From IMG/VR virus record IMGVR_UViG_3300042988_000114, positions 1-62,034 of that record: 62,034 nt of DNA. The stretch is one strand, 5' to 3'. Below the pieces are notes generated by a model. The model did not search any database. It saw only the letters and a list, made by a program, of their open reading frames with translations, and was not told where the DNA came from. Source of the stretch: a virus. Taxonomy: Duplodnaviria > Caudoviricetes. The translations under genes were made by a program, and so were the position numbers. How positions within the stretch are numbered: position 1 is the stretch's first letter; every line of letters begins with the position of its first letter. This document shows positions 1 to 62,034 of this stretch, piece by piece.

Positions 1-304
1 CTTTAAGGTGAGCATAACCAATGTAGTCAATTTCGTTGTGTGCATCAGCATCTTCTTTAAGAAGATTTAGTGTAGGCCATTCCCACTTAGATGCATCACC
101 ATTGACGTGACGCACACGGAATTTGGGTGAAGATTCTAGTAGAGGCAATAAGGGAATCTCCATATTTGCTAGCACACCGTTAAGGCACAAGTTAATCTCA
201 TCAAGCTCGTCAATGAGTCCGCTTGCATTCATCTTTTCTAGCATTTCGGCAAATACAATTTGCCACCCTGCTAATTCGGGCATATGTAAATAAAACTTTT
301 TCAT
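1..304 (-). CDS. Partial hypothetical protein, possibly glycosyltransferase-related (runs off the window)
   Basis: Manual translation from ATG at 304 (MKKFYLHMPELAGWQ...YIGYAHLK); overlaps the upstream stop (ATGA); lies in a sugar-enzyme cluster. Confidence 0.6.
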   Translation of the reverse strand, partial: MKKFYLHMPELAGWQIVFAEMLEKMNASGLIDELDEINLCLNGVLANMEIPLLPLLESSPKFRVRHVNGDASKWEWPTLNLLKEDADAHNEIDYIGYAHLK

Positions 305-1077
305 TTTTTGTATACTCCAGCTGCCTGGTCCACGTTACTACGTTTTTTAATTAGATCCAATACTTCAGGATCCTGTGCTTGTTCTTTGTAAGGAGCGAAC
401 AATGCTTTACCTCTTGGGTCTGCGTTCTCTTCCGGCTTAGTAACATAATACACCGCAAGACTTTGTCGAACTGTTCCAACCGGGCAAGCTAGTTCTACAG
501 GCAACCCGTGCCAAGAATTTTGCGTTGTGTCAAAAATAATAGCACGGTTAAACTTGTTGTCAACTGTTTTAACACACTGGTTGGGTCCGTTAGTTAAATG
601 ATTGTGGTCCCACAACTCTAGGCCGCCGTTCCACTCAGGTTTCCATTCCGGGGTCATGTAGATAATGATATTCAACTTACGCTGTAGCTTAAGTTTAGGG
701 TGGATACTATAATCGAGATGTATGTTATTCTTTCCGCCCTTGGTATGTGCATGCCACCCGCCACCATGGAGTCCTTGGTCCGGTCTAAGATTTTCATCAC
801 GGATCATAAACTTCATTATGGCGTTAAATTCGTTAGTCAGATAGCTAAATGCTTGATACGTTGCAGAAGGAAAACTGTCCCACCTGTTACAGATTTTCTT
901 ATCTTCAATTGCATTGTGGTAGTGGCCGTGCCATGTTGGGTCGTCATACGCAGGAAATTCGCCAGCTAGCTGTTTAGCAAAATCATCTTGCCAGAAGTTG
1001 TCTATAACAACATGGTTAAATGGTCCCGCTGATAAAAACTGGCGCTGTATCTCATCCCAGTTGTGGTTGTTTAACAT
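301..1077 (-). CDS. 2OG-Fe(II) oxygenase
   Basis: HLD...H facial triad, GGLELW and RQSL motifs; start moved to MLNNHNW after an AGGA RBS. Confidence 0.85.
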   Translation of the reverse strand: MLNNHNWDEIQRQFLSAGPFNHVVIDNFWQDDFAKQLAGEFPAYDDPTWHGHYHNAIEDKKICNRWDSFPSATYQAFSYLTNEFNAIMKFMIRDENLRPDQGLHGGGWHAHTKGGKNNIHLDYSIHPKLKLQRKLNIIIYMTPEWKPEWNGGLELWDHNHLTNGPNQCVKTVDNKFNRAIIFDTTQNSWHGLPVELACPVGTVRQSLAVYYVTKPEENADPRGKALFAPYKEQAQDPEVLDLIKKRSNVDQAAGVYKK

Positions 1078-1078
1078 A

Positions 1079-1786
1079 TTATTCCTTAACTGCTGCACCG
1101 TTTGGTGCAATGGCGCCTTCGAGCCCAATTGGGTACACTTCTGTTACTAAATCAGACGGCAAGTATTTGTACAACATATGCTCAATGTCACAGTATCCGC
1201 CATCAGATACTCTCGATGCAATGTATGTTAGCCCTTTAGCATATACATCAATAATGGTTTCTGTGATGTCGGCAGGCCAGCTCCATAGTCGGCTCATGTA
1301 TTGCAACTCAACACCAGTTACAGTAAGCGGAAACTGGCTTTTGTGTTTTCTTGTAGTCACAATTCGGTTAGATAGTTGATTGTATCTAGATAGATCAAAA
1401 TTATCATTAAGAAGATACCTGCCCGAGATTTTATGCACTCGGTCAACGCCAACTAGATCGCCATCGGCTAAGCACATTTTCAATGCACGAGCAAAACACA
1501 TAACTTCTGTGGTGCTTTTTACTACGTCCCAGTTATCGCTTTGATAAATTGCTTTAACTTCTGCGTCACCAGTGAAGTCAATTAGAATATCGGCGGCTGC
1601 ATCTAATGCAGATTCTTGGTCTGCTGTGAGAGGCTCGCCACAAATTTCTGTAACAATGATTTTAACTCCCGGTACTCTAGAACGCACACTAGCAATTGTT
1701 GCCAATGTTTGTTCTAGACGTTGTGCCGGGGTATATACACCAAATTTGCTATTAATGGCGCTAGTTACTATAAAGGCGTGGTTCAT
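1079..1786 (-). CDS. Hypothetical protein, possibly glycosyltransferase-like
   Basis: FIVTSAI and KISGRY motifs; translationally coupled to the dehydratase. Confidence 0.55.
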   Translation of the reverse strand: MNHAFIVTSAINSKFGVYTPAQRLEQTLATIASVRSRVPGVKIIVTEICGEPLTADQESALDAAADILIDFTGDAEVKAIYQSDNWDVVKSTTEVMCFARALKMCLADGDLVGVDRVHKISGRYLLNDNFDLSRYNQLSNRIVTTRKHKSQFPLTVTGVELQYMSRLWSWPADITETIIDVYAKGLTYIASRVSDGGYCDIEHMLYKYLPSDLVTEVYPIGLEGAIAPNGAAVKE

Positions 1787-2823
1787 TTGCTCAACCAACG
1801 CTTATTTGCTAGTGTCCAGTCCACTACTTGCTTAACCCGCTCGCTGAACTTAATACGTGGTTCCCATCCCAACGACTTCATGTACTCACCGCTCATTGCA
1901 TAACGCAAGTCGTGACCCGGGCGTTGGCTGTGGAAGTCTACCATTTCGTATTTGAGTTCTTTGCCCTGTGCTGCTGCAACCATACGTGCCAGACTTAGGT
2001 TGTCAACTTCCTCCGGGCCAACAAGATTAAACTTTGGACACTTAGCACCGCCAAAATCTCGTTCAAGATTGCTAACGTCTAGGTCCAAAATAAACATTAA
2101 GCCTTCGGCTACGTCCTTTGCGTGGATGTAGTGGCGGGTGCCTGCTTCAGTTTTTTCCGGGTTAGCGTGGATAGTAATTGTTTCCCCATCACGCACCTTT
2201 TGAATACACATAGGAATAAACTTCTCAGGGTGCTGGCGTTCGCCAAACACGTTCATTGTATGCGTAATAACGATGGGCAGCTTATAAGTGTTTTCAAAAG
2301 CAATACACATCTCTTCACCAGCGGCCTTTGACGCACTGTACGGGTTTGTGGCATTATAACGATCTCGTTCTGTGTAATTTACGCCTTTTGGTGCTGGACC
2401 AAAAACTTCGTCTGTGGAGAAGTATACAAAGCGTTCTAGATTTTTTAGAGTACGTGCATAGTTAAGCAAGTTAACCGTACCAACAACGTTATCCATAACA
2501 AATTCCATTGGGAACTCGATACTACGATCAACGTGGCTTCCTGCTGCTAGGTGCAAGACAATATTAATGTCTCCAAGCATGTCTTGGATCATTGGGTTCA
2601 ATTCTGCTTTAAGGTCGTGGTAGACCACTTGCACCCGACGGCGTTGCTCTACCTCAAAGTCCTGCATGACATCACTCAAGCGGTTTAGGTTGCCGCTGAA
2701 ATCCAAGCGGTCAAGGCAGACAATGTTCCAGTCTGTGGTTTTGATAATGTTTTCAATTACGTGATGAGCAATGAAACCGGCGCCGCCGGTAATTAATACG
2801 TTCTTAGACAAGTGTTTCTCCAA
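1783..2823 (-). CDS. rmlB: dTDP-glucose 4,6-dehydratase-like NAD-dependent epimerase/dehydratase
   Basis: GGAGFIA Rossmann motif, SHVDRSI, STDEV, YSASK, RPGHDLRY. Confidence 0.9.
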   Translation of the reverse strand: MEKHLSKNVLITGGAGFIAHHVIENIIKTTDWNIVCLDRLDFSGNLNRLSDVMQDFEVEQRRRVQVVYHDLKAELNPMIQDMLGDINIVLHLAAGSHVDRSIEFPMEFVMDNVVGTVNLLNYARTLKNLERFVYFSTDEVFGPAPKGVNYTERDRYNATNPYSASKAAGEEMCIAFENTYKLPIVITHTMNVFGERQHPEKFIPMCIQKVRDGETITIHANPEKTEAGTRHYIHAKDVAEGLMFILDLDVSNLERDFGGAKCPKFNLVGPEEVDNLSLARMVAAAQGKELKYEMVDFHSQRPGHDLRYAMSGEYMKSLGWEPRIKFSERVKQVVDWTLANKRWLSK

Positions 2824-2908
2824 TGTTGTTTGATAGAGTATTTATTTGCTAATTTTACAGTATTGCGGTTTCTATTTTCAACCGCAGTGTTACCTAAATA
2901 AATACCTT

Positions 2909-3469
2909 ATGAAAGATATCAACGAATTACGCAGTGCCTGGAAAGGCCATAGAGAATTTGCCAATTGGTTAGTTAACCATTTGCAACCCACAACCATAGT
3001 TGACCTAGGAGTTGATTATGGATTTAGCTTGTTCTGCTTTGCTGAGCCTAACATAGGCCGTGTAGTCGGAATTGATAGCTTTGAAGGCGATATACATGCA
3101 GGATCGCACACTGATGCACACGATACAGTGCTAGATTACATCCAAGAGAACCAGTACACAAACATAGAACTAATCAAGGGCATGTTTGATGATGTTGTTG
3201 TAAATTGGAACAAGAATATTGATATCCTACACATAGACGGACTACATACATACGAAGCTGCATTAAACGACTACCAGAAATGGAGTAAGTTTGTTCCAGA
3301 TAATGGTATTATCCTAATGCACGATACTGTGGCTTTTCCAGCAGGAGTAGGCAGAGTGTTTGCAGAAATCACATTACCAAAATTAAACTTTCCGCATTCA
3401 GCAGGACTAGGTGTTGTTAGTAAAAATGCAGAACTAATCAACCAAATAAAAGAAAAATTTAATCAATGA
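2909..3469 (+). CDS. Class I SAM-dependent methyltransferase
   Basis: VDLGVDYGFS, IDILHIDGLHTY, MHD motifs; start after TAAATA. Confidence 0.85.
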   Translation: MKDINELRSAWKGHREFANWLVNHLQPTTIVDLGVDYGFSLFCFAEPNIGRVVGIDSFEGDIHAGSHTDAHDTVLDYIQENQYTNIELIKGMFDDVVVNWNKNIDILHIDGLHTYEAALNDYQKWSKFVPDNGIILMHDTVAFPAGVGRVFAEITLPKLNFPHSAGLGVVSKNAELINQIKEKFNQ

Positions 3470-4221
3470 AGATTGTAGTTATTACCGGTGGGTTTGATCC
3501 CATCCACAGTGGCCATATTGCTTACATCAAAGAAGCTGCAAAGCTAGGTGACAGATTGATGATCGGCCTAAACAGTGACGCATGGCTAGAACGTAAAAAA
3601 GGTCGTGCCTTTATGCCTTGGAACGAACGCAGTGAAATTCTAAAGAATATCAAAGGTGTAGACAATGTATTGGCGTGGGACGACAGTGATGGGTCTGCTT
3701 GTGCATTGCTAGAAGAACTTAAATTCAACTACATCTATGCAGATATTATTTTTGCAAACGGTGGAGACCGCACAAAGGAAAACATTCCAGAGATGCAGGT
3801 ACACGGAATCAACTTTGCGTTTGGCGTGGGCGGCGATGACAAGAAAAACTCAAGTAGTTGGATCTTGCAAGAGTGGAAAGAGCCCAAGACTGAACGTCAA
3901 TGGGGATATTATCGCACAGTGTACGATCAACCTGGCACAAAGGTTAAAGAGCTAACTGTGGAGCCCGGTAAGAGTTTAAGCCTACAAAAGCATGCACATC
4001 GTTCAGAGTATTGGCATGTGGTATCTGGGCGTTGTGTAGTAGAACAACAAATGCCAAACGGGTATCAAATACCGCCACGCACTTTAGAAGCACACAGCAA
4101 TATTGCAATACCCGTTGGTGAATGGCATAAGTTAGTTAATCCGTTTGACGAGCCTTGTCGCATTGTAGAAATACAATACGGCACAAGCTGCACAGAATCG
4201 GATATTACCAGGAAAGATTAA
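3466..4221 (+). CDS. Cytidylyltransferase-like domain fused to a mannose-6-phosphate isomerase-type cupin
   Basis: GGFDPIHSGH (HxGH), ANGGDR; C-terminal SLQKHAHRSEYW...EIQYG. Confidence 0.85.
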   Translation: MKIVVITGGFDPIHSGHIAYIKEAAKLGDRLMIGLNSDAWLERKKGRAFMPWNERSEILKNIKGVDNVLAWDDSDGSACALLEELKFNYIYADIIFANGGDRTKENIPEMQVHGINFAFGVGGDDKKNSSSWILQEWKEPKTERQWGYYRTVYDQPGTKVKELTVEPGKSLSLQKHAHRSEYWHVVSGRCVVEQQMPNGYQIPPRTLEAHSNIAIPVGEWHKLVNPFDEPCRIVEIQYGTSCTESDITRKD

Positions 4222-4379
4222 TCCTGGTCATCTGCGGTAATCTTCTGGCCCAAGTGGCTTTTGATTACCCGCATGAGTTTACGCTCTGTATCGTAAACAT
4301 ATTCCTTGGTGTCATCTTCTGTATGCACAATAAGGATAAAGCCGTTCGCTGCTTTGCGAATTTCAATTGATTCAAACAT
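4218..4379 (-). CDS. Small hypothetical protein (53 aa)
   Basis: Manual translation MFESIEIRKAANGFILIV...; sigma70-like promoter upstream. Confidence 0.6.
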   Translation of the reverse strand: MFESIEIRKAANGFILIVHTEDDTKEYVYDTERKLMRVIKSHLGQKITADDQD

Positions 4380-4459
4380 AGTTGCCTATTAGTAGTTGAA
4401 CTATGATTATAACAGATTAAGAAATTTTAGTCAATAAAAAAGCCCAATCTGTTTCCAGA

Positions 4460-5059
4460 TTAGGCTGTGTAGTTTATTGTAATAACAAAACGTTTATCAT
4501 GCTCTCTAGGGTGCGAACTAGAATGAAAACGTAAACCATCAAAAATACAAACCCTGTTCTTCTTAGGTGTAGACCTATAGGCTTCTGTGAACGTTGTATT
4601 CTTTGTGTAATGACTGATTACTTCGTCTGTGATATTGGTATCGGGTGGCACAAGTTCATTTAACTTTTCATTGAACAACACTGTATCACCATCAGAGTCA
4701 CTTGCATAGTAGCATGCAGTGTAATGATTGGTTGTAAAGTCAACGTGTGGAGTATTGTAAATCTCTGCAGGCTTCGACGATGTTAGCAATAGACCAACTC
4801 TAATACGGAGAAGGTCTCTAATCTTTACACCATGTGCTGCTTCGATACTGTAGATAATTGGCTTGAAAAATGCATAGTACTGACTTGGCTCGCTGCCAAA
4901 GTTGTAAACAAGGTGTGCCAATCCACCGTTGTTATTGTAACCTTGATATGTTACATCATTTGCATAGTACCATGGAAATTGAAATTGAGTGATGTCTTGC
5001 TCAATTTGATCTGCGTACCCTTGCGGTAGCACGTTATCGATTATTTTTATGTCTGTCAT
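4460..5059 (-). CDS. 2OG-Fe(II) oxygenase
   Basis: PHVD, YYASDSDGDT, FDGLRFHSS, KRFVITIN. Confidence 0.8.
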   Translation of the reverse strand: MTDIKIIDNVLPQGYADQIEQDITQFQFPWYYANDVTYQGYNNNGGLAHLVYNFGSEPSQYYAFFKPIIYSIEAAHGVKIRDLLRIRVGLLLTSSKPAEIYNTPHVDFTTNHYTACYYASDSDGDTVLFNEKLNELVPPDTNITDEVISHYTKNTTFTEAYRSTPKKNRVCIFDGLRFHSSSHPREHDKRFVITINYTA

Positions 5060-5063
5060 AAAT

Positions 5064-5137
5064 TGGAGCGGGATAGCGGAATCGAACCGCTGACTTGAAC
5101 TTGGAAGGATCTCGTTTTACCATTAAACTAATCCCGC
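5064..5137 (-). tRNA. tRNA-Gly(TCC)
   Basis: Cloverleaf, anticodon loop CTTCCAA, CCA end. Confidence 0.95.
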
Positions 5138-5142
5138 TAATT

Positions 5143-5217
5143 TGGTGGGTGATGAGAGGATCGAACTCCCGACAAACTGCGTGTAAGGCAGCGACTCTAC
5201 CGCTGAGCTAATCACCC
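5143..5217 (-). tRNA. tRNA-Val(TAC)
   Basis: Cloverleaf, loop CTTACAC, CCA end. Confidence 0.95.
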
Positions 5218-5221
5218 ATAT

Positions 5222-5300
5222 TGGTTGCAAAGGCAGGATTTGAACCTGCGATCTCCAGCTTATGAGACTGGCGAGGACGTCCGGACTCCTCTACTCTGCT
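5222..5300 (-). tRNA. tRNA-Met(CAT), initiator-like
   Basis: Loop CTCATAA, unpaired 1:72, CCA end. Confidence 0.85.
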
Positions 5301-5307
5301 TCAATAT

Positions 5308-5874
5308 TTATACCAGTTGCTCTGCCTGTAGCAAAGAAACTGTATCTGCATCCAATTCAATCTCAGTGCGAACGTTAAGTTCCAACACCTTGTCATTGAT
5401 GCTTTGTTTTTGTTTCTTCAGGTTACGCATTTCTGCCTTGTAACCCTCGAGCTGACTTGCTTCAAGCACGCCAGTGTCAACTGTGTCGTTGTAACCGTAA
5501 ATACGGCTATTCTTGTCTTGGCCGCGAAGCTTCTCTAGCTTGCCTTCAATGACTGCTGTATCCTCGACAACCTTGCTTTCAGTTAGGCCTTTCAAGTGAC
5601 CCAGGCGCTTGTCGATGAATGCTGCGTCTGTTAACAGATCTGCAACACCAGCTTCTGTGTTAGCACGACCAACCTTTGCACGGATGCTGTACAAGGCCTT
5701 GGTCAACTGTGTACGCTTGGCATCGTTGCGGATCAGAGCCTCACGTGCTGTAGTCAGTACTGAAGTGGTGCTTTGAAACTCGTTAAGGGAAACTGTCAAT
5801 GCGATATCGATCGTCTTGATGTGTTCCTGGATTGTGTTTTGTAGGGCGTTTGCTTTGCGAAGTGTTAGTTTCAT
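5308..5874 (-). CDS. Coiled-coil hypothetical protein (weakly reminiscent of the DIP1984 family)
   Basis: 188-aa helical ORF with AAGGA RBS. Confidence 0.75.
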   Translation of the reverse strand: MKLTLRKANALQNTIQEHIKTIDIALTVSLNEFQSTTSVLTTAREALIRNDAKRTQLTKALYSIRAKVGRANTEAGVADLLTDAAFIDKRLGHLKGLTESKVVEDTAVIEGKLEKLRGQDKNSRIYGYNDTVDTGVLEASQLEGYKAEMRNLKKQKQSINDKVLELNVRTEIELDADTVSLLQAEQLV

Positions 5875-5909
5875 AATCGAGTTCCTTTCTGTTTGATTTT
5901 AATAGGGGT

Positions 5910-6145
5910 GCAACGTATGGCAAGTCAATTGCGGGACAATGTGCAATGTACATTAGATTGAGTTGATTTTCAGGGCAACCTTTTTCTAAAGCAAAATACA
6001 ACAAGCAGAGGATACCAATATCGCCGAGCATCAACAAACAAGCAACTCAATGCCAATTCATCTCGGAGCACTGGATCACGATTGTTATTCCAATATAGCT
6101 TTCAAGGCTGTATTGAATGTGCAATCTCTCATCTCCATACGCTAC
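5910..6145 (-). ncRNA. Structured leader with repeated UUG motifs, closed by an 11-bp stem
   Basis: GUAGCGUAUGG pairs with CCAUACGUUGC; about 19 UUG triplets in the element. Confidence 0.5.
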
Positions 6146-6171
6146 AGCTAGTTTTAAGAAACTAGCAAAAA

Positions 6172-6247
6172 TGGAGGACGGTGTAGGAGTTTAACCTACC
6201 TTATACCGAGTTTGCAATCCGGCGCATAAACGCTCTGCCAACCGTCC
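6172..6247 (-). tRNA. tRNA-Cys(GCA)
   Basis: Cloverleaf, anticodon GCA, atypical T-loop TTAAACT, CCA end. Confidence 0.85.
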
Positions 6248-6342
6248 ATATTAGTCTGGTGGTTGAACCTATTTCAAGTTCAACGCTCTCGTCGTGCTTC
6301 ATAGTCCAGCGAATCGCCTTAGCTCCACACAATCACCAAATT

Positions 6343-6416
6343 CTTATTTAGAAACACATTCGCTGGACCCATCCAAACCGTAAAATCTTTCAGGAACAAA
6401 TGTGCTTTCAAATAAG
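6343..6416 (-). repeat. Conserved-stem hairpin cassette A (divergent copy)
   Basis: cttatttagaaacacatt ... aatgtgctttcaaataag inverted arms. Confidence 0.6.
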
Positions 6417-6503
6417 TTGCTTCTACCGTTTGGGTTGCTGTGGACTTGCTACTATGATTTCACAAGCTACCCACTACCTATCCAACTTTAACCATCAAAG
6501 CAT

Positions 6504-6611
6504 ACTTATATGTAAACACACTGTAGTACATAACACCTTGCTGTCATGCTAACCTGGAATACGGCTCCAATTAAGTATACCGAAATAACATCAATGTGTT
6601 TGCATATAAGT
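6504..6611 (-). repeat. Conserved-stem hairpin cassette B
   Basis: acttatatgtaaacacactg ... caatgtgtttgcatataagt. Confidence 0.75.
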
Positions 6612-7455
6612 GGAGGACTGAGAATACATCTCTCCCAACAACACCTCGAGCATTATTACAAACCTTGCGAGTCTGCTTTCTCTCGACTTCCACTAAACCC
6701 ATATTGCTATGTAGCCTAGTCTGCTGTCAGCATCGCCGTTTTTAAAGCCAGGCAGTAGGCTTGTCGTCACATGCTATTCTATGCTTTCTATCCCGTTGAC
6801 CTTGCGAGCCATTAAGTCTTGCGAACTACGAAACTTCCTGCATAAACAGATTTCACCTTGCGAGTTACGTCTGACTAGATTCACTTGCGTGTCTAGTATT
6901 AGATGCTTTTCACATATGACCGAGTCAGTCTTTGCGTTTTAATGATAGTGAGAATCGAACCCACCGCATTCTGTTTAAGAGACAGATGTTCTACCAATGA
7001 ACTATATCAACCTACTGCGATGTGCTGACTCAGTTGCTGCGTAAAGTTTTGGCTCTACACAATACAACACACCACGTACCTTTCCTCTTGCGGAGTAATC
7101 AGTCGTCTTTCGCGACCAGCGTCTGCATTACTACAGCCACCACCCACTAAAACTGCATACGAGCTCTTAGGTGCAACCCTTCGAACCAATACACTACCCT
7201 TTCTCATACCAATTAACAAAGTTGGTTTCGCATAGAAGTCAGCACCACCTGTTACTTTCCATCTACTCAAGTTCCCCTTGATGCAATCTCAGGCTTGTAA
7301 GCAAACGTTCTTCCCTATGCACTTTGCGTCACTGTTACATCCACCCGTCGCTGAGTGAACGCTCCCTCACAGGAGTGAGCAGGCTTGTCTAAATGAACTA
7401 TTGCTAGCGGAGTTATGTAGGCATACCTCCTTTGGCTGTGTCACCACAGTTATTC
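6612..7455 (-). ncRNA. Probable GOLLD RNA (about 845 nt)
   Basis: No credible ORF; many GCAA tetraloop hairpins (CUCGCAAG near 6664, 6801, 6857); size, phage tRNA-cluster context and internal tRNA match the GOLLD class; boundaries approximate. Confidence 0.72.
6940..7011 (-). tRNA. tRNA-Lys(CTT)-like element inside the putative GOLLD RNA, no CCA
   Basis: Intact D arm, TCTGT-CTCTTAA-ACAGA anticodon arm, GGTTCGATTC T arm; frayed acceptor end. Confidence 0.8.
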
Positions 7456-7512
7456 TTCGCATCAAGCTGGGCGAACCATACTCTTTGCAGGACATTAAAC
7501 TGCCCTTTAATT

Positions 7513-7673
7513 CTTAACATTGCGAAACATACTGGTGGACTACCGCGTTACTCTACGCCAAATAGTAAACTTAATCCAACTGCGTCCAGTTGCGATCAAA
7601 TGCGTCTACTACTCCAGTTCGTTAGTCTGGCTGTGCATGAACTCAAAATCCAGTTCTGCTTCGCAATGTTAAG
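7513..7673 (-). ncRNA. Unknown rod-like RNA with a long terminal stem
   Basis: cttaacattgcgaaacatactgg / ccagttctgcttcgcaatgttaag arms; internal stems. Confidence 0.5.
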
Positions 7674-7676
7674 TAA

Positions 7677-7830
7677 GTTCTTATACAATTGCACACACGC
7701 AGGAATCGAAACCTGCTGCACTTATTTTAAGAAAGTGCATGTTGCCTTATAGCAAACAGTTTCGAACCTGCTTACTACTACATCAGCTCTGTTTTCGACG
7801 CAGAACCTCTGTGTGCATGTGTATAAGAAC
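7677..7830 (-). ncRNA. Unknown RNA with three T-loop-like hairpins
   Basis: Terminal stem gttcttatac..gcacac / gtgtgc..gtataagaac; UCGA loops inside. Confidence 0.5.
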
Positions 7831-7846
7831 TCTTATACGTTATCTA

Positions 7847-7920
7847 TTTTAAAGAACTCGGTTAGTTAGCACAATGTCTAACTAAGCTTCTATTGTAGCA
7901 AACATTTCATTTGCTGTCAA
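7847..7920 (-). promoter_or_regulatory. Sigma70 promoter followed by a boxB-like hairpin and boxA
   Basis: TTGACA-17-TACAAT with TG extension; TTAGTTAG/CTAACTAA hairpin; GTTCTTTAAAA. Confidence 0.75.
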
Positions 7921-7931
7921 CAGTTATTTAG

Positions 7932-8222
7932 AAATTTATTTTGATGCCTCTTTTTACCTGCTTACAAGGTTACGGGTAAGACTTGCGTCTTTCAGTTGAC
8001 CCTCATGCAACCAGTAGAGTGTTACTCTACCCTATTGCAATCCTGGTTCCTGCGTATTGCTACGTGGAACAGATCGTTTCTAACTCATAGGTGTTAGACG
8101 CCACTGTAGTCTCTTACAAACTACACAAGAGTGCCCAGCTTTCTATCTGGACCGGATTTTCGGCAAGAGTCACGCAACCTATTAGCGTGGTACGCCTGCT
8201 TACTTTACATCAAAACAAATTT
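7932..8222 (-). ncRNA. Unknown multi-hairpin RNA (about 290 nt)
   Basis: 15-bp closing stem aaatttattttgatg / catcaaaacaaattt; several hairpins; no ORF; directly after boxA. Confidence 0.6.
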
Positions 8223-8285
8223 TTAAAGAACGTTTGTTAATTGCTTAACATGTGTGTATTGTAACACATTTTTCTTTATTGTCAA
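8221..8285 (-). promoter_or_regulatory. Sigma70 promoter followed by a boxB-like hairpin and boxA
   Basis: TTGACA-16-TACAAT; GTTAA-GCAA-TTAAC hairpin; CGTTCTTTAAAA. Confidence 0.78.
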
Positions 8286-8304
8286 CTACTGTTGAAAATA
8301 AACT

Positions 8305-8389
8305 TGGTGCGGATGGTCGGACTCGAACCGACACGCCTTTCGGCGCTAGAACCTAAATCTAGTGCGGCTACCAATTACGCCACATCCGC
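8305..8389 (-). tRNA. tRNA-Leu(TAG)
   Basis: Long variable arm, loop TTTAGGT, CCA end. Confidence 0.95.
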
Positions 8390-8397
8390 TTAGATAA

Positions 8398-9564
8398 TTA
8401 CTTATCGTTTAAGCTAGTATTATATGCGAAGTTGATTTTACTGTCAACATGTTTTTGCATGATTTTAGTGAAATCTTCAAACTTCTCTGCTTTTGGAGCA
8501 CAGTAGCCGCATATGCATCTAACTTGCTTGCATTGTATAACAGGAACGGTATTCCCGTCAAGTAGTTTTTGTTGATCGTCTAGAATTTTTTTGGTGTTGC
8601 TTAGATTCCCAATTGGTCCTATGCCGCCTTCGAAGTTCATTTGACAATCTTTGTTTACGTAAACATCACCATTGTGCTGTCTAATGTATAAGAAGTACCA
8701 GTTTACGCTGCAATACCAATCTTTAAAATCCGCATGTGGCACAAAGCCCATTGGATGTTTTAAGTCTTGGTTAGTACACAATCCTCTGCCGCCGCAGCAG
8801 CTACGACCAATCTTGCCCATACCCACCGTATCATCTGTTACTTCTTTTAACATGATGATCTTGTTACGGCTCTTTTCGGGCGTCTTGCTTTCGTAATAGT
8901 CTGCAAAGAACTTGAACTGATCTTTATTGTATTGCCACTTAGGTGTAGGTGTGTCGTTGGCTTTAACTACATGCTTGATATCATGCTGTTTGCAAAACTC
9001 CACAGCTTGCATGCTTATATCCCACATTTGAGGATCGTTATGCATCACAAACACTACTTTTTGCTTCCTGCTGATGGACTTATTGTAGAGAATGTTGTCT
9101 AGCACTTGCTGGCGCTGCTTAGGCAGTGCTTCGCTGTGAAAACTAACTGTAAACTCATCTACGTGCTTAGTGACCTCGGTCCACAGATTTTTTCCTGCTA
9201 CACCGTTAGTGGTTACTGTAACTGTTAATGTCCAGTCATCCTTGAATGCTTCGTGGCGCTTTCTAAGCTCTTGCAGAATCTCTACAATGTTAGGATGATA
9301 GATAGCTTCGCCGCCATATAAATTTAGAACCACGATGCGTTGCCACTTAGGCTTGAGCATCATGTAACGGTGAACATAATCAAACATAAAGTCGATTGTG
9401 TTTAAGCATTCATCTAGCGGAGGGTGCGAGCTATGGTTATCATGCCACTGTGGTCCACAATAGCTGCAATCAAGATTACAGCGTAGAGTTAACTCCCAAT
9501 CCAACAGCAGAATTGGCCTATTAGATGGATCAATTGCTGGCTCAACGCTTACAATCTTATCCAT
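8398..9564 (-). CDS. Radical SAM protein with Cys-rich C-terminus
   Basis: CNLDCSYC, GGE, TTNG; C-terminal CxxxxCxCxxC. Confidence 0.88.
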   Translation of the reverse strand: MDKIVSVEPAIDPSNRPILLLDWELTLRCNLDCSYCGPQWHDNHSSHPPLDECLNTIDFMFDYVHRYMMLKPKWQRIVVLNLYGGEAIYHPNIVEILQELRKRHEAFKDDWTLTVTVTTNGVAGKNLWTEVTKHVDEFTVSFHSEALPKQRQQVLDNILYNKSISRKQKVVFVMHNDPQMWDISMQAVEFCKQHDIKHVVKANDTPTPKWQYNKDQFKFFADYYESKTPEKSRNKIIMLKEVTDDTVGMGKIGRSCCGGRGLCTNQDLKHPMGFVPHADFKDWYCSVNWYFLYIRQHNGDVYVNKDCQMNFEGGIGPIGNLSNTKKILDDQQKLLDGNTVPVIQCKQVRCICGYCAPKAEKFEDFTKIMQKHVDSKINFAYNTSLNDK

Positions 9565-10135
9565 ATACCATTACCAGTTGTTGTTCAAACCATTCTTTGC
9601 ATTCTGCAAAGGGTTTAGCAAATCGCAAGTTAAACCAAACTCGAGATCCTGTATTGTTGATGCCATGCATCTTTTGAATGTCCAGTAACCAACCTTCGTT
9701 AGCATTACTCGGATACACTTCTATGTAGTCTTGGTCCTTTACATAGGTAAGACTGTCTGTGGTGTTAATGAAATAGTTAAACCCAGTATTCTGGCCGGGT
9801 TGGTCTTTGTGCTCTGCACCATTGCCCACTAGTTTGTTCACGGACACTATGGTAGGCTCTAGCTCACTTAAACTTGCTAACATTAGCGGAAGAAAGGGCA
9901 TTGACTTTTCGATCAATGGGCCTGTCATATTATACCAGTAACTGCTACCGTTAGTAACGTGGCTAATTGTGCCAGCAGATCCTAGTTCGTAGTGGTATCC
10001 ATACTCACTATACTTGTATTGCTTTGTGATTTTATCACAGTTTGAGGTAACTAGACCAATGCCATGCTCTAATACTGCAATGGTATTTTTCCAATTATGA
10101 TCAATTCTGATCGGGGTTTTGTATGTTAGTAACAT
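9557..10135 (-). CDS. Hypothetical protein, possible cupin/oxygenase fold
   Basis: HKD...H..N...R pattern. Confidence 0.55.
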   Translation of the reverse strand: MLLTYKTPIRIDHNWKNTIAVLEHGIGLVTSNCDKITKQYKYSEYGYHYELGSAGTISHVTNGSSYWYNMTGPLIEKSMPFLPLMLASLSELEPTIVSVNKLVGNGAEHKDQPGQNTGFNYFINTTDSLTYVKDQDYIEVYPSNANEGWLLDIQKMHGINNTGSRVWFNLRFAKPFAECKEWFEQQLVMVYG

Positions 10136-10138
10136 GTA

Positions 10139-10419
10139 TCTATAAAGAGGTGGAGCATATAAAACTTATTTTTCAACCGTGGACTGATGCACGGCCGGTA
10201 GCTATCCGGCTCGCTTCGTAAGCTCAAACGGGTAATTGCCATGCCCTAACTTACACATCTTCTCAGAGTCTCAATAATTCGCGATTTTAAAATCCATTTG
10301 TTGCCTCGGAGGTTTCCGATATTTGATCACGGGCCACTATTCTCAGGCAAGAAAGATCGCTACTAAATCTACCACAGGTAATAAGTCACTGCCTTGTGTA
10401 TGCTCCACCTCTTTATAGA
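10139..10419 (-). ncRNA. Unknown 281-nt RNA bounded by a perfect 21-bp inverted repeat
   Basis: tctataaagaggtggagcata / tatgctccacctctttataga; own promoter; no ORF. Confidence 0.6.
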
Positions 10420-10433
10420 CAAATTGTTGAGTT

Positions 10434-10461
10434 ATTATAACAAAATTTGAATTTAAGTCAA
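10434..10461 (-). promoter_or_regulatory. Sigma70 promoter
   Basis: TTGACT-16-TATAAT with TG extension. Confidence 0.75.
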
Positions 10462-10468
10462 CTGGAAT

Positions 10469-11662
10469 TTACGTAGTTAGGTCCAGTAAGTGGAACAATG
10501 GAGTAGAATTCAGCTTTAATCCAAATCCATAAGTTCCTTCTACTAGGCTCATTGGGCTTACTCCACTTGTAAATTCTTTTGATCCATGGTAGAACGCTTT
10601 CCGCAATGAATCTAGCTCAGGGAGTTCATGCAGCCAAAAATACCAATCGCTTCGTTCTTTGTTCGGCTTCACAACTTGAAATTTATTATTATCCCACGTA
10701 TCTTTATACAACACTGAATTAAAAATTCGACGCTGAGCAGCATCATAGTGAGACTTGTTGTGATTATTAGTTAAAAACCAAATTGGGCTTTCTAATAAAG
10801 GTCTTGCTGCTTTGTTATGATTAAAATACAGTGCAATTTGATAAGCCTGCTCCACTGGCAACAGAGGCAGGTCCGCAGACCAATAAAATAGTTCAACTCT
10901 GTCCTCTCCCATTGCTTCAACCATGCTTGCATTAGTGTGAAAGCTGTCTAGGAACTTAAAGTATACCTTTCCATCAACTGCTGTAACATACGGTTTGTCA
11001 GTTCCAATTACATGACCAACTTTTCTACTTGTTGGCGATACCAACGATAACTTAGTCTCACAGTTGGGATCAAGACGAATAACCGTACTGCCCAGACTTA
11101 AGTGACCGATATTGATTTGGGACAATCTATTTGTAAGTTGATCCACTCCCAAGGACTGGTTTCCTAAATACTCTGCATAATCAACAATGTTGATTTTTAT
11201 TTCAGGATTGGATATTTTTAATCTATCAAGAGTTGGCTTAATGGAATAGTTCCATTCGCTTGCTGCATTCCTTGCAGAAGTATCCTTGGTGTTAGGAGTG
11301 TAACCATTTCCATCAATAAGATGTTTTGGCCAACGCACCATTACTTCGTCAAGTTTAATATTGTTTGTTAAAAACGTTTCCAATATGTTATGACTATCGG
11401 CGCCGCCCGAATAATGCAATACTACATAATCGTATTTGTCTCTAATTTGTAAAGCACGTTCCTTGTACAAAGTTGTTAGTGGGATTTTTCCCAACAACGA
11501 TTTGTCAAACTTTTCCCAAACTTGATTGTGAAAATAAAAAGAAACTGGGCCGGATCTGTTTGCATACGCATGTCGATATGCATCAATTTTTGCAGTGAAT
11601 GGCACTGAGTTAGAAACCCAACATCCATATTTACTACTGAGTGTTTTTGAGATATTAACCAT
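10469..11662 (-). CDS. PP-loop (adenine nucleotide alpha-hydrolase-like) protein, paralog 1
   Basis: YSGGADS, GTDKP, ELFYW. Confidence 0.7.
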   Translation of the reverse strand: MVNISKTLSSKYGCWVSNSVPFTAKIDAYRHAYANRSGPVSFYFHNQVWEKFDKSLLGKIPLTTLYKERALQIRDKYDYVVLHYSGGADSHNILETFLTNNIKLDEVMVRWPKHLIDGNGYTPNTKDTSARNAASEWNYSIKPTLDRLKISNPEIKINIVDYAEYLGNQSLGVDQLTNRLSQINIGHLSLGSTVIRLDPNCETKLSLVSPTSRKVGHVIGTDKPYVTAVDGKVYFKFLDSFHTNASMVEAMGEDRVELFYWSADLPLLPVEQAYQIALYFNHNKAARPLLESPIWFLTNNHNKSHYDAAQRRIFNSVLYKDTWDNNKFQVVKPNKERSDWYFWLHELPELDSLRKAFYHGSKEFTSGVSPMSLVEGTYGFGLKLNSTPLFHLLDLTT

Positions 11663-11689
11663 TAGTTGTTGACGTTAACACTATTTATA

Positions 11690-11763
11690 TGGTGCTCCTA
11701 CAAAGAATCGAACTTTGGATTACGCTATACCACAGCGTCGGTATGCCATTTACCTATAAGAGC
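11690..11763 (-). tRNA. tRNA-Thr(GGT)
   Basis: Cloverleaf, loop GTGGTAT, CCA end. Confidence 0.85.
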
Positions 11764-11764
11764 T

Positions 11765-11841
11765 TGGTGCCCCGGGCGAGACTCGAACTCGCAAAATTTG
11801 GATTTTGAATCCAACACGTATACCAATTCCGTCACCGGGGC
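11765..11841 (-). tRNA. tRNA-Leu(CAA), short variable arm
   Basis: Leu-type D arm, loop TTCAAAA, CCA end. Confidence 0.88.
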
Positions 11842-11845
11842 AGGA

Positions 11846-13054
11846 TTAGTTGGTGCGTACTGCAAATACTTCTTGAAAGGACTCTCCCCTAATCACATCA
11901 TATTTTTTTGTATAATCAAAAAATGCTATTGGATCATGCGGGGTTGATTCAATTAACCCCTTCTTTACATTTAACAACTCCGTACGCAATACTAGATAAT
12001 TTGGCGCAGTTAAAATCTCTACCGATTTATCAATTTCAGTGATTGCTTTACTTCGTAGCTGCTTTGGTAAATTGTTAAAATGCATGCCAGGCGGCGAAGT
12101 CACATTGTAACATTTTATACCAATTGATGCATTTTCATTGTATAGTTTCATTAGAAAAGAGGCAAGTGCAGAAAAGTCCATTAAACTATATGCAGATATA
12201 GCAGTGGTCACTTCTAAATTAAATGGAGCAGGCAACTGATTTAATTTAAGAACATTACTTTCGACTTTAGGCCAATCAGTGCCGCTGCGAATATATTCCG
12301 CAGATTTTCCTACTGCGTCAATGCTCATTACTAACTCTACTTTTTTAAACTCACTAAGTCGAGTAATAAAAAGTGGATTATACACACTACAATTGGTATA
12401 TAACTCTAACTCCATATTCCTACTAAACCCATTGCTAATTAAGTAGTCTAGATAGTCGTAATATTCTTTTATCAAAAATGGTTCGCCACCGGTTAAACAT
12501 ACCTTTCGAACTGACGCCAACAACGACTTGTCCTTGAGACTTTCAATTACCGCAGGGTCTGCTTTAGTTATTGGAATTATACTGTACTCGAGATGACTTC
12601 CGGCTTTATCCGGCTTGATCTTATGTTCAATTTTTTCTGCTGCAAAGCTGGAACTAGATGTTTCATCGCACATCCTGCATTTCATATTACATAGATTGCT
12701 AAATCTAAGTTCAATTCTTGTTGGTACTGTTGGACTGTCAGCAGTAAACTTGTTTGCAAACCACTGGTCTTCATACTCGGGCTCGGGTCCTACATTGTAG
12801 TAATTCCAAATTGCTCCGCGTGTGCTTTTTAGTCCATGTCTTTCACGCTCTTTGCAACCAGAACATGCAGCAGGAACGATCCCTTGCTGCATTTCTTGTT
12901 TTATATTCTTGAGCCATTCGCTATTAAAATAATCAGACGGGGTTGCTTCCATCTCTAAATTTTTAATCATGTGACACGGACTAGGCGAGTTAGCATGGTA
13001 ATACAACAATGACCACGGGGCAGGACAGAAAAACTTCTCCGAAAACTTTGCCAT
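11846..13054 (-). CDS. Radical SAM protein with N-terminal twitch-like domain
   Basis: CNMKCRMC, TGGEP, N-terminal CPAPW; start MAKFSEK after AGGAG. Confidence 0.88.
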   Translation of the reverse strand: MAKFSEKFFCPAPWSLLYYHANSPSPCHMIKNLEMEATPSDYFNSEWLKNIKQEMQQGIVPAACSGCKERERHGLKSTRGAIWNYYNVGPEPEYEDQWFANKFTADSPTVPTRIELRFSNLCNMKCRMCDETSSSSFAAEKIEHKIKPDKAGSHLEYSIIPITKADPAVIESLKDKSLLASVRKVCLTGGEPFLIKEYYDYLDYLISNGFSRNMELELYTNCSVYNPLFITRLSEFKKVELVMSIDAVGKSAEYIRSGTDWPKVESNVLKLNQLPAPFNLEVTTAISAYSLMDFSALASFLMKLYNENASIGIKCYNVTSPPGMHFNNLPKQLRSKAITEIDKSVEILTAPNYLVLRTELLNVKKGLIESTPHDPIAFFDYTKKYDVIRGESFQEVFAVRTN

Positions 13055-13069
13055 ACTACTCCTATAATT

Positions 13070-13145
13070 TGGTGCCTCTAACCGGAGTCGAACCAGTGAC
13101 ACATGGATTTTCAATCCACTGCTCTACCAACTGAGCTATAGAGGC
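13070..13145 (-). tRNA. tRNA-Phe(GAA)
   Basis: Cloverleaf, loop TTGAAAA, CCA end. Confidence 0.95.
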
Positions 13146-13244
13146 AAATTTTAAATGGTTGTGGGTTTTTACCACTCCTGAACCTTGTTCCACCGCTCTT
13201 TCGAAGACTTATGTGGCGATCCCGTGCAGCTCGCATTACACTAT

Positions 13245-13365
13245 ACCATATAGAAGCACTCTCAAATGCAGGCCTAGGAGGAGTCAAGCTCTGAAACCGT
13301 TGCGTATGCATCCACTAAGGTCTCTTCTCCCGCTTTGACTTATGCCAAGAATACTTCTATATGAT
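13245..13365 (-). repeat. Conserved-stem hairpin cassette C
   Basis: accatatagaagcactct ... agaatacttctatatgat. Confidence 0.65.
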
Positions 13366-13508
13366 AGCGTTCGGTGGGACTCGAACCCACAGTCACAATT
13401 TTTCAATCGTGTAATTTCAACGGGTTTATCAATTTCTTGAGGAGGCGGTTTAAGAGTCCACCCTAGCCCGTCGCGTATACCAATTCCTGCTACGATAATT
13501 TCATCGCT
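13366..13508 (-). ncRNA. Leu-type tRNA-like RNA with an expanded anticodon arm
   Basis: D arm GCAGGAATTGGTATACGC, T arm GTGGGTTCGAGTCCCAC, about 42 nt in place of the anticodon loop. Confidence 0.55.
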
Positions 13509-13615
13509 ACCATATAGAAACACACTAACGAACCTGGCTGCGGGGATCGAACCCACTTAATTCCCGTAGCACCAGCAGTACTGCTACGATACTGGTTAAT
13601 GTGTTTGCATATGGC
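13509..13615 (-). repeat. Conserved-stem hairpin cassette D (loop contains a T arm)
   Basis: accatatagaaacacactaa ... ttaatgtgtttgcatatgg. Confidence 0.78.
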
Positions 13616-13710
13616 GGTGCATAAGTTAACCTAAAACTAGTCTAATATCGCGGCCGCAATATTTCATCTATGTCTTAGGATATACACGTTGGTACCTTGC
13701 GTACCTTACG

Positions 13711-13816
13711 CACCATATAAAAACACACTGACAACGTGCTCAGTTACGCTGCTCTTACTGCCGGCCGGACAGGGCGTTCGTCTATTGCTAGACTACCAAT
13801 GTGTTTTTATATGGTG
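13711..13816 (-). repeat. Conserved-stem hairpin cassette E
   Basis: caccatataaaaacacactg ... caatgtgtttttatatggtg. Confidence 0.8.
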
Positions 13817-13923
13817 ACAGTTTAGTCCGATAACTGTCAAAGAGTTGTTGTAGTTTGCTCTAGAAACAACATACATTTGGTCGTCATGACCGGGCACTCC
13901 ACGTTTGAGCCTTCTGGTTAGAT

Positions 13924-13999
13924 ACCATATAGAAGCACACTAACCATCATTGGTACTGTTTGCAACCAGTACGGATTTGAAAATGTGTTTCTATATAGG
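13924..13999 (-). repeat. Conserved-stem hairpin cassette F
   Basis: accatatagaagcacact ... aatgtgtttctatatagg. Confidence 0.72.
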
Positions 14000-14222
14000 C
14001 TCCACCGTTAACGACAGCATTCGTCCTGGCTTTATTTTATGTCGGTTAATGCACGGTGGACACACATGCCGACGGGGTTACAGTTTCAATGATGGGATTC
14101 GAACCCACTAACTACCCGTGCGATGCGGGTTGTGCTACGCTCGCCATACATTCAGTTTACTCCGTTACGTACCGGACCAATTGTATGACTTTGCACTATC
14201 TTTCCATGTCGTCTTCATTGTT

Positions 14223-14308
14223 ACCATATAAAAACATACTGCTGGCTATGCCCCTGGCGTCCCAGAAGCTATCAGAGTCTAACTGAATGCAATATGTTTT
14301 TATATGGT
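14223..14308 (-). repeat. Conserved-stem hairpin cassette G
   Basis: accatataaaaacatactgc ... gcaatatgtttttatatggt. Confidence 0.8.
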
Positions 14309-14400
14309 CGGTGCAGGTGAAATCGCATCACCGAGCCAAGTTATGTCTTTTGTACATTATGCACAGAACTCGCTGAGGCTTCCTCAGTACCTAGGATATG

Positions 14401-14484
14401 CACCATATGTAAACACACTATTAGTTTCTCCATCATCCGACTTTAAAATCAGCTGCGGTTTAAATAATGTGTTTGCATATGGTG
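14401..14484 (-). repeat. Conserved-stem hairpin cassette H
   Basis: caccatatgtaaacacactatt ... aataatgtgtttgcatatggtg. Confidence 0.8.
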
Positions 14485-14555
14485 GGACTGTTCGGGCTCG
14501 AACCGAAAACCTACCGGTTAAAAGCCGGTTGCTCTAACCATTGAGCTACAATCCC
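14480..14555 (-). tRNA. tRNA-Lys(TTT)
   Basis: Cloverleaf, loop CTTTTAA; CCA overlaps cassette H. Confidence 0.95.
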
Positions 14556-14558
14556 GTA

Positions 14559-14632
14559 TGGTCCTCCGCCTAGGTATCGATCCTAGTTTTACTGGTTAAG
14601 AGCCAGTTACATCACCTTAATGTTTGCGAAGG
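14559..14632 (-). tRNA. tRNA-Lys(CTT), atypical
   Basis: Loop CTCTTAA, T-loop ATCGATA, CCA end. Confidence 0.8.
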
Positions 14633-14716
14633 TTGGTGTATTAATTTTAGTTTAACGTGCCAACCTTAGACCAATACGGGATCTAAAGTTGACACTAACG
14701 TTTACCACGTTTCATG

Positions 14717-14848
14717 TCATTCACCTTTGTCAAATTTTCTACCACTCTTCTTACTCTTCACACCTATTGTGAATAGTATCTTCTTACCAAACCCTGCACG
14801 ATATACTCGACAGTCATGGTATGTACGCTTAGAACCAAATGCTCGCAT
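14717..14848 (-). CDS. Small basic hypothetical protein (43 aa)
   Basis: Manual translation MRAFGSKRTYHDCRVYRAGFGKK...; AGGAG RBS. Confidence 0.5.
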   Translation of the reverse strand: MRAFGSKRTYHDCRVYRAGFGKKILFTIGVKSKKSGRKFDKGE

Positions 14849-14857
14849 TGCCTGCTC

Positions 14858-15340
14858 CTACATGTTTCTAAATTGAATTGTACGCCAGGCTTCAGGATCG
14901 GGTTGTTCATTCTCATCGTATGTCCAACCTAGTGCCTTCATCATCTTGTGCTTAACACGCAAGTTAGGTATACGTGTACGTTCAGTATCACTGAACCCCA
15001 TCATGATTCCAACTTCTGCTACTGCACCACTGCGACATAAGCCAGCCATACAGTGTACTACAACATTCATTTTATTGTCAAGTGCATGTTGAAGTAGTTT
15101 CACTATTTCATTTGCTTGTTCGTCTGTAATTTTAGCTTCGTCCGGAAACCCATCTTTATCTTCGGCATCTAAAAACTCGAAACGATGTGCTTCCTTAAAA
15201 GTGTGTGCAGGTGTTGGCCACCAACTCGGACACGGATCCATAATTTGAATCAACATAGAATTGTCCCCAGCATCGTGATGCAATTTCATTGGTACATCGG
15301 CCGCTGCTACGTTTTCAATCCAAGGCATTTTATTCTCCAT
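14858..15340 (-). CDS. Protein tyrosine/dual-specificity phosphatase-like protein
   Basis: HCMAGLCRS (HCx5R). Confidence 0.82.
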   Translation of the reverse strand: MENKMPWIENVAAADVPMKLHHDAGDNSMLIQIMDPCPSWWPTPAHTFKEAHRFEFLDAEDKDGFPDEAKITDEQANEIVKLLQHALDNKMNVVVHCMAGLCRSGAVAEVGIMMGFSDTERTRIPNLRVKHKMMKALGWTYDENEQPDPEAWRTIQFRNM

Positions 15341-15380
15341 TCTGCATTATAACATCGATTCTATTATAACGCAAGAGTAT

Positions 15381-15457
15381 TGGTCGGTCCTGAGGGACTC
15401 GAACCCCCAACCTACGATTTCGAAGACCGGAACTCTATCCAGTTGAGCTAAGGACCG
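15381..15457 (-). tRNA. tRNA-Arg(TCG)
   Basis: Cloverleaf, loop CTTCGAA, CCA end. Confidence 0.9.
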
Positions 15458-15572
15458 AGGTGAAGGTTTTAATGGTGCCGGGATTACCTTCAACCCCGTG
15501 TACACAGCCCATCCCACGTTTCGTGTACAGCGGACGCTGATATCTTCTCTTGCGAGTTAGTGGGTCAGCGGA

Positions 15573-16172
15573 TTACATTGGTGCAGGGCCATTACCGTAA
15601 ACTTCATCACGGCTTTTCATGCCAACTGTACCACCTTCTGCTTCGATACGTTTGATAACGTCTTCAAACAAGATAGGAGTAAAGTTAGTGTGCTCTACAC
15701 ATACACAATGGTATCGTGGATCGATAATTTCACCACCGTAGCCATTTGATTTCATTACACGACGATCATGTAAGTGACCGTGAATGTTAACACCAAAGCG
15801 ACCTAACGACGATTCATGTAAAGGGATATGACTCAAGATCATTCCGTTCAATACATGATACCCACGCACATCACGAAAGTGTTCGGTATATTCCTCTAAG
15901 CGAAAAATATCGTGGTTGCCTTTGATTAACACCTTGTCGCCATTTAGGCGGCGCATGATGCCTAATGCTTTACGGTTAATAACAACGTCACCTAAGTGAT
16001 ATACTTTGTCATTTGGGCGCACTGTGTCATTCCAACGGCGCACCATTTCTTCGTCCATTTCGTCAGGATTGTCCCACGGACGCAATTTTACGTTAGGGTC
16101 ATCTTTACTCATAAACTTGCAGACACCCATGTGCCCGAAGTGAGTATCACTGACTAAAAAACTTGCCGGCAT
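15573..16172 (-). CDS. Calcineurin-like metallophosphoesterase
   Basis: SDTHFGH, LGD, GNHD, HGHLH. Confidence 0.9.
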   Translation of the reverse strand: MPASFLVSDTHFGHMGVCKFMSKDDPNVKLRPWDNPDEMDEEMVRRWNDTVRPNDKVYHLGDVVINRKALGIMRRLNGDKVLIKGNHDIFRLEEYTEHFRDVRGYHVLNGMILSHIPLHESSLGRFGVNIHGHLHDRRVMKSNGYGGEIIDPRYHCVCVEHTNFTPILFEDVIKRIEAEGGTVGMKSRDEVYGNGPAPM

Positions 16173-16252
16173 TACAGCCTCCTTATTACTCTATAAAGTA
16201 CATACATTATAACACCAATTACAATTAAAGCCATTGCATGTACTCCCAATTT

Positions 16253-16329
16253 TGGTGCCCTGGGAGAGACTCGAACTCTCAGCTTACGGCTTCTTAGACC
16301 GCTGCGTTTACCAATTTCGCCACCGGGGC
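16253..16329 (-). tRNA. tRNA-Leu(AAG), short variable arm
   Basis: Leu-type D arm, loop CTAAGAA, CCA end. Confidence 0.85.
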
Positions 16330-16344
16330 CTGATAAATAAACTT

Positions 16345-16899
16345 ATGAACTACGATAAATTCCGCCAACTCTTAAGTCTGTTTGAAGCCCGCAATCCTGA
16401 TCTTGAATACCAGGAAACCGAGAAGCAAGTTATTGCTATCCTTAGAGGATCTAACAGCCAAGTATTCACCAAGCTAGCACAAAAAGTTGAACGCATTAGT
16501 CAACTTGAAGCAGAACTAAAAATCCTCAAAGAAGAAGTTAAGCAAAGCACTAGAGACGATGTAGCTGCATTGTTTAATGCAGAAGATGGCGCTAAAACTC
16601 GTATTATTCAAACTCTAAGTTTTATCTTGCAACTAAGCAAAGATCCAGAAGAAACTAAATCTCCAAAGTACAAGGACATCCTTGCTGTACTCGAAACCAA
16701 GTTAACTCCAGAGCTAATCAAAGTTCTTGAAGAGCTTAAAAAGACTATGGTTACTGTTACACAAAAAGAAGCAGGTCTTAAAATCAAGCCACTCGACGAA
16801 GGACAAGACGCAATGCTGTTCAATCGTTTAAACGAGTTAGTTCAAGACTGGGGTCAACGTTATGACCAAAAGCTAAACGCATTAATGCAACAGGTATAA
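16345..16899 (+). CDS. Coiled-coil hypothetical protein, possibly head-internal
   Basis: Start MNYDKFRQLLSLFE just after TAAATA. Confidence 0.7.
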   Translation: MNYDKFRQLLSLFEARNPDLEYQETEKQVIAILRGSNSQVFTKLAQKVERISQLEAELKILKEEVKQSTRDDVAALFNAEDGAKTRIIQTLSFILQLSKDPEETKSPKYKDILAVLETKLTPELIKVLEELKKTMVTVTQKEAGLKIKPLDEGQDAMLFNRLNELVQDWGQRYDQKLNALMQQV

Positions 16900-16901
16900 T
16901 C

Positions 16902-17321
16902 ATGAAGATCAAACCATTAAAAGAATATATCCGCGAAGCAGAAGTTGCGGATCGCCCACCAGAACTAGCAAAGCCTCCTGTGGGGCAGCAACAAGAAAAG
17001 CCAGCCGATAAACCAGGTGGTTTTACTGTTATGATTCTTAACGATGGTATGACGCCAGCTGAAGTAGTTATTGAAGCTATTGTTAGCGTAACTGGAATGA
17101 GCTCAGACGCTGCATTCACTAAAATGATGCGAGCACACCAAGGCGGATGGGCGCCAATTAAATCATATGCCAGCAAAGACGTTGCCGAGACTATTGCACA
17201 TGGCATTATGCGTCATGCACAACAAAATGATCGCTACGATCATTATCGTCAACACCCACACTTCCGTAACTTTAGAGGCCCCTGGCCTCTTACTGCTGAA
17301 GTAATGGATGCTGCTCAGTAA
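16902..17321 (+). CDS. clpS: ClpS-like adaptor protein
   Basis: VMILNDGMTP...MMRAHQGG...KDVAE...WPL follows the ClpS pattern. Confidence 0.75.
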   Translation: MKIKPLKEYIREAEVADRPPELAKPPVGQQQEKPADKPGGFTVMILNDGMTPAEVVIEAIVSVTGMSSDAAFTKMMRAHQGGWAPIKSYASKDVAETIAHGIMRHAQQNDRYDHYRQHPHFRNFRGPWPLTAEVMDAAQ

Positions 17322-17323
17322 TT

Positions 17324-17397
17324 TGGGGTGAAGCCGGGAATCGAACCCTGGTCCCTTGTTTCACAGACAAGTATTCTACCACTGAACTAGCGACACC
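17324..17397 (-). tRNA. tRNA-His(GTG)
   Basis: Loop CTGTGAA, G-1:C73, CCA end. Confidence 0.9.
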
Positions 17398-17658
17398 ATA
17401 ACGGCACTAAGGGCTTTCCTCTCAAGCGTGTGCCACACATATAACAGTAAACTATTTCTCATCTGTTATACATCCCAGTTGACTGCTGGTTCAGTGAAAA
17501 TAGTTTTGAGCTAATGCGATGGGATTCGAACCCAACCATCCCGCCCGGTTTCGCTAGTTACTTGCCCTGCAAGGCTTTCCCTAGGTACTCGGGGCCGGTA
17601 TGCCAGCCAGTACATCTCACAACCTGTCGTTCAGTCTTGCAGGACCTCCCGAGCAGTC

Positions 17659-18087
17659 TCAAAAGTCTTCTGTGATTTGACGTAGATCTTCTATGTTTTC
17701 TACGCTGCCGTCTTCGTTATATTTCACTGATCCGCCGTAGTATCCATTGTGGCTATTACGCACTTCAATGTCAATGTACCCACGATCAGTTTTGATAGTC
17801 CAGAACGCATCCTGGACCACTTCGTATCCTTCTTCTTCGTGATCCTCACCCCAACCTTTGTCTTCAACACCGGTTACTAGTGCCCCACGTAATAGATCAA
17901 AGCTGTTGCCTTCACCCAAGATAGTAACGCCGTTAATGTGGTTGAACCACACGCTGTTGCAGCAATCATTTTCGGTATCATAGCGATGAAACTTACCATC
18001 GATGGTTCTAACCACCAACGCCCAGCTATCATTACCCAGGAAAATACCGTTAATACGTTGTCCAACTAAATTTTTAAAAACGCTCAT
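17659..18087 (-). CDS. Hypothetical phage protein
   Basis: DCC and NSHNGYYGG motifs; AGGAG RBS. Confidence 0.75.
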   Translation of the reverse strand: MSVFKNLVGQRINGIFLGNDSWALVVRTIDGKFHRYDTENDCCNSVWFNHINGVTILGEGNSFDLLRGALVTGVEDKGWGEDHEEEGYEVVQDAFWTIKTDRGYIDIEVRNSHNGYYGGSVKYNEDGSVENIEDLRQITEDF

Positions 18088-18302
18088 TGCTGCTCCTTTG
18101 CGTTATTATACTGCTTTATTCTTTTTGAGTTGTTGTACAACTCCAGATTGTAGTCAAGTAATTCCCCTGGAATCGATTCACTTGTACACACGTTACAGAC
18201 GTTCTTTTTAAAGCCTTTAACATATGGGCCTGTTTCGGTCCGAAAGGTGTAGGTAACTACTTTAGTATCCTCAGACCCACAATATGCACATGAATGTTTC
18301 AT
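18084..18302 (-). CDS. Zinc-ribbon protein
   Basis: CAYC...CNVC. Confidence 0.65.
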   Translation of the reverse strand: MKHSCAYCGSEDTKVVTYTFRTETGPYVKGFKKNVCNVCTSESIPGELLDYNLELYNNSKRIKQYNNAKEQQ

Positions 18303-18313
18303 AAAGTCCTTAA

Positions 18314-18390
18314 TGGTATCTCTGGCAGGAGTCGAACCTGCTACCCCTAAGTTCGTAGCCTAGTGCTCTATCCAGATGAGCTACAGAGAT
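18314..18390 (-). tRNA. tRNA-Arg(ACG)
   Basis: Cloverleaf, loop CTACGAA, CCA end. Confidence 0.95.
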
Positions 18391-18402
18391 AAATATTTTA
18401 CT

Positions 18403-18945
18403 ATGACACAACTATTCACCGAAACCGCAAGACACCATTCAAACAGCATAAGTCGTGCTAATCCAAATTGGCGCAACGACTCAGTTTACGCTTTCTATAA
18501 AAGCGACGGAGAAGTGCTAACTTTAGCTGAGTTAGTAAATAGTTTAAACCCGCAATCTGTTCTTGATTTTGGGTGCGGCAACGGGTTGGCATTACCTTCA
18601 ATTGCAGGAGTTAATGCAAAAGGGTACGATCCATTTGTAGACGAATTTTCTACTTGGGAACCTGCTGTGTATGATTTAATAGTGTCGCATTTTGCAATTT
18701 TGCACGTCGAAGATCAATTCTTCAGCGACACAATTAAAATGTTACGTAATGCATGTGGTAAAAATTTTGTTGCCACGTTTGCTCTTACTAAACATATACC
18801 ACATCGCGATACTGAATGGTATATTAATCATCTTAAATCCCACTTTACCATTGACGACCAATACACTAGTGCGCCAATAGAATGGACTGATTCCAACAAT
18901 GTTACTACTACAAAGCAAATAGTAACCATATGGTGTTCAGTTTAA
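18403..18945 (+). CDS. Class I SAM-dependent methyltransferase
   Basis: VLDFGCGNG, GYDP. Confidence 0.8.
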   Translation: MTQLFTETARHHSNSISRANPNWRNDSVYAFYKSDGEVLTLAELVNSLNPQSVLDFGCGNGLALPSIAGVNAKGYDPFVDEFSTWEPAVYDLIVSHFAILHVEDQFFSDTIKMLRNACGKNFVATFALTKHIPHRDTEWYINHLKSHFTIDDQYTSAPIEWTDSNNVTTTKQIVTIWCSV

Positions 18946-18950
18946 GTTAT

Positions 18951-19027
18951 TGGTCCGTGTGACACGATTCGAACATGCGACCACCTGGTCCCAAACCAGG
19001 AGCTCTACCAGGCTGAGCTACACACGG
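18951..19027 (-). tRNA. tRNA-Pro(TGG)
   Basis: Cloverleaf, loop TTTGGGA, CCA end. Confidence 0.95.
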
Positions 19028-19034
19028 ATAATTT

Positions 19035-19110
19035 TGGTGGAGGTAAGGAGGATCGAACTCCTGACCTTTAGCTTGCAAAGCTACTGCTCTCCCAGCTGAG
19101 CTATACCCCC
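19035..19110 (-). tRNA. tRNA-Ala(TGC)
   Basis: G3:U70, loop TTTGCAA, CCA end. Confidence 0.95.
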
Positions 19111-19117
19111 ACTATGC

Positions 19118-19192
19118 TGGTGCCCCAGGATGGAATCGAACCACCACACCCTGCTTACAAAACAGGACCTCTACCACTAAGGATACAAGGGC
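19118..19192 (-). tRNA. tRNA-Thr(TGT)
   Basis: Cloverleaf, loop TTTGTAA, CCA end. Confidence 0.92.
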
Positions 19193-19279
19193 AAAATTCT
19201 TCCAACTGTGACCTTACGCTCTCTCCGTTGGCGATTGAGCAGCCGACATTCTTAAAGTCATCTCGGAACTGACTTAAAT

Positions 19280-19355
19280 TGGCTCCCCAGCGTGGGATCG
19301 AACCACGGACACCTTGATTAACAGTCAAGTGCAACTACCGCTGTGCTACTGGGGA
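19280..19355 (-). tRNA. tRNA-Asn(GTT)
   Basis: Cloverleaf, loop CTGTTAA, CCA end. Confidence 0.95.
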
Positions 19356-19363
19356 ATGATACA

Positions 19364-19392
19364 ATTATATATGACAAACATTACCTTGTCAA
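19364..19392 (-). promoter_or_regulatory. Consensus sigma70 promoter
   Basis: TTGACA-17-TATAAT directly upstream of tRNA-Asn. Confidence 0.85.
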
Positions 19393-19399
19393 TAAATTT

Positions 19400-19474
19400 T
19401 GGTAGCCATGGACAATTTCGAAATGTCGACCTAACGCTTATCAAGCGTTTGCTCTTCCTCTGAGCTACACGGCT
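19400..19474 (-). tRNA. tRNA-Ile(GAT)
   Basis: Cloverleaf, loop TTGATAA, CCA end. Confidence 0.92.
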
Positions 19475-19644
19475 AAAAATAAATACAGTATGAGTAAACC
19501 CAATCCAGGATTTGAAGAATTACAACAGCTCGGTTACGGAACATACCGCAACACTGTGAGCCATTCGTGCATCAAAGATTTCACTCTTACATATGCTAAA
19601 AAGACTAACGAGCTTTTTGTCCCCGACGGTCTTCCTAAACAAAT

Positions 19645-19722
19645 TGGCAGGGGTAATCGGATTCGAACCGATGATACTAATTTCAAAGACTAGTGCTTTA
19701 GGCCAGACTAAGCTATACCCCA
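19645..19722 (-). tRNA. tRNA-Gln(TTG)
   Basis: Cloverleaf, loop CTTTGAA, CCA end. Confidence 0.92.
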
Positions 19723-19736
19723 ACAAAAATTAACCT

Positions 19737-19811
19737 TGGTACTGAGTACGGGAATCGAACCCGTCTTTGCGACTTGAAAGGCCACCGTCCTTACCGATAG
19801 ACGAACCCAGT
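19737..19811 (-). tRNA. tRNA-Glu(TTC)
   Basis: Cloverleaf, loop CTTTCAA, CCA end. Confidence 0.93.
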
Positions 19812-19819
19812 ACAAAAAT

Positions 19820-19895
19820 TGGCGCCTCGTAGGGGTTTCGATCCCCTTACCTCTACAGTGACAGTGTAGTGCTCTCCCGATTGAGCTAACGAAGC
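19820..19895 (-). tRNA. tRNA-Asp(GTC)
   Basis: Cloverleaf, loop CTGTCAC, CCA end. Confidence 0.92.
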
Positions 19896-20162
19896 ATATA
19901 AAAGCAATAGCGTTACTGCAAACAGAATGAACTGAGTGGCTCGCACTATCGCGGATGTTTGTGTTAAGTTGTTTGCCGCACAACCATAACAAAGCGGGGG
20001 TCTGTGTTTGTCAACAATTTATCTCATTATACGCCGCTGACAAGGGCGAGGCTCAGTAGCAGCATTAAACAATACTGCAAAATTTGTGGAAGTTCCGATA
20101 GCACCCATCGTCACTTACAACCGTTGAGTAACCATGCATCAAAACAAGATTACTATTTGCTC

Positions 20163-20248
20163 TGGTGGAGGCGACTGGAGTTGAACCAGTAGTGTCATAA
20201 GACGGCGGATTTACAGTCCACTGGGGTTACCAATTTTCCTACACCTCC
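20163..20248 (-). tRNA. tRNA-Tyr(GTA)
   Basis: Long variable arm, loop CTGTAAA, CCA end. Confidence 0.93.
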
Positions 20249-20257
20249 AAAAACTTT

Positions 20258-20349
20258 ACCATATGTAAACACACTGAGCAAACAGCTCCTATTACAGAGT
20301 CAGTTGCTTCGTCCTTTTACAGACTTTTACTAATGTGTTTGCATATGGT
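20258..20349 (-). repeat. Conserved-stem hairpin cassette I
   Basis: accatatgtaaacacactg ... taatgtgtttgcatatggt. Confidence 0.8.
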
Positions 20350-20488
20350 GTAGTAACTGAGAGTTGAACTCAGAACGAATACTGTCATTTTACAATGGGT
20401 AATATTACCTCCCACCGCTGTATGCCCCTCGGATAATTACTTCCTACTCACATACAGGCACAGCCGTTACGCCTGTTTACCACAAACT

Positions 20489-20564
20489 TGGTACTGCGTA
20501 TGGGAATCGAACCCATCTTACTAACGTGAAAGGCTAGTGTCCTAAACCGATAGACGAACGCAGC
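20489..20564 (-). tRNA. tRNA-Glu(TTC), second copy
   Basis: Cloverleaf, loop CTTTCAC, CCA end. Confidence 0.92.
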
Positions 20565-20610
20565 ATTATTTCTAACATGTGTGTATTGTAACACACTTCT
20601 TCTTTTATTT

Positions 20611-20687
20611 TGGCGACCCCGAAAGGATTTGAACCTCTGACATTTGGTTTTGGAGACCAACGTTCTGCCGGACTGAACTACGGAGCC
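20611..20687 (-). tRNA. tRNA-Trp(CCA)
   Basis: Cloverleaf, loop CTCCAAA, CCA end. Confidence 0.92.
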
Positions 20688-20695
20688 ACTAAACA

Positions 20696-20771
<76 letters not shown>

Positions 20772-20781
20772 ATTTGATTCT

Positions 20782-20872
20782 TGGCGGAGACCGTGGGAAT
20801 CGAACCCACTCACCTGCTCATCACAAGTGTACACCTTAGCAGGGTGCTGCATTACCGGCCTGCCCGGTCTCC
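20782..20872 (-). tRNA. tRNA-Ser(GCT)
   Basis: Long variable arm, loop CTGCTAA, CCA end. Confidence 0.92.
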
Positions 20873-20927
20873 AATGTTCTATTGTTACATACATTTAGAT
20901 ATGTGTCAACAGATATTTTTAAAAATT

Positions 20928-21019
20928 TGGCGGAAAGCAGAGGAGTCGAACCCCATCCCCGTTAAGAGAACCTGGTTTTCAAGGCCAGTCGCAGGACCAT
21001 CCCCGCTGCATTACTTTCC
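20928..21019 (-). tRNA. tRNA-Ser(TGA)
   Basis: Long variable arm, loop CTTGAAA, CCA end. Confidence 0.9.
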
Positions 21020-21024
21020 ATATT

Positions 21025-21100
21025 TGGTGCCACGAACTGGAGTTGAACCAGTGACGCATAACTTTTCAGGCTATCGCTCTACCAACTGAGCTACCGCGGC
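21025..21100 (-). tRNA. tRNA-Phe(GAA), second copy
   Basis: Cloverleaf, loop CTGAAAA, CCA end. Confidence 0.93.
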
Positions 21101-21108
21101 ATATTGTT

Positions 21109-21193
21109 TGGTGGAGTTTGTCAGGGCTTTCACCTGATACTGCCCACGTGAGTTACACGCAGTTTCGTCCTATATGTTACGTATTCAAACCCC
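21109..21193 (-). ncRNA. 85-nt alanine-identity tRNA-like RNA resembling a tmRNA tRNA-like domain
   Basis: GGGGTTT/AAACTCC-ACCA with G3:U70; T arm TCAGG-TGAAAGC-CCTGA; no D stem or anticodon loop. Confidence 0.6.
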
Positions 21194-21350
21194 AAATAGG
21201 TTTTTGAGAGCCCAACTATCCTTCGGCAGGACTCACTGGATTGTCTCGTATGGGCAAGTTTAAACTACCATAGCTGCAATGTGGCTTTGTCACATACCAG
21301 ACGATATGCTATGCACTATGGGACTCAAACCCTACGTCTATCTCAAAACT

Positions 21351-21604
21351 TGGCTTCGTTAGCAGGACTCGAACCTGCGATAAGGGGCTTAAAATCGCGT
21401 ATGCTGGGTGCCCCCCGTGTTTCCCAAAGTTACCCTCACATCCCCTCAATGCCTTATCTTACGTTCAAATAGTTGGACCTGTTCCGCACTTCCCGGACTC
21501 ACAGTGTTTGGTTTTAAAGCCTACGCGATTGTTATCCATCTATCATACTAGCACATTATCTCATCTACTCAATGCTACTCTACCTTCCTCTACACTATAA
21601 CGAA
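21351..21604 (-). ncRNA. 254-nt tRNA-like RNA with a large internal insert
   Basis: Perfect acceptor TTCGTTA/TAACGAA-GCCA, U8A9, T arm GCAGGTTCGAGTCCTGC. Confidence 0.7.
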
Positions 21605-21611
21605 ATAAACT

Positions 21612-21687
21612 TGGTGGAAATAAGAGGGGTTGAACCTCTGACCGTCAACGTATGAAGCTGCTGCTCTACCAACTGAGCTATATTTCC
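21612..21687 (-). tRNA. tRNA-Met(CAT) (elongator Met or Ile2)
   Basis: Cloverleaf, loop TTCATAC, CCA end. Confidence 0.9.
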
Positions 21688-22008
21688 AAATAAAACCCTT
21701 AAGGTTTCCGGCACTGGGCTCGGACATACGATAGAATCAGTATCTATATATGATCGTCATCCTTAAGGTATTCATAAACAAACTAGTGGGACGCTGCCAA
21801 AATTATATAACATATACTGATTCGTCTAGTTTGTTTGTGAATACCCTGTATTTCTACAGGATATGTTAGGGTCGATACCCTAACCAGTTATTTGTACTCT
21901 GCTGTTACCGCCAGCATTTCATCCAACTGTCCGCCCGTTTAAAGATTATTATAGTGTTCTTTCAGGTCCTCGTTACCTGGCCATATAGGTCTTATTAACA
22001 CTGTTAAA

Positions 22009-22167
22009 CTATGCGTAAGTTCGATTCAACTGTTTGCGTTTGTCAAATTCGATTTGAGCACGTTCCAACTTGTCCTGAATCAACTGTTTACGTTGTTCTG
22101 GGGTTAGTTCATTTTCAGTTACAAACCTTACCTCACGCATACGTTTTCTTAAATCAATCTTCTTCAT
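22009..22167 (-). CDS. Small basic helical protein (52 aa)
   Basis: Manual translation MKKIDLRKRMREVRFVTENELTPEQRKQL...; AAGGA RBS. Confidence 0.65.
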   Translation of the reverse strand: MKKIDLRKRMREVRFVTENELTPEQRKQLIQDKLERAQIEFDKRKQLNRTYA

Positions 22168-22180
22168 AATTCCTTTTTAC

Positions 22181-22215
22181 AAAACAAAAAACCCTGGGTG
22201 TTTAGTCCAGGGTTC
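22181..22215 (-). terminator. Intrinsic terminator (putative attenuator) upstream of the tRNA block
   Basis: AACCCTGG-loop-CCAGGGTT followed by a U-rich tract. Confidence 0.8.
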
Positions 22216-22238
22216 TTAAGTTTGTAAGTTACTTGTTA

Positions 22239-22388
22239 TTAACAGTAACCATCTCCCTCTCGAACCCCAATTCCAAATCCCTCTGAACTGCGATCACTTT
22301 TATTAATTGCAATCGTAGACCACAAGGCTGGCATGCCTAGTGTGGGCTGTTGTTGTTTGCAATAATGATTAAAAGTGTTGTTCATCAT
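22239..22388 (-). CDS. Putative leaderless leader peptide (49 aa, all 20 amino acids)
   Basis: ATG 8 nt downstream of the -10 box; double TAA stop 23 nt before the terminator. Confidence 0.6.
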   Translation of the reverse strand: MMNNTFNHYCKQQQPTLGMPALWSTIAINKSDRSSEGFGIGVREGDGYC

Positions 22389-22395
22389 AGTACCT

Positions 22396-22424
22396 ATTGT
22401 ATATTTATTTACCTTTCGTGTCAA
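22396..22424 (-). promoter_or_regulatory. Sigma70 promoter with an embedded TAAATA
   Basis: TTGACA-17-TACAAT. Confidence 0.8.
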
Positions 22425-22463
22425 CCACGAACTGTAATTTATTTACCTTTTTCTTAAATTTAT

Positions 22464-23600
22464 TTATGATCCGAGATCATAAAACTTACTTGACAAGCGT
22501 TTAACGTTAGCATTTCCGGCCCACGTACCCAATTTGTGTTGTTGCGGCAATGTGTTCCAAAGATGCTCTATTCCAACTTTCCACGCATGCTTTGCAGCAT
22601 CGCTATCTGGTAGTTTAAAAAACCACTGATCTCTCGGAGAGTGTATCAGTGACATCGGTTTAACCTGAAAGTCAACTGGTTTCCACCCCGGGTAAACAAT
22701 GCTGTTTAATAGCTCTATTGTAAGCCATTTAACTTTTTTGTCAACCACTGTGCTGTTCATAAAGATTCTTTCTTTATCCTGGCTCAGCCCTTCTGCTTTC
22801 TTTAAAAAGTTTTTAACTGCATGTCCTTGCTTGGTCAGCAACTTAACGCAGCTTGGATCCCAATAAAATAATTCATTGTGATCCCACTCATCATTCTTTG
22901 ATTGTACAGCACTACTTACTGCATTGTCAACCGAGTCTGTGAATTTAAAGTAATAATTTTTTCCAAACCCGTGTACCATTGGTTTTTCGAGCCCGTAAAT
23001 GAATCCTACCCGTTTTCCACTTTCTATTAAACGCATCCAGTGCGGAACTGTTTGTTTAATTACTTGTTTTACTGCCGAGTTAGGGTTAACAAAATTGTTT
23101 AACCCGTATACCCATTCACTTGCGGATTGCTTACTAAAATAATCTACAGTAGGCTGAGCAATGTCAACTAATGTGTGCTGCATCCACGGCTGCTGCTGCT
23201 TTGCTACAGAAACCTTTGGTACCGCTACATTGTAAATCTCACCATTTAACCAATCTTCTTTGCTTCCAGTGGCAGCAAAGTTCACTAGACTTGCACATTC
23301 GTCTAGCCTAATGTTGTTGGTTACGAACGTATGTAGTATGTTGTCTGAGTCGCTACCACCGCTGTACCACAAAACCAAATAATCGTATTTGTCTCGAAGC
23401 TGTTGGGCTCGTTCGCGATACAACTCTTCTAAACTCTCAATTGGTTCCACGGACCAGTCATGCAGCCCGAACTCCACATCATTAAAATGCCAACTAACTT
23501 TTTGATTAGTCCGGATACTAAATTCGATTGCTTCTAGCTTACTGTAGAACTTTACTGACCCTACTAGATAGTACCCAAATTTATCCTGCCTATTATTCAT
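22464..23600 (-). CDS. PP-loop protein, paralog 2
   Basis: LRDKYDYLVLWYSGGSDS, GLEKP, ELFYW. Confidence 0.7.
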   Translation of the reverse strand: MNNRQDKFGYYLVGSVKFYSKLEAIEFSIRTNQKVSWHFNDVEFGLHDWSVEPIESLEELYRERAQQLRDKYDYLVLWYSGGSDSDNILHTFVTNNIRLDECASLVNFAATGSKEDWLNGEIYNVAVPKVSVAKQQQPWMQHTLVDIAQPTVDYFSKQSASEWVYGLNNFVNPNSAVKQVIKQTVPHWMRLIESGKRVGFIYGLEKPMVHGFGKNYYFKFTDSVDNAVSSAVQSKNDEWDHNELFYWDPSCVKLLTKQGHAVKNFLKKAEGLSQDKERIFMNSTVVDKKVKWLTIELLNSIVYPGWKPVDFQVKPMSLIHSPRDQWFFKLPDSDAAKHAWKVGIEHLWNTLPQQHKLGTWAGNANVKRLSSKFYDLGS

Positions 23601-24754
23601 AGCCCAATGTTATATACTTTTTCAAAATTCTTAAGCCCATAAGACAAGACTTTGTTACGTTTGTACTCATCTGGTACTACTGCCCACATATGCTCTAATC
23701 CAGTACGCCAGTTTGCAATCTCGGCAGAATGTTCCGACATACCATAAAACCAATCGTCCCTGTAGGTAAAAACAATAGATATCGCTTTGAACTGATAGGG
23801 TTCAAGTTTCCACTTAGGATACACAAGTTTATTAACCATATTTAAATCAAGCCATCGAACTTTTTTGTTAATAACTGTGAAGTTCCCAAACGCCTTGTCG
23901 ACCCTGTTGTCGGTTAACCATTCCTCGTCGCCTGTGGCTAATTTTAAAAAATTTTTAATCACATGAGCCTGTTTAATCATTAACGGCACACAATCCGGGC
24001 TCCAATAAAACAACTCAACGTTTTCTCGAGGATCGTTATTACGCTGCACTTGCGGGCTTACTACGCGGTCAAACATATCAAAGAATCGCACCTGATAACC
24101 AGACGACGACCAAGCAATACAAGGTTTATCAATTCCGTATATAAATCCAACTTTTTTACCACTGTCCATTAACTTTACCCATTCAGGGACTTTAAGTCTC
24201 GAGTCTTGACTAGTCATGCTGTAGGGATTAAAGAATGCGTTCATATTATACGCCCAGTCTATGGATTTTTTATCTTTAAAGAAATCCATGGTATATGCCG
24301 GGACATCAACTAAGCGGTGTATTAACCAAGGTTGTTTAACCTTGACTTCTTCAATTTTCGGAACTGTTACTTTGTAAATTTCCGCATTTAATCTATTTGT
24401 TTGGTTGCCAGTTGCTTCGTAATTAACTGCTCCAACTACTTCGTCTAGTTTGATATTGTTATCAACGAACGTATCCAGAATATTTGTGCTGTCGGCGCCA
24501 CCGCTGTACCACAAAACCAAATAATCGTATTTGTCACGAAGCTGTTGGGCTCGCTCGCGATACAACTCATTCAATGACTGTGTAGGTTCTACCTTCCAGT
24601 TGTATGCACTAAATGCCTGGTCGTTAAAGTTCCAATAAACTTTTGATTGGGTCTTTGCTGCAACCTCTAATGCTTCGACTTTGCTGTAGAATTTTAAATT
24701 ATCAACAGTATAAAATCCGTAAGCATCTTGTCTTGATGTAGGTGTAAAGGACAT
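23597..24754 (-). CDS. PP-loop protein, paralog 3
   Basis: LRDKYDYLVLWYSGGADS, GIDKP, ELFYW; start moved out of the tRNA. Confidence 0.7.
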   Translation of the reverse strand: MSFTPTSRQDAYGFYTVDNLKFYSKVEALEVAAKTQSKVYWNFNDQAFSAYNWKVEPTQSLNELYRERAQQLRDKYDYLVLWYSGGADSTNILDTFVDNNIKLDEVVGAVNYEATGNQTNRLNAEIYKVTVPKIEEVKVKQPWLIHRLVDVPAYTMDFFKDKKSIDWAYNMNAFFNPYSMTSQDSRLKVPEWVKLMDSGKKVGFIYGIDKPCIAWSSSGYQVRFFDMFDRVVSPQVQRNNDPRENVELFYWSPDCVPLMIKQAHVIKNFLKLATGDEEWLTDNRVDKAFGNFTVINKKVRWLDLNMVNKLVYPKWKLEPYQFKAISIVFTYRDDWFYGMSEHSAEIANWRTGLEHMWAVVPDEYKRNKVLSYGLKNFEKVYNIGL

Positions 24755-24757
24755 TGT

Positions 24758-24849
24758 TGGTAGGAGTGGCCGGAATCGAACCGACATTGGCCAATTATCT
24801 GTTGCACACGGGATATAAATCCGCTGTTTTACCGTTAAACTACACTCCC
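24758..24849 (-). tRNA. tRNA-Ile(TAT), long variable region
   Basis: Loop TTTATAT, normal D and T arms, CCA end. Confidence 0.8.
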
Positions 24850-24909
24850 ACTAAATCAGTGAGTTATATGTATTCGTTTAAAAGTAAAATGATTCATATC
24901 TTTAAAATT

Positions 24910-24995
24910 TGGTGCGACTGGCCGGAATCGAACCGGCACGCCATTACAGCGTCAGATTTTAAGTCTGATGTGGCTACCAATTACACCACAGTCGC
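24910..24995 (-). tRNA. tRNA-Leu(TAA)
   Basis: Long variable arm, loop CTTAAAA, CCA end. Confidence 0.95.
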
Positions 24996-25055
24996 ATAAG
25001 TTTTCTATTATAGCTGGTAAGTTTATTTATGTCAACTTGCCTAGCATTTTTATTT

Positions 25056-25133
25056 TGGTGCGACTGGAGGGACTCGAACCCCCGACCTACTGGGTAGAAG
25101 CCAGCTGCTCTAATTCCACTGAGCTACAGTCGC
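25056..25133 (-). tRNA. tRNA-Arg(TCT)
   Basis: Cloverleaf, loop CTTCTAC, CCA end. Confidence 0.93.
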
Positions 25134-25138
25134 ATGTT

Positions 25139-25214
25139 TGGTGCGCCCACTTGGATTTGAACCAAGGGCCAAAGGATTATGAGTCCTCTGCTCTTACCGC
25201 TGAGCTATAGGCGC
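25139..25214 (-). tRNA. tRNA with CAT anticodon, probably Ile2
   Basis: Loop CTCATAA; body resembles bacterial ileX-type tRNA; CCA end. Confidence 0.85.
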
Positions 25215-25251
25215 GAATACTTATTTACACAAATTGTAGCATAAAAATCTA

Positions 25252-26001
25252 TTAGGTCAAGTTCTCTTTTAGAAATTTTTTAACTCTCTCTTTTGACCTG
25301 TTAGCAGCATCGCCGTTGGGTTCATATCGGCAGGTTGCCCCAAAGTAACAACGGGCCGCGCCAGTGAGATGACCATCGAACATGTGATGTGCATTTTGGT
25401 AAAAGTAAAACTCTACTTTACTAAAGTTTTTTGATTGGGCCAAATCCTGGCACTGCGAAACAGGGGCCCACTCATCTGCTGTTCCAATATGCACTTGTAT
25501 TGGCACAGGCACCGGAGCATTATCTTTAATAAAAATACAATTAGGATAGTAGGATATCGCTCCATTGAATACCGGGCGATCATTTACTGTGTTTGCTAGC
25601 AGTGCCGTTAGCCCACCCACCGAAAACCCAATAACTACTATTTTTCCATTGCTCCACTGTTGTTGTTTTACCCAGGTCCCGGCACTTTGAACGTCTGATA
25701 CAGCATCAAACGAATATCGTGCGGTTTTGTTGGTCCCGCATATTGATGAATACCCACGAGAAGAAAAAGAATCTACAATAATTGTATTGTATCCTAGATC
25801 TGCGATGTAGGATGCCCAGTTGCGATAGTGTTGCCCTTGCGGACCATCGCACCCATTTAGAACTAGCACGGTGCCACGCTTTACATCTTCGTTGACATTT
25901 AGTGTTAGATGCGCCGTGTGACCGTTATTTGGCACTGGTACTGATACTGTAGAGCAGCCAGCAAGTAATGCACTTAACAGTAACCCAAAAAGTTTTGTCA
26001 T
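25252..26001 (-). CDS. Dienelactone hydrolase-like alpha/beta hydrolase lipoprotein
   Basis: Lipobox LLAGC, GFSVG, GTADEW, HMFD. Confidence 0.8.
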   Translation of the reverse strand: MTKLFGLLLSALLAGCSTVSVPVPNNGHTAHLTLNVNEDVKRGTVLVLNGCDGPQGQHYRNWASYIADLGYNTIIVDSFSSRGYSSICGTNKTARYSFDAVSDVQSAGTWVKQQQWSNGKIVVIGFSVGGLTALLANTVNDRPVFNGAISYYPNCIFIKDNAPVPVPIQVHIGTADEWAPVSQCQDLAQSKNFSKVEFYFYQNAHHMFDGHLTGAARCYFGATCRYEPNGDAANRSKERVKKFLKENLT

Positions 26002-26041
26002 ACTCTACTGTAGCACAACTTTGATTTTTACTGTTGTATGA

Positions 26042-26791
26042 TCACAACACTCTATGGAAATCTTTGTCAAGCCACAGTGTAACTAAATCTGTTTGCTTTA
26101 CATAATTGTGTACGTTTAGGCTTTCTTTTGCACGATCGCTAATAACATTAAGTTCCGCTAGCGTATGCCACGTTGTTGTTTTAGGGTCCAGTGGTTCACT
26201 TGCTTTGTAGACTGCTGCATATATCCACGGCTCATTTTGCGGCCTATAAAAATATGCATCTCTGCAATCAAACCCATTTGCACCTAACATGTACATGAGA
26301 TTCACAATGTCGTAATTATGATATGCCCCATTATGGCTGTTGACTTGTATTTTGTTGTACTGATAGAATGTAGATACCGGAATACTTAATACCAACATAC
26401 CATTGAGGTTCATTTGTTGATTCCAATACTTGAGTGTTTGCATTGGATTTACAGCATACTGAAAACTATCGTGACTCCACAGCAAATCGCATTTACGTGG
26501 AATTACAATGTCGTCTTCAAAGTCTTTTTGAAATAGATGCACGTTTGGTAGTGCAGCAACATCAGCGTCAACTTGTGCTATGTTTGTATCAACTCCATAG
26601 ACAAGATAGTTACGTGGTTCAGGAGGATCTTCTCTTGAAGCAAGTGTTGCCCACCACTTTACATCTAGGCCAGAGCCGCACCCAAAGTCTGCTACAACGT
26701 TTATACTGTCAAGAAAACTATCATACTCGTATAGTAGGTTTAAAACGTTTTGACTATGGGCGTGACTATCATGTGGATTCTTAAACGCCAT
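26042..26791 (-). CDS. Class I SAM-dependent methyltransferase
   Basis: VADFGCGSG, DLLWSHDSFQY. Confidence 0.8.
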   Translation of the reverse strand: MAFKNPHDSHAHSQNVLNLLYEYDSFLDSINVVADFGCGSGLDVKWWATLASREDPPEPRNYLVYGVDTNIAQVDADVAALPNVHLFQKDFEDDIVIPRKCDLLWSHDSFQYAVNPMQTLKYWNQQMNLNGMLVLSIPVSTFYQYNKIQVNSHNGAYHNYDIVNLMYMLGANGFDCRDAYFYRPQNEPWIYAAVYKASEPLDPKTTTWHTLAELNVISDRAKESLNVHNYVKQTDLVTLWLDKDFHRVL

Positions 26792-27029
26792 GTTTTAATA
26801 CTTCGAATATAAGTTTTTCTTGTAGTCTGTTTAGCTTAGGGGCGAGTATTTTGCAAGTTTCTGCAATCTCTTCTTCTGTGCCCCATGCAATTAGATTGTT
26901 TAGCTTCCCTGCTATTATTTCACACTGGTCTTTTTCCAGTCTAAAATCTACTGCATTGTGTTTTGGGCGGGCCCGCATACACAAATAAAATTCGTTTAAT
27001 AAATCTATTGCGTGTGCTCTAATGTCCAT
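26781..27029 (-). CDS. Hypothetical protein
   Basis: Start MDIRAHA coupled to the uvsY stop. Confidence 0.55.
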   Translation of the reverse strand: MDIRAHAIDLLNEFYLCMRARPKHNAVDFRLEKDQCEIIAGKLNNLIAWGTEEEIAETCKILAPKLNRLQEKLIFEVLKHGV

Positions 27030-27487
27030 TATTGACTGATGACAATATCTTCCATGCCCGCGGTTCTTAATCGCACAACATGGCCCATCATGAAGTTTTT
27101 GCTTTCTAGGCCTTTCATGACGCCTAGCCATTTATTTCTGAGTAATGCTACTTCGTTAATAATGGTTTCAAAATCAACTACTTCATCTTCGCCATCTACG
27201 TACTTTTCAGCATCTCTTGAAGTTAGTGCCCTTTGATACGCTTCAAGATACTTTTGAAAGTGTTTGCGTCGAATCTTGCGTAGTTGTATATTGAGGTAGT
27301 TTAGCACTGCCTCAATCTCTTGTAGTTGATTGAAGCGATGCTCAGTAATACCCGGAAGATTACTAGCAGCACGTTCTACATTACCGCGAATGTTTATTTC
27401 TCCCTTTGCGGTGAGAAGCTCACGTTCGTAATAATCGATGAACCCAGGAATCTCGCCCAGGTTAGCCACTATCTTGTTATACCACAT
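27029..27487 (-). CDS. uvsY: UvsY-like recombination mediator
   Basis: Helical, EKYVDGE and C-terminal RTAG; close to uvsX. Confidence 0.72.
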   Translation of the reverse strand: MWYNKIVANLGEIPGFIDYYERELLTAKGEINIRGNVERAASNLPGITEHRFNQLQEIEAVLNYLNIQLRKIRRKHFQKYLEAYQRALTSRDAEKYVDGEDEVVDFETIINEVALLRNKWLGVMKGLESKNFMMGHVVRLRTAGMEDIVISQ

Positions 27488-27489
27488 GC

Positions 27490-27720
27490 TTAGTTTTCGT
27501 AGTCAGTGTAATCTTCGTCTTCGTCGTACTCACTTGAGTACTCTTTGAATGCTCTGCTTAATGCAGCATCCGTGCTTGCAAATTCTTTAAGGTCTAGATC
27601 GTTTAAAACGTCGACCATAATACTCATCAAGTTGTCAGCAACCTCTTGCCTGTCCTTTTGTGAGATGTACTGTTTCATGGTAGTGTACACTTCACTTAGT
27701 ACTTCAACTTCAATACTCAT
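27490..27720 (-). CDS. Acidic hypothetical protein
   Basis: 76-aa ORF in operon order. Confidence 0.7.
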   Translation of the reverse strand: MSIEVEVLSEVYTTMKQYISQKDRQEVADNLMSIMVDVLNDLDLKEFASTDAALSRAFKEYSSEYDEDEDYTDYEN

Positions 27721-28648
27721 TTGATTTCCTTAACCTTGTTAATTGAACTATTTTTCGTTCCATCTTTAGCCCGGCGCATGCAAATACACATAACGGCCTT
27801 GGCTGGGTATTTATTTCGTTTGCAATGTCTAGTTGTTCAGTTTCTTGTATAGTATCAAACCCAATTGGCTCAAATCTATCATCAAACGGATCAAAATGAC
27901 AGCACAACGTATACTTGCCACTTGCTGTAATATATAGTCCTGGCGCCTCTAGGTGGGCACAATTCTTTGTTGTTAGTTTTCGTTCAGGCGTTACTCTAAA
28001 GTTAAAGGTACTATCTTTACTCCAGGGCTCTAACATATATTGCTCGCCTGTTTGATAATTGTACGCTGTTTCAACGTTACGCACACCCTCGATTAGTTCA
28101 AAATCATCGAATCCCAATTCTTTAGCCATTTTAATGCAGGCATTGAGTTGATGTTCGTTATGCTTAAAGGGGATAAACTGCCAAACTGCGTGACCACCAG
28201 CTTGAATAAAGGCTGTGGCGTTTGCAATTATTTTGTTAAAGTCTGTGCCTTGGCGGTATATCTCATGCACACCTGCTAGCCCGTCGATACCAAACCACAC
28301 TTTGTGATTTACGTTTGCTAACTTTTGTCCCATCTCGGTCCACCATTCAGTGTTACGTAAACTACCGTTAGTGTGTATCTGGATGTACTGAACTTTAGGT
28401 GCTACCCACTCTAATATTTCATTTAGTTCAGGATGAATTGCAGGATCGCCGTAGCGACCACAGAACTGAATGTCACGTAAGTTTGGCAACGCTTCAACTG
28501 CTGCCTTTAACTTGTTTACATCTAGATTCTGTGGTACTAGGTTATCTTTGAGACCGTAACCGTTTTTGTTCCGAGCACAGCTAGGACACCAAGCATTACA
28601 TTTTGAGCTTAACTCAACGTGTAAGCTCTTGATGTCCTTTAACAGCAT
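27710..28648 (-). CDS. Radical SAM protein
   Basis: CNAWCPSC, GDP, HTNGS, FGIDGL. Confidence 0.88.
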   Translation of the reverse strand: MLLKDIKSLHVELSSKCNAWCPSCARNKNGYGLKDNLVPQNLDVNKLKAAVEALPNLRDIQFCGRYGDPAIHPELNEILEWVAPKVQYIQIHTNGSLRNTEWWTEMGQKLANVNHKVWFGIDGLAGVHEIYRQGTDFNKIIANATAFIQAGGHAVWQFIPFKHNEHQLNACIKMAKELGFDDFELIEGVRNVETAYNYQTGEQYMLEPWSKDSTFNFRVTPERKLTTKNCAHLEAPGLYITASGKYTLCCHFDPFDDRFEPIGFDTIQETEQLDIANEINTQPRPLCVFACAGLKMERKIVQLTRLRKSNEY

Positions 28649-29736
28649 TACTCAGCGGCTACAGAATCTTCTTCAGGTGCATCTTCAGCAGATGACTTTT
28701 TATCGAAGATATGTGGATTAGCAGTAATGTCTTTCATCACTGTGTCTAAACAACCGTCATCATTACGTTCCCATGCTTTGCGGAACTTCTTGATAATCTC
28801 GCCTTCGGTTGTTGTGTAAACAAGACTATTGCCTTCTTTCTTCAACAGCTCTTTGGCTTCAATCAAATCAGTTAGGCCCGAGTATGGGTTCATACCTGTT
28901 TCGTATGGAATCTTAACTTGAACTGATTCAAAAGGTTTAGCATAACGTGTTTTCATGATCTTACATGCAGCACGAATACCTTTTACTTCTGAAATCTTGT
29001 TACCGTCTTCATCTTCTTTCAGCTTGAGCTTACGCATAGCAACTACAATAGAGCTAGCGTAGATAAAGCCTTGACCACCAGAGATCTTGTCATCGGGGTC
29101 AAACATGTCTTGACTTGCGTAGGTGTGGTTAGTTGCCACTAAGCCAATGTTTAGATCGCCAAACATGTTTACACAGTTACGAACAAGTGCTGTAAGTGCT
29201 TTAGGCTTACGACCCAAGTCACCTTTCAAATCACCAGCAGTAAACTGGTTAACGTCTGTTGGAGTTAGCAACATGCCTAGCGAGTCAAGTACAAACAAGA
29301 CCTTTGGTCGTTGATCTTCTGGTAGTGTTTTGTATTCTTTAACGAACTCGCTAATCATTTTAGCAACGTCATCAATCATTGCCATGTTTAGCTTTAGTAG
29401 CTTGTCATCACTAGTATCTACGCCGAGGGCGTGGAGCCATGCTTCGTCAAGTGCGTTCTCAGTATCAATGAGAATAGGATAAATGCCCTGTTCCTGTGCA
29501 TTCTTGACCAAGTTACCCGAACATATGTAGGACTTACCAGCGCCTGACTCTCCAGCAAACACTGTAACCTTTCCCATCGGTATACCACGGTTAAAATCCC
29601 CGCTAATAAGGTAGTTAAGAGCGAAGTTGTTTGTCGAGATCCAGTCCGTTGGATCGTTAAATCCAATGCTGATCCCATCAATGCTTTTTGTAATGCTTTT
29701 ACGAAATTTACTTACGTCGAATGGTTTTGTTGCCAT
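28648..29736 (-). CDS. uvsX: UvsX/RecA-like recombinase
   Basis: Walker A GESGAGKS, LDSLG, NHTY, SGG. Confidence 0.92.
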   Translation of the reverse strand: MATKPFDVSKFRKSITKSIDGISIGFNDPTDWISTNNFALNYLISGDFNRGIPMGKVTVFAGESGAGKSYICSGNLVKNAQEQGIYPILIDTENALDEAWLHALGVDTSDDKLLKLNMAMIDDVAKMISEFVKEYKTLPEDQRPKVLFVLDSLGMLLTPTDVNQFTAGDLKGDLGRKPKALTALVRNCVNMFGDLNIGLVATNHTYASQDMFDPDDKISGGQGFIYASSIVVAMRKLKLKEDEDGNKISEVKGIRAACKIMKTRYAKPFESVQVKIPYETGMNPYSGLTDLIEAKELLKKEGNSLVYTTTEGEIIKKFRKAWERNDDGCLDTVMKDITANPHIFDKKSSAEDAPEEDSVAAE

Positions 29737-29828
29737 ATTTTGTTCCTTGAAATAGAAAAGCCAAGTACGGGGCCTGACGCAGTTTATCTATCTGCCGGCT
29801 TTTATCTTCGTACTTGGCTTAATGCAGA

Positions 29829-30833
29829 TTACTGCTTACGGTTGCGAATCATCGCTAGGATGTCTTCCGCACGTTGGCTGCTTGGCTTTGCTGCTGCCGG
29901 AGCAACAGGTTCATCTGCTGCTGGTGCATCGGCTTCCCAAGGCTCAGGTTCTGCTGCTGCTGGCGCTGCTGGTGCTGCCACTGCTGGACGAGCTTGTGCA
30001 ACAGGTTTAGCTGCTGCTTCGTCGCCAGTAGAACCAGTGCCTGCTTGCAAGCCTGCTGGCTTGAAGTAGTTGGCCCAACGATCTGCATCGTATGGTTGAC
30101 CATCAACAGATGCTTCGAACATCTCTTTGATAACCTTCAACGCAGTTTCATCTGGCTTCTTAGGCAAGAAGTCGCTCAAGTTGTACAGACCATGCTGTTC
30201 AATTGCTGCTGCTTCGTCTGCTGTAAGAGCAGATTCTTTACGGCTCCAGCTAGATGTGCTGTAATCAGCGTAACCACCTTTGCTAGTTTTCTTGACAGAG
30301 AAGTCAAGACCAGCTTGGTAGTCAGTTGGCATACTATCCATTTCAGGATCCAACAATGCATTACGCACCAAGTTGAAAATCTGTGGGCTGATGATGAATC
30401 GACGGATCGGGTTCTCTGGATTCTTGTCATCGTTTAGTGGATTGTCGCGAACGAAACCTTGGAACAAGTAGCTTTTCTTTTTCCAGTACTTGCGACCCAT
30501 TTCTTCCAAGTTAGGGTCCTTAAACCAAGTGCGAACTTCTGCAAGGATCGGGCAAGCGTCACCGTACATTTCAACGCAAGGTACTTGCACGATAACTGGT
30601 TTGCTATCTGCTTGACCTTTGATGCCAGCAAAAGGCAACTTGATCATAAGTCTTTCGACCCAGAAGAAGTCATTTTTTGTGTTTGCATCAGGAAGGAATC
30701 TTACGCGAGCTGTAGTGTTTTCTGGAATGTTCCAGTGAGCGTAAACGGCGCTGTCGCCTTGTGGTCGATTACCGCCAGTGCGGTTCTCTTGAGCTTGTAG
30801 TTTTGCACGAATTTCTGCTAATGTCATTGCCAT
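29829..30833 (-). CDS. gp32-like single-stranded DNA-binding protein
   Basis: VRFLP, CVEMYGDACP, KKSY, YADYSTS; next to uvsX. Confidence 0.88.
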   Translation of the reverse strand: MAMTLAEIRAKLQAQENRTGGNRPQGDSAVYAHWNIPENTTARVRFLPDANTKNDFFWVERLMIKLPFAGIKGQADSKPVIVQVPCVEMYGDACPILAEVRTWFKDPNLEEMGRKYWKKKSYLFQGFVRDNPLNDDKNPENPIRRFIISPQIFNLVRNALLDPEMDSMPTDYQAGLDFSVKKTSKGGYADYSTSSWSRKESALTADEAAAIEQHGLYNLSDFLPKKPDETALKVIKEMFEASVDGQPYDADRWANYFKPAGLQAGTGSTGDEAAAKPVAQARPAVAAPAAPAAAEPEPWEADAPAADEPVAPAAAKPSSQRAEDILAMIRNRKQ

Positions 30834-30936
30834 GATGTATTTCCTTTATTAATAATTTAAGATGGTCTTTATATGTGCCTAATCATATAACAGCACAGTG
30901 GCTAGTATATGATAAAGTATTTACCTAAGTCAAAAG

Positions 30937-30961
30937 AAAAGGCACAAATTTTTGTGCCTTT
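30937..30961. terminator. Hairpin terminator
   Basis: aaaaggcacaaa/tttgtgccttt. Confidence 0.65.
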
Positions 30962-30980
30962 GGTGAAACGTTTTTTGGCG

Positions 30981-32447
30981 TTATCTTACTAAGCCTGCTA
31001 GGCGTTTCATAAAGTCTAACGGATCCGTAGACTCAGCTACAGGCGGCTGCACTTGTTGGTCTGTGCCAGGTGCCGCCACTTGCTGTTGCGGCTGTTGGGT
31101 TGGTACCGGGCTTTGTGTTGCTGGTGTTGGTTGGGCAGGAGCTTGCGACTGAGCCAATTTTGCTTCAATGCGGCTAGCAACAATCTTCATACCATTTTGT
31201 TTCATCCAGCTCAGTACTAGTTGACGAGCATCAGCATCCGGTCCTTGCTCTTGCGAAAACTTTGTTAATTCTTGATCTAATTCGTCATCGTTAAACAAAC
31301 GAATTAGAGCATGTCTTGCATCCACCCCGTCTTGGCCTACACGCAATGCAGTTGCCATAATTTTTTCTAACTCGGCGTACTCTTGATCTTGTGTCTCAAA
31401 CGCATCTTCGGAGATTTCGTTTGCCCAGTTTTCAAAGTCTTCGCCCATCGGAGTATGAATACGTTCTTGACGATTCTTGTAGGCTTTGTACACATATGGC
31501 AACGCATCAGTGAAACGATCATCATAGATCTTCTTAACAAAGCGTTCACGTAGTGCATCAACATCCACTTCTTCTTCAATATCGTGCGATGGTACATATT
31601 CTTGTTTATATGTGCCGTATCCTCTGCGGCCACCTAAGTGCTTTAGCTTGTTCTTTAGTTCGCCGTAACGCTCAACTGCACTCTTTGCCATTTCGTCTGT
31701 TTCGGCGTCTTCGAATTGGCGGCGTTTAGCTTCACGAACAAAGTGAGCCATGGCTCCCATCTCTTTGCCCATTTCCATAATACCACAGCCCAACTCATCA
31801 TCAACTGTGCCACCTTCGCTAACGTGGCGTGCCATTGCACGGGCAACGTGTAGGTTTTTAGTGTCTAGTAAGCGGCGTTCGCCTACATGGTTTTCAATAA
31901 ACACGGATTCAATCTTGCGGCTACGATCGCCACGTTTCTCATCACTTACATTGTCACTGTGACGTACAATAATACGTGCAGGGCCCATTTCTTGATAGCT
32001 GCTGCGAGTTGTGCCCCACATACGGCTTTCAGTAACGGCTGCGGTAACATCAGTGTCAACAAACGTACCATCTGCTTTACTTTGTTGCTTGATATCGCGA
32101 ATGTCCAAATTGCTCTTGTTAATATCACGTACATCAAACTTCATAAGGTTGCCACGGGCAAACTTACGGATGTTCTTTAAGAATTCAAACCATTGTTCTT
32201 GTTGAGCATCATCAAGTTGGTCTGTGATGTTCTTGCTAAAGTAAACTTTAAGACCATCATCGTCAACAATACTCATAGTAACGTTGCCGTAGTTTTTACC
32301 ATTTGAATCAATGTAATCAAAGTTGAAAAAACGGGCCTTAGATGGATCGTTTGTACGTTTGGCGTTTTCGTCGCCTAAGTTCACGTTCTCAAAACGAGTA
32401 CGGATCTTGTCAAATAAATTTTCTGCAATTTTGTCTAATTCACGCAT
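30981..32447 (-). CDS. Hypothetical protein, probably virion-associated
   Basis: 488 aa, downstream of the terminase, C-terminal RLAGL motif shared with neighbouring head-region proteins. Confidence 0.7.
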   Translation of the reverse strand: MRELDKIAENLFDKIRTRFENVNLGDENAKRTNDPSKARFFNFDYIDSNGKNYGNVTMSIVDDDGLKVYFSKNITDQLDDAQQEQWFEFLKNIRKFARGNLMKFDVRDINKSNLDIRDIKQQSKADGTFVDTDVTAAVTESRMWGTTRSSYQEMGPARIIVRHSDNVSDEKRGDRSRKIESVFIENHVGERRLLDTKNLHVARAMARHVSEGGTVDDELGCGIMEMGKEMGAMAHFVREAKRRQFEDAETDEMAKSAVERYGELKNKLKHLGGRRGYGTYKQEYVPSHDIEEEVDVDALRERFVKKIYDDRFTDALPYVYKAYKNRQERIHTPMGEDFENWANEISEDAFETQDQEYAELEKIMATALRVGQDGVDARHALIRLFNDDELDQELTKFSQEQGPDADARQLVLSWMKQNGMKIVASRIEAKLAQSQAPAQPTPATQSPVPTQQPQQQVAAPGTDQQVQPPVAESTDPLDFMKRLAGLVR

Positions 32448-32472
32448 GGGTTAAACCTGTCTATTTGTATAT

Positions 32473-34044
32473 TTAGCTGAAGCTAGCCAGGAACGGCATA
32501 GGTTGTACATAATCCTCTGCTTTGTCCTTCATAGTTTCGTCTAAGTTGCTATCATAGCTTTGTAGTGCTTGAATAATACGTACAGCCAACATCAAGCTCA
32601 TAACCAAATCGTCTGTTTCGCCCATTTTAGCTTCAAAGCTGCTGCCCGCTGCTACAAAGGTCTTAAGCTCAGATATTAGGTTTTTACTTGCAATGGTTAG
32701 CTTTTTGGATTCAATTAACGCCTTAACTTTTGCACACACTGCTAGCTTGGTTTTGTTGGTTGTAGTAAACCCTTTGCGATACGAACGTCCTTTACCCATT
32801 GTGCGTGGTTCACTAATAAACACACCCTTGATGTTTTCTTCGCCCATTTCGCTGATACTAATTAGTGCCGCTTCACCTAAGGTGTTGTTTTCAACACTGT
32901 AGTAAATTTCGGTTTCAGTTCCAATTTGGTCGTATATATGTTGTGTAATTTCTTTAAGAATAACAATCTGCCGCTGGATTGGTGTTTTGTTATGCTGCCA
33001 TTCGCCCACTTGCATTAAGCTAGGAACTTCAATAACTTGTATTGCAGCAGGGTCGCCACCTGTTCCCAAGCTAGGGTCTAGTGCAACTACGTAAGTGTTA
33101 CCCTTGGTTGGACGTTTATACCAACGCACCTGCCCTTGGCGCTCAATTGGGTCAACGCCTGCCATTTCAATTAAGGTAGCAGCATTAATAAGAGTTTCGT
33201 CATAAATCAAGAACTCGCAACCGTGTTCACGACGGAAACGTTCTTCACCGATGCGTCCAATTTCATCTGCTTTCCATGCTTCGTCCCGGTCCGGATGTTC
33301 CCACCAGTTAGCTTGGTAAGCACGGAAACCGTTTTGTCCAAGTGCTGTTTCGTTACCAAACTCATCAATGCACTTGTTGGCACCTTTCCAAATCAACGCA
33401 AATTGGTCTTCGTCACTGTTTGGTGTTGATGTAATAATCGCTTTACCACCAGTAGATAGTGTAGGCGAAATGGAAGTCCAGAATTCTGTAGCAATAGTAG
33501 GTCTAACGAATGCAAACTCGTCACAATATAGTAGCGAAATAGACATACCACGACCAGTTGTTTCAGTTGTGGTTTGCGAAACAATACGTGACCCGTTTTC
33601 AAATTCTAAGCTACCTTTGTTGTAGCTGGTACAACCTGCTCTAATATGATCGGGGCATAGTTCGTATGCATAACGGATACGCTGCATAATTTCCTGGGCA
33701 CCAGTGTACTTGTGTGCAGCAATAAGAATTGTGCTGTCCGGAACAAACATAGCGTACCAAAGTAAGTACCCTGCTGCACTTGTAGATTTACCCGTTTGAC
33801 GTGGCATCAAGCTAATTGAGAAACGATAGTTGTGATACGAGTCAATTAGTTTCTTTTGGTAATCAAACGGGTGATACAACATCTTACCTTTTGTGGGATG
33901 TTGAATGTAGAAGTAGTTGTCCATGAAATACTCTGGACCAGTAATCGGATCTGCACATCTTGCAAACTCAATGATTTGCTTTTCGGTGTAGCTGTCTTTT
34001 TTATGCGGCGTCTTTACGATCGTCGTTTCTAATGGTTTACTCAT
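32473..34044 (-). CDS. terL: Terminase large subunit (gp17-like)
   Basis: PRQTGKS, YCDEFAF, STPN, DPSLG, DDLVM. Confidence 0.95.
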   Translation of the reverse strand: MSKPLETTIVKTPHKKDSYTEKQIIEFARCADPITGPEYFMDNYFYIQHPTKGKMLYHPFDYQKKLIDSYHNYRFSISLMPRQTGKSTSAAGYLLWYAMFVPDSTILIAAHKYTGAQEIMQRIRYAYELCPDHIRAGCTSYNKGSLEFENGSRIVSQTTTETTGRGMSISLLYCDEFAFVRPTIATEFWTSISPTLSTGGKAIITSTPNSDEDQFALIWKGANKCIDEFGNETALGQNGFRAYQANWWEHPDRDEAWKADEIGRIGEERFRREHGCEFLIYDETLINAATLIEMAGVDPIERQGQVRWYKRPTKGNTYVVALDPSLGTGGDPAAIQVIEVPSLMQVGEWQHNKTPIQRQIVILKEITQHIYDQIGTETEIYYSVENNTLGEAALISISEMGEENIKGVFISEPRTMGKGRSYRKGFTTTNKTKLAVCAKVKALIESKKLTIASKNLISELKTFVAAGSSFEAKMGETDDLVMSLMLAVRIIQALQSYDSNLDETMKDKAEDYVQPMPFLASFS

Positions 34045-34161
34045 ACATGTATTTACATAATATGTGCCGTTTATGTTAATTTGATTGACAAAAAAGGGCA
34101 TTTCTGCTAAACTGAACAGGTTAAATACATTGGGTCTTTAACTTTTCGAAATGAGAACAAT

Positions 34162-34695
34162 ATGGCAGATACATTACTACTTAATGCAGACCACCAACCA
34201 ATTAGCATTCTACCGCTAAGTGTTATCGGGTGGCAGCATGCTTTAAAATTGTACTTCTTGGATCGTATTACGGTTCTAGAATCCTACGAAGACCGCGTTA
34301 TTCGCAGCGAACATATGAGTATCAATGTTCCAGCGGTTGCGGTTACAAAGGAATATTACAATTTTAAAAAGGGTGTGAAGTTCAGTCGCCATAACTTGTA
34401 TTTGCGTGACCTATATCAGTGCCAATACTGCGGCGACACCTTTCACACTAGCGAACTAACTATTGACCACGTAATTCCACGTGCAATGGGCGGCGGAACA
34501 AGCTGGGAAAACTGTGTAACAAGCTGCAAGGCATGTAACAGCAAAAAGGGCCATAAGTTGCAGAAACCTCTGCGTATGCCTTTTATCCCAAGCTACCACA
34601 GCCTAATTAAAACCTGGAAGGATCGTCCATTCCACGTAGGCCACGAAAGCTGGTTGCGTTATTTGGGTGTTGACCGTAAAGTAGTCAACGGTTAA
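34162..34695 (+). CDS. HNH endonuclease
   Basis: RDLYQCQYC, TIDHVIP, NCVTSCKACN. Confidence 0.9.
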   Translation: MADTLLLNADHQPISILPLSVIGWQHALKLYFLDRITVLESYEDRVIRSEHMSINVPAVAVTKEYYNFKKGVKFSRHNLYLRDLYQCQYCGDTFHTSELTIDHVIPRAMGGGTSWENCVTSCKACNSKKGHKLQKPLRMPFIPSYHSLIKTWKDRPFHVGHESWLRYLGVDRKVVNG

Positions 34696-35075
34696 TTACT
34701 ACTAGGTTTAGAGAAAAGCGTATTGCCAGTGGGTGCAGTTTTGCCCACTGGCTTTTCGCCTGTTAGGTACGGTCTAGAGAACCACAACTGGAACCATTCT
34801 GGGCTACCAGGCTTGATGTGATGTTCGTGCTCTAACTGTTTCTTTTCCATCGCTGTGTCGCTAATGTTGCTGCCCACAGGACTCATTTTTCCACTAGGAT
34901 TGTGGTTGCCAGCATGTGCAGCTTTATCACGAGTTTCTGTGATTCCTGCCAATTCCTGCATACGTGCCAAGTCGTGCATACCAACTGCGGCAGGATCATG
35001 TAACACTGCATCAGGAATTAATGACTCTTCTGCAGATGGTACATAATCAGCTGACGTAATTCGGTACTGTTTCAT
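34692..35075 (-). CDS. Hypothetical protein
   Basis: ELAGI and IKPGSPEWFQLWF motifs. Confidence 0.7.
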   Translation of the reverse strand: MKQYRITSADYVPSAEESLIPDAVLHDPAAVGMHDLARMQELAGITETRDKAAHAGNHNPSGKMSPVGSNISDTAMEKKQLEHEHHIKPGSPEWFQLWFSRPYLTGEKPVGKTAPTGNTLFSKPSSN

Positions 35076-35455
35076 TAAACGCCGTACTTGTTTTTCTTTA
35101 CTTTCGGTACAGCACTTAATTTATTAGTATCAGATAATTCCATACTGTTAAGGTTGCCACCGTTTAAGTCGTCCACGTTAGCCCCGGCAATTTTATATGC
35201 TTGAGCCAACATGTCTGCTTCTTCCTGTGTATATGGATGAGCAGTGTGTTTTTTTCCATAAAAGGACTTTGGATCCATGTCCACTAATGGAGTTTTACCG
35301 TCGCAGCTAGCAAGAGCTAACCCTAGTCTATAATGCGTATAGTCAGTGTTGTTATGCTCTTTGTCGCTAAACGTATGAATACCAGTGCTGGCTTCTTTAT
35401 ACCCTTTTGGTATTTTGCCAGCCCTGGCTTCAACGATAATTTCGTTTATTTTCAT
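35075..35455 (-). CDS. Hypothetical protein, possibly head-internal
   Basis: N-terminus MKINEIIVE. Confidence 0.7.
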   Translation of the reverse strand: MKINEIIVEARAGKIPKGYKEASTGIHTFSDKEHNNTDYTHYRLGLALASCDGKTPLVDMDPKSFYGKKHTAHPYTQEEADMLAQAYKIAGANVDDLNGGNLNSMELSDTNKLSAVPKVKKNKYGV

Positions 35456-37017
35456 TTACGTAACTTCAAAGACTGGTAATCACGCATTAGTCGACGCCCC
35501 ATGTCATCCATTGGATCCATACTTTCCAATGTTTGCAATGTAGGAGTTGCCATTGGGTTGTCACCAGGATATTCACGCTTGAACTGCTTCTTCTCACGGT
35601 TCATGTCATCGCCTTGATGTGTAATAACATCTTGGCCTTGATAACATTCTTCAGGAGTGTTAGCATACTGCTCTTCAGCTTCGTCCATTTCAATTTCAAT
35701 TGCTTCTGGCTCTGCGGTTGCTAAACGAGCGTGGGCATCACTGTCGCCCATGCCTGCCATTTTTAGCATAGACATTAATTGGTCTGCTGCATCGCCGTCT
35801 GCTGTGATAGTAACGTTCTTGTTGCCATCTGTGCTAGCGTTTGTGCTGATGTTAACACGGCCTTGCTTTTGTTCCATGCCCAATGCTTCTTGCCCAATAG
35901 ACATTTCGCAGTTCTCAGTTAAGCCAGCTAAACGTGCCAACTCATTTAACTCAGCATCTTCGAAGGTGCTCTTGTTACGCAAATCGGCTAGCAATTCGTC
36001 ATCGCTGCCGTGACCAATTGCTTTATTAATACCGCTAGCAACAGAACCAACTGCGTCCTTGGCACGATCTAAAATAGATGGCTTGCCTTGTACACGGCTT
36101 GGTTCAAATGGTGCAGTAGGTTTAGCTAGTGCCATTGCATCTTGTGGAGCAAAGCTAGGACCTTTTGGCACTGCTTCGCCCATTAAACGCTTGCCATGGT
36201 TATGAATCTTTAGGAACGCTTCTAGCTTGTCGCTGCAATGTCCTGTTTTCTTAAAGGAATCAATGTCGGCTTGGATTTCGCTTAACATTTCTGCAATGCC
36301 AGAATCAGTTTCCTTCATCATTTCAGCAAAGTTAATGCCTTCGGCGATTTTACGCTTACGGCTTTCTTCTACTTTACCAGCATTGTGTGCTTTCCATGCT
36401 GTAGCATAAGCAATGCCTTTTTCTTTGTCTGTTAGTTTGCCGTCATTGGCGTAGCCGGCTTTAATGGACTTAACCATTTTTTCAGCTTTCTTGCCAGGAG
36501 GGGCAACTTCATTCTTAACGTTGTCGTACTTGTTAGTTGGCTTGTCTAAACGTTTAACGTGTCCAGGCTTGTTAGCTGGATTGTAAACAGACTTAGCTTT
36601 CTTTTCAGTGCCCTTGATCGTTGGGTTCTCTTCACGCTCTTCATCTAGGCCAGCAGCTTTACGACGACTACCAATAACTTCATCCTTTTCGGACTCAATC
36701 TTGCCGTCTTTGTCGTAGTCTTTGCTGGCTTTCTTAGAGGCTTCATCTAGTCCGGCTGCTTTACGACGACTACCAATGACTTCGTCTTTTTCAGTTTCAA
36801 CTTTACCGTCTTTGTCGTAGTCTTTGTCGGCCTTCTTAGACTTTTCAAATTGCTCACGCAATTTTTGCTCAACGCCTTTTACGCCTTCAAGGATAGATCC
36901 TTTGGCTTCAACACTTTCATAAATTGATTGTGCTTCTGCTTTAACTTGTTGTTCTTGTGTAGGTTCTAATTTTTTAAAAATGTTTAGAACGTTGTACATT
37001 CCGTTACTGTTGCTCAT
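35452..37017 (-). CDS. Large charged protein, probably prohead core/internal
   Basis: Many (L/I/V)xE sites, RLAGL motif, internal repeat. Confidence 0.65.
   Translation of the reverse strand: MSNSNGMYNVLNIFKKLEPTQEQQVKAEAQSIYESVEAKGSILEGVKGVEQKLREQFEKSKKADKDYDKDGKVETEKDEVIGSRRKAAGLDEASKKASKDYDKDGKIESEKDEVIGSRRKAAGLDEEREENPTIKGTEKKAKSVYNPANKPGHVKRLDKPTNKYDNVKNEVAPPGKKAEKMVKSIKAGYANDGKLTDKEKGIAYATAWKAHNAGKVEESRKRKIAEGINFAEMMKETDSGIAEMLSEIQADIDSFKKTGHCSDKLEAFLKIHNHGKRLMGEAVPKGPSFAPQDAMALAKPTAPFEPSRVQGKPSILDRAKDAVGSVASGINKAIGHGSDDELLADLRNKSTFEDAELNELARLAGLTENCEMSIGQEALGMEQKQGRVNISTNASTDGNKNVTITADGDAADQLMSMLKMAGMGDSDAHARLATAEPEAIEIEMDEAEEQYANTPEECYQGQDVITHQGDDMNREKKQFKREYPGDNPMATPTLQTLESMDPMDDMGRRLMRDYQSLKLRK
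36641..36840 (-). repeat. Intragenic 102-bp tandem duplication
   Basis: Two copies of KDYDKDGKxExEKDEVIGSRRKAAGLDE. Confidence 0.9.
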
Positions 37018-37607
37018 CGTACTGATCCTTTTGGTGGTGTCGGTAATTTAACTTGTTTGCTGCCAACAGGACTATCAGTACCTGCAGGTGATGCGTCCAT
37101 TGTTTTTCCGTCTGCTTCGCTCTTGGCTGCAAACTCATATGAACGTGAAGATAGCTCTTTTAGCATACTATCGCGGCGTGCCTGACCGACTAGCTCTTGA
37201 CCACCAGCATCTGCTTTTAGTTCAGGTTGATCTAGTAATGCACCTTCGTGATCTTTGCCGTGAGCTTCAAACTCTTCATTGAAGTCGCGTTGGTTCTTGG
37301 GCCAAACGCACACGCACTCAGGGTTAATGCCAGCACGTTCTTTAATAAGTTGGCGTAATTGTTCTGGAGTGGTTGGGTACTTAATTGTTACCTCAAAAAT
37401 CCAGCACTCGCATGCACCCATTTTAGGAAACTCTCTATGTTCCTGAATAGGCATGCTCTTAGGGCTGGATACGCTCTCCAATTCGTGAGCATTTAAAGCG
37501 TTTTTGATACGCTCCATAACGTCACCTTGTGGGTTAGTGCCTGCAATCTTAACCGTGTAGTCATACGACTTATTAAGATCAAACACATACTGTTGGTATG
37601 ATTTCAT
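37014..37607 (-). CDS. Hypothetical protein
   Basis: 197-aa ORF in the head-region operon. Confidence 0.7.
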   Translation of the reverse strand: MKSYQQYVFDLNKSYDYTVKIAGTNPQGDVMERIKNALNAHELESVSSPKSMPIQEHREFPKMGACECWIFEVTIKYPTTPEQLRQLIKERAGINPECVCVWPKNQRDFNEEFEAHGKDHEGALLDQPELKADAGGQELVGQARRDSMLKELSSRSYEFAAKSEADGKTMDASPAGTDSPVGSKQVKLPTPPKGSVR

Positions 37608-37629
37608 TGCGAATTCCTCTATTGTATAT

Positions 37630-38124
37630 TTATTGTTTCTTAGACTTTTCCAGGATAGACGCTAGTAAAGCATTACGATCTAGTAACATTCCCTTACCAT
37701 CTTCTGGTTCTTCCTCAACTTTGCCAGAATCCTTTTGAACTTGGTGATCAAATTTGGCTTTTTGTAACTGTAACTGTATTTGCTTCAGCTTCTTATCCAT
37801 TTTAGCTGTTTTAGCTGTGATGCTATGCCCTAGTAGCTGGCTTGCAGTTTGAAAAATAACCCCACCAAAGCGTGGGTCTACATTCATGCCTAAGTCTAGT
37901 AGGTCTTCTGCTTTGTCCTTTGCTAGCTTTGCTAACTCGTCAAGGTCTGCATCAATGGAATCCAAGTCTGTGATTCCCGGCAGGGCGGCATCAATTTTAT
38001 CAATGGCTTCATCAACTTGTGTAATAATGTCGCGATTTTCTTCAATTACTTGTTTAACTTCGGCGCTAGTTGCACCTTCGCCAACTTCTGGTAAATTGAA
38101 TAAGGATTCTAATTTTTTAGTCAT
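37630..38124 (-). CDS. Possible terminase small subunit
   Basis: Helical, DLLDLGMNV and DRNALL motifs; upstream of terL. Confidence 0.5.
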   Translation of the reverse strand: MTKKLESLFNLPEVGEGATSAEVKQVIEENRDIITQVDEAIDKIDAALPGITDLDSIDADLDELAKLAKDKAEDLLDLGMNVDPRFGGVIFQTASQLLGHSITAKTAKMDKKLKQIQLQLQKAKFDHQVQKDSGKVEEEPEDGKGMLLDRNALLASILEKSKKQ

Positions 38125-38131
38125 AATGTAT

Positions 38132-38833
38132 TTAACCAATATTTTCAGAGTGTATTTCGTCTTTGAACCATTTATGTATATTGGCGAAAACTTCTGCTTC
38201 TTGCCCGGTGTAAAAATGTGGGCCTGGCTCGGTTCCCGGATTTCCTAAATGCGGAAATCCGTTTCTAACTGTAATACTTGGTAGTGCTTGCATATGTTGC
38301 TTTGCTGCATTGTACGGGCACTGCTCAGTTTGATCATTTACATGATGCAATATTAATGTCGGAGTAGAAATTTTATCCGATTCAAAGTGTTGAACATATG
38401 CATCTTTATACATAATATCAGTTTCTTTAGTTGGCACCCAGGTTCCGTTGCTGATTACAATTTTTTGTATCACTGGGTCCTCACGCATTGCCAGGTAAGC
38501 AGCTTCCAATGCGCCGAAACTATGCCCAAAACACATAATCGGGATACCGGGATATTGAGTTGCTAGATAATCTATTGCTTTAGATAGCATCAACTGTCGA
38601 TCTTTGCTTAGACGGAATTTAGCAGGCATTCCAGTTGTTTCAAAGTTTTTAGTTAACTCAAACACTGCCACTGATACATTCATTTTTAAGCACCAGGGTA
38701 TTAGATAAAACGGAAGAGAGTATCTCTTAACTCCGCCTGGGATAAACAATAGTATGTATTCAGGGCGATCCACGGTATGCAACGTTAAATCTGTTTCGTA
38801 GTTCCCGGATAACAGGGGTATTCTTTTAAGCAT
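38132..38833 (-). CDS. Alpha/beta hydrolase
   Basis: GHSFG nucleophile elbow, PTLILH. Confidence 0.75.
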   Translation of the reverse strand: MLKRIPLLSGNYETDLTLHTVDRPEYILLFIPGGVKRYSLPFYLIPWCLKMNVSVAVFELTKNFETTGMPAKFRLSKDRQLMLSKAIDYLATQYPGIPIMCFGHSFGALEAAYLAMREDPVIQKIVISNGTWVPTKETDIMYKDAYVQHFESDKISTPTLILHHVNDQTEQCPYNAAKQHMQALPSITVRNGFPHLGNPGTEPGPHFYTGQEAEVFANIHKWFKDEIHSENIG

Positions 38834-38846
38834 CACATATTTAAAG

Positions 38847-38872
38847 AAAAAAGGCACCTAGGTGCCTTTTTT
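38847..38872. terminator. Bidirectional terminator
   Basis: aaaaaaggcacc-ta-ggtgcctttttt. Confidence 0.75.
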
Positions 38873-38886
38873 GGGGTAGTTAACGT

Positions 38887-39834
38887 TTATTGTTTTTTGA
38901 TGCTATCTACTAGACCAGCAGTAAAGTAGTCTTGGTACTTGGCATAAACACCTTGTGTTGCTTCAGCAAAGCGAGCTTGTTCAGCTTCACTCATTTTAAC
39001 AACTTCAATGCCGTCTGCTGCTGCACGATCTTGGACCAATGCGATGTCAGCAATGCTCAACTCACGTTCGTGGCGTGCTGCAACTAATGCTGCGTCAGCA
39101 ACTACTTGTTGCAAGTCTGCATCTAGTGTAGCCCAGAAGTCGCTACCAACTAAGATGCTTGTCAAGAACAAGCTGTGCTCAGTGTGGTTAATAACTTTAG
39201 ACACTTTATCTTGACCTAGTGCATAAACACGTGGGTAAGTGCTTTCGCCGATTGTGACATCAGCTTGCTCTAAACCAGTAGTTAGTTCTTCAAGTTCCAT
39301 TGGAACTACGTCTGCACCAACTGCTTTGAATGTATCAATAGCAACTGGGCTGTGACTTGTGCGAACTCGCATACCACGTAGATCTTCAATCTTAGCAACT
39401 GCTTCGTTACCAGGAATGATGCGGAAACCACCTGAGTATGTGAACGCTAGTCCTTTGATCTTCTTGCTTTCTTGTAGGCTGTCTAGTAGTTGCTTACCAA
39501 CTGCGCCTTCAAATACACGACCAGCGTGTGCGTGATCTTTGAACAAGAACGGTAGGTCTAATGCGAAGAAGTCCTTATTAACATTACCCAATGTGATTGT
39601 GTAAGTTTGGCTCATTTCGATTCGACCCGAATCTAGTAGGTCCACTAGTTCGTGTTTGGTAACTAGGACGCCGTCGTTATACTTCTCTGAGTATTCACTC
39701 ATAGTCATAACTTCAATATCTAACTTACCTGGTGCCTTAGCTTCTACCTCTGCGGCAAATACCTTAGCCGCACGGATGAATAATTCGATAGGTTCGTGTG
39801 CAAGAACCCAGCGTACTTTAATTGCTTGTGTCAT
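38887..39834 (-). CDS. dctP: TRAP transporter solute-binding protein (DctP family), no evident signal peptide
   Basis: LDLPFLF, SGGFR, DLRGMRVR, GADVVPM. Confidence 0.85.
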   Translation of the reverse strand: MTQAIKVRWVLAHEPIELFIRAAKVFAAEVEAKAPGKLDIEVMTMSEYSEKYNDGVLVTKHELVDLLDSGRIEMSQTYTITLGNVNKDFFALDLPFLFKDHAHAGRVFEGAVGKQLLDSLQESKKIKGLAFTYSGGFRIIPGNEAVAKIEDLRGMRVRTSHSPVAIDTFKAVGADVVPMELEELTTGLEQADVTIGESTYPRVYALGQDKVSKVINHTEHSLFLTSILVGSDFWATLDADLQQVVADAALVAARHERELSIADIALVQDRAAADGIEVVKMSEAEQARFAEATQGVYAKYQDYFTAGLVDSIKKQ

Positions 39835-39909
39835 TTCATTTTCCTTTGTTTAAATTTAGCCACTTGAGTTTGCAGTGAGTTTAGATTGCTGTGGCCGGAG
39901 TGTGTAGTA

Positions 39910-40791
39910 TTATTTAGCTATTTTATAATCAAACTTAGTTTGCATTTTTTTAACTTGTGACACAGATTGGTGATAGAACTGCTCCGCTGTTACACCATCA
40001 AATATCGGCGGGTGCATTGCCGATAATCTATATATTTCATGCAACCCAACTTGAATAGTTGCATCATTTAAAATTTTCGAGATTGCAATACGTCGAGCCA
40101 ATGGCATATCTTTATGTGCAATTGTGATATTAAAAATGTAAGGTGCATCAATGCCCATCTCTTTTAATGTTTTAACCTGAGGAGCTTGGGGTAAACGGAC
40201 CGGGCAACTTGCTGCAACCATTCTCAATTTATTGTTTTTAGTATGCAACGACTCGTAGGATTCGTACTTGTCAATCACAAATTCAACACCATTATTGCCG
40301 GCCATATTTACTAATCCATCAAAATTTGATTTAAAAATAATGTATCTAACATCAAAATTAAACTTTTCCCCCAATGCAAGTGCTGTCAGATGTGTTGCAT
40401 TACCTAACCCAACTCCACCAACAACAAATTCAGATTGTTGAGCAAGGGGTTTGTTTGTTATCACTGCCCAGCATGCATTTCCGAATGCATGGACTGGGAT
40501 ATAGTCCCTCTCGTCTAGCTTGCCAGACAATACATTCTCAACATATGCTGGTGCAATAATTGCAAGACTATTTGCATCTAATGCCTTAACTGCAATAATC
40601 TGGTTACCCCCTGGCTTAAATTCCGGAACAAATTTATAAATGTTTTGATTTTCGTTTGCTGCCTCTATTACCCGAAACAATGCAGGTGTGCCCGAATGCC
40701 CGGGACTGTATGGTGAGTAAATTTTAATAGTCTCAGCGGCTTGAGCCGAAACTGCTATTAGTGCTGTTAAGATGTAAAATATATATTTCAT
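39910..40791 (-). CDS. Tripartite tricarboxylate transporter binding protein (TctC/Bug-like)
   Basis: Signal peptide, PYSPG, KPGG, GLGNATHL, PQVKTLKEMG. Confidence 0.75.
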   Translation of the reverse strand: MKYIFYILTALIAVSAQAAETIKIYSPYSPGHSGTPALFRVIEAANENQNIYKFVPEFKPGGNQIIAVKALDANSLAIIAPAYVENVLSGKLDERDYIPVHAFGNACWAVITNKPLAQQSEFVVGGVGLGNATHLTALALGEKFNFDVRYIIFKSNFDGLVNMAGNNGVEFVIDKYESYESLHTKNNKLRMVAASCPVRLPQAPQVKTLKEMGIDAPYIFNITIAHKDMPLARRIAISKILNDATIQVGLHEIYRLSAMHPPIFDGVTAEQFYHQSVSQVKKMQTKFDYKIAK

Positions 40792-40795
40792 AATA

Positions 40796-42031
40796 TTAAG
40801 TTAGAACAATACTTTCTCGCATATCACCTATGCAATATGCATTACTGACACAAATTTTATATTCCCAGGACATTCCTGAAATTTCATTGTGTACTCCTGA
40901 TAGTCCGGTTGCATTTAAGGTTAAAAATTTGTAGTCAATATTTTTGTAAAGATGCAGCATCCCTCGCATGAATGTCTTGTATCCTTTGCTGTCCTTAAAA
41001 TTGTTAATCCAGTAGTCCCATTCTTGATAAACCGATCTAATCGGTTTGTCACATTGAAATGTTGATAAATCATAATCTGGGTAAATGATTCCTTTAATTA
41101 ACGATTCATACGCAGTACGGTTACTTGTTCTTCGTAACCAAAATCTATCAAACATAAACCAGAATCGACGATTTTGAGGGACCTCAAGCCATCTCTTTAT
41201 TAAATGACATTGTTTTGCAAGTAATTGCATTGAGTTTGGGTGCCAGTAAAATAGTTCAACCTCGGTGTTTGTGTAACCATTATTTACTGCGGCCGGTGTA
41301 GCGGAGTGAGTAGCCCTATCTACAAACATTAAATGCAATTTGTTATCTTCGATGTACACCCGAGGTTTATCAATACCAAACAAAATGCCAATCCGCTTAC
41401 CCTTGTCGAATACATTTAAACTGTCTTTTTGGCTTGCATGAGTGTATCTTACTACACACCCAGGAGTAACATAATCGCCGCACCAATGTATAAAGTTCTC
41501 GTCCCATGTTAGATTTTCATCAATGATGTCCGCACTGAAATCGTGTACAGTTATTTTTGTATTTGGGCTAGCCGTCTTTAACCATTTTAGCAAAGGTAGT
41601 GCTGCAAATTCAAACTCGCTAAATTCATTACTGGCACTGTAATTTAAATCGTTTGTACCAAAGTTACTGGTACCGGTGGTAGCATGTCTGACAAAAACTT
41701 CATCAACGTGTAGCCCTTGATTAATAAAAGCATACAACATTGTTGTGGAATCTGCGCCGCCGCTACAATTTAAAATAAGGTAATCGTACTTCTCTCTTAG
41801 CTCACGGGCCCGAGCATTATAATATTCTCTTATATCGCCAGGGGGCTCATCAGTCCAATTAAAATTACCGAACTCAGTATCATTGAAATTCCAGTGTAAG
41901 TCATCATGAGATAGCCCCATCTTGGATCCACTAAGCAATGCACTTGCTTTGTCCCAGTATATTTTATTGCCGATTTCGTAAAAGCCGAGAGTCGGATCTC
42001 GTGCCAGAGTTGTGTGATCAATTTTTATCAT
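40796..42031 (-). CDS. PP-loop protein, paralog 4
   Basis: LREKYDYLILNCSGGADS, GIDKP, ELFYW. Confidence 0.7.
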   Translation of the reverse strand: MIKIDHTTLARDPTLGFYEIGNKIYWDKASALLSGSKMGLSHDDLHWNFNDTEFGNFNWTDEPPGDIREYYNARARELREKYDYLILNCSGGADSTTMLYAFINQGLHVDEVFVRHATTGTSNFGTNDLNYSASNEFSEFEFAALPLLKWLKTASPNTKITVHDFSADIIDENLTWDENFIHWCGDYVTPGCVVRYTHASQKDSLNVFDKGKRIGILFGIDKPRVYIEDNKLHLMFVDRATHSATPAAVNNGYTNTEVELFYWHPNSMQLLAKQCHLIKRWLEVPQNRRFWFMFDRFWLRRTSNRTAYESLIKGIIYPDYDLSTFQCDKPIRSVYQEWDYWINNFKDSKGYKTFMRGMLHLYKNIDYKFLTLNATGLSGVHNEISGMSWEYKICVSNAYCIGDMRESIVLT

Positions 42032-42105
42032 TTATGATGAGGTGAATGTAGGTGAGATAGCGAGAGCAGTAAGGTTGCCTTACTTGTGGTAAAGTATTTA
42101 CTGAT

Positions 42106-42537
42106 TTATTTTCCTTGATGGAAAATTTCTTGTTCAGTAACTACCCTAAAAACAAGCCCTTGGTTTTTACACCATGCTCGAGCGGCCTCCCACTTGGCCA
42201 TATTTACAATAGCTGCGGCTTGTGCTTTAGTACTCCGGCCAGCAGCTTCAAGGGTTGTTTCCTTAGTGGGTTTTACTTCAATGACTTCTGCATGCTTTTG
42301 TCCTGTCTTATCTGTATAGATAATCAAAAAGTCAGGAACATAAATTGTGTTTCTGTTAGTCAATGGGTTTCTATAATTGATATGTATAGCTTCGCTAGCC
42401 CACTGTAGAATTGCAGGATTGTTGTCACAAAACTGCATGAATACAAATTCCCATCCGGATCGGTAAGTCGGCGTTTTATTGCCCACATACTTTTCAGGGT
42501 TCTTCATTTGGAACTTGCCATTTGCATACTTACTCAT
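42106..42537 (-). CDS. Head completion nuclease (gp4-like, TnsA fold)
   Basis: YRSGWE, WASE, YVPDF, EVKP, KWEAA. Confidence 0.88.
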   Translation of the reverse strand: MSKYANGKFQMKNPEKYVGNKTPTYRSGWEFVFMQFCDNNPAILQWASEAIHINYRNPLTNRNTIYVPDFLIIYTDKTGQKHAEVIEVKPTKETTLEAAGRSTKAQAAAIVNMAKWEAARAWCKNQGLVFRVVTEQEIFHQGK

Positions 42538-42917
42538 GGTAAAATTGATCGGTTAATATATTTATTTGTAATTGGCTGATTAGTAATACCTAGATAACTA
42601 GTGCCTTTTCTTTGCATGTTTAGGAACATAACTAGGTAGGCATTAAGCTCGCCTTTTGGCAGCTTAGTAAACTCTTGCAAAGTTTGCATAGGGTTAACGC
42701 CTTGGCTTTTGCTTGTGTAGATAACCGCACTGGCCAATGCCTTGGCTGCTTCTGAGTTAAATGATACAGATTCAAAGTACGACAAGATTGCTGCATCAAC
42801 GTTTGAGCTTACCACAAACGTTGGATCAAAATAGTTGTTAAAATATCTATTAGGGTCAGTGTTATCGTTAACTGATTGATCCACTGCCCCTAAGTTTGTC
42901 ATTGTTCCGTTTGCCAT
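42534..42917 (-). CDS. Hypothetical structural-region protein
   Basis: ORF between tube-like gene and gp4. Confidence 0.65.
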   Translation of the reverse strand: MANGTMTNLGAVDQSVNDNTDPNRYFNNYFDPTFVVSSNVDAAILSYFESVSFNSEAAKALASAVIYTSKSQGVNPMQTLQEFTKLPKGELNAYLVMFLNMQRKGTSYLGITNQPITNKYINRSILP

Positions 42918-44563
42918 TAAAAGTCCCAATTCTCAGAATCATTTTGATTTGTTGCACTGTCGGTATTATCTTCGCCCATCGATAGATTATTTTCTTGTGC
43001 TCTAGCTTCAGCATCGTTTGCAATCTGTGCAGCAATATCTGCAGGTGTTTCTATCGGTTTATTAAGTTGATCAGCTGTAAATACCGGGACGTTGCTAGAT
43101 AGCAATGCTGGGTTAGTTGGCATGTCTGCATCTGCATATTCATTTGCAGCATTCTTGTCATTTAATGCAACATTAGAAGCACCTGACACAGCATCAGGGT
43201 TGTCTAAATAGCTATCCATGTATGTGTTTGCTGCACGATTTGGCATGTTGCTTATTTGCGTTTCGGCTGCGGTTTTGCTCGGGAGAGTGGATACTGATTC
43301 AACTGCTCCTGTTTTTGGATCAACTTTCAGCAATTTATTCAACGCACCAGCACCAGCAACAAGACCCCCGACTGTTGCTAATGCACCTAGCCCGCCACCT
43401 TTACCAAGTAACACACTTGCACCTAGCCCGCCGAGTACTGTTCCTGCAACGCCTAGCCCAATAGACGAACCAACTTTTTCCCCGTTGCTGGTTGCACCGT
43501 TTGCTCCGTTACCTGCACTACCGTTACCAGCTTTGCTGTTTTTGTTGTATTGATAAATCGGACTACCGTCTGCTAGATTGCCGCTGTTTGGCACAAACAA
43601 TCTATTCAAAGGGTTGTTACCACGTAACATATCTGTGCCCATTTGCGTAAGTTCTGCTTTAGCCACCGCAGCTAAGTTTGTATTCTTAAGATTTTGATAT
43701 CCACGGAACGCTTTAAAGAATGCACTTGCACTGCCGCCTTCTTTGCCAAGGTCGCTTACCACATCGTTTGCTGTATCCAACAAGCCGCCCGGGCCAATGA
43801 TACTCTTTGTACCACCACCAGCAGGGGTCAACGGGCTCGGGCTGTTGTCATAATGAATATCAGCAAAACCTTGTACTGTATTTTTACTTACCCAACCTGC
43901 ACCGTATAACACAGTTTCAAACGACAATGTCATTTCGTGTTGCAATGCGTCACTAGAACCGGCTGTATGCTGCCCGTGTTTAAAGCTGGTAATAATTGGA
44001 TTGATTAGTGTGTATTCCGCAAAACGCTTTTGACTCATGCTATAGATGCGTACTGCGTTAATTGGATGTGTGTTTGGCGTTTTAGGTGAATAACCCCAGT
44101 TGTTATTTTCTCGTGGAGTATACTTTGTATTTTGTCTGTACCCCGGGTTAATAACACCATCGGGTCCTTGGTATCCTAAATCGGTGTCACGGTAGAAGTG
44201 GCTAAAATACTGGAACCATAATCCACGAACAACGTCTGCATGATCGTCATGGAACTGAATGTTGATTGGGTCGTACTTGATTTTTGTTTGTACAATATTT
44301 GGTTTGTTGTAGCTGTTAAGAGTTTTAGCATCAATTGTAAACTTTGGCAAGTCTACCATTTTTACTAGCATGCCAGCTTCGACTTGTTGGTTGCGACCAA
44401 ACTTAGCTGAAAACTCAGGTGCTAAGTCAAAGAACACATGATACAAAAATCCCTGGCGAGGTGCCAGCTTGAAGTTGTCCCCAACAAACAACTTACTAGC
44501 GTGTTGGAAATCCTTAATTTGGTCGCCTTTTCCAACTTCTTGTAAAAACTGATTAATGCTCAT
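42917..44563 (-). CDS. Tail tube-like baseplate/tube initiator protein
   Basis: VDLPKF, YDPINIQFHDD tube fold; next to the tail tube gene. Confidence 0.65.
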   Translation of the reverse strand: MSINQFLQEVGKGDQIKDFQHASKLFVGDNFKLAPRQGFLYHVFFDLAPEFSAKFGRNQQVEAGMLVKMVDLPKFTIDAKTLNSYNKPNIVQTKIKYDPINIQFHDDHADVVRGLWFQYFSHFYRDTDLGYQGPDGVINPGYRQNTKYTPRENNNWGYSPKTPNTHPINAVRIYSMSQKRFAEYTLINPIITSFKHGQHTAGSSDALQHEMTLSFETVLYGAGWVSKNTVQGFADIHYDNSPSPLTPAGGGTKSIIGPGGLLDTANDVVSDLGKEGGSASAFFKAFRGYQNLKNTNLAAVAKAELTQMGTDMLRGNNPLNRLFVPNSGNLADGSPIYQYNKNSKAGNGSAGNGANGATSNGEKVGSSIGLGVAGTVLGGLGASVLLGKGGGLGALATVGGLVAGAGALNKLLKVDPKTGAVESVSTLPSKTAAETQISNMPNRAANTYMDSYLDNPDAVSGASNVALNDKNAANEYADADMPTNPALLSSNVPVFTADQLNKPIETPADIAAQIANDAEARAQENNLSMGEDNTDSATNQNDSENWDF

Positions 44564-44591
44564 AGTATCCTCTTATAAACTATTTAGCCAT

Positions 44592-44617
44592 AAAAAAGCC
44601 CGGTCGAAACCGGGCTT
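44592..44617 (-). terminator. Intrinsic terminator after the tail tube gene
   Basis: AAGCCCGG-loop-CCGGGCTTTTTT. Confidence 0.8.
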
Positions 44618-44634
44618 GAGTTTGTCATCTGGTA

Positions 44635-45255
44635 TTAACCAGTTACCATTGTTCCCAATGTACGTCCGACTAGTGTACCAACACCAGTACCAGTTGGGGT
44701 TTGCACGGCATTGTCAAAACGCAATGTTAATGCAATCTGTACAGGATCATTGGAGCTGTATGCCATATCGCCGTAATCAACTTGACTGATCATGCAACCA
44801 TACAATTCCCATGTCTCTAATACATTCGGTTCATTAGCGCCGTTGCCGCCGTCTAATACTTCATAACGTAACAAGAACTTATAGTCGATACCGGAAGCTG
44901 CTGAACTTTGTTCTGCAAAGTCGAATTGCTTTTGAATCTGCTCGCCAACCATTCTGCTAACGTTGCCTGCGGCATCGTCACGTAAGTTAACTGTAGTTTC
45001 TTGCCATTCTGGCTTGCCTTGCAAATAAACTTTACTGTTATAAACATCCAATGTGATTGGGTTAAAGTTTACGCTTGGACGCTTAATATCCACGACTTGT
45101 TTTGTTAATTCTACTCGTTTGTCAGCACTTACACCAAAGCCTTCGAATGTCGCACGGAAGCGATATTTTAGTTTTGGCATCAGCAAACCTTGTGCAGATG
45201 CACTTTGGTTAGTTGCTAATGGTACTGTTAATCTTGTTAGTGACGATACTGCCAT
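44635..45255 (-). CDS. Tail tube protein
   Basis: Follows the sheath; RFR, GKPEW, ETWELYGC, LRFDNA. Confidence 0.85.
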   Translation of the reverse strand: MAVSSLTRLTVPLATNQSASAQGLLMPKLKYRFRATFEGFGVSADKRVELTKQVVDIKRPSVNFNPITLDVYNSKVYLQGKPEWQETTVNLRDDAAGNVSRMVGEQIQKQFDFAEQSSAASGIDYKFLLRYEVLDGGNGANEPNVLETWELYGCMISQVDYGDMAYSSNDPVQIALTLRFDNAVQTPTGTGVGTLVGRTLGTMVTG

Positions 45256-45331
45256 CTTATTCTCCTGTTAAGGTATTTACCTAATTTTTGGTAAGTTAAC
45301 GGGACCGTTATGGCCCCGTTATATACCTACT

Positions 45332-48300
45332 TTATGCGCCTAATTTAGCGACTTCGCCTGGGTTGTATAAGCGAATTGGAATGTAGATAAATTCAACATC
45401 CTTCATTGGCTCAATAGCAATATCCACATACAACTCATTGCGAGCAATACGCTCTGGTGTGTTGTTGCTTTCGTCGCAAACTACCAAGTAGTCGTATACG
45501 CCACGCTTGCTTACCAAGTCGTTAACAGCACCGCTGATGATAGTCTTTAATTGATCACGAGTGATCTTGTCGTTTGGTTCAAACAAGAAGCCGTTACCAA
45601 CGCTAGCAAGGATAGTACGAATGTAGTTCACTAAACGAGCTACGTTTACACGATCCATTGCACTTGCAAATGGGTTACGAGTCTTTTGGCCCCATACAAC
45701 TAAACCTACGCCTGGCAAGTTAGTGATTGGGTTAATCTTGTTTTCATACAAGCTGTCACGTAGACCTTGGTTAACACCAATTGGGTTATACTCGCCGCTT
45801 GTAGAGTCAATATATCCAACGCTTGTAGCATTGTCTACCATACCACGACGTGTACCAGCTGGAGCAAACCATGGATAGCTCAAGTTGTCACTGTGTAAGA
45901 ATGTACGCAATGCAATATGGCTCGGTGGCACTACAATAGTGTTACCTTGCACATCGTTAGTTTGTGCAGCACCTGGGTAGTAAACACCTAGGTACGGATC
46001 GTTAGTTGTTAAACCCGTTGCATTATCAGTGTTGTTGCTCCAGTTCACTAAGTCAATAGTGTTAGGTGCTAAACGGAATGGTGTGTCACCGATAATGAAT
46101 GCTGTGTTAGCACGATCATTGTTCAATGCAACCATGTTGCTGATCAACTCTGGATAACCAGGAGCTGCAATCAAGTTAAATCCATATTGGTCTTCACGTA
46201 CTGCTGAGTTTCCATCAACTGCTGCCTTCAATGCACTAACAACCATATGGCGTTGTGCTTGACGACCTGCATACATGCTGCCATTGTCTTTTAGACCACT
46301 TGCACTTACCCATGCACTTGGTACTGATGGTAACGAAGCATTTGCAAAGTTAGCTTCAGTGAAGTACTCGTTAACAAAACGCTTAACGTTATAACCGCTG
46401 CGACGAGTGTTAAACAACATTGTACCACGTGGGTATAAACGATAGTCTGGAGCATCTAAGTCAATGTTATCGCTTGTTAGCAATTCAACAACAGATGGCA
46501 TGCTGTCGCTGATCGGGTCAACGTTGCCGTCTGTGCCCCAACGTGCATCAGCAAATACAATACCGTTCTGGCCAATTTGGTCAGTGTTGTCAATCTTGGC
46601 CCATGTTGTGCCAGTATAACGGCTCAATGCTGGCCAGTTCTCTAAGTCGCTTGTGTCTAACCACAAGTCACCAGCTACTAGAGCTGAACTGTCTGTTTGA
46701 GTAGTTGGCTTGCTTGCACTAACAATAACACCCAATGGGTCTGTTAAGCTCAAATCGTATCCACGAGCATCGCTTAATTCATTTTGGTAACCTTTCCAAC
46801 CTGTGGTTGTGTTAACCATAATGTCAACTTCTGTTGCAGAACCATAATACCACAATGTACCATCGACTGGGTCTTGTGTTGGCTCAACTACGCTGAATGT
46901 ATATGTTAGAGGTTCCCATGTGCTTAACTCTAATTCGCTTGCTGCGTTACTTTGTACACCTGTTACTGCCAATGTAAAGCCTGCATCTGCTACTGGGCTA
47001 CCAGTTACGTTAGCTAAACGGATTACGCCACCGTACTTGTGTGTTAAGCTGATTGCACCTGTAGTTTCAACTGCTGCTGTAACTTCAGGGATGTTTGCTG
47101 CCAATACAGCAGAAACAAACGCTGCACGGCTTGTACCACTTAATGTAACAGTGTATGCAGTATATGTAGACTCACCAATGGATGTAGTATACAAAGTGAA
47201 TGCATTGTTTAATGTAAATGGGTTTGCAGTATCTGTTACTTCTGCAACGATTTTAGTTGCGCCAGATACACGGCGAACGTATGGCTTAAATGTTACTGTA
47301 CCGTCTGCACTTGTGTCAAAACGTGTATAGATTGTACCAGCAGCAATGTTAAAGCCGCCTGCACTTGGATCCATACCATAGATTGCATCAGATGGTGTGT
47401 TGTACAACGGAGCAGCTTGGGCAGTCCAAGTATCTGTTCCTGCACTATATTTCTTAATAACAACATCTGCGCCGCTACCAATTGCACTAGTCTTAATGTA
47501 TACGCTACCTGTTGGACGTGGTGCTGTGTCTGTGCTTCTCCATGCTGGAATAGCAACATAAGAACCATAGCTAACTGTTGGACGATAGTAAGTACCGGCA
47601 GCAATACCTAGGTTGCTCAATGGAGTCTGTGTTGTGTTTGCAATGATAACCTTACCGTCTGCAGATGCAGATGGGCCACCACTCTTAGCTAAATCAGTTG
47701 CTAAAATTTGCAACTTACCGTTAACTCCGCGGGCTGTAACACCAGTGATAGCTGCTGTGTTAATAGCAGTAACAATGTCGCTTAGACTCTTGTCAACACC
47801 AGTAGCACCTACAGTAACGTCAACACCGTTAATACGCAATACAGCGGCTGGTGTGGACATCGGAACTTCAACTGGACTAGATACAGAACCGTTAGCACCA
47901 ATAATAGTTGCTTGGTCTACCATCCATGTGCGGTCACCAACTTTAGCCCAAGAGTTATCAGATAACTTCTTGAAGATATTCCAAACGTGACCAGTATATG
48001 CGCCGCTGTTAGCAGGGCTTAGAGCTGCTGCATATGAACCAATGTCGCCTACGCTTGATGTTGGGTAATTAACACCACTAACGTTAGTCAAGTTAGAAGC
48101 GTCAGTGATAACTAATAGAGATTTCTTAACGAATGCACTTGCTGTTGCATCCCATTCGTTTAGACCCCAATCTGTGTCTAACAAATCAACCCAGTATGTG
48201 CCATCGGCGACAATACCTGTTGGACGGTTAGAAGTTGCATTTAGTTGAGCTAGGTCAATGTCTGCACGGATAGCGTACACACGATTGCTAATGCCTAGTG

Positions 48301-48595
48301 CAGAGTATGCAGCCATTAAACCAAATTCGTTACGTTCATCACCGTGTAGAGCTGTTCCAGCACTACTTTGTTGGAATACAGGATAACCAAAAGCACTTAC
48401 CAACTCACGTTGGCTAGCATATGCTTGTAATTTACCGGCATTTGCCTTTGTAGTACCTGCGGCTACTGCGCCTGCAGGATTTGTTTTGTCTTGAGCTGTT
48501 GCCAAAACAACCAATGGTACAGAACCAACTGCGCCTGGTACGTATTGACTTTCGTCGGTTACACTTAACTGTAAACCTGGAGATACTAGTGCCAT
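45332..48595 (-). CDS. Tail sheath protein (gp18-like, with insertion domains)
   Basis: SPG N-terminus, WFAPAG, INPI, WGQKT, RVNVARL, EFIYI. Confidence 0.95.
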   Translation of the reverse strand: MALVSPGLQLSVTDESQYVPGAVGSVPLVVLATAQDKTNPAGAVAAGTTKANAGKLQAYASQRELVSAFGYPVFQQSSAGTALHGDERNEFGLMAAYSALGISNRVYAIRADIDLAQLNATSNRPTGIVADGTYWVDLLDTDWGLNEWDATASAFVKKSLLVITDASNLTNVSGVNYPTSSVGDIGSYAAALSPANSGAYTGHVWNIFKKLSDNSWAKVGDRTWMVDQATIIGANGSVSSPVEVPMSTPAAVLRINGVDVTVGATGVDKSLSDIVTAINTAAITGVTARGVNGKLQILATDLAKSGGPSASADGKVIIANTTQTPLSNLGIAAGTYYRPTVSYGSYVAIPAWRSTDTAPRPTGSVYIKTSAIGSGADVVIKKYSAGTDTWTAQAAPLYNTPSDAIYGMDPSAGGFNIAAGTIYTRFDTSADGTVTFKPYVRRVSGATKIVAEVTDTANPFTLNNAFTLYTTSIGESTYTAYTVTLSGTSRAAFVSAVLAANIPEVTAAVETTGAISLTHKYGGVIRLANVTGSPVADAGFTLAVTGVQSNAASELELSTWEPLTYTFSVVEPTQDPVDGTLWYYGSATEVDIMVNTTTGWKGYQNELSDARGYDLSLTDPLGVIVSASKPTTQTDSSALVAGDLWLDTSDLENWPALSRYTGTTWAKIDNTDQIGQNGIVFADARWGTDGNVDPISDSMPSVVELLTSDNIDLDAPDYRLYPRGTMLFNTRRSGYNVKRFVNEYFTEANFANASLPSVPSAWVSASGLKDNGSMYAGRQAQRHMVVSALKAAVDGNSAVREDQYGFNLIAAPGYPELISNMVALNNDRANTAFIIGDTPFRLAPNTIDLVNWSNNTDNATGLTTNDPYLGVYYPGAAQTNDVQGNTIVVPPSHIALRTFLHSDNLSYPWFAPAGTRRGMVDNATSVGYIDSTSGEYNPIGVNQGLRDSLYENKINPITNLPGVGLVVWGQKTRNPFASAMDRVNVARLVNYIRTILASVGNGFLFEPNDKITRDQLKTIISGAVNDLVSKRGVYDYLVVCDESNNTPERIARNELYVDIAIEPMKDVEFIYIPIRLYNPGEVAKLGA

Positions 48596-48696
48596 AATCA
48601 TTTTTCCTTTATGTTACACGATATCAATATTTACCAGGGTTTGGATAAAATGGGCCGTTATGGTGCCCTTAATTAAGGTTTACCCATAAATACAGC

Positions 48697-49047
48697 ATGA
48701 CTCAACGCCCTATGTGCCCTGTATGTAACGCTAGACCCGTTGCTATCAACTGCAAGAAGAACGACATTACGTATTATCGCAAACTGTGTGATAGCTGTCT
48801 GCGTAAAGGTAAAAGGCTTGCACCCAAAAGGCCAGCATGGGCATTAAGTGGATACAAGAAAAAGCCGCACTGTGAGAAATGCGGCTTTGTTGCTAAACAT
48901 TCGGAACAGTTAAACGTGTTCCATGTCGACGGTAACTTAAAGAATAACGATTGGGTTAATCTAAAAACAATTTGCTTAAACTGCTCAACGGAAATATCCA
49001 AGAGCAAGTTACGTTGGAAAGCAAGTCTTACTCCACCTGAGCTTTGA
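48697..49047 (+). CDS. Zn-finger/HNH-like protein
   Basis: CxxC pairs, HVDGN...N...NLKTICLNC. Confidence 0.75.
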   Translation: MTQRPMCPVCNARPVAINCKKNDITYYRKLCDSCLRKGKRLAPKRPAWALSGYKKKPHCEKCGFVAKHSEQLNVFHVDGNLKNNDWVNLKTICLNCSTEISKSKLRWKASLTPPEL

Positions 49048-49639
49048 GCTGTGTGTATAAGTGATCAATTGAACTGTTGTTGTCAATGATTGCATCAAAG
49101 TTGGTTCCTGCCCAGCTATACTCGCTTGCATGAATTCCATTAAGTCCTAACCACTCACGTGCTTTGTTGTCACCGCGGTTAGCAGATTCTGCAATGCTGT
49201 ACCAGTGCGGGATAATGCCACGCTGCACCCATAGCATTTTTGCACCTTGTGCTTTTAGCCCTGTAATTTCGTTAGGAAAGCGGCAATCTGTGATAACAAT
49301 GTTGTCTTTGCTGTTACGCAATTTGTTCTCTAAGCTAGCAATCCAGATGTCATCATGGAAGTGTGCTCTAAGAACGTTTGTGCCCCAGTTTTGTAAAACC
49401 CAACGTGGAGTAATTGGCATGCCCAGTCGTTGAGTCCACCATAGATCAGTTTCTTCCCGCCACAATCTACTTTGATCTGTTCGGCCTTCTAGCATATCTC
49501 TGTCCCAGCCAAATATCTTAGCAACAGCATCCTTTAATGTTGCTGCAAATGACTCTCGCTTAAATCCGTGAAAGTTAACTAAGTAGTCTGCTGCTGTATC
49601 TTTGCCCGACCCTATTAAACCTGTAATACCTATAATCAT
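49028..49639 (-). CDS. Deoxynucleoside monophosphate kinase (gp1-like)
   Basis: GLIGSGKDT, TPRWVLQ, DCRFPNE, HASE. Confidence 0.92.
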   Translation of the reverse strand: MIIGITGLIGSGKDTAADYLVNFHGFKRESFAATLKDAVAKIFGWDRDMLEGRTDQSRLWREETDLWWTQRLGMPITPRWVLQNWGTNVLRAHFHDDIWIASLENKLRNSKDNIVITDCRFPNEITGLKAQGAKMLWVQRGIIPHWYSIAESANRGDNKAREWLGLNGIHASEYSWAGTNFDAIIDNNSSIDHLYTQLKAQVE

Positions 49640-49690
49640 AAAAAATGCCCCAATAAGGAGCATTTTTACATACTGCATTAGCAAAGTCAA

Positions 49691-50869
49691 TTACATTAGG
49701 AAGATTTGACCATTGCACATACTCAAAACATCACCAAACAATAGTTGCATATCGTAGCCCAATGTTTCAGCAGCTTGCTTTAAGTCTTCTTCACCACGTG
49801 CTTTCATTTGACTTTGGTGACCAAATGTATACTTGCCGTAACCTATCTGTGCAGGGAATGGATTTAGGGTAACGGTGCCTGTTTGAATATACTGTGCAAA
49901 CATCTCGTATATGAATTCGTATGGACGTTTGATTTGATTTTCACGGCTGCTACGCTGTGTCCCAATGGCATTAAACAATGCATTGTATAAATCAGACCGC
50001 ATGTAATCTAAGTCGCTACCAAATGTATCTCGACGAGACGGTTTACCATATACTGCTGCTAGCTTTTGGTTTATGACGTTAACAAAATGATGTTCAACTG
50101 TGCGCCACTGTTCCATACTAGACGCTTGGATGGCATGCCCAATTCGATGCGCCATAATCCATGGCGTTATCATTACTTTTTGTGCGCCATAGTTGCCCAA
50201 GAATACTACAGTAATAGCATCTTCACTGCCAGCAATAACTTGTTCAGCAGCATCCCCAAGTACGTTACGAACTTGATCATGGCTTGCTGCGCCTAGTTCT
50301 GCACTTTTTCCTGTTCCCGGAATGTTAGAGAAGAACAAGCGGAAGTCGTATGGAGTTTTTTCAAAGAACTTTGCAGTCTTTAACTGAGCAGTTGGGTGCA
50401 TGACTAGCTTCTTGTCAACTTTACTTCTAAACGGACCAGGCTTGTCAAAATTTCCGAGCGGAACGTAATCAGTTAACGGAGCTTCAGATAACTCATCTTC
50501 CCAAATTCTTGCATCCTCGCCGCGGTGCTTATCCCAAAATCCTGCGCCTGCATCTGTTTGCTGTCCACTGCGGCAAATTCTATAACCTTTGCTCTTTACG
50601 TAGTCATACATTGTTTTAGCAATGCCCTGGCCACGGAATCTCTCTTCTACTTCTAAATCTTGTGGCACTAGAACCCGGCCCCGGGAATCCTGCTCTATTG
50701 AGAATATTACATATCCTAGATCTTTTCCGTTGGCAGTGGCTTTTACAAATACAACTTGATTTTCAGTATCTTCATCATCAACATACTCGTCGTCTTTTTG
50801 TACTTCAAGCGACAGGTTTATGCCATTGAAGTGCTCTTTATATTCTGTAATAAATTCACTTGCTCTCAT
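49691..50869 (-). CDS. GNAT acetyltransferase domain plus unknown domain, possibly head-internal
   Basis: FRGQGIA acetyl-CoA motif; N-terminus MRASEFITE. Confidence 0.7.
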   Translation of the reverse strand: MRASEFITEYKEHFNGINLSLEVQKDDEYVDDEDTENQVVFVKATANGKDLGYVIFSIEQDSRGRVLVPQDLEVEERFRGQGIAKTMYDYVKSKGYRICRSGQQTDAGAGFWDKHRGEDARIWEDELSEAPLTDYVPLGNFDKPGPFRSKVDKKLVMHPTAQLKTAKFFEKTPYDFRLFFSNIPGTGKSAELGAASHDQVRNVLGDAAEQVIAGSEDAITVVFLGNYGAQKVMITPWIMAHRIGHAIQASSMEQWRTVEHHFVNVINQKLAAVYGKPSRRDTFGSDLDYMRSDLYNALFNAIGTQRSSRENQIKRPYEFIYEMFAQYIQTGTVTLNPFPAQIGYGKYTFGHQSQMKARGEEDLKQAAETLGYDMQLLFGDVLSMCNGQIFLM

Positions 50870-51765
50870 TAGCCAGTAATCCATGTCATTGGCATACCGC
50901 CGTCTTGGAAGCGTTTCAATTCTTCTTCAAGTGCCGCCATTTCTTCTTTGGCTTCTGCAATCAATGCAGGGCCGTTAAGTGTTGTTCCGCCTTGTGGGCC
51001 AGCAACAGTACTAAACTTGCCGCGACCTTCACCTAAGATTCGTTTGGCAAAGCTGTAGGCGTATTCTTGTAACCACGGAAATACCATGTAATCGTTAAAC
51101 AGTTGCCAGTCTGGTTTGTAGTTGTAGCACCATAGCAAGCATGATTCTGCATCATCAATATTAGATTGCCCAGTGCCCTGGAATGGCATTTTACGCATAA
51201 TTGTTAGCTTGCGAGTGGTACGGTTCCACGAAAAGTTCATAAAGCCGCCAAACATCTTCATTGCTAACTCTTGATATTGGGTAAACAACTCGTAGTTTAC
51301 TAGGCCGCCTACACGCCCTGCTACCAACATATATGTGTTCAGGTAGCCTGATGCAAATGGTTCAAACTGACTTGCAGTTGTACCGCTTACGCTACCGATA
51401 CCGCGGCGGTTAACTTGGCGAACTTCAATGATTTCTTTTGGAAGGATGTATTCTTGGGTTTCCGGCAATAGCTGTAAGAATGCATAAGATTCTTCAACTG
51501 CGTTGCTGCTACGTTGGCGGTACTTAATTAACGCTTGGTTAATCGCCATTTCATAATGTTCTTTGTCTAGTTCAACGTCTACAATACCGTCTGCTAAACG
51601 CATACGAATGTAGTCGGTGATTTCTGCACGTTTGGCGTTGGCGCTAGTGTAATCGTCTGTATTGTAGGCAATGTGCCCGGATCCTGTTCCTGTGTTTGCT
51701 TGGAACAATGAATCTGTTATTAAATTGCCTTTTGCATCATAGATGCTGGTATCTTGTGTGGCCAT
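50869..51765 (-). CDS. Neck protein (gp13-like)
   Basis: VDVEL, GPQGGTTLNG. Confidence 0.82.
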   Translation of the reverse strand: MATQDTSIYDAKGNLITDSLFQANTGTGSGHIAYNTDDYTSANAKRAEITDYIRMRLADGIVDVELDKEHYEMAINQALIKYRQRSSNAVEESYAFLQLLPETQEYILPKEIIEVRQVNRRGIGSVSGTTASQFEPFASGYLNTYMLVAGRVGGLVNYELFTQYQELAMKMFGGFMNFSWNRTTRKLTIMRKMPFQGTGQSNIDDAESCLLWCYNYKPDWQLFNDYMVFPWLQEYAYSFAKRILGEGRGKFSTVAGPQGGTTLNGPALIAEAKEEMAALEEELKRFQDGGMPMTWITG

Positions 51766-51802
51766 AGAAAAGTCCTGTTACAGTATTTATTACTGACAGG
51801 AC

Positions 51803-52051
51803 TTATCTAGTTAGGCTTTCCCATATTCCGTACTTCTCGTACTTGGCCCACTCGGGCCCCTTAAACGTTAATTCAAGCTCTCTATGCCGCAGCTGATATT
51901 CTAGGGTACGAATTTCCTTAACTGCACTGGGCTTCCTGTGCAATTTTGTGGACGTTAACAGTTGTATTCTGTTTTGTGTCCACTCAATTTCACTGTGAAG
52001 CCTAGATAAGAATAGCTGGTTAGTGTTAGGCGGTTCTAAGTAAAACGACAT
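51803..52051 (-). CDS. Hypothetical protein
   Basis: Fills the gap; short overlap with the upstream gene. Confidence 0.4.
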   Translation of the reverse strand: MSFYLEPPNTNQLFLSRLHSEIEWTQNRIQLLTSTKLHRKPSAVKEIRTLEYQLRHRELELTFKGPEWAKYEKYGIWESLTR

Positions 52052-53198
52052 CTTCACTGATCCGACCAGTAAGTTTAGTTTCTGTTGCTTTGATATCGTC
52101 CAAGAACTTGCGTAACTGGATTTTACCTGCTTTAGCAAACTCTTTTAGCTTTTCGTCCGGTTTACGTAGAGTCTTGCTGGTCGATTTGTCTGTGTCGAAG
52201 CCTTCAATGCTAGTACCTTTGATGCTGAGCTGCTTATATGCTGCTGCCACGTATTTTCCCAGCTTTCGGGTCTTGGTGTTATAAACCCAGAGTTCACTTG
52301 CGCCAATAATGTCTGCAGGATTAATCGAGACAATTTTAAGCCCTGGATCAGTTTTTGCATACTTGAGTTTTGCCACCAACTTTTCTTTGCTAGGAGCCTT
52401 CTTGACTCGAGCTTTCTTAGTTGCTTTTTTAACACCGCGGTACTGGTCAACTGCTGAGAGGAGATCGTCGATCCAAGCAATAATTCGTTTGAAGTCAGCG
52501 GCTTTAAGATAGCTGTAGCCTTCTCGTACCTGCTCGTCTTTCTTTGACTGTGCAAGTTCAAGCTCCTCTTTCCGCTTGCAAAATAGTCCTTCATATTTTC
52601 CTAACTGGCTTTGCACCACGTTGTTGGCAGTAAGCCAGTCATATGGCTTAAACTTTTCTGCTTTGTTTGCAACCACATCGTCAAACATGCCTTCAAGTTC
52701 ACCAATGAGCTCACTGGTTTTTTCGTTTAGGCGGTCTTGGATCGTAGGCACGTATGCTTTGGGTTTGTCTGTTTCTGCAACTTCTTCAACTTCAGGCTCT
52801 GCGGTGCTGATAGCTTCACGGATAGCCTCCTTGAGAAAGCTAACGTGACGTGGCTTTAGGGGCATGCCTTGTTTATGCGCCATTACCAAGCTGCATGCAG
52901 TCATACTTAACGAACGATCACTGCTGCGAACAAAGGCTTTAACTTCGTCTTTGGTAAATTCGTTCTCAGGCTTTTGTACCCATGCCACTACGTGTTTCTT
53001 ACAATCCTTTTGATTGTAATGATAGTTGTAGTAGTAAAAGCTGCGGCGAAGGTGATGATCAAAGGTTGCATCATCAAACTGTAGAGCTTCTTCAGTATTC
53101 CATTCTGGTTCTCCGCCGGTGTACTTTTCATCGGCGAAGGCAACCCGCTTCTCGCGGGGTGCTTTGGTTTTAATCTTAATACCGGCTACGGTAGCCAT
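52026..53198 (-). CDS. Hypothetical protein of T4-like phages
   Basis: 390 aa; SINPADIIGA, YNTKTRKL, GRISED motifs. Confidence 0.75.
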   Translation of the reverse strand: MATVAGIKIKTKAPREKRVAFADEKYTGGEPEWNTEEALQFDDATFDHHLRRSFYYYNYHYNQKDCKKHVVAWVQKPENEFTKDEVKAFVRSSDRSLSMTACSLVMAHKQGMPLKPRHVSFLKEAIREAISTAEPEVEEVAETDKPKAYVPTIQDRLNEKTSELIGELEGMFDDVVANKAEKFKPYDWLTANNVVQSQLGKYEGLFCKRKEELELAQSKKDEQVREGYSYLKAADFKRIIAWIDDLLSAVDQYRGVKKATKKARVKKAPSKEKLVAKLKYAKTDPGLKIVSINPADIIGASELWVYNTKTRKLGKYVAAAYKQLSIKGTSIEGFDTDKSTSKTLRKPDEKLKEFAKAGKIQLRKFLDDIKATETKLTGRISEDVVLLRTA

Positions 53199-53206
53199 AA
53201 TATTCC

Positions 53207-53590
53207 TTAATAAAGTGGTAGATGCCCAGTCACCGCGTTAATTTTATCTTCACGATCTGGGCCAACTCCTACAGCAGTCAAGGTTTTTACACCATTGAAC
53301 TCTGTTAGTCCTGCATCCTCAATGATTGAGCAGATGAGCCCTGCATCCTTCGCTGCATTATACACATCTATCAATTCTTGTTCACTATTTACATAAACAC
53401 AAATCTTCTTAAATCTTCCAGTCACCCACGGTTCTAATCGAGCATCATTTAAGTCAAGAGTTAATTTGTTACCATTCCGTGTCATTTGCCCTAAAATTGC
53501 ACCCATTGATGCATGTGCGCCTTGGGCAACTAACTTGCCCTTACGCATATTTAGGTCCTTACGCATTACAATAACTTGTTTGTGTTCCAT
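53207..53590 (-). CDS. pth2: Peptidyl-tRNA hydrolase Pth2
   Basis: MRKDLNMRKGKLVAQGAHA, KKI, DAGLTE, GVGP. Confidence 0.92.
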   Translation of the reverse strand: MEHKQVIVMRKDLNMRKGKLVAQGAHASMGAILGQMTRNGNKLTLDLNDARLEPWVTGRFKKICVYVNSEQELIDVYNAAKDAGLICSIIEDAGLTEFNGVKTLTAVGVGPDREDKINAVTGHLPLY

Positions 53591-53817
53591 TAAATTCGGC
53601 GCTTCTTCCAGGTATACTCTGATCCATCGGGTAGTATGCCTTCTTTAATATCATCAACTCCCATTTTACCAACTTGGTTTGGGTTTTCTGTTGCAATAAC
53701 AACAAACGAGCCACCAGCATCCCGGGCATCTTTAGCCACATTTAATGCTTCCCCCAAATCGGTGCGGAACAAACTGTACTCTCGTCCTGTTTTATCTGTC
53801 CAATATATTTTATGCAT
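53590..53817 (-). CDS. Hypothetical protein
   Basis: 75 aa, LPDG..YTWKKRR. Confidence 0.7.
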   Translation of the reverse strand: MHKIYWTDKTGREYSLFRTDLGEALNVAKDARDAGGSFVVIATENPNQVGKMGVDDIKEGILPDGSEYTWKKRRI

Positions 53818-53819
53818 CT

Positions 53820-54272
53820 TTATGCCTGTTCAAATTTTGGGTTACCCCAGAGTTTACGCTCAACTGCAATTGATAGCAAGCGTTCTTTTTTCCATGCGTC
53901 AATTTCCCAAGGGCGATCAAAATACTTGTCAGTGTTCTTTTCGCCGCGCCAGTAATATGTAGCAAAGCCGTATTCGTCTGTTTCGATGCGAAGTTGGCCC
54001 AACACAAACTGTTTTACATGTACCATTTCGTGTGCAATCACTTCAACCATTTTAGTTGCAGTGAGTGCAGAATCCACAAACATCACATAGCCGCCATCCG
54101 CATGCGGCTGAACAGCACCATTGTACCCACCGTTTTTAGCAAGCCCAGGGCGAACGCAAACGTCAAGTTCAAAGTTACGTTTATCTAACTTGAGCTCTTT
54201 TGCAAGAATCTCAATCACTTGTTGGATAAATTCACGTTTAACTTTGCTGCGGAAGTGTACTTGTGTGTTCAT
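53820..54272 (-). CDS. HEXXH metallopeptidase-like protein
   Basis: AHEMVHVKQ, PWEIDA. Confidence 0.8.
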   Translation of the reverse strand: MNTQVHFRSKVKREFIQQVIEILAKELKLDKRNFELDVCVRPGLAKNGGYNGAVQPHADGGYVMFVDSALTATKMVEVIAHEMVHVKQFVLGQLRIETDEYGFATYYWRGEKNTDKYFDRPWEIDAWKKERLLSIAVERKLWGNPKFEQA

Positions 54273-54297
54273 GTGTTTATTATAGCACCAATTTAGG

Positions 54298-54579
54298 CTA
54301 TGCGTACATTAGACACGCAATTAGCATGTGTTGATCAAAAACTGTAATACTTTCAGTAAACTTTTCTTCAAGTTCTCGATATCTTGTTGTAAATTTACCA
54401 CGCTTTCTGCATTCAACCATTTCGTTATCCATCTCAGTCCAGTACTTACGCATCACATTGTAGAACTTCCACATTGTGCTTTTGGTGCGGATATCAGTTA
54501 AACGTTGCAATTCAGCAAAACAACGCTCGTACTTAGCTCGATTTTGGTAGTGTGTGAGAGGCATTCCTTGATTGTACAT
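54298..54579 (-). CDS. Hypothetical protein
   Basis: Helical ORF; start uncertain. Confidence 0.6.
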   Translation of the reverse strand: MYNQGMPLTHYQNRAKYERCFAELQRLTDIRTKSTMWKFYNVMRKYWTEMDNEMVECRKRGKFTTRYRELEEKFTESITVFDQHMLIACLMYA

Positions 54580-54627
54580 AAAAACGGATTAAACGTCAAA
54601 CCATAAATACTGCATTAGGGACGAAAC

Positions 54628-55728
54628 ATGGCTAGATTAAGTCTTTGGAAAGACGGCAGACACAGCAACGATTACAAATTTTTGGATAGACGCATATCCG
54701 AAATGTACACCATCGGCGGAACTGGGATTCTGCTGCACAAATACTTGGGCCCAGTTGAACAAACTGGCAGCGACGATGCTACTAAGCCAGTGTATACAAA
54801 TCAAAGTGAAATGAACATCCAGGACTTGTTGTTCTTGGAAAACCGTGATCGCAAGTACGATTCAGATGTCTACACTATGCGTGGCATTTATCAAGTGTCG
54901 GACAATACTTTTGACTTGAGCCAATTTGGTTTGTTCCTTCAAACCGGAACATTGTTCATGACGTTTCATTTAAACGACATGATAGACACAATCGGGCGTA
55001 AGATCATCAACGGTGATGTACTTGAACTACAGCACTTAATTGACTATAACCCATTAGATGTAGAGTTGCCCGTTGCATTAAAGCGTTTCTTTGTTTGTAG
55101 CGATGCCCAATTTGCCAGTGAAGGCTTTACCCCGACATGGTTCCCTCACTTGTGGCGTGTAAAGTTGAACCCACTAACAGATAGCCAAGAGTACAAAGAC
55201 ATTTTGAATACTATCAAAGCAGGTAACAATACCAATTCAAGTATCGCCGATGTGTTAAGCACTATCAGCAAGTACCAAAACATCAATGATGCAATTATTG
55301 CCCAAGCTGAAGTTGCTGTACCGCAAAGCGGGTACGACACCAGTGGCTTATACATTAAGAGCAGCACATTGCCGGACGGCACAGAAACTACTCCAGAAAA
55401 CAAAGTACAAGGTTACTTAACCGGTGACGGTAAAGGACCAAACAGCGTCCCTGTTGCAACCGGTATTAACTTTCCAACACACCCAGACACTGGCGAATAC
55501 TTCCTACGTGTTGACTATGTACCGAATCGTTTGTTCCGCTTTGACGGCAAGCGTTGGATCAAGATCGAAGATGCTGTACGCACTAATTTAACCAATGGTG
55601 CAGCAGATAACCAAACATTACGTAGCAGCTTTGTTAACGATACCAGCACCTACACTGACAACAGTGGTGGTACCCATACTACATTACAGGGTCTAAGCAA
55701 GATCCTAAGACCAACGGCGGATAACTAA
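54628..55728 (+). CDS. Probable neck/head-closure protein (gp14-like)
   Basis: FLENRDRKY, DLSQFGLF; precedes the gp15-like gene. Confidence 0.65.
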   Translation: MARLSLWKDGRHSNDYKFLDRRISEMYTIGGTGILLHKYLGPVEQTGSDDATKPVYTNQSEMNIQDLLFLENRDRKYDSDVYTMRGIYQVSDNTFDLSQFGLFLQTGTLFMTFHLNDMIDTIGRKIINGDVLELQHLIDYNPLDVELPVALKRFFVCSDAQFASEGFTPTWFPHLWRVKLNPLTDSQEYKDILNTIKAGNNTNSSIADVLSTISKYQNINDAIIAQAEVAVPQSGYDTSGLYIKSSTLPDGTETTPENKVQGYLTGDGKGPNSVPVATGINFPTHPDTGEYFLRVDYVPNRLFRFDGKRWIKIEDAVRTNLTNGAADNQTLRSSFVNDTSTYTDNSGGTHTTLQGLSKILRPTADN

Positions 55729-57095
55729 TGGCTCAACAATTTTTTTACGACGGGCAAATCCGTCGATTTCTAACTCAGTTCATTCGCATGATGAGTAACT
55801 TCCAAGTGGAGTTTGGCAAGGACCGTAACGGCAACGTGACCCTACAACGTGTTCCTGTGTACTACGGGGATGCTAGTAGACAAGCTGCAACTATCCTTCG
55901 TGGCAATAGTGAAAGCTCGTTAAACGCTGTACCTGCTATGGCTGTTTATATCAATGGTTTAACATATGATCAAAGTCGTATGCAGGAGCCATTCCACGTT
56001 AGTAAACTAAACCTGCGCCAAAAGAGCTACGATCCAAACACTGGCGAGTATGGCACAACCCAAGATACCGCATACACTGTTGAACGTCTAATGCCTGTGC
56101 CATATAAGCTAACGCTTAAGATGGACATTTGGACCAGCAACACTGAGCAGAAGCTACAACTACTTGAGCAAATACTAGTATTGTTTAATCCTAGTATGGA
56201 AATACAAAGCACTGACAACTATATTGACTGGACAAGTCTAACAGTTGTTACTCGCACTGACATTAACTGGTCTAGTCGCAGCGTACCTGCAGGTGGCGAA
56301 GAGCCCATTGATATTTGTACAATGACTTTTGAGATTCCAATTTGGATTAGCGGTCCTGCTAAAGTTAAACAGCTTGGTGTTATCCAAAAGGTTGTTACAA
56401 GTATTTTTGATGCTAACGGAAACATCAACGAAGATTCATTGTTAGAAAGCAACTTGTTAGCACGTAAGATGTTAACCCCAATGGGCTACGGTGTGGTCTA
56501 TGTCGGCAACACTCTAAAATTAATCAAAGCATCTGAGATCGTTAACGGCGATGAGAAGATTGGTACACCGGATGATTGGCACAATCTAATTGATGTATAC
56601 GGACAGTTACGTGATGGCACAAGCCAGATTAGACTCGAGCTAGCAGCCGAGTATGATGAAACTACCGGTACCACAAGTCGTAACGAAATTATTGGCACAG
56701 TTGCATTCCATCCTTCAGATCCTACTGTAATGTTGTTTACTGTAGACACTGATACCTTACCAGCAAACACCCTTGCACCTATCAACGCTATTATCAACCC
56801 TCAATCAGTTGCTGTAGACAGTGGCATTACTACTCCAGCAAGCGGATCACGTTATCTTATCTTAGACAGCATTGGGGCCGATGTAGCGGTATGGGGAGGG
56901 GTATCTGCTAACGCAAACGATATTATTGAATATAACGGATCCTCGTGGTCCGTTGTACTTGACAGTACTAGCCATTCTCAGTTAGAATACGTAACTAACT
57001 TAACTACCACCGTTCAGTACAAATGGTCAAACGGTGCGTGGACTAAGAGTGTTGAAGGTGTATATCGAGAAGGCGAATGGTCAATCATACTGTAG
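55728..57095 (+). CDS. Tail sheath terminator (gp15-like)
   Basis: FFYDGQIRR, VPVYYG, MPVPY, QLLEQILVLFNP. Confidence 0.8.
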   Translation: MAQQFFYDGQIRRFLTQFIRMMSNFQVEFGKDRNGNVTLQRVPVYYGDASRQAATILRGNSESSLNAVPAMAVYINGLTYDQSRMQEPFHVSKLNLRQKSYDPNTGEYGTTQDTAYTVERLMPVPYKLTLKMDIWTSNTEQKLQLLEQILVLFNPSMEIQSTDNYIDWTSLTVVTRTDINWSSRSVPAGGEEPIDICTMTFEIPIWISGPAKVKQLGVIQKVVTSIFDANGNINEDSLLESNLLARKMLTPMGYGVVYVGNTLKLIKASEIVNGDEKIGTPDDWHNLIDVYGQLRDGTSQIRLELAAEYDETTGTTSRNEIIGTVAFHPSDPTVMLFTVDTDTLPANTLAPINAIINPQSVAVDSGITTPASGSRYLILDSIGADVAVWGGVSANANDIIEYNGSSWSVVLDSTSHSQLEYVTNLTTTVQYKWSNGAWTKSVEGVYREGEWSIIL

Positions 57096-57499
57096 GCGTA
57101 GGCGTACTATTTTATAGTCAACAAACCAAAAGATACTTGTTCTTGCTGCGTAATGGCAATAAGCACAATGGCCATTGGGGGTTAGTTGGCGGTAAAGTAG
57201 AAGCAAACGAAACAGCTATGCGAGCATTGACTAGAGAGATCACTGAAGAGATCGGGGCTGTTACTTACAGCAAAGTTATCCCGTTAGAACACTTCACTAG
57301 TGATAACTCACACTTTGAATACCACACATACATTATACCTGTACCCAATGAGTTTGTGCCAACTCTCAATCACGAGCACCGTGGCTATGCGTGGACTCAC
57401 ATAGAAGATCACCCGAAGCCATTGCATCCGGGTGTTTGGAGAACTTTTAACTTTGCCAGCGTACTGGACAAGATTAAAACGTTAGAAGGTATTTTATAA
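57077..57499 (+). CDS. NUDIX hydrolase
   Basis: GGKVEANETAMRALTREITEEIG Nudix box. Confidence 0.92.
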   Translation: MVNHTVGVGVLFYSQQTKRYLFLLRNGNKHNGHWGLVGGKVEANETAMRALTREITEEIGAVTYSKVIPLEHFTSDNSHFEYHTYIIPVPNEFVPTLNHEHRGYAWTHIEDHPKPLHPGVWRTFNFASVLDKIKTLEGIL

Positions 57500-58228
57500 A
57501 TCGGCCTCTAGTACAAATTGATTGTAGTTAATTTGTCTAAAGTTTGAAGCATACTTCCATGCTTCTGGAATTCTATATGATGCTTCAGGCATTACTCTTA
57601 CAAAGTCAACATCTGAGTATGCAGTAAACACTTCAAGCATAGAACGTACCCAATACTCTTCAGAATAAATCTGTGTAGGATATCCGGGTGTTCCTTCATA
57701 TATGTTGTAGCTAGAAGCAGGATCGTCGATTCCATCAAACCCCAACAAGAATACTTTTTTATGCTCGTCAAATGCTGCCAAGTATGTGGCTGCTGCACCA
57801 GCGTTAAACGGAGGGTCCTGTGGAATATTATGAACTTGATTTCCAATGACGCGGCGCTTTAAATGCCTAGATGCAAATACGTTAGTTCTGCTTGCAATAC
57901 TAAGACTTGCAATCTCGTCTATCATGTCGTTGCCTGTCACAACTAAAAAGTCTGGCAGAAAATCTCTATATATCGCATTACATCCGTAGGTACGTAATAT
58001 CTTAGATGGAATAGCATTGAGAGGTCGGTGCCTCAACAAATTAGTATTAAAATTTTTTCTGCTTATCCCATTGCCAAATACCACTGCACACCGCCCATAA
58101 CTAGGGTCGCCAGTTTCAGTAAACTTAATTTGAGTTGTTTCACCAGTCCATTGGCTATTACGATACACTAATTCAGTGACCGCTTCTTCGCTAGCGTAAG
58201 TAGACCGGTGAAATTTGTTAATAGCCAT
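57494..58228 (-). CDS. Hypothetical protein, sialyltransferase/MAF-like motifs
   Basis: VFGNGISR, GCNAIYRD, LLGFD. Confidence 0.6.
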   Translation of the reverse strand: MAINKFHRSTYASEEAVTELVYRNSQWTGETTQIKFTETGDPSYGRCAVVFGNGISRKNFNTNLLRHRPLNAIPSKILRTYGCNAIYRDFLPDFLVVTGNDMIDEIASLSIASRTNVFASRHLKRRVIGNQVHNIPQDPPFNAGAAATYLAAFDEHKKVFLLGFDGIDDPASSYNIYEGTPGYPTQIYSEEYWVRSMLEVFTAYSDVDFVRVMPEASYRIPEAWKYASNFRQINYNQFVLEADL

Positions 58229-58233
58229 ATCTA

Positions 58234-59871
58234 TTATTTATTGTGGATATTGTCCCGCAGAAACTCGTAGTGAGTAGGTAATGTGTCAATATGGGCTAGC
58301 ACCTCTTCTTTGTGTTGTAGCCAGTTATCGTATACTTGCTTACGCATCTCTGGAGTTTCGCCAATTCGAGCATCTTCGTACCGCAGGAAGTTTGGGTCTA
58401 CTGGGTTGTACCCCATGCCTGCTGCGATATAAATAATTCCGCCCATGTTGTTATCAAACCTGCGAATTCTATGCATACGCATGCCTAAGTCTGTAGTTGA
58501 CCTAAGATCGTGGTCCAATGTTGATAGTCCCGACAAACTAGATAAATTAGACATAGTTCTAGAATAACTAACATCCCCAGACACTTCTTTCCAGTACGGT
58601 GTGTCATTGCGGCAGCTCAGGGCATAATGTTGACTGATAAAGTCTTTAAATCCTAGAATCTGCTCCTGGAATCCGTAGTTAAACAAATCCACATCATAAT
58701 TGCTAACAATACCGTTACGCATTGCTAGAGTGCTGCATAGTTTAACAATGCCTTCATGTGTTAGCATCAATCCAGTAGATTCTAGTGGCTCAATGAAACC
58801 ATTAGCAAGGCCGATTCCCACTACGTTCTTAACCCAGGCACGTTCATGAACCCCGTGTTTAATTTTGATGTGTCGAACTTCGCACTTTTCTGCACGCTCT
58901 GCATCTGGAAAAATCATACGATTGCTTTTTAAGTGTTTGCGTAACTGTGCCTCTGCTTCTGCTTCCGTTGCATGTTTGCTACTATAGACATAGCCAGTAC
59001 CAATACGATTCCATAACGGAATGTTCCACACCCAGCCTGCTTCAATTGCAGTGCATGATGTGTAATTCTCCATTTCTTTTTCTTTGTCAATGTACGGAAT
59101 AACTGTTGCAACCGCTCTGTCGTTTAACAAAGTGTCGTTGAAACTAATAAAAGGAACCTTAAGTGTCTGATCCAATAAGATGCTGCGGAATCCCGAACAA
59201 TCAATAAACAAATCAGCGTGGATGTGATTGCCTTCTTTAGTGACTATTTTTTCAATACTCTCGTCTTCTCGTTGAATTATTTTGTCAACTGTTGCGACAA
59301 TATGCTGCATCCCAGTTGGCAAACAAACATGAGTACGCAGATACTCACCAAACAATGCTGCATCCATGTGATACGCAGTATCATGTTTAAAATTAAATCC
59401 CCTAACTTTAAAATCCTCGTTACGAGTCATTTTATTTCGGTCAGTCATTAAAATACTGTCGTGGTAAAATTCTGCAAAGTTTTCATTGGGAATTGTTGGA
59501 TTGTCAGCTTTTGCTAAAAACCAATCCATTGGGCCACGCGGCTTTTCTGTGAAATCCATGACCCCAAATGGATAATGAAATTTATGCGGTTGTTCAGTTG
59601 GGTTTTCTCTAAAGTCAATGAACTTAATACTGGTCTTGTATGTTGCATTGCAATGATGCATCCAATCTTCGTCTTTAAGGCCGATCATTGTTAAGAATTG
59701 GTTAATATGACCAATAGTGCTTTCGCCAACCCCAATTGTAGGCACCGTTGGACTTTCTACTAGAGTTAGTTTAATATTCGGCAGCAATCTAGATATTCCT
59801 GCTGCTGTCATCCATCCACTCGACCCTCCACCTACAATACAAATACTTTTTATATCGTGTCTCATAATCAA
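58234..59871 (-). CDS. Flavin-dependent tryptophan halogenase-like protein
   Basis: GGGSSG, GVGEST, WVWNIP, FIEPLESTG. Confidence 0.9.
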   Translation of the reverse strand: MIMRHDIKSICIVGGGSSGWMTAAGISRLLPNIKLTLVESPTVPTIGVGESTIGHINQFLTMIGLKDEDWMHHCNATYKTSIKFIDFRENPTEQPHKFHYPFGVMDFTEKPRGPMDWFLAKADNPTIPNENFAEFYHDSILMTDRNKMTRNEDFKVRGFNFKHDTAYHMDAALFGEYLRTHVCLPTGMQHIVATVDKIIQREDESIEKIVTKEGNHIHADLFIDCSGFRSILLDQTLKVPFISFNDTLLNDRAVATVIPYIDKEKEMENYTSCTAIEAGWVWNIPLWNRIGTGYVYSSKHATEAEAEAQLRKHLKSNRMIFPDAERAEKCEVRHIKIKHGVHERAWVKNVVGIGLANGFIEPLESTGLMLTHEGIVKLCSTLAMRNGIVSNYDVDLFNYGFQEQILGFKDFISQHYALSCRNDTPYWKEVSGDVSYSRTMSNLSSLSGLSTLDHDLRSTTDLGMRMHRIRRFDNNMGGIIYIAAGMGYNPVDPNFLRYEDARIGETPEMRKQVYDNWLQHKEEVLAHIDTLPTHYEFLRDNIHNK

Positions 59872-61097
59872 TTAACCTTTCTTAATTGTAATGCCGAATC
59901 AATGTCTTGAAATCCAAATGTGCGTTCACATTCGTGACAATCCCAACACTGATTGCGGCAAGTTCGTAAAATCTTTTCTAACCTCTTACCAGGATCTGTT
60001 GCCCATATGCCGGTGTATGGTTTATATGTTTTGCGCCAGTCCTCTTTTGTATAGCGGGTATCAATCCAACCAGGTATCCAGTTATGCACTGGGCCTAAAT
60101 TATTATCAATGACTTCATCAAAATTATCCGCATAAACTGTTTGCCCAACAAACGATACCGATTGTTTAAACTTATTAATGTTATCGTAATACCATACTGC
60201 CTTCATATGTTTTGCATCTTCTGCTTTAAACATAGGGGTAGTTAAGCGCCCCGAATATTTAAAAATGTCTACTAAATCCGCAAACTCCTTAAAGGTGTCC
60301 GCTTGTCCTGCTACTAGGTTAATTCCCGAACGTGGTAACTCTGCAAACTCGCTGTGACCTCTCCAGCCATTACAACTTAGGTCTGCAGGGCCACGGAAGT
60401 ATTCAGTACCAATTACTTCGCCAACGCTGTCATGCTCTTTCTTAAACGGGCAGTGATAGATGCAAGCCTCGGCAACTAACAAACTGGTCATCAACTTCTT
60501 CTGAGGGTTAAGACTGTTTAAATAATCCTGTGCTCGCTTGATACGCTTTAGTTCTCGGATGTTGCGATTCAGGCTACGATCCAATAGAATGGTGTTGTAG
60601 CCCAAGTATGCGTAATCAATAAACTGCTGTGCATCAGAGACAATTTGATTCACTGTGCTTTTCCAACGCATGTCAGGGCAACGTTGTTGAAGGATACCCA
60701 TGCGTAGGATATGTTCGCTGCTCATAGTGCAACTACGCAATCCTCTATCGTAGTACCCACCAATCCATTCTACAAATTGGCCCCTGATTGTGTCGTCCCA
60801 CACTAGCTCATGCGGCACTTCAACAGTGTTAAATGTAAGACTAATTTCTACACCAAGCTCTTCTTGTATTTTAAACAAGTAATCAATTTGCTCGTCGCTG
60901 GCTTCAACACCCATTGGGTTGCCAGCACGTTTCTTTTGACCTTGCCATTCATAATAAAAGTACTTGCCAAAATAAATGTCGTGCAGACTTTCCAGATAAG
61001 CTGGATCTGCATTTTTCATTATTTCGTAATATGTACTAGAAAACTCGCCGTGAAATTGATCGTAGTGTGCGATCGAAAACCGCTTTTTGAAATTCAT
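59868..61097 (-). CDS. U32 peptidase family-like Fe-S protein
   Basis: STVNQ, LDRSLNR, EACIYHCP, FKYSGR, CxxxCxxCxxC tail. Confidence 0.6.
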   Translation of the reverse strand: MNFKKRFSIAHYDQFHGEFSSTYYEIMKNADPAYLESLHDIYFGKYFYYEWQGQKKRAGNPMGVEASDEQIDYLFKIQEELGVEISLTFNTVEVPHELVWDDTIRGQFVEWIGGYYDRGLRSCTMSSEHILRMGILQQRCPDMRWKSTVNQIVSDAQQFIDYAYLGYNTILLDRSLNRNIRELKRIKRAQDYLNSLNPQKKLMTSLLVAEACIYHCPFKKEHDSVGEVIGTEYFRGPADLSCNGWRGHSEFAELPRSGINLVAGQADTFKEFADLVDIFKYSGRLTTPMFKAEDAKHMKAVWYYDNINKFKQSVSFVGQTVYADNFDEVIDNNLGPVHNWIPGWIDTRYTKEDWRKTYKPYTGIWATDPGKRLEKILRTCRNQCWDCHECERTFGFQDIDSALQLRKVN

Positions 61098-61107
61098 GTT
61101 TTACCCT

Positions 61108-61527
61108 TTATTGCGGGGCAACATTCCCTTGCATAGATTGCCAGTATTGCATATTCCATTCGTGAACTGCATACGGATCATCTTTTGGTATTGCAGCTTT
61201 AACGCTAGCAATATGAGTTGCCCATGGCCCAGTATTACTTATCGTTCCTGTGGACTGTATCTCTTTAAAAAGCATATCCAATTGGTCACCCATTGACCCA
61301 TACCCAATTCCCCGTGCAACTTTGTATGCATTTTCTGCAAAGCCCGGTTGTTTTGTGATATCAAATTTAGTAATAGTGCCGTCGTCATTGACTGTGTCGG
61401 CTGTAGTTGTTCCATCTGGAAGATCTATCCATTGGAACGACTCATGTACTTCAAACTCACTACCTGATTCTACAATTTCGCAGATTCGACCAGGTTCAGT
61501 GGTATTAATTAATCCTCTTAACGCCAT
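61108..61527 (-). CDS. Probable tail fibre-associated/chaperone protein
   Basis: R...Y..MGDQLDML...VKAAIPK; follows the Gly-rich gene. Confidence 0.55.
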   Translation of the reverse strand: MALRGLINTTEPGRICEIVESGSEFEVHESFQWIDLPDGTTTADTVNDDGTITKFDITKQPGFAENAYKVARGIGYGSMGDQLDMLFKEIQSTGTISNTGPWATHIASVKAAIPKDDPYAVHEWNMQYWQSMQGNVAPQ

Positions 61528-61539
61528 ATTTGTTTCTCC

Positions 61540-62034
61540 TTATTTGTATGAATAAATGGTAACCATTCCCTTGGTTCCGTATTCCCCTGCTGAATGGCCA
61601 CGGGGGTGTTGGTATCCCCAGTCTGTAACGTTAGCGGCGCCGCCGGACCCAGGTGCACCGTTTCCGATTCCGTGCTGCACTGCCCATCCGAGATTGCCGT
61701 GATTTCTAATGTGGTTTGCGGGCCCGCCGTAATATCCGCTGCCGCCTACTACACTTGCAGTAGAGTGGCCTACGCTGTTGATATGACCGCATCCTGCGCC
61801 GCCTTGTACTGAAAATTGAGCTCCGCCAAAGCTGTTTCCACCGTGGCCACCGCTGTGACTATAGTTTTGGTTAGCTCCATACCCTCCACTGGCACTTAGA
61901 TAGCCACCAAAACTGCTAGTCCCACCGTTGCCTGCTGCTGCGTAGTAAGAGGCATACCCACCACCGCCGCCCACTGTAACTGCCACAGACCCCACACCAG
62001 TCACATTATAAAATCCCTCAGCATACCCGCCTGC
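61540..62034 (-). CDS. Gly-rich tail fibre/adhesin C-terminus (partial)
   Basis: Gly-rich repeats, GGTSSFG; open to the window edge. Confidence 0.7.
   Translation of the reverse strand, partial: AGGYAEGFYNVTGVGSVAVTVGGGGGYASYYAAAGNGGTSSFGGYLSASGGYGANQNYSHSGGHGGNSFGGAQFSVQGGAGCGHINSVGHSTASVVGGSGYYGGPANHIRNHGNLGWAVQHGIGNGAPGSGGAANVTDWGYQHPRGHSAGEYGTKGMVTIYSYK

What the first reader, a model, noticed from the sequence alone, without database searches (positions are those of the whole stretch)
6343..20349. At least 9 conserved-stem, variable-loop RNA cassettes that donate CCA ends
Seen: copies at 6343, 6504, 13245, 13509, 13711, 13924, 14223, 14401 and 20258, six of them in 1.25 kb. Minus-strand consensus is ACCAUAURNAAACACAUU-[about 40-85 nt unrelated loop]-AGUGUGUUUNYAUAUGGU. 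One position is a U-G wobble on the minus strand and a C-A mismatch on the plus strand, and copy G has a compensatory change, so selection appears to act on minus-strand RNA. The leading CCA is also the 3' end of the upstream unit (tRNA-Lys 14480; odd RNAs ending at 14305, 13812, 13612, 20346). Inference: a processing stem (RNase III-like) or protein-binding handle that releases a library of small RNAs, guides or decoys.
Basis: partly seen in the sequence, partly recalled or inferred. Interest (0 to 1): 0.82.

Follow-up and report, generated by a model that had tools for sequence, protein, structure and literature searches.

The report
Conserved spacer hairpins in phage tRNA islands
A big freshwater phage places a near-identical 20-base-pair hairpin with a freely varying loop right after its lysine tRNA, its GOLLD RNA and several tRNA-like RNAs; the same undescribed element recurs in over a hundred uncultured phages and is swapped between them like a cassette.

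Summary
They are not chance: 14 arm matches against 0.86 expected.

The window is 62 kb of a T4-like myovirus with 34 tRNAs and a GOLLD RNA. The element is widespread and phage-specific: 107 of 125 IMG/VR loci fetched by one arm hold a full hairpin, all inside tRNA islands. It matches no Rfam family and was found in no cultured phage.

Across 137 copies its orientation relative to the tRNAs never flips. Pairing covaries, and position 8 is usually an A·C mismatch. It follows tRNA-Lys(UUU) in 54 of 65 cases and GOLLD directly in 6 of 7.

Loops are replaced wholesale: identical loops sit between unrelated flanks, and unrelated loops between identical flanks. The arms are near-invariant in phages whose terminase is only 34-35% identical.

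"Donates CCA" is not supported, because 767 of 794 tRNAs without a hairpin also encode CCA.

Best reading (0.45): a transcribed spacer and 3'-end processing hairpin, read by sequence and shuffled by recombination. Cleavage, any partner and any loop function are untested.

The parts
14399..14486 (-). Hairpin directly after tRNA-Lys(UUU). 5' arm 14483-14466, 3' arm 14419-14402. C·A at position 8, U·G at position 16.
   Evidence: 52.9 bits; z -6.2
14220..14311 (-). Hairpin after the tRNA-like unit 14305-14405. Fully paired stem, with C-G changed to U-A at position 14.
   Evidence: 56 bits; z -8.2. Its loop occurs behind GOLLD in an RNA contig of a relative.
13921..14002 (-). Hairpin after the 223-nt unit 14000-14222.
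   Evidence: 42 bits; z -5.0
13709..13818 (-). Hairpin after unit 13812-13926.
   Evidence: 51.3 bits; z -5.8
13506..13618 (-). Hairpin after the tRNA-like unit 13612-13714. Its loop carries a T-arm-like element, and the same loop family occurs in L002 and L004 between unrelated flanks.
   Evidence: (45.7 bits)
13245..13366 (-). Degenerate hairpin after the tRNA-like unit 13363-13511.
   Evidence: I11, 84% complementary; E 0.74 only; z -3.0
20255..20352 (-). Solitary hairpin after the 143-nt tRNA-like unit 20346-20488 and 10 nt before tRNA-Tyr.
   Evidence: (46.9 bits)
6502..6613 (-). Hairpin directly after GOLLD. The stem starts after the CCA (CCA-CUUAUAU...), and the outer pairs have changed from C-G to U-A.
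   Evidence: (38.9 bits)
6340..6419 (-). Diverged hairpin (CUUAUUUGAAAGCACAUU / AAUGUGUUUCUAAAUAAG).
   Evidence: 30.7 bits; z -2.8
21764..21848 (-). Tenth, diverged copy not in the finding (GGUAUUCACAAACAAACUAG / CUAGUUUGUUUAUGAAUACC), with C·A at the same position before AAAC.
   Evidence: I7; E 0.002; z -5.1
14480..14555 (-). tRNA-Lys(UUU). Its CCA forms stem positions 1-3. It is preceded by tRNA-Lys(CUU) 14559-14632.
6615..7075 (-). GOLLD RNA (3' domain, Rfam RF02032) with a nested tRNA-Lys(CUU) at 6940-7011. It is the upstream unit of hairpin 6502-6613.
   Evidence: (207 bits, gathering score 150)
14305..14405 (-). tRNA-like unit: 7-bp terminal stem, T-arm-like hairpin and an ACCA tail. 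Its first bases are the UGG of the preceding 3' arm.
   Evidence: z -1.9. ARAGORN and Rfam call no tRNA here.
13612..13714 (-). Structured unit with a 10-bp terminal stem and a GCCA tail.
   Evidence: z -4.8
13363..13511 (-). tRNA-like unit with a T-arm (GUGGGUUCGAGUCCCAC) and a long insertion.
   Evidence: weak tmRNA 3'-end hit
20346..20488 (-). 143-nt tRNA-like unit: acceptor-like stem GUGGUAA/UUACUAC, T-arm and ACCA tail.
   Evidence: z -2.1
14000..14222 (-). 223-nt non-coding unit between two hairpins, conserved in L052, L095 and L004.

Best explanation
The cassettes belong to a phage-specific family of transcribed spacer hairpins. Each fills the gap behind a stable RNA gene that ends in CCA: above all tRNA-Lys(UUU), but also tRNA-Gln, tRNA-Glu, GOLLD RNA and tRNA-like RNAs.

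In the precursor RNA a helix of about 20 bp forms. Its outer pairs include the CCA of the upstream RNA, and often the first GG of the next tRNA. Position 8 carries a conserved A·C-type non-Watson-Crick pair. The apical part may be almost any sequence from 4 to about 200 nt.

I infer that the helix acts as punctuation and a 3'-end module. RNase P cutting at the next tRNA leaves the hairpin on the upstream RNA. A double-strand-specific or sequence-specific nuclease (host RNase III is the simplest candidate) followed by exonucleases then frees the CCA end. For GOLLD the hairpin may instead stay on as a protective 3' cap.

The arms are nearly the same in very different phages, so they also serve as short homology for recombination. 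That exchanges loops and shuffles RNA-gene modules.

Shown here: anatomy, fixed polarity, covariation, presence in RNA libraries, distribution and cassette exchange. Inferred: cleavage, the enzyme, and whether the loops do anything.
For: 1. Structure. 92.5% of cells pair over 19 pairs in 30 homologues. Five pairs show double changes, and 0 of 500 shuffles reach the observed values. In 137 copies position 7 is A-U 106, G-C 16, U-A 9. Outer-stem variants such as CUAUUCUA/UAGAAUAG and CCAUAGAU/UUCUAUGG stay complementary.

2. Polarity. With copies oriented by the tRNA strand, position 16 is U·G 92, C-G 29, U-A 16 and C·A 0. Position 14 is C-G 119, U·G 15, U-A 3. The position-8 mismatches are only A·C 78, C·A 12, U·U 7 and C·C 6, never purine-purine. 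A flipped copy was never seen.

3. Placement. 95 of 139 hairpins share their CCA with an ARAGORN tRNA. In 34 of 139 the next tRNA starts at the GG of the 3' arm. GOLLD is followed directly by a hairpin in 6 of 7 cases.

4. tRNA bias. Hairpins follow Lys(UUU) in 54 of 65 cases, Gln(UUG) in 14 of 42 and Glu(UUC) in 6 of 37, against for example Met in 1 of 71. The 60 distinct Lys(UUU) genes have a median pairwise identity of only 0.64.

5. RNA. A 477-nt contig in three metatranscriptome runs (word depth 2859, 1494, 3378) bridges the GOLLD 3' end, a hairpin and tRNA-Cys. Contigs over the protein-coding stretch 8335-13003 have depth 0-11 in the same runs.

6. Helix length. The helix is mostly paired from -1 to +18: 79 of 137 copies pair at position -1 and 114 of 137 at position 18. 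About 20 bp is the size of a minimal RNase III substrate (recalled).

7. Sequence constraint. The arms are near-invariant in phages whose terminase is 57, 79/68 (a gene in two pieces), 34, 35 and 35% identical to the window's.

8. Copy number. Only 1-4 copies occur per large phage record, four of the five at least 90% complete, and always in one region. That is unlike a proliferating transposon.
Against: - No cleavage site, product or partner was seen. The RNA data are contigs, so they show no ends, no strand and no reliable level.
- The bridging contig shows that unprocessed precursor, or a hairpin still attached, is abundant.
- A plain RNase III stem should drift through compensatory change. 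The near-invariant arm sequence and the conserved mismatch need a sequence-reading partner that I could not name. None of 5 phage records encodes RNase III, and none of 5 records (the window's own contig plus four of those phages) encodes Ro/TROVE or RtcB.
- The other strand would fold about as well: G·U at position 8, C·A at position 16. Thermodynamics therefore does not pick the strand.
- Wholesale loop replacement and identical loops between unrelated flanks are what a mobile DNA element would give.
- 88% of tRNA junctions in the same islands (659 of 749) do without the hairpin, so it is not needed for tRNA processing in general.
- Ascertainment: the loci were fetched with an exact arm pattern, so part of the arm conservation is by construction. 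Only positions 7, 8 and 16, and the extra copies found with relaxed patterns, are free of this bias.
Confidence: 0.45

Rival explanations
1. It is a selfish palindromic mobile DNA element, MITE-like or Correia-like. It inserts into or replaces the short AT-rich spacers behind tRNA genes and spreads between co-infecting phages. The RNA hairpin is a tolerated by-product.
For: - Terminal inverted repeats enclose unrelated internal sequence: 136 loops fall into 108 clusters.
- 28 pairs of copies share a loop at 80-100% identity yet have unrelated flanks. 4 pairs have flanks at least 90% identical and unrelated loops.
- Two filled-versus-empty junctions were found: Lys to His in L100 against L039, and Gln to Arg in L067 against L079.
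- In the Gln to Arg pair a TA sits on both sides of the insert. 56 of 137 copies have UA...UA flanks.
- The arms are conserved across phages with 34-35% terminase identity, as horizontal spread would give.
- An RNA contig of a relative shows a chimeric hairpin, with the 6502-type arm joined to the 14220-type loop.
Against: - Orientation relative to transcription never flips (position 16: 92 U·G, 0 C·A).
- Only 1-4 copies occur per large record (four of five at least 90% complete), all in the tRNA island.
- No transposase was seen in the window.
- The TA flank is part of the palindrome, coincides with tRNA positions 72-73, and is present in only 41% of copies.
- The Lys to His empty site does not fit a clean insertion.
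- Compensatory changes keep the stem paired, and the position-8 mismatch is kept even where the outer stem has changed.
- The tight link to tRNA-Lys(UUU) holds across genes of median 64% identity.
Confidence: 0.25
2. The conserved stem is a handle for an unknown protein or nuclease. The variable loops are the payload: small RNAs excised from the tRNA precursor that act as sponges, decoys or guides, possibly in the conflict over tRNA-Lys, tRNA-Gln and tRNA-Glu.
For: - The stem sequence and the A·C pair are constant while the loops are hypervariable and exchanged.
- Some loops are themselves structured. The loop family L052/L060/L116 and the family window 13506/L002/L004 differ by changes that keep the inner helices paired (read off the listings).
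- 8 of 136 loops hold a T-arm-like element, against 0.1 in shuffles.
- 74 of 95 abutting tRNAs are Lys(UUU), Gln(UUG) or Glu(UUC). These are the 2-thio-U34 tRNAs that known anticodon nucleases attack (recalled).
- tRNA spacers acting as sRNA sponges are known in E. coli (3'ETS-leuZ, recalled).
Against: - The window loops have no above-chance complementarity within the 62 kb.
- Loops can be as short as 4 nt, so a payload is not obligatory.
- No common motif links the loops.
- Position 8 does not track the upstream tRNA.
- No candidate binding protein was found: none of 5 records (the window contig and four large phage records) encodes Ro/TROVE or RtcB.
Confidence: 0.15
3. Its selected role is at the DNA level. 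It is a conserved linker that gives short homology for recombination, so that tRNA and ncRNA modules can be exchanged between T4-like phages, as proposed for PeSL motifs.
For: - tRNA order differs in every locus while the Lys(UUU)+hairpin module recurs.
- Crossovers map to the arms.
- The phage encodes UvsX, UvsY and gp32-like recombination proteins.
- PeSLs show that repeated conserved motifs mediate such shuffling in T4-like phages (PMC4122927: abstract, introduction and first results read).
Against: - 659 of 749 tRNA junctions carry no hairpin, although the gene order is shuffled anyway.
- A recombination linker needs neither a hairpin, nor fixed polarity, nor a conserved mismatch.
- 17-20 bp is short for efficient homologous recombination (recalled).
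Confidence: 0.1

Closest known systems
RNase III processing stems between stable RNAs or cistrons (rRNA operon stems, T7 early R sites, the first cut in the T4 tRNA cluster precursor; all recalled, not read here)
   Same: A long helix of about 20 bp with an internal non-Watson-Crick position. It lies between functional RNAs of one transcript and brings the 3' end of one unit next to the 5' end of the following one.
   Different: The arms are conserved as sequence across phages with 34-35% terminase identity. The apical part is freely replaceable. The CCA itself is in the stem. There is a strong preference for one tRNA species. Cleavage has not been shown.
PeSL promoter-terminator cassettes of T4-like phages (PMC4122927: abstract, introduction and first results read; PMC2839356: search listing only)
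   Same: A short conserved repeated motif in the plastic regions of T4-like genomes, at the borders of insertions, deletions and replacements between related phages.
   Different: PeSLs combine an early promoter with a terminator stem-loop and flank ORFs. The hairpins here hold no promoter, and only 1 of 10 looks like a terminator. They flank RNA genes and have a long stem with a variable loop.
Miniature inverted-repeat elements that are transcribed and cut by RNase III, such as the Correia/NEMIS elements of Neisseria (recalled)
   Same: Terminal inverted repeats, a size of 60-160 bp, presence/absence polymorphism, and hairpin formation in RNA.
   Different: Here the internal sequences are unrelated between copies. 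Orientation is fixed. There are 1-4 copies per genome, confined to tRNA islands. There is no clear target duplication.
Functional tRNA spacer RNAs (3'ETS-leuZ and ITS sponges of E. coli; recalled)
   Same: An RNA piece excised from between or behind tRNAs of a polycistronic precursor could have a role of its own.
   Different: Those spacers are single-copy, host-encoded, lack a conserved long stem, and have defined sRNA partners. No partner is known here.
Integron attC sites (recalled)
   Same: Imperfect inverted repeats with conserved ends and a variable centre, one per cassette, in fixed orientation, folding as a hairpin on one strand.
   Different: The arms contain no GTTRRRY/RYYYAAC core. 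No integrase was seen in the window. The cassettes are RNA genes inside a lytic phage.
Y RNA / YrlA modules (Rfam RF02553)
   Same: A long terminal stem combined, in a few copies, with a tRNA-like module in the loop.
   Different: The only YrlA hit is weak and lies on ordinary tRNAs at 18971-19090. No Ro/TROVE gene was found in 5 records. The stem sequence is different.

Membership tests
Any Rfam 15 family | Covariance-model match at the hairpin coordinates | tested here: not met
   A cmscan of 4000-26000 at E up to 1 gives only tRNAs, GOLLD and weak tRNA look-alikes. Nothing falls on any hairpin.
RNase III processing stem | Double-stranded helix of about two turns between functional RNAs of one transcript | tested here: met
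   The stem is mostly paired from position -1 to +18: 79 of 137 copies pair at position -1, 114 of 137 at position 18, and 92.5% of cells pair over the 19 modelled pairs. It abuts a tRNA in 95 of 139 copies and follows GOLLD directly in 6 of 7.
RNase III processing stem | Staggered cleavage in the stem by RNase III | not testable with these tools
   Only assembled contigs of RNA runs were available, so no ends could be read. None of 5 phage records encodes RNase III, so a host enzyme would be required.
MITE / Correia-like element | Terminal inverted repeats and presence/absence at otherwise identical sites | tested here: met
   Arms. Two filled-versus-empty junction pairs.
MITE / Correia-like element | Target-site duplication | tested here: inconclusive
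   UA on both sides in 56 of 137 copies, but it is part of the palindrome and of the tRNA end. One empty site fits a TA duplication and one does not.
MITE / Correia-like element | Copies share internal sequence and insert in either orientation | tested here: not met
   108 loop clusters among 136 loops. No flipped copy among the 137 copies scored (position 16 is U·G in 92 and never C·A).
PeSL | Composite of an early promoter and a terminator stem-loop | tested here: not met
   No strong promoter match lies in any hairpin; the only match inside one is a weak 9-of-12 site in the loop of 6502-6613. Only 1 of 10 hairpins is terminator-like.
PeSL | Sits at the borders of replacements between related T4-like phages | tested here: met
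Integron attC | R''/R' core sites (RYYYAAC / GTTRRRY) and an IntI integrase | tested here: not met
   The arms, read, contain no such core. No integrase appears among the 26 ORFs scanned against Pfam and the 42 scanned against PHROGs (overlapping sets). The window is only 18% of the genome.
Y RNA / YrlA | Ro-binding stem with an rsr (TROVE) gene in the genome | tested here: not met
   No YrlA match on any hairpin. TROVE found in 0 of 5 records.
GOLLD RNA (neighbour, not the hairpin itself) | Rfam RF02032 match above the gathering score | tested here: met
   6615-7075 minus strand, 207 bits against a gathering score of 150. The hairpin lies outside the model.

The most novel reading that the evidence does not exclude
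The invariant stem with its A·C pair is a docking handle for a still unknown host or phage factor, and the exchangeable loops are a population-wide library of small effector RNAs. They would be released from the precursors of exactly those tRNAs (Lys-UUU, Gln-UUG, Glu-UUC) and of GOLLD that are contested between phages and tRNA-cleaving host defences. On this reading it is an RNA counter-defence cassette system that phages trade by recombination.
Probability: 0.12. Interest if true: 0.9.

Novelty: new variant of a known kind. Interest (0 to 1): 0.68.

Why it matters
Phage tRNA islands and the giant GOLLD RNA are common, yet their expression and function are poorly understood. This element has a defined structure and is strongly conserved. 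It marks the 3' side of tRNA-Lys(UUU), of GOLLD and of several tRNA-like RNAs in many uncultured freshwater phages.

It offers three things. It is a concrete handle for asking how these RNAs are cut out and stabilised. It is a marker for finding related RNA genes that tRNA finders miss. It is also a clear case of cassette-like exchange of non-coding sequence between very different T4-like phages.

If the stem has a dedicated partner, or if the loops are functional, it would add a new layer to the phage-host conflict over tRNAs.

Tried and rejected
- Codon idea: position 8 plus AA might spell the codon of the upstream tRNA (AAA, CAA, GAA). Rejected, because the position-8 variants are spread alike over Lys, Gln and Glu.
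- Loops as self-targeting guides: blastn-short of the ten window loops against the window gave best hits of 18-24 bits, no better than shuffled loops at 21-26 bits. An earlier script for the same question timed out.
- Loops as anticodon-loop decoys: one window loop contains UUUUAA, but the other loops read do not. Dropped.
- Promoter or terminator role.
- Cultured phages: two blastn searches of 50,697 phage records with hairpin-bearing queries found only the tRNA part. BLAST's low-complexity filter may hide AT-rich arms, so absence is not proven. Campylobacter phage CP39 has a different hairpin that shares the AAACACA core.
- Cellular genomes: the arm pattern gave 120 loci, of which the 80 rows shown carried single arms at about chance level. 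Both arms were present only on two MAG contigs, L135 and L197. L135 repeats the module Lys(CUU)-Lys(UUU)-hairpin.
- Phage-encoded partner: RNase III in 0 of 5 large phage records; TROVE and RtcB each in 0 of 5 records, the window contig plus four of those phages.
- Literature: five searches and passages of the GOLLD cryo-EM preprint and of the 224-motif paper mention no such hairpin. Supplements were not opened and could hold motif drawings that bear on this.
- Parts of the 20 kb without RNA contig cover are not evidence of silence.

Full report
SETTING

The window is the whole 62,034-base contig, rated about 18% of a genome. It is a T4-like myovirus. It encodes a T4-type large terminase, tail sheath and tube proteins, and UvsX, UvsY and gp32-like proteins. 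All 34 tRNA genes lie on the minus strand between 5064 and 25214. Rfam finds a GOLLD RNA at 6615-7075 on the minus strand (207 bits against a gathering score of 150) with a tRNA-Lys(CUU) nested inside it. Nothing in Rfam matches any hairpin. Strong sigma-70-type promoters on the minus strand, for example at 8285, 7920, 19392 and 22424, drive this non-coding region.

The arm pattern occurs 14 times with up to 3 mismatches, against 0.86 expected, and 0 of 100 shuffles reach that number. The arms pair up as inverted repeats.

I built a covariance model from 30 homologues in other phages. It adds a tenth copy at 21764-21848 (E 0.002). Every copy scores higher on the minus strand. All ten fold into long hairpins, with z-scores from -2.8 to -8.2.

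The stem begins at the CCA of tRNA-Lys(UUU) 14480-14555. The units before the hairpins at 14305, 13612, 13363 and 20346 fold with a terminal stem. Three of them (not 13612) also have a T-arm-like hairpin, and three (not 13363) end in an NCCA tail. These are tRNA-like RNAs that ARAGORN and Rfam do not call. The unit ending at 13812 shows only a 3' mini-helix plus ACCA.

One point of the finding needs correction. In three window copies position 8 of the stem (numbered from the first C of the CCA) is C·A on the minus strand and G·U on the plus strand.

THE ELEMENT IS WIDESPREAD AND PHAGE-SPECIFIC

Of these, 107 hold a complete hairpin. The 18 that do not hold no tRNA either, and look like chance single arms. 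The sources carry 951 ARAGORN tRNAs, always on one strand per locus.

The same pattern in 596 Gb of prokaryote genomes gave 120 loci. Among the 80 rows shown, both arms were present on only two MAG contigs. One of them repeats the module Lys(CUU)-Lys(UUU)-hairpin.

Two BLAST searches of 50,697 phage records found no cultured phage with the hairpin. The low-complexity filter makes this a weak negative. In five large records, four of them rated at least 90% complete, the model finds 1, 1, 1, 2 and 4 copies, always in one region. The window's ten copies are therefore unusual.

Terminase identity between the window and those five phages is 57%, 79/68% (a gene in two pieces), 34%, 35% and 35%. The arms are thus kept almost letter for letter across very distant T4-like phages.

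ANATOMY ACROSS HOMOLOGUES

A relaxed search (up to 2 substitutions per arm) found 154 hairpins. I dropped 4 in loci without tRNAs, and also exact duplicates, which left 139. Of these, 137 had flanks long enough to score. All were oriented by the tRNA strand.

- Position 7: A-U 106, G-C 16, U-A 9, G·U 3.
- Position 14: C-G 119, U·G 15, U-A 3.
- Position 16: U·G 92, C-G 29, U-A 16, and never C·A.
- Position 8: a mismatch in 103 of 137 copies (A·C 78, C·A 12, U·U 7, C·C 6), paired in 34, and never purine-purine.
- Pairing extends to the discriminator base (A-U in 96) and to position 18 (114 of 137 paired), giving a helix of about 20 bp.

A core-only search shows outer-stem variants that stay complementary: CCAUAUUG/CAAUAUGG, CUAUUCUA/UAGAAUAG, CCAUAGAU/UUCUAUGG and CUUAUAUAA/CUAUAUAAG. 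On the 30-sequence alignment 92.5% of cells pair, five pairs show changes on both sides, and 0 of 500 shuffles reach the observed values.

The polarity result matters most. A palindromic DNA element inserting at random would show the flipped form about half the time, and it was never seen.

Caveat: positions fixed in the search pattern are conserved by construction. Only positions 7, 8 and 16 and the relaxed or core-only copies are free of that bias.

WHERE IT SITS

In 95 of 139 hairpins, stem positions 1-3 are the CCA of an ARAGORN tRNA. One more is offset by one base, two lie 4 and 7 nt away, and 41 have no called tRNA directly upstream. In 34 of 139 the next tRNA begins at the GG of the 3' arm. 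Five more begin right after it, 25 within 2-11 nt, and 74 are further away.

The upstream tRNA is Lys(UUU) in 54 cases, out of 65 such genes in these sources. It is Gln(UUG) in 14 of 42 and Glu(UUC) in 6 of 37. Together these are 74 of the 95 abutting tRNAs. For comparison, Met is upstream in 1 of 71 and Ile(GAU) in 1 of 38. A second count with slightly different de-duplication gives 56 of 65 for Lys.

The 60 distinct Lys(UUU) genes have a median pairwise identity of 0.64. tRNA order differs from locus to locus, while the Lys(UUU)+hairpin module recurs with different downstream neighbours. GOLLD, found in 7 sources, is followed directly by a family hairpin in 6. In the seventh a tRNA intervenes. 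In these GOLLD copies the stem starts after the CCA and the outer stem has changed, but the A·C pair at position 8 is kept.

The hairpin does not supply the CCA: 767 of 794 tRNAs without a hairpin encode it too. Only 90 of 749 tRNA-tRNA junctions carry the arm motif. Some other junctions carry unrelated long hairpins built on the same logic. An example is CCAUUUGUUUUGCUGACG...CGUCAGCAAAACAAAUGG behind tRNA-Glu in L018 and L059.

THE LOOPS

Loop length runs from 4 to 197 nt, with a median of 50. The 136 loops of at least 20 nt fall into 108 clusters at 70% identity, 84 of them singletons.

- 28 pairs of copies share a loop at 80-100% identity, yet at least one flank is below 60% identity. Examples with identical loops are L019/L117, L020/L074, L060/L100 and L068/L069.
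- 4 pairs have both flanks at least 90% identical and loops below 50% (L021/L079, L027/L045, L039/L100, L059/L074).
- Two junctions are empty in one phage and filled in a relative.
- L019 and L117 have identical loops, but their stems differ at position 7 by a double change, U-A against A-U.

Eight of 136 loops hold a T-arm-like element, against 0.1 in shuffles. Two small loop families show changes that keep inner helices paired (listings). The window loops have no above-chance match elsewhere in the window.

RNA EVIDENCE

Four freshwater metatranscriptome runs, held as assembled contigs, were laid on 5000-24999 at 90% likeness. Contigs cover the GOLLD region and several of the non-coding stretches.

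One 477-nt contig is present in three runs, at word depth 2859, 1494 and 3378. It joins 6767-6592 (the GOLLD 3' end and the 5' arm) to 14289-14232 (the loop of the hairpin at 14223-14308), and then to 6250 (just before tRNA-Cys). In a relative, therefore, GOLLD, a hairpin and tRNA-Cys are contiguous in RNA, and that hairpin combines the arm of one window copy with the loop of another. Contigs over the protein-coding stretch 8335-13003 have depth 0-11 in the same runs, so DNA carry-over is an unlikely source.

Contigs give no ends, strand or reliable level, so nothing can be said about cleavage.

INTERPRETATION

The data show a helix under selection, with fixed polarity relative to transcription, placed precisely between stable RNAs that end in CCA, and present in RNA. 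That is what a transcribed punctuation or 3'-end module looks like.

RNase P cutting at the next tRNA would leave the hairpin on the upstream RNA. An about 20-bp helix is a natural RNase III substrate (recalled). None of 5 phage records encodes RNase III, and none of 5 records (the window contig plus four of those phages) encodes Ro/TROVE or RtcB. A host enzyme or an unrecognised phage protein would therefore be needed.

The near-invariant arm sequence and the conserved A·C pair go beyond what a generic double-strand nuclease requires. They point to a partner that reads sequence, or to homogenisation by frequent gene conversion and horizontal spread.

The loop data show beyond reasonable doubt that the hairpins are exchanged as cassettes with break points in the arms. 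The phage's UvsX, UvsY and gp32 machinery could do this, and PeSL motifs are the known precedent in T4-like phages (PMC4122927: abstract, introduction and first results read). The hairpins are not PeSLs, however, because they hold no promoter and only 1 of 10 looks like a terminator.

A pure MITE reading fails on orientation, copy number, unrelated interiors and the lack of a clean target duplication. It remains the main rival (0.25). The reading of loops as payload stays open (0.15), and the DNA-linker reading is less likely (0.10). I put the processing-module reading at 0.45.

NOVELTY

There is no Rfam family for it. Five literature searches turned up no paper describing it, and the passages read from the GOLLD cryo-EM preprint and the 224-motif paper do not mention it. 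Supplements were not opened.

The kind of thing, a spacer or processing hairpin that is also a recombinogenic repeat, is known. What appears new is this particular combination:
- a stem conserved as sequence with a fixed A·C pair;
- a CCA inside the helix;
- a free, exchangeable loop;
- linkage to tRNA-Lys(UUU) and to GOLLD;
- spread across distant phages.

Noticed in passing
window 6615-7075 (-), extending upstream to about 7500: A GOLLD RNA (RF02032, 207 bits) with a nested tRNA-Lys(CUU) at 6940-7011. The stretch 7076-7500 upstream is conserved in six other loci that also hold GOLLD, so it is probably the variable 5' domain. RNA-library contigs lie on it at very high word depth.
   Followed up: partly
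window 14305-14405, 13612-13714, 13363-13511, 20346-20488 (-): Four tRNA-like RNAs of about 100-150 nt. Each has a terminal stem; three (not 13612-13714) have a T-arm-like hairpin and three (not 13363-13511) an NCCA tail. They have non-standard cores or large insertions, and neither ARAGORN nor Rfam calls them.
   Followed up: partly
window 14000-14222 (-): A 223-nt non-coding unit between two hairpins. It is conserved at 81-95% in L052, L095 and L004, contains a T-arm-like GUGGGUUCGAAUCCCAU, and matches no Rfam family.
   Followed up: partly
window 7513-7673 and 7676-7831 (-): Two further long hairpins with different stems (17 and 22 bp). The second encloses two T-arm-like elements. RNA contigs of relatives skip 7511-7674.
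   Followed up: no
window 21101-21611 and 21846-22000 (-): Non-coding stretches conserved in five and four other phage loci respectively. There is also a weak tRNA-Sec-like hit at 20932-21019 (E 0.0013) that may be an uncalled long-arm tRNA.
   Followed up: no
L018 and L059 (tRNA-Glu to tRNA-Lys spacer); L126 (Campylobacter phage CP39, 460-515): Unrelated hairpin families built on the same logic: the CCA at the foot of a long stem, closed by UGG just before the next tRNA. CP39 has a hairpin behind a tRNA that shares the AAACACA/UGUGUUU core.
   Followed up: partly
window 8398-9564, 11846-13057, 27710-28648, 4460-5059, 58234-59871 (-): Three radical-SAM proteins and a protein matching phrog_274 (named DNA endonuclease V) with a weak 2OG-Fe(II) oxygenase hit lie in or beside the tRNA island. 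A tryptophan halogenase homologue (E 3e-111) lies near the end of the window.
   Followed up: no
L001 271-468; G002 216548-219569: A group I intron (RF00028, 56.9 bits) in a related tRNA island. In one related phage the large terminase gene is in two pieces about 1.4 kb apart.
   Followed up: no

Follow-up and report, generated by a model that had tools for sequence, protein, structure and literature searches.

Extra stable RNAs encoded within phage tRNA clusters, such as RNAC and RNAD of bacteriophage T4, have been known for 50 years. These two RNAs (the species 1 and 2 RNAs; NC_000866, positions 70908-71046 and 71053-71171) are small stable RNAs located in the tRNA cluster directly behind a tRNA, and one account gives their biological roles as unknown (PMC3014915). 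The RNA analysed here occupies the same kind of place in a T4-type cluster and, as judged by its array context and RNA cover, is likewise a discrete cluster-encoded RNA. It is encoded on the minus strand at positions 21351-21604 of the window, by which we mean the whole 62,034-nucleotide stretch of DNA that was analysed, within an array of 34 tRNAs carried by a T4-like jumbo myophage of lake origin. A 7-nt spacer (21605-21611, minus strand) separates it from an upstream tRNA-Met called by ARAGORN (21612-21687), and at the homologous loci the upstream spacers are 7-10 nt long and the flanking tRNAs vary in identity. At 254 nt it is unlike RNAC (139 nt) and RNAD (119 nt) in size, these being about half as long, and no homology to rnaC or rnaD was detected with nhmmer, the CM search giving 9.8 bits (E = 0.008) over part of rnaC only. 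The boundaries rest on an end-to-end alignment of 33 distinct homologues and on RNA contigs confined to the RNA. RNA positions, written p, convert to window coordinates as 21605-p, with p1 at 21604 and p254 at 21351, and all features described below lie on the minus strand.

The 33 distinct full-length homologues range from 252 to 260 nt in total length. Each of five complete phage genomes (192-385 kb) gave one strong CM hit and so holds one copy, and 28 of 31 metagenome loci containing the search 18-mer were full-length family members, the other three being chance matches. A relaxed hairpin pattern used to look for more distant relatives returned only the same 13 IMG/VR contigs, and the 18-mer search of GTDB genomes produced two partial chance matches only. 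ARAGORN, suggested as a check in an earlier note on this DNA, and Rfam were run and neither recognises the RNA: ARAGORN made no call at the 254-nt RNA in the window nor at any of the 32 homologous loci (0/33 copies), and Rfam 15 gave no match to it at the gathering score or at E ≤ 10; a scan of 21200-21750 with a cut-off of E ≤ 10 and one of 21000-22500 with E ≤ 5 brought up only flanking tRNAs and chance hits. The family falls in an annotation blind spot, in which tRNA finders and Rfam 15 miss all 33 copies. No published description was found in a literature search, nor a match in the searched parts of a catalogue that lists 10,006 candidate RNAs of viruses (PMC10690425), which may still include it. 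Against the family CM with the insert described below deleted, ordinary tRNAs scored 16-41 bits; the best-scoring of these were of mixed identity, and no tRNA of the array stood out as the ancestral source.

Covariation among the homologues, as read from the aligned sequences, backs a complete tRNA scaffold made up of acceptor stem, D-stem, anticodon stem and T arm. The 7-bp acceptor stem, in which the earlier note had correctly placed U1-A72, joins p1-7 (21598-21604) to p244-250 in 99.6% of cells with covariation at four of its seven pairs, and its 3′ strand runs into the discriminator G (G73, p251) and an encoded CCA (p252-254; all together 21351-21361), the CCA being present in 33/33 homologues. 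The first four acceptor pairs (UUCG/CGAA) and G73 are near-invariant (31-33/33), the discriminator being G in 31 homologues, A in one and U in one. In the D-stem, GUGU (p10-13, 21592-21595) pairs with ACAC (p185-188), three of the four pairs covary, and the versions GUGU/ACAC, GAGU/ACUC, GUAU/AUAC and GUUU/GAAC all occur in the family. The 3′ part of the D-loop, GGGAA (p180-184), which together with the D-stem 3′ strand occupies 21417-21425, carries the GG equivalent to G18/G19 in 33/33. A single base (position 26) separates the D-stem in most homologues from an anticodon-type stem of 5-6 bp, in which GGGGGC (p190-195, 21410-21415) is paired with p217-222 (21383-21388) in 98-99% of cells and three to four pairs covary. 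The T arm (p227-243, 21362-21378; GCAGG/UUCGAGU/CCUGC with the loop UUCGAGU), described before as canonical and found to be so, is 100% paired with three of five pairs covarying, and the variable loop is 4-5 nt long, as in class I tRNA. The tertiary nucleotides U8, A14, U54, U55, C56, G57 and A58 are kept in 33/33, the previously reported U8 and A9 are both present, and the 15-48 pair is G15/C48 in 32 homologues and A15/U48 in one. Of the options that had been offered for this RNA, a tRNA-capped non-coding RNA came closest, although the tRNA part is a whole scaffold with D-stem and anticodon stem and not just a cap.

The extra length amounts to about 178 nt (254-76), in agreement with the roughly 180 nt noted earlier, and the place of the main insert, which the earlier note had missed, is the D-loop. 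This insertion, running from Pa to Pa, comprises 161 nt (p19-179, 21426-21586) in the window and 161-170 nt across the 33 homologues, and its internal helices covary. Pa (p19-23, 21582-21586, with p175-179, 21426-21430) has double changes at all five pairs and is 86.7% paired in the CM alignment, and Pb, formed by GCAUU (p30-34, 21571-21575) and GAUGU (p163-167, 21438-21442), is 97.6% paired with three of five pairs covarying. Duplex folding of the 33 sequences independently recovered the D-stem and Pa as well. A kink-turn considered for the Pa/Pb internal loop was rejected by eye, as the sequence does not fit. The 8-mer GCAUUGAG occurs twice, at p30-37 and p153-160, as had been pointed out; its significance did not hold up, since 730 of 2000 shuffles also contain a repeated 8-mer and only 8/33 homologues keep the two copies identical. 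Further out, Pe (p62-71, 21534-21543, with p127-136, 21469-21478) covaries at eight of nine pairs, with AUAGAUGGAU/GUCCAACUAU in the window, for example, replaced by UAUUGCAAU/GUUGCAAUA in homologue L002. The Pc/Pd hairpin (p101-126, 21479-21504) reads CUGU, a GAG bulge, UCCG, the 7-nt loop GGAAGUG, CGGA and ACAG; Pc is invariant and Pd covaries at three of four pairs, one of them being U-A in 17 homologues and C-G in 16. The Pf hairpin (p38-56, 21549-21567, with a GAGAUAA-type loop) is tentative, its outer 3 bp being paired in 84.8% and its inner 3 bp in 64% of cells, and Pg, 74% paired in the CM alignment, is weakly supported. A pairing of GAUAAGG loops with CCUUAUC exists in the window and was set aside, because other homologues have changes in the variable loop that are not compensated.

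Taken over the whole molecule, a plain MAFFT alignment of the 33 sequences gave 49 pairs that are 95.9% paired, 23 of them with double changes, a result reached in none of 500 shuffles and compared with 33-46% pairing in slid controls. The CM alignment, which is itself fitted to the structure, gave 67 pairs, 91.9% paired and 36 with double changes (0/500 shuffles). The covariation among homologues that the earlier note had named as a check was accordingly found in both the scaffold and the insert helices. Single-sequence folding was uninformative: the MFE of -63.1 kcal/mol was equalled or bettered by 104 of 200 shuffles (z = +0.12). That a tRNA gene broken by inserted DNA has simply decayed here without function is exceedingly improbable: tRNA finders make no call, in keeping with such a relic, but compensatory changes in 23-36 pairs across the 33 homologues, an invariant core inside the 161-170-nt insert, one copy in each of five complete genomes and RNA depth that is high relative to the flanks all stand against it, and the conservation and covariation in the alignment already contradict it.

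In place of a normal anticodon loop, the RNA carries an enlarged loop at p196-216 (21389-21409), of which p196-213 are invariant. The loop is 21 nt long in 29 homologues, 20 nt in three and 22 nt in one; the canonical 7-nt loop with U33 and anticodon is absent in 33/33, with no conserved anticodon, and the last three to four bases vary (UUAA, AUA, UGA, AGA, GAA). Within it lies UACGCGAUU (p204-212, 21393-21401), which would form the 3′ strand of a pseudoknot with the invariant insert strand AAUCGCGUA (p75-83, 21522-21530). The earlier note had proposed this 9-bp pairing, and both strands are present and invariant in the homologues, complementary in 33/33 with one base deleted in homologue L252, and each pair is paired in 32-33 of 33 cells. 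Because the pairing never varies, covariation cannot support the pseudoknot, and because a perfect 9-bp helix also turned up when the window RNA was shuffled, in 16 of 300 trials, it is conservation and not chance statistics that points to it. We infer that the insert strand and the anticodon-loop bases form a pseudoknot within one molecule, and the same nine pairs could instead join two molecules. The pairing crosses the D-stem, Pa, Pb and the anticodon stem, and the topology of mutually crossing pairings described earlier is upheld, with a different partner. The UGAGGGG/CCCCUUA helix then named as the crossing partner is present in the window, yet it is paired in only 81.6% of cells across the family and has two pairs with one double change each, and its CCCC strand pairs instead with GGGGGC (p190-195) in the anticodon-type stem described above. 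An A-rich invariant joiner, AAAACCAAACA, adjoins the pseudoknot. Pairing of GGCU (p84-87) with the AGCC 3′ end was also considered and rejected, since discriminator changes are uncompensated in 2/33 and the geometry is unfavourable. A search within the window for targets in trans of the invariant blocks returned only the RNA's own complementary strand.

About 75 nt of core are 100% invariant and the peripheral helices drift and covary, a contrast typical of ligand pockets and active sites. It is conceivable, if unlikely, that the tRNA body serves only as a frame for processing and stability, that the invariant core (p70-128 and p196-213) is an aptamer or ribozyme, and that mimicry of tRNA is not the function. 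The invariant A-rich joiner beside the pseudoknot would suit such a module, and engineered tRNA scaffolds are reported to stabilise foreign RNAs in E. coli (PMC3753655, PMC5397188). Against this, a processing handle would need less than what the RNA has retained, namely every tRNA tertiary nucleotide together with the D-stem and the anticodon stem; no Rfam riboswitch or ribozyme matched, and the core was not found outside the tRNA context, the relaxed hairpin pattern having led back to the same 13 IMG/VR contigs.

Expression was examined in assembled contigs from four metatranscriptome runs of four studies, the runs having been chosen for holding the 254-nt stretch. Many of these contigs derive from relatives that are 85-99% alike. 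In all four runs depth fell to 0 in bins 21276-21313 and 21599-21655 and did not exceed about 4 in 21314-21332, and in run X17 depth inside the RNA was about 800-16000; these figures carry the provisos that RNA libraries may contain DNA and that ends, strand and level cannot be proven from contigs. One RNA contig spans 21346-21586 with the insert retained, contigs end at 21351, that is, at the CCA, and for a variant one contig, at a depth of 2325, ends at nt 1. In three runs contigs stop at p17-20 instead of nt 1, one of them with adapter; reverse transcription may have halted there, the RNA may be cleaved there, or the assembly may have broken at a variable site. Both insert borders are crossed by contigs at depths of 864-2325, and among the RNA contigs, in which 76-nt RNAs, lost from such libraries, would not show, no joint removing the insert was found. 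These data show that the unspliced unit is present in RNA libraries. The earlier note had allowed for a tRNA disrupted by an insertion, with an unconserved insert and no RNA expressed as a unit; the insert is instead the most conserved part of the molecule, and the feature stood.

These observations also bear on a pre-tRNA from which the D-loop arm and the extra loop bases would be taken out as intervening sequences, either through self-splicing or enzymatically, a reading we regard as very improbable. The D-loop halves AGAG and GGGAA would give a normal D-loop if joined, and the two extra segments pair with each other, which can be likened to archaeal split tRNAs, whose leader segments pair with each other. 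However, no Rfam group I or group II hit was obtained at E ≤ 10, the helix order is unlike a group I core, and even with the insert removed the anticodon loop would stay at 20-22 nt. The variable last three to four loop bases mean that splicing would give no conserved anticodon. An insert-less allele was not found in the five complete genomes, and the next-best CM hits in three of them were Asn, Pro and Arg tRNAs. The high conservation of the insert and the contigs that cross both of its borders further oppose removal. A group I intron in a tRNA gene was rejected specifically, as Intron_gpI gave no hit at E ≤ 10, the order of the helices is wrong for it and the large insert occupies the D-loop instead of the anticodon loop. 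The statement in the earlier note that no group I core is visible was borne out; the intron-containing tRNA that it had also entertained was not, given the position of the insert, the lack of a group I match and of an insert-less allele among these genomes, and its retention in RNA contigs.

The near-invariant acceptor end also fits recognition by a synthetase, which favours a charged RNA, namely an aminoacylated special-purpose carrier whose synthetase ignores the anticodon and which feeds non-ribosomal aminoacyl transfer or acts in a tmRNA-like manner on stalled ribosomes. The encoded CCA (33/33), the constancy of the first four acceptor pairs and G73, and the intact elbow and T arm all agree with charging, and related phage G003 encodes SmpB (150.7 bits). 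Even so, we consider such a carrier quite unlikely, because the discriminator changes to A or U in 2/33 with no other change, there is no long variable arm for SerRS, and the hallmarks of tmRNA are missing. The RNA resembles tmRNA (RF00023) in having tRNA-like ends, a T arm and CCA around a large pseudoknotted interior; unlike the present RNA, tmRNA has G3:U70, lacks the D-stem and anticodon stem, and has a tag frame and SmpB. Here both stems are present and G3:U70 occurs in 0/33, the pair being C3-G70 in 32/33 and U-A in 1/33, in line with the absence of tmRNA alanine identity that had been remarked on before. The tag frame is not conserved, in that the only GCU-started frame spans 1-57 codons and stops after one codon in 7/33. 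RF00023 scored over the cut-off in 0/5 complete genomes, neither ARAGORN nor Rfam calls a tmRNA, and an SmpB gene is present in 1/5 complete genomes. The suggestion of a non-alanine tmRNA analogue was not supported, on these same points of tag frame, tool calls and SmpB.

On balance, the 254-nt RNA is probably stable and non-decoding, with a complete tRNA scaffold as its base, and would be clamped to itself and processed like a tRNA. The data show that the family is conserved, that the helices of scaffold and insert covary and that each complete genome holds a single copy. According to this model, the RNA would be transcribed together with the phage tRNA array and most likely excised as a tRNA is, with RNase P predicted to cut at nt 1 and the encoded CCA serving as the 3′ end. 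It would then take up the normal L-shape, with acceptor and T arm, D-stem, a 5-6-bp anticodon stem and the tRNA tertiary nucleotides in place. Between D-loop positions 17 and 18 would emerge the 161-nt structured arm, consisting of Pa, Pb, Pe, Pc, Pd and side hairpins, whose approximately 26 stacked layers should be long enough to extend from the elbow along the anticodon arm, where nine invariant insert bases would pair with nine of the 21-nt loop that replaces the anticodon loop. This clamp would close the molecule into a ring and form the roughly 75-nt invariant core with its pseudoknot. Lacking an anticodon and carrying a bulky clamp, the RNA should be incapable of decoding.

As to function, tRNA-cleaving defences and phage tRNA counter-measures are documented (PMC10264068, PMC11555353, PMC12445682). 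We tentatively suggest that the RNA may act as a tRNA mimic or decoy, occupying a tRNA-recognising protein, for example a host tRNA-cleaving defence nuclease, and offering it no cleavable anticodon loop. In that case the family would offer a concrete candidate for the use of tRNA mimicry by phages in their conflict with bacterial immune systems that target tRNA, and at 254 nt it is of a tractable size for cryo-EM, probing and pull-downs.

Among known systems, this RNA is close to class I tRNA (RF00005), with which it shares the 7-bp acceptor, discriminator, CCA, 4-bp D-stem, D-loop GG, position 26, UUCGA T arm, U8, A14, R15-Y48 and an array location with tRNA-like spacers. It is unlike class I tRNA in its 161-170 nt in the D-loop, in a loop of 20-22 nt and not 7, lacking U33, and in its total of 252-260 nt compared to about 70-95 nt. 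In T-box Stem I, an RNA rod touches the tRNA elbow and pairs with the anticodon loop about 65-70 Å away. By analogy, the rod and anticodon-loop pairing proposed here may be similar, with the rod covalently within the same molecule; the T-box, unlike this RNA, belongs to an mRNA leader separate from the tRNA, whose true anticodon it reads and whose charging it senses, and no sequence or Rfam similarity to it was found here. In engineered tRNA scaffolds the insert usually takes the place of the anticodon arm. Such scaffold RNAs, like the present one, hold a structured RNA within a tRNA body, there a foreign one that is placed so that the cell's tRNA enzymes process and stabilise it (PMC3753655, PMC5397188); those are man-made, whereas this insert is natural, lies in the D-loop and appears integrated with the anticodon loop. 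YrlA, whose ends form a Ro-binding stem and whose tRNA-like part is internal, is a further point of reference. It resembles the present RNA as a non-coding RNA with a tRNA-mimicking domain (PMC4201824), and a Ro/TROVE gene was sought and found in 0/5 complete genomes of the phage group. Covariation resolves the architecture as a whole tRNA with a D-loop strut and a putative clamp on the anticodon position, which suggests that a larger RNA machine can be built with the tRNA fold as its integrated frame. A broader proposal, which we hold as rather doubtful in its full extent, is that this is a natural 'self-clamped tRNA' in which a covalently attached strut would read and lock the molecule's own anticodon-loop position, the core being an anti-defence decoy or a sensing or catalytic module that might, for example, titrate or inhibit host tRNA-cleaving immune nucleases and itself be uncleavable, and that it belongs to a wider and so far unrecognised class of phage tRNA-scaffold RNAs including T4 RNAC and RNAD. 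As a cluster-encoded extra stable RNA of that kind, the family offers a well-defined, strongly conserved and, by contig depth, abundant example.

The giant RNA, 254 nt long, is read from the minus strand at 21351-21604 (p1 at 21604, p254 at 21351) and is enclosed by an array of 34 tRNAs, all on the minus strand, called by ARAGORN in the window. It begins 7 nt behind a tRNA-Met (21612-21687, minus strand), and a tRNA-Phe (21025-21100, minus strand) follows 250 nt after it, both as called by ARAGORN. The window, a fragment of the virus record (CheckV, 18%), carries genes of T4-like myophage type, including a T4-type terminase, tail sheath, gp15, and UvsX- and UvsY-like proteins. Genes for two radical SAM enzymes (8398-9564 and 11846-13114), a dual-specificity phosphatase-like protein (14858-15340) and a metallophosphoesterase (15573-16172), all on the minus strand, are interleaved with the tRNAs. 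The same array holds a GOLLD RNA (6615-7075, minus strand; Rfam, 207 bits against a gathering score of 150), with a tRNA-Lys(CUU) at 6940-7011 in its variable region (ARAGORN and Rfam). A tRNA-Ile(UAU) of 92 nt (24758-24849, minus strand) has an extra arm unusually long for an Ile tRNA. Upstream of the tRNA-Met is a gene-free gap of 776 nt (21688-22463), the tRNA-nearest part of which is kept in related loci; a long near-perfect hairpin at about 21765-21847 in this gap gave only spurious miRNA-model matches. Two ORFs without a family match (22464-24787) lie just upstream of the giant RNA. Directly downstream, at 21181-21350 (minus strand), is a second conserved structured RNA of about 165 nt, unannotated and with no Rfam match at E ≤ 5. 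nhmmer detected this RNA at many homologous loci, frequently right after the giant RNA, with compensatory changes in 16 of 40 predicted pairs (nine aligned copies) and a closing helix UUUUGAGA/UCUCAAAA; RNA contigs of two runs covered 21200-21269 within it.

At the giant RNA locus, ARAGORN made no call in the window and Rfam 15 returned nothing at the gathering score or at E ≤ 10. Single-sequence folding was without signal (-63.1 kcal/mol, z = +0.12, with 104 of 200 shuffles folding as well). An exact 28-mer from the T arm and acceptor end led to five IMG/VR loci, alignable over the full 254 nt with divergent flanks. The family comprises 33 distinct full-length sequences, window included; they came from scanning IMG/VR with three 14-mers and metagenome contigs with one 18-mer, then filtering with nhmmer. 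Among the metagenome loci with the 18-mer, 28 of 31 were true members and three were chance matches; a relaxed central-hairpin pattern returned the same 13 IMG/VR contigs and none further, and the 18-mer had two matches in 185,579 species genomes, both partial and unrelated. The giant RNA occurs once per genome and in tRNA-array context: in each of the five complete phage genomes (192-385 kb), a covariance model from the alignment identified a single strong copy (178-294 bits), and ARAGORN tRNAs flanked 28 of 32 homologous loci when 450-600 nt on each side were examined. The identities of these flanking tRNAs are diverse, and a spacer of 7-10 nt commonly separates the end of a tRNA from the giant RNA, which was itself called by ARAGORN in none of the 32. 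In two homologous loci (L238, 353-356; L236, 255-258), the next tRNA-Arg, an ARAGORN call, overlaps the last 4 nt of the RNA (GCCA).

Helices were sought by an all-against-all column scan and duplex folding of every member. Just after U8-A9, GUGU (p10-13) pairs with ACAC (p185-188), 170 nt away, as a D-stem with the compensatory variants GAGU/ACUC, GUAU/AUAC and GUUU/GAAC. The D-loop, AGAG ... GGGAA, supplies A14, R15, the GG pair and A21, and between its halves lies an insertion of 161 nt in the window RNA and 161-170 nt across the family. The D-stem is followed by one base (position 26), a covarying anticodon-type stem of 5-6 bp (p190-195/p217-222), a variable loop of 4-5 nt ending in C48, the T arm and the acceptor 3′ strand. 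The insert opens with Pa (p19-23/p175-179) and, after a purine-rich internal loop, Pb (p30-34/p163-167), inside which are the hairpin Pf and the long helix Pe (p62-71/p127-136; 8 of 9 pairs covary). Pc (p101-104/p123-126) directly continues Pe on its 3′ strand, and beyond Pc and a GAG bulge is Pd (p108-111/p119-122), capped by an invariant 7-nt loop, GGAAGUG. Support for the side hairpins Pf and Pg, which in most members have similar GAGAUAAGG-type loops, is weak (64-85% and 74% paired, respectively, in the model-fitted alignment), and the most divergent members do not keep them.

A plain MAFFT alignment gave 49 pairs, 95.9% paired and 23 with double changes, which was reached by none of 500 shuffles; sliding the structures 1-3 columns as a control left 33-46% paired. 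In the model-fitted alignment, biased as it is towards the structure, 67 pairs were 91.9% paired and 36 of them had double changes; its nine apparent D-stem mismatches come from the GUUU/GAAC subgroup being one column out of register. U8, A14, U54, U55, C56, G57 and A58 were present in all 33 members, position 15/48 was G/C in 32 of them, the most divergent member having A/U instead, and ordinary tRNAs scored 16-41 bits against the covariance model, skipping the insert. Together, pair covariation, tertiary positions and ordinary-tRNA scores show that the giant RNA is a conserved, covarying tRNA scaffold whose D-loop bears a structured arm. The tRNA-capped noncoding RNA of the earlier note was thus right as to the tRNA part and wrong in confining it to a cap, since the whole scaffold covaries, D-stem and anticodon-type stem included. 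Alongside this conservation, a dead gene is hardly credible; that the scaffold presents an aptamer or ribozyme is a secondary possibility, and a rather unlikely one.

The loop closed by the anticodon-type stem is 21 nt long in 29 members, 20 nt in three and 22 nt in one. Within it, the 5′-most 18 nt never change but the final bases do, so that there is no conserved anticodon; the giant RNA is without one. A stretch of nine bases in this loop, UACGCGAUU (p204-212), has its complement, AAUCGCGUA (p75-83), in the 29-nt joiner of Pe to Pc. Because both strands are invariant in the family, complementarity and conservation are what point to this pairing; a 9-bp helix arose by chance in 16 of 300 shuffles of the window RNA alone. 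If paired, the strands cross the D-stem, Pa, Pb and the anticodon stem and therefore form a true pseudoknot. Of the two crossing pairings reported from the sequence earlier, this one is retained as a probable helix, and UGAGGGG/CCCCUUA is dropped: 81.6% of its cells pair, compensatory change is nearly lacking, and it competes with the far better anticodon-type stem. The reported repeat of GCAUUGAG does not exceed chance (a repeated 8-mer appeared in 730 of 2000 shuffles), and its copies are identical in only 8 of 33 members; the first copy forms the Pb 5′ strand. Pa, the internal loop, Pb and Pe amount to an estimated 26 or so stacked layers, about 70 Å, which is close to the elbow-to-anticodon distance of tRNA; an insert of this length could follow the anticodon arm and clamp the enlarged loop, which would close a ring, with Pc-Pd projecting beyond. 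Such a clamp would be intramolecular, and the giant RNA would probably be unable to enter the ribosome.

G3:U70 is present in none of the 33 members, bearing out the earlier remark that tmRNA alanine identity is lacking. A non-alanine tmRNA analogue, also proposed, is not upheld: no tag frame is conserved (the sole GCU-started frame is 1-57 codons long), and among the five complete genomes RF00023 was above cut-off in none and SmpB was present in one. This SmpB homologue (L390; G003:163694-164098, minus strand; 150.7 bits) lies about 9 kb from the RNA copy of a 385-kb phage and is absent from the other four genomes. Segments resembling a tmRNA 3′ end occur in the related genomes G001 and G004 (L391, 1501-1624, minus strand; L397, 1501-1746, plus strand), with a T arm followed by ...CAGGUCCACCA. 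Their scores of 24-34 bits fall short of the tmRNA cut-off; possible identities are tmRNA-like genes in short or split form, or remnants of attachment sites. Y RNA was also rejected, as TROVE was found in none of the five genomes. A charged special-purpose carrier seems improbable.

Among 24 public runs listed, 20 contained part of the stretch and six were RNA libraries. Contigs of four metatranscriptomes from four studies were placed on 21200-21760; these are assembled contigs, many from relatives, of runs chosen for containing the stretch, and by themselves leave ends, strand and level unproven. All four covered 21352-21598. None of the four had any depth in the bins 21276-21313 and 21599-21655, and depth in 21314-21332 did not go beyond about 4. 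In the metatranscriptome run X17, summed depth inside the giant RNA was about 800-16000, against 76 for a 774-nt contig continuing into flanking sequence. One gap-free contig spans 21346-21586, indicating that RNA contains the D-loop insert. The A of CCA, 21351, is the end point of two contigs with depths of 22 and 864, and another, of depth 2325, extends from 21515 as far as nt 1 in a variant copy. Thus, the giant RNA is present in RNA libraries as a discrete, unspliced unit. Contigs of three runs stop at p17-20 (21585-21588), the D-loop/Pa junction, one then continuing into Illumina adapter; this may be a reverse-transcription stop (e.g., a modified base), a cleavage site or an assembly break.

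No contig joint in the four metatranscriptomes removes the insert, small spliced products being invisible to such contigs, and the three joints listed stem from T arms of other tRNAs or replaced sequence. With the insert in the D-loop and no insert-less allele found in the five complete genomes (next-best model matches in three of them were Asn, Pro and Arg tRNAs), the intron-containing tRNA suggested earlier is not supported, and a two-intron pre-tRNA is very unlikely. A group I intron, no core of which had been seen before, has no Rfam match at E ≤ 10; the insert is wrongly placed for one, and its removal would still leave an abnormal loop.

We suggest that RNase P excision and tRNA 3′-end processing would release the giant RNA. 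As to function, we tentatively favor a tRNA mimic that would engage a tRNA-recognising protein while presenting no anticodon loop that can be cleaved or decoded. Such a mimic may, as one candidate role, act as a decoy for defence nucleases that target tRNAs; many of these nucleases, along with phage tRNA counter-measures, are documented (PMC10264068, PMC11555353, PMC12445682, PMC12851939).

Rfam 15 has no family for the giant RNA, and no description of it was found in the published literature, including the part covered of a 2023 catalogue of 10,006 viral candidate RNAs. RNAC and RNAD of T4, whose biological roles are given as unknown in PMC3014915, occupy the same niche but share no sequence similarity with it. 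We rate the giant RNA as belonging with the tRNA-like stable RNAs of phage tRNA clusters, a known, unexplained kind, of which it is a new form.

Follow-up and report, generated by a model that had tools for sequence, protein, structure and literature searches.

A putative ribosome-mediated transcription attenuator with an amino-acid-diverse leader ahead of a phage tRNA gene array

Results and discussion

A compact element on the minus strand of the window (the whole stretch of phage DNA analysed here, 62,034 nt) probably represents a ribosome-mediated transcription attenuator heading the tRNA array of the phage, as judged from its sequence organization. A promoter, a short open reading frame and an intrinsic terminator precede the tRNA genes. 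Frame, terminator and antiterminator are conserved with covariation, the antiterminator is located at the end of the ORF, the encoded peptides display an excess of amino-acid diversity, and the element is linked to tRNA arrays. From this we infer that the ORF is translated, that the transcript starts at or next to its ATG, and that termination is governed by translation, with the supply of tRNA as the signal. A more tentative extension, to which we attach slightly less than even credence, is closed-loop control of tRNA supply: the all-amino-acid leader would serve as a one-shot decoding test, and a missing charged tRNA would switch on the full tRNA set together with a structured RNA.

Organization of the element

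22419..22424, minus strand: -35 hexamer TTGACA (11 of 12 consensus matches together with the -10 hexamer; 17-nt spacer)
22396..22401, minus strand: -10 hexamer TACAAT, separated from the ATG by 7 nt
22239..22388, minus strand: putative leader ORF, MMNNTFNHYCKQQQPTLGMPALWSTIAINKSDRSSEGFGIGVREGDGYC, with 49 sense codons plus TAA and an ATGATG start
22262..22270, minus strand: predicted 5' strand of the antiterminator, UUGGGGUUC, at codons 40-43 and complementary to the terminator 5' arm
22207..22217, minus strand: terminator 5' arm, (AA)GAACCCUGG, common to terminator and antiterminator
22181..22206, minus strand: terminator loop ACUAAACAC, 3' arm CCAGGGUU and T-run

The TTGACA-17-TACAAT promoter proposed in the initial annotation was confirmed on the minus strand, with the ATGATG beginning at 22388 (-), 7 nt past the -10 hexamer; the A of the ATG or an adjacent base is the predicted transcript start. 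The described composition of the 49-codon ORF could be reproduced as well (all 20 amino acids, 35 distinct codons, 19 of the amino acids by codon 36), V42 being the last new amino acid. The claimed intrinsic terminator ahead of the tRNA genes is likewise present: the leader stop is followed by 23 nt, the 5' arm GAACCCTGG (22215-22207), a loop (22206-22198), the 3' arm CCAGGGTT (22197-22190) and a T-run extending to 22181 (hairpin dG -16.7 kcal/mol). The segment proposed to pair with the 5' arm, TTGGGGTTC, is located at 22270-22262 (-).

Promoter-like matches are no more frequent in this region than in shuffled sequences (16 vs. 16.5). Thus, the promoter by itself proves nothing, and the element is judged to exceed chance on account of its conservation in relatives. 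A first set of 13 relatives (10 distinct) was found through the neighbouring gene, without use of the promoter pattern. These relatives keep the promoter (-35 hexamer in 13/13), a -10-to-ATG spacing of 6-7 nt (13/13), the ATGATG, the open frame and the terminator, while the other two frames are closed.

Leaderless initiation, as initially suggested, is predicted for the window's subfamily from the short distance between -10 hexamer and ATG; it does not hold family-wide, since many relatives are Shine-Dalgarno-led. Of 48 new relatives, a promoter within 11 nt of the ATG is present in 13 and a Shine-Dalgarno-like site in 19, and 16 match neither of the patterns applied by us. A 220-nt RNA-library contig spans 22208 to 22425, reaching about 35 nt upstream of the ATG, which is explained by a longer transcript or else by DNA present in the library.

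Distribution and conservation of the leader frame

The element occurs in more than 100 distinct variants on viral contigs, representing a family of large freshwater phages. INPHARED yielded no match, neither to an 801-nt query (megablast, blastn) nor to the 378-aa neighbour protein (tblastn). For the latter, Pfam and PHROGs yielded nothing above chance, and a PDB profile search with its family only chance-level matches (E 0.4 or worse). Scanning bacterial and archaeal genomes for the terminator pattern gave at least 120 matches, with the leader body in 2 among the matches listed. A word-based protein search with the 49-aa peptide retrieved a single cluster (P0001, 98 % identical).

A conserved frame, named initially as a check of the proposal, was found in two differently anchored sets. 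In the 59 complete distinct variants retrieved by a promoter-pattern scan (sample 1), the frame is open from the ATGATG without exception (36-51 codons). In the terminator-anchored set, an ORF ends just before the terminator in 100 of 106 distinct loci, and the architecture is kept in 64 of 120 loci. Leader length varies from 31 to 53 codons across the family with the frame always open; indels are in frame, and the two other frames are closed in relatives.

An open frame with its own strong promoter could also represent a conventional early gene encoding a small phage protein, followed by a leaky terminator, in which case the complementarity of the arms would have no regulatory role. Besides the permanently open frame, this reading is favoured by an invariant Trp in 54 aligned peptides, recurrent motifs (AYWS, SDRxPE) and a profile search, which retrieved 58 representatives, almost all of them stand-alone proteins of 37-62 aa. 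A pN/pS ratio below 1 (0.50 at a pS of 0.149; 53 leader pairs) and synonymous changes where Leu, Gly, Arg and Pro are conserved indicate some selection on the peptide, which could stem from a function of the peptide itself. As estimated from these sequences, the peptide is weakly constrained, and more weakly than the product of the neighbouring downstream ORF (pN/pS 0.23, pS 0.228; 10 of the 53 leader pairs usable). Identity to the window's peptide drops to 13-20 % in relatives of variable length, and Pfam and PHROGs yielded nothing above chance for it. Since a small-protein gene would moreover leave the covarying, terminator-excluding helix unexplained and a separate promoter for the next gene is missing, we regard this alternative as improbable.

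Terminator and antiterminator

Hairpin and T-run are present in 55 of 56 variants, with three terminator pairs changed on both sides, and RNAalifold returned the terminator as the only structure of the whole alignment. Unrelated ORFs (MYQVD... family) are followed by this terminator as well, with an identical loop sequence; hence, the terminator module is not specific to the leader element.

Covariation of the antiterminator segment, proposed from the window alone, with the terminator 5' arm is borne out by permutation tests in two samples and by a model-fitted alignment. The folding and duplex-permutation tests are alignment-free, while the double-change count derives from the model-fitted alignment. 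When folding is restricted to the part of the transcript that ends with the 5' arm, this arm pairs with the ORF-end segment in 54 of 56 variants. In sample 1 (32 distinct arms), cognate duplexes reach -19.25 kcal/mol compared to -14.0 kcal/mol for non-cognate combinations and -9.2 for shuffled upstream sequence, with none of 20,000 permutations being as good as the cognate set. The independent sample 2 gave -18.04 vs. -15.01 kcal/mol, again with 0/20,000 permutations as good. On the model-fitted alignment, 75.5 % of the antiterminator cells pair (at most 58.5 % when slid), and 95 double-change cells contrast with 45.9 +/- 9.7 in shuffles, 6 of the 11 pairs changing on both sides. On a plain MAFFT alignment, 44.1 % of the cells are paired in the window's register, with no excess over shuffles, and the majority register, in which 76.8 % pair, lies 2 columns away (slide -2). 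This failure of the window's register is attributed to a one-column offset of the window's clade on either side; a clean count of covariation thus depends on the model-fitted alignment.

The 3' end of the antiterminator segment lies between -6 and +26 nt relative to the stop in sample 1 and between -4 and +21 nt (median 10) in sample 2, a predicted position in keeping with its masking by a ribosome that completes the leader. The clade of the window is a marginal case in this respect, as the core of its antiterminator stops 21 nt short of the stop codon (extended duplex 15 nt), where a stop-paused ribosome may not mask it.

Other RNA structures in the leader

22294..22377, minus strand: long 5' hairpin within the ORF, with nested helices (minimum-energy fold, z -3.38)
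22227..22250, minus strand: hairpin across the stop codon, specific to the window's clade

An anti-antiterminator (1:2 or pause helix) was sought in the leaders. Cognate combinations (-10.0 kcal/mol) are no better than non-cognate ones (-10.6 kcal/mol), and 9,888 of 10,000 permutations were as good as the cognate set; a trp-like 1:2 helix was rejected on this account. Likewise, no conserved structure was found that would synchronize ribosome and polymerase by pairing with the antiterminator. Since no segment sequestering the antiterminator was found, the default state is read as read-through, with timely translation of the leader leading to termination. In this respect, the element is not a trp-type three-helix switch.

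The long 5' hairpin, the structure of which was taken from the window's own fold, is moderately supported: 60.3 % of its cells pair on alignment A3 compared to 31-43 % with partners slid, and 118 double-change cells compare with 69 in shuffles (0 of 500 shuffles reach 118). As a guess, it may act as a pause or synchronizing structure. In the hairpin across the stop codon, four changes separate the window from L001; a hairpin is preserved, albeit in a shifted register. Comparison with Rfam, including leader families and T-box, gave no match over the element in the window; among eight relatives, the sole match was Thr_leader in one of them (25.4 bits, below the gathering score of 55; E 0.6).

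Strong folding (the z-score given above) and constrained synonymous sites (pS 0.149 vs. 0.228 in the neighbouring ORF) would also suit a terminated RNA of about 205 nt that is itself the product, i.e., a stable trans-acting small RNA, possibly of dual function, with read-through being incidental. Attenuator-derived small RNAs have been described (PMC6614838). Such a product would account neither for the open frame and the amino-acid diversity nor for a helix competing with its own terminator; as it is compatible with attenuation as an additional role, it is not a true alternative, and we consider it very unlikely as the sole explanation.

Amino-acid diversity of the leaders

The initial annotation proposed amino-acid diversity as a feature to be compared among relatives, with the caveat that all 20 amino acids in 49 codons can occur by chance. 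For a single leader, the caveat is justified (a 49-residue stretch of the long ORFs in this phage group contains all 20 with P = 0.043); across the family, the excess goes far beyond this. Peptides of sample 1 contain 18.78 distinct amino acids on average (null 16.8), and 21 of the 59 contain all 20, with 1.33 expected. All 20 are likewise found in 26 of 45 peptides of sample 2 (1.33 expected) and in 24 of 46 of sample 3. The diversity is conserved over 18 clades, 17 of which reach at least 18 amino acids, and is well above the null. The neighbouring small ORF averages 14.8 distinct amino acids. Among the leaders, one clade of 36-codon ORFs is an exception, having only 14-15 amino acids, and individual residues may be missing (Cys from 24 and Val from 13 of 59 leaders). 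A series of codons for a single regulatory amino acid was not found; the leaders are unusually even, with 18-20 amino acids in 38-53 codons. From this pattern, leader diversity is concluded to be conserved and non-random.

The same attenuator design might gauge only general ribosome availability or initiation, e.g., after host shut-off, with the diversity as a side effect. In the absence of an anti-antiterminator, any failure to translate, including that of initiation, would result in read-through, and the leaderless 5' AUG of the window's subfamily would render initiation itself a sensitive step. Strong nucleotide-level constraints point in the same direction, codon identity being fixed at several sites (His CAT 40/40, Ala GCC 39/40). 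However, draws from the leaders' own pooled composition contain only 16.77 distinct amino acids, with a probability of 0.017 per draw for all 20, and the high diversity is kept in nearly all clades while rare residues such as Cys change position from clade to clade. It is also observed in the Shine-Dalgarno-led relatives. We therefore hold a purely general translation sensor to be unlikely, if somewhat less so than a small-protein gene.

A TnaC- or SecM-like arrest peptide that stalls the ribosome in response to a ligand or condition could in principle also set the choice between terminator and antiterminator. The invariant Trp is followed by a Pro 11-12 residues later in many clades, with W23...P35-type spacing, e.g., in the SDRTPE relatives and the NSIPG clade, a spacing that we take to resemble TnaC. 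Since the window's own peptide carries SDRSSE and lacks the Pro at this position, as does the ITRDISNR clade, an arrest peptide appears far-fetched as an explanation of the family.

Downstream genes and tRNA array

22009..22167, minus strand: 52-aa ORF, putatively the first regulated gene, with a Shine-Dalgarno site and ATG start at most 14 nt from the T-run
21688..22008, minus strand: conserved structured RNA between the small ORF and the first tRNA gene (64 nhmmer matches)
21612..21687, minus strand: first downstream tRNA gene, tRNA-Met (CAU)

Homologues of the 52-aa ORF, 46-60 aa long, occur in 35 loci; searches of Pfam and PHROGs remained at chance level for it, and the ESM Atlas gave only unnamed clusters with scores of at most 0.82. 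With its Shine-Dalgarno site and ATG directly after the T-run, it has no room for a promoter of its own. In relatives, too, either a Shine-Dalgarno site with ATG or a structured RNA comes straight after the T-run. The structured RNA of the window matched no Rfam family at E up to 1. The tRNA-Met gene is followed on the same strand by 29 further tRNA genes down to 5064; in total, the window harbours 34 tRNA genes covering all 20 amino acids. The position ahead of the main tRNA block, noted in the window at the outset, is a general feature: the element heads tRNA arrays in nearly all loci with enough downstream DNA, the tRNA genes being located 170-700 nt downstream.

No promoter-like site was detected on the minus strand between 22396 and 20909. 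The reservation that internal promoters limit the extent of the controlled array proved justified: promoter-like sites exist at 20909 (10/12) and 19392 (12/12), so only part of the array would depend on read-through.

Contigs from four metatranscriptome runs were compared, which carry no information on RNA ends, strand or level. One RNA-library contig (21951-22275) bridges the terminator, with DNA carry-over being possible. Many metatranscriptome contigs match just at the 35-nt terminator or at the promoter, with both ends otherwise unmatched, and represent relatives; like stretches without coverage, they are uninformative.

Proposed mechanism and significance

In the proposed attenuator, the strong sigma-70-type promoter would give rise to an RNA beginning at, or a few bases from, the leader AUG, and the last codons of the leader include a segment (22270-22262) that can pair with the terminator 5' arm. 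During fast translation, a ribosome at the leader end would cover this segment, allowing the terminator to form and the RNA to end at about 22181. If translation is slow or absent, i.e., if the ribosome stalls upstream or does not start, the segment would be left free to pair with the 5' arm; the antiterminator would then preclude the terminator, and transcription would read through into the 52-aa ORF, the structured RNA and the tRNA genes. Since nearly every amino acid is represented in the leader once or twice, the ribosome would be delayed if almost any charged tRNA ran short. Possible causes of delay include starvation, codon-usage mismatch, host shut-off and tRNA-cleaving defence nucleases, such that the element may sense tRNA depletion or the nucleases causing it. 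As the tRNA genes of the phage cover all 20 amino acids, the circuit would act as feedback, poor decoding yielding more phage tRNA and good decoding less.

To our knowledge, the regulation of tRNA genes by phages is largely unknown. Why phages carry tRNAs at all is debated, with codon compensation, replacement of degraded host tRNAs and escape from anticodon nucleases under discussion (PMC10264068, PMC11555353, PMC11464382). If the proposal is true, the element would be the first attenuator sensing all amino acids simultaneously and the first known regulatory logic of a viral tRNA array: the phage would measure decoding capacity and set its tRNA output to match. Leader-peptide attenuation would thereby extend from single-amino-acid to global sensing. 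In the family, covarying helices are available in more than 100 natural variants, and the element, being compact (~245 bp) and equipped with a consensus sigma-70 promoter, is directly amenable to E. coli reporters or cell-free systems. It might also be used as a synthetic translation-stress sensor.

Comparison with known systems

Leader-peptide attenuators control amino-acid biosynthetic operons of enterobacteria (trpL, hisL, thrL, leuL, pheL, ilvL). The phage element shares with trpL-type attenuators the order of short leader ORF, intrinsic terminator and regulated genes, the use of the terminator 5' arm by the antiterminator, the location of the other strand at the leader end, and a ribosome that would favour termination upon finishing the leader. 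It differs in that the leader samples nearly all 20 amino acids in place of a codon run for a single one, a 1:2 helix was not detected, the genes presumably regulated are phage tRNAs, a small ORF and a structured RNA, the window's subfamily is predicted to be leaderless, and no Rfam leader family matches.

The literature search retrieved no attenuator or leader ORF preceding a phage tRNA array; since subscription journals were thinly covered, an earlier description may exist. T-box riboswitches bind one uncharged tRNA directly and do not need translation. The choice between terminator and antiterminator reporting tRNA charging, as proposed for the phage element, is common to both; no T-box was matched in the Rfam comparison.

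Leaderless polycysteine short ORFs at the 5' end of mycobacterial operons have been described as ribosome-based sensors (Canestrari et al., bioRxiv 10.1101/834739). They resemble the phage element as leaderless 5' short ORFs with a proposed sensing role, whereas the phage switch would be a transcription terminator and its leader is maximally diverse. The L-array of Anabaena sp. PCC 7120, a horizontally mobile array of many tRNA genes, is upregulated when translation is impaired (Santamaria-Gomez et al., PMC8421152), and the same physiological logic is proposed here for the phage array. Regulation of the L-array is ascribed to direct repeats that cover its -10 box and transcription start and are interpreted as repressor sites (PMC8421152); the text of that report contains neither "attenuat-" nor "leader" nor "terminator". 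Taken as a class, the phage element would extend leader-peptide attenuation, a known mechanism, by an all-amino-acid leader.

Organization of the element

The viral record (62 kb, estimated completeness ~18 %) carries a promoter, a short leader ORF and an intrinsic terminator ahead of its main block of tRNA genes, arranged as follows:

22424–22419, minus strand: −35 hexamer TTGACA, with a 17-nt spacer to the −10 hexamer
22401–22396, minus strand: −10 hexamer TACAAT, 7 nt before ATGATG
22388 (start ATGATG) to 22241–22239 (TAA), minus strand: leader ORF of 49 codons
22270–22262, minus strand: antiterminator segment UUGGGGUUC
22215–22207 (5' arm), 9-nt loop, 22197–22190 (3' arm), T-run to 22181, minus strand: terminator, 23 nt past the TAA
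22167–22009, minus strand: 52-aa ORF, its Shine-Dalgarno site and ATG directly after the T-run
Between the 52-aa ORF and tRNA-Met, minus strand: conserved non-coding stretch of ~320 nt
21687, minus strand: start of tRNA-Met, following this stretch

The leader counts of the initial annotation (35 different codons and 20 amino acids, of which 19 have appeared by codon 36) are exact, and its segment UUGGGGUUC was confirmed at 22270–22262. The promoter spacer (22402–22418) contains a conserved TAAATAAA block directly 5' of the −10 hexamer in 13 of the 13 first-found relatives and in many others, which suggests a promoter signature particular to this phage group, beyond the two hexamers.

Relatives of the element

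Since the phage collection INPHARED contained no similar sequence, relatives were gathered in three samples. There are 484 homologues of the upstream 378-aa gene; in 13 loci encoding such a homologue (10 distinct; sample 0/1a) the element was found by blastn and nhmmer, in one case with 94 % identity next to a protein that shares only 45 %. These loci keep promoter, 6–7 nt spacing, ATGATG, terminator and the Shine-Dalgarno site right after the T-run; of the three frames only one, of 41–50 codons, is open, and indel lengths are divisible by three.

Sample 1 was obtained with a pattern of part of the promoter plus ATGATG (92 stretches from viral contigs) and is thus biased towards promoter, spacing and ATGATG, with downstream features unbiased; 86 nhmmer matches (all loci plus the window) yielded 61 distinct variants, 59 with complete ORF. 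Sample 2 used the terminator only and comprises at least 120 stretches in viral contigs. Among the matches listed, 106 are distinct, 64 loci contain the leader body (nhmmer, terminator columns omitted) and 48 peptides are new relative to the earlier samples. Sample 3 comes from 1.84 billion proteins searched with a profile built on 54 peptides; the 58 representatives obtained are nearly all stand-alone proteins of 37–62 aa, and 46 of them lie outside samples 1 and 2. In bacterial and archaeal genomes, the leader body accompanied 2 of 120 terminator matches among those listed, i.e., loci L272 (183-kb contig of a MAG labelled Haliscomenobacter sp.) and L375. Both may be phage contigs binned with a MAG, and they are too few for a host assignment.

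The 378-aa protein (22464–23600, minus strand) has no match in Pfam or PDB. It contains an SGGSDS motif, which may resemble that of PP-loop ATP-pyrophosphatases, and its homologues include a 48 %-identical paralogue (P0054) on the window's own contig.

Terminator and antiterminator

Of 56 variants, 55 have the terminator, in which three pairs are changed on both sides. In folds of transcripts cut off after the 5' arm, 54 of 56 pair this arm with a segment close to the end of the ORF. The partner segments track by eye (GGGUUC/GAACCC, GGGUCC/GGACCC, GGGUUU/AAACCC, GGGUCU/AGACCC), and clade-specific extensions lengthen the pairing to 11–14 bp.

In an alignment-free test, each upstream region was duplexed with every arm. 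In sample 1 (32 distinct arms), cognate duplexes averaged −19.25 versus −14.0 kcal/mol for non-cognate ones and −9.2 for shuffled upstream sequence; in sample 2 (28 arms among the matches listed), the respective values were −18.04 and −15.01. None of 20,000 permutations reached the cognate mean in either sample, so that the antiterminator proposed in the initial annotation indeed covaries with its arm. In a plain MAFFT alignment, the antiterminator in the window's register paired in only 44.1 % of cells, rising to 76.8 % at a slide of −2. As the window's clade is offset there by one column on each side, a covariance model was built for realignment (56 matches, including one spurious reverse-strand match). 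Here 75.5 % of antiterminator cells pair (at most 58.5 % when slid), 6 of 11 pairs change on both sides, and double-change cells number 95 versus 45.9 ± 9.7 in shuffles (0/500). Because this alignment is fitted to the structure, the main weight is placed on the two alignment-free tests.

The same terminator, including its loop AYUAAAMAC, also lies 3' of an unrelated ORF family beginning with MYQVDG (13–16 residue types; loci L137, L144, L147, L218, L219, L245, L247, L249, L255 and L256). These phages thus reuse the terminator as a module, which is not confined to the attenuator.

Amino acid diversity and constraint of the leader

The amino acid diversity highlighted by the initial annotation is conserved and exceeds a null of windows drawn at random from the 328 long ORFs found at these loci (at 44 residues: mean 16.9 distinct, P(all 20) = 0.024).

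Distinct amino acids per leader peptide. Counts come from related sequences and hence are not independent trials; N-terminally extended gene calls slightly inflate those of sample 3.
Sample; peptides; mean distinct; null; all 20 (expected); at least 19 (expected)
Sample 1; 59; 18.78; 16.8; 21 (1.33); 39 (7.7)
Sample 2, up to 53 aa, matches listed; 45; 19.33; 16.97; 26 (1.33); 36 (6.95)
Sample 3, up to 62 aa, outside samples 1 and 2; 46; 19.39; –; 24; 42

Draws from the leaders' pooled composition gave a mean of only 16.77 (P(all 20) = 0.017); each peptide is thus more even than the family composition requires. At 60 % identity the peptides form 18 clades, of which 17 reach at least 18 distinct residues and 8 include an all-20 member. 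The neighbouring small ORF averages 14.8 distinct residues, and unrelated ORFs before the same kind of terminator have 13–16 (among the matches listed). A 36-codon clade with 14–15 amino acids is an exception, and among the 59 leaders of sample 1, 24 lack Cys and 13 lack Val.

The leader frame is open in all relatives examined, yet its peptide diverges, down to 13–20 % identity with that of the window; M1, M2 and W23 are the sole invariant residues among 54 aligned peptides. The leader has a pN/pS of 0.50 and a pS of 0.149 (53 close pairs), compared with 0.23 and 0.228 for the neighbouring small ORF (10 comparable pairs of these 53). Fixed codons occur for His (CAT 40/40), Ala (GCC 39/40), Tyr (TAT 37/39) and Asp (GAT 30/31); synonymous variation is present at Leu, Gly, Arg and Pro positions. 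The leader RNA folds more strongly than shuffles (z −3.38). There is moderate support for a long 5' hairpin whose structure was taken from the fold of the window itself (pairing in 60.3 % of cells versus 31–43 % when slid; reached by 0/500 shuffles). The leader is constrained both as coding frame and as RNA, and an obligatory frame, a loose peptide and constrained nucleotides are the mix predicted for a regulatory leader.

Transcript start and expression

Leaderless initiation, as proposed initially, is predicted for the window's subfamily, where the promoter abuts the ATG, but not for many sample 2 relatives, which have a Shine-Dalgarno-like site and a 25–35 nt leader instead. Among the matches listed, 13 have a promoter at most 11 nt from the ATG, 19 a Shine-Dalgarno-like site and 16 neither by the patterns used. 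Leaderless initiation would thus be a subfamily trait, the leader-terminator design being general. Parts of the element region are present in RNA-library runs, the contigs of which show neither ends nor strand and may derive from DNA in the libraries. A 325-nt contig spanning the terminator (21951–22275) is compatible with read-through RNA; a 220-nt contig (22208 to 22425) extends upstream of the predicted start and counts against a strict transcript start at the ATG.

Downstream genes and tRNA array

The window encodes 34 tRNA genes (5064–25214, all on the minus strand) covering all 20 amino acids. In almost all sample 1 loci that extend far enough downstream, tRNA genes follow 170–700 nt past the terminator. 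Ahead of them lies a 52-aa ORF homologue (35 loci), a conserved structured RNA, or both.

On the minus strand no promoter-like site was found from 22396 to 20909. Sites within the array at 20909 (10/12) and 19392 (12/12) could feed its remainder and limit the controlled part, as the initial annotation had cautioned. Accordingly, the small ORF, the structured RNA, tRNA-Met and tRNA-Phe likely depend strictly on read-through, and dependence past tRNA-Phe is uncertain. Four tRNA genes (Met, Arg-UCU, Leu-UAA, Ile-UAU) precede the attenuator and follow a promoter-like site at 25035–25007 (12/12).

The 52-aa ORF family (46–60 aa in 35 loci, motif LTxEQRxxLIxxKLERAE), the first gene past the terminator, has no annotation in Pfam, PHROG or Atlas. 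The structured RNA (21688–22008, minus strand; core ~21815–21975), located between this ORF and tRNA-Met, has 64 nhmmer matches among the loci collected and lies directly 3' of the attenuator where the small ORF is missing. Several of its hairpins show compensatory changes (e.g., CCUGUA-GAAA-UACAGG versus CCAGCA-GCAA-UGCUGG), and one has a conserved loop AACGAGG. It matches no Rfam family at E up to 1, and its 5' part is covered by short RNA-library contigs.

A GOLLD RNA (6615–7075, minus strand; 207 bits, gathering score 150) encloses tRNA-Lys (6940–7011). The relative locus L100 has a GOLLD RNA (806–1270) upstream of its attenuator, and in L047 a group I intron match (1188–1379; 68 bits, gathering score 50) adjoins tRNA genes 5' of the attenuator.

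Proposed regulatory logic and comparison with known systems

The antiterminator ends −6 to +26 nt from the stop codon in sample 1 and −4 to +21 nt (median 10) among the matches listed of sample 2, so that a ribosome on the last leader codons would cover it. For the window's clade, 21 nt separate the end of the core from the stop; masking would then have to happen with the ribosome on codons 38–46, a weak point of the model. Of 55 full-length minimum-energy folds, 29 use the arm for the antiterminator and 18 for the terminator. A helix that would sequester the antiterminator in untranslated RNA was sought and not found (cognate −10.0 versus non-cognate −10.6 kcal/mol; 9,888 of 10,000 permutations as good), and the default is therefore read as read-through, with termination predicted when the leader is completed in time.

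The initial proposal of a tRNA-depletion attenuator withstood every comparative test put forward with it. Judged from sequence, the element is rather probably a ribosome-mediated attenuator that would report to the phage tRNA array how much decoding capacity there is across all amino acids.

No Rfam family matches the element, and the literature covered, which is incomplete, describes no attenuator ahead of a phage tRNA array. Mycobacterial leaderless sensory ORFs are reported to sense Cys and act on translation (bioRxiv 10.1101/834739), and translational stress reportedly induces a tRNA array of Anabaena via promoter repeats, not attenuation (PMC8421152). The element shares its design with leader-peptide attenuators, but has neither regulatory codon runs nor a 1:2 helix; compared with the more complex trp design, it would represent a simpler switch that dispenses with a sequestering helix.
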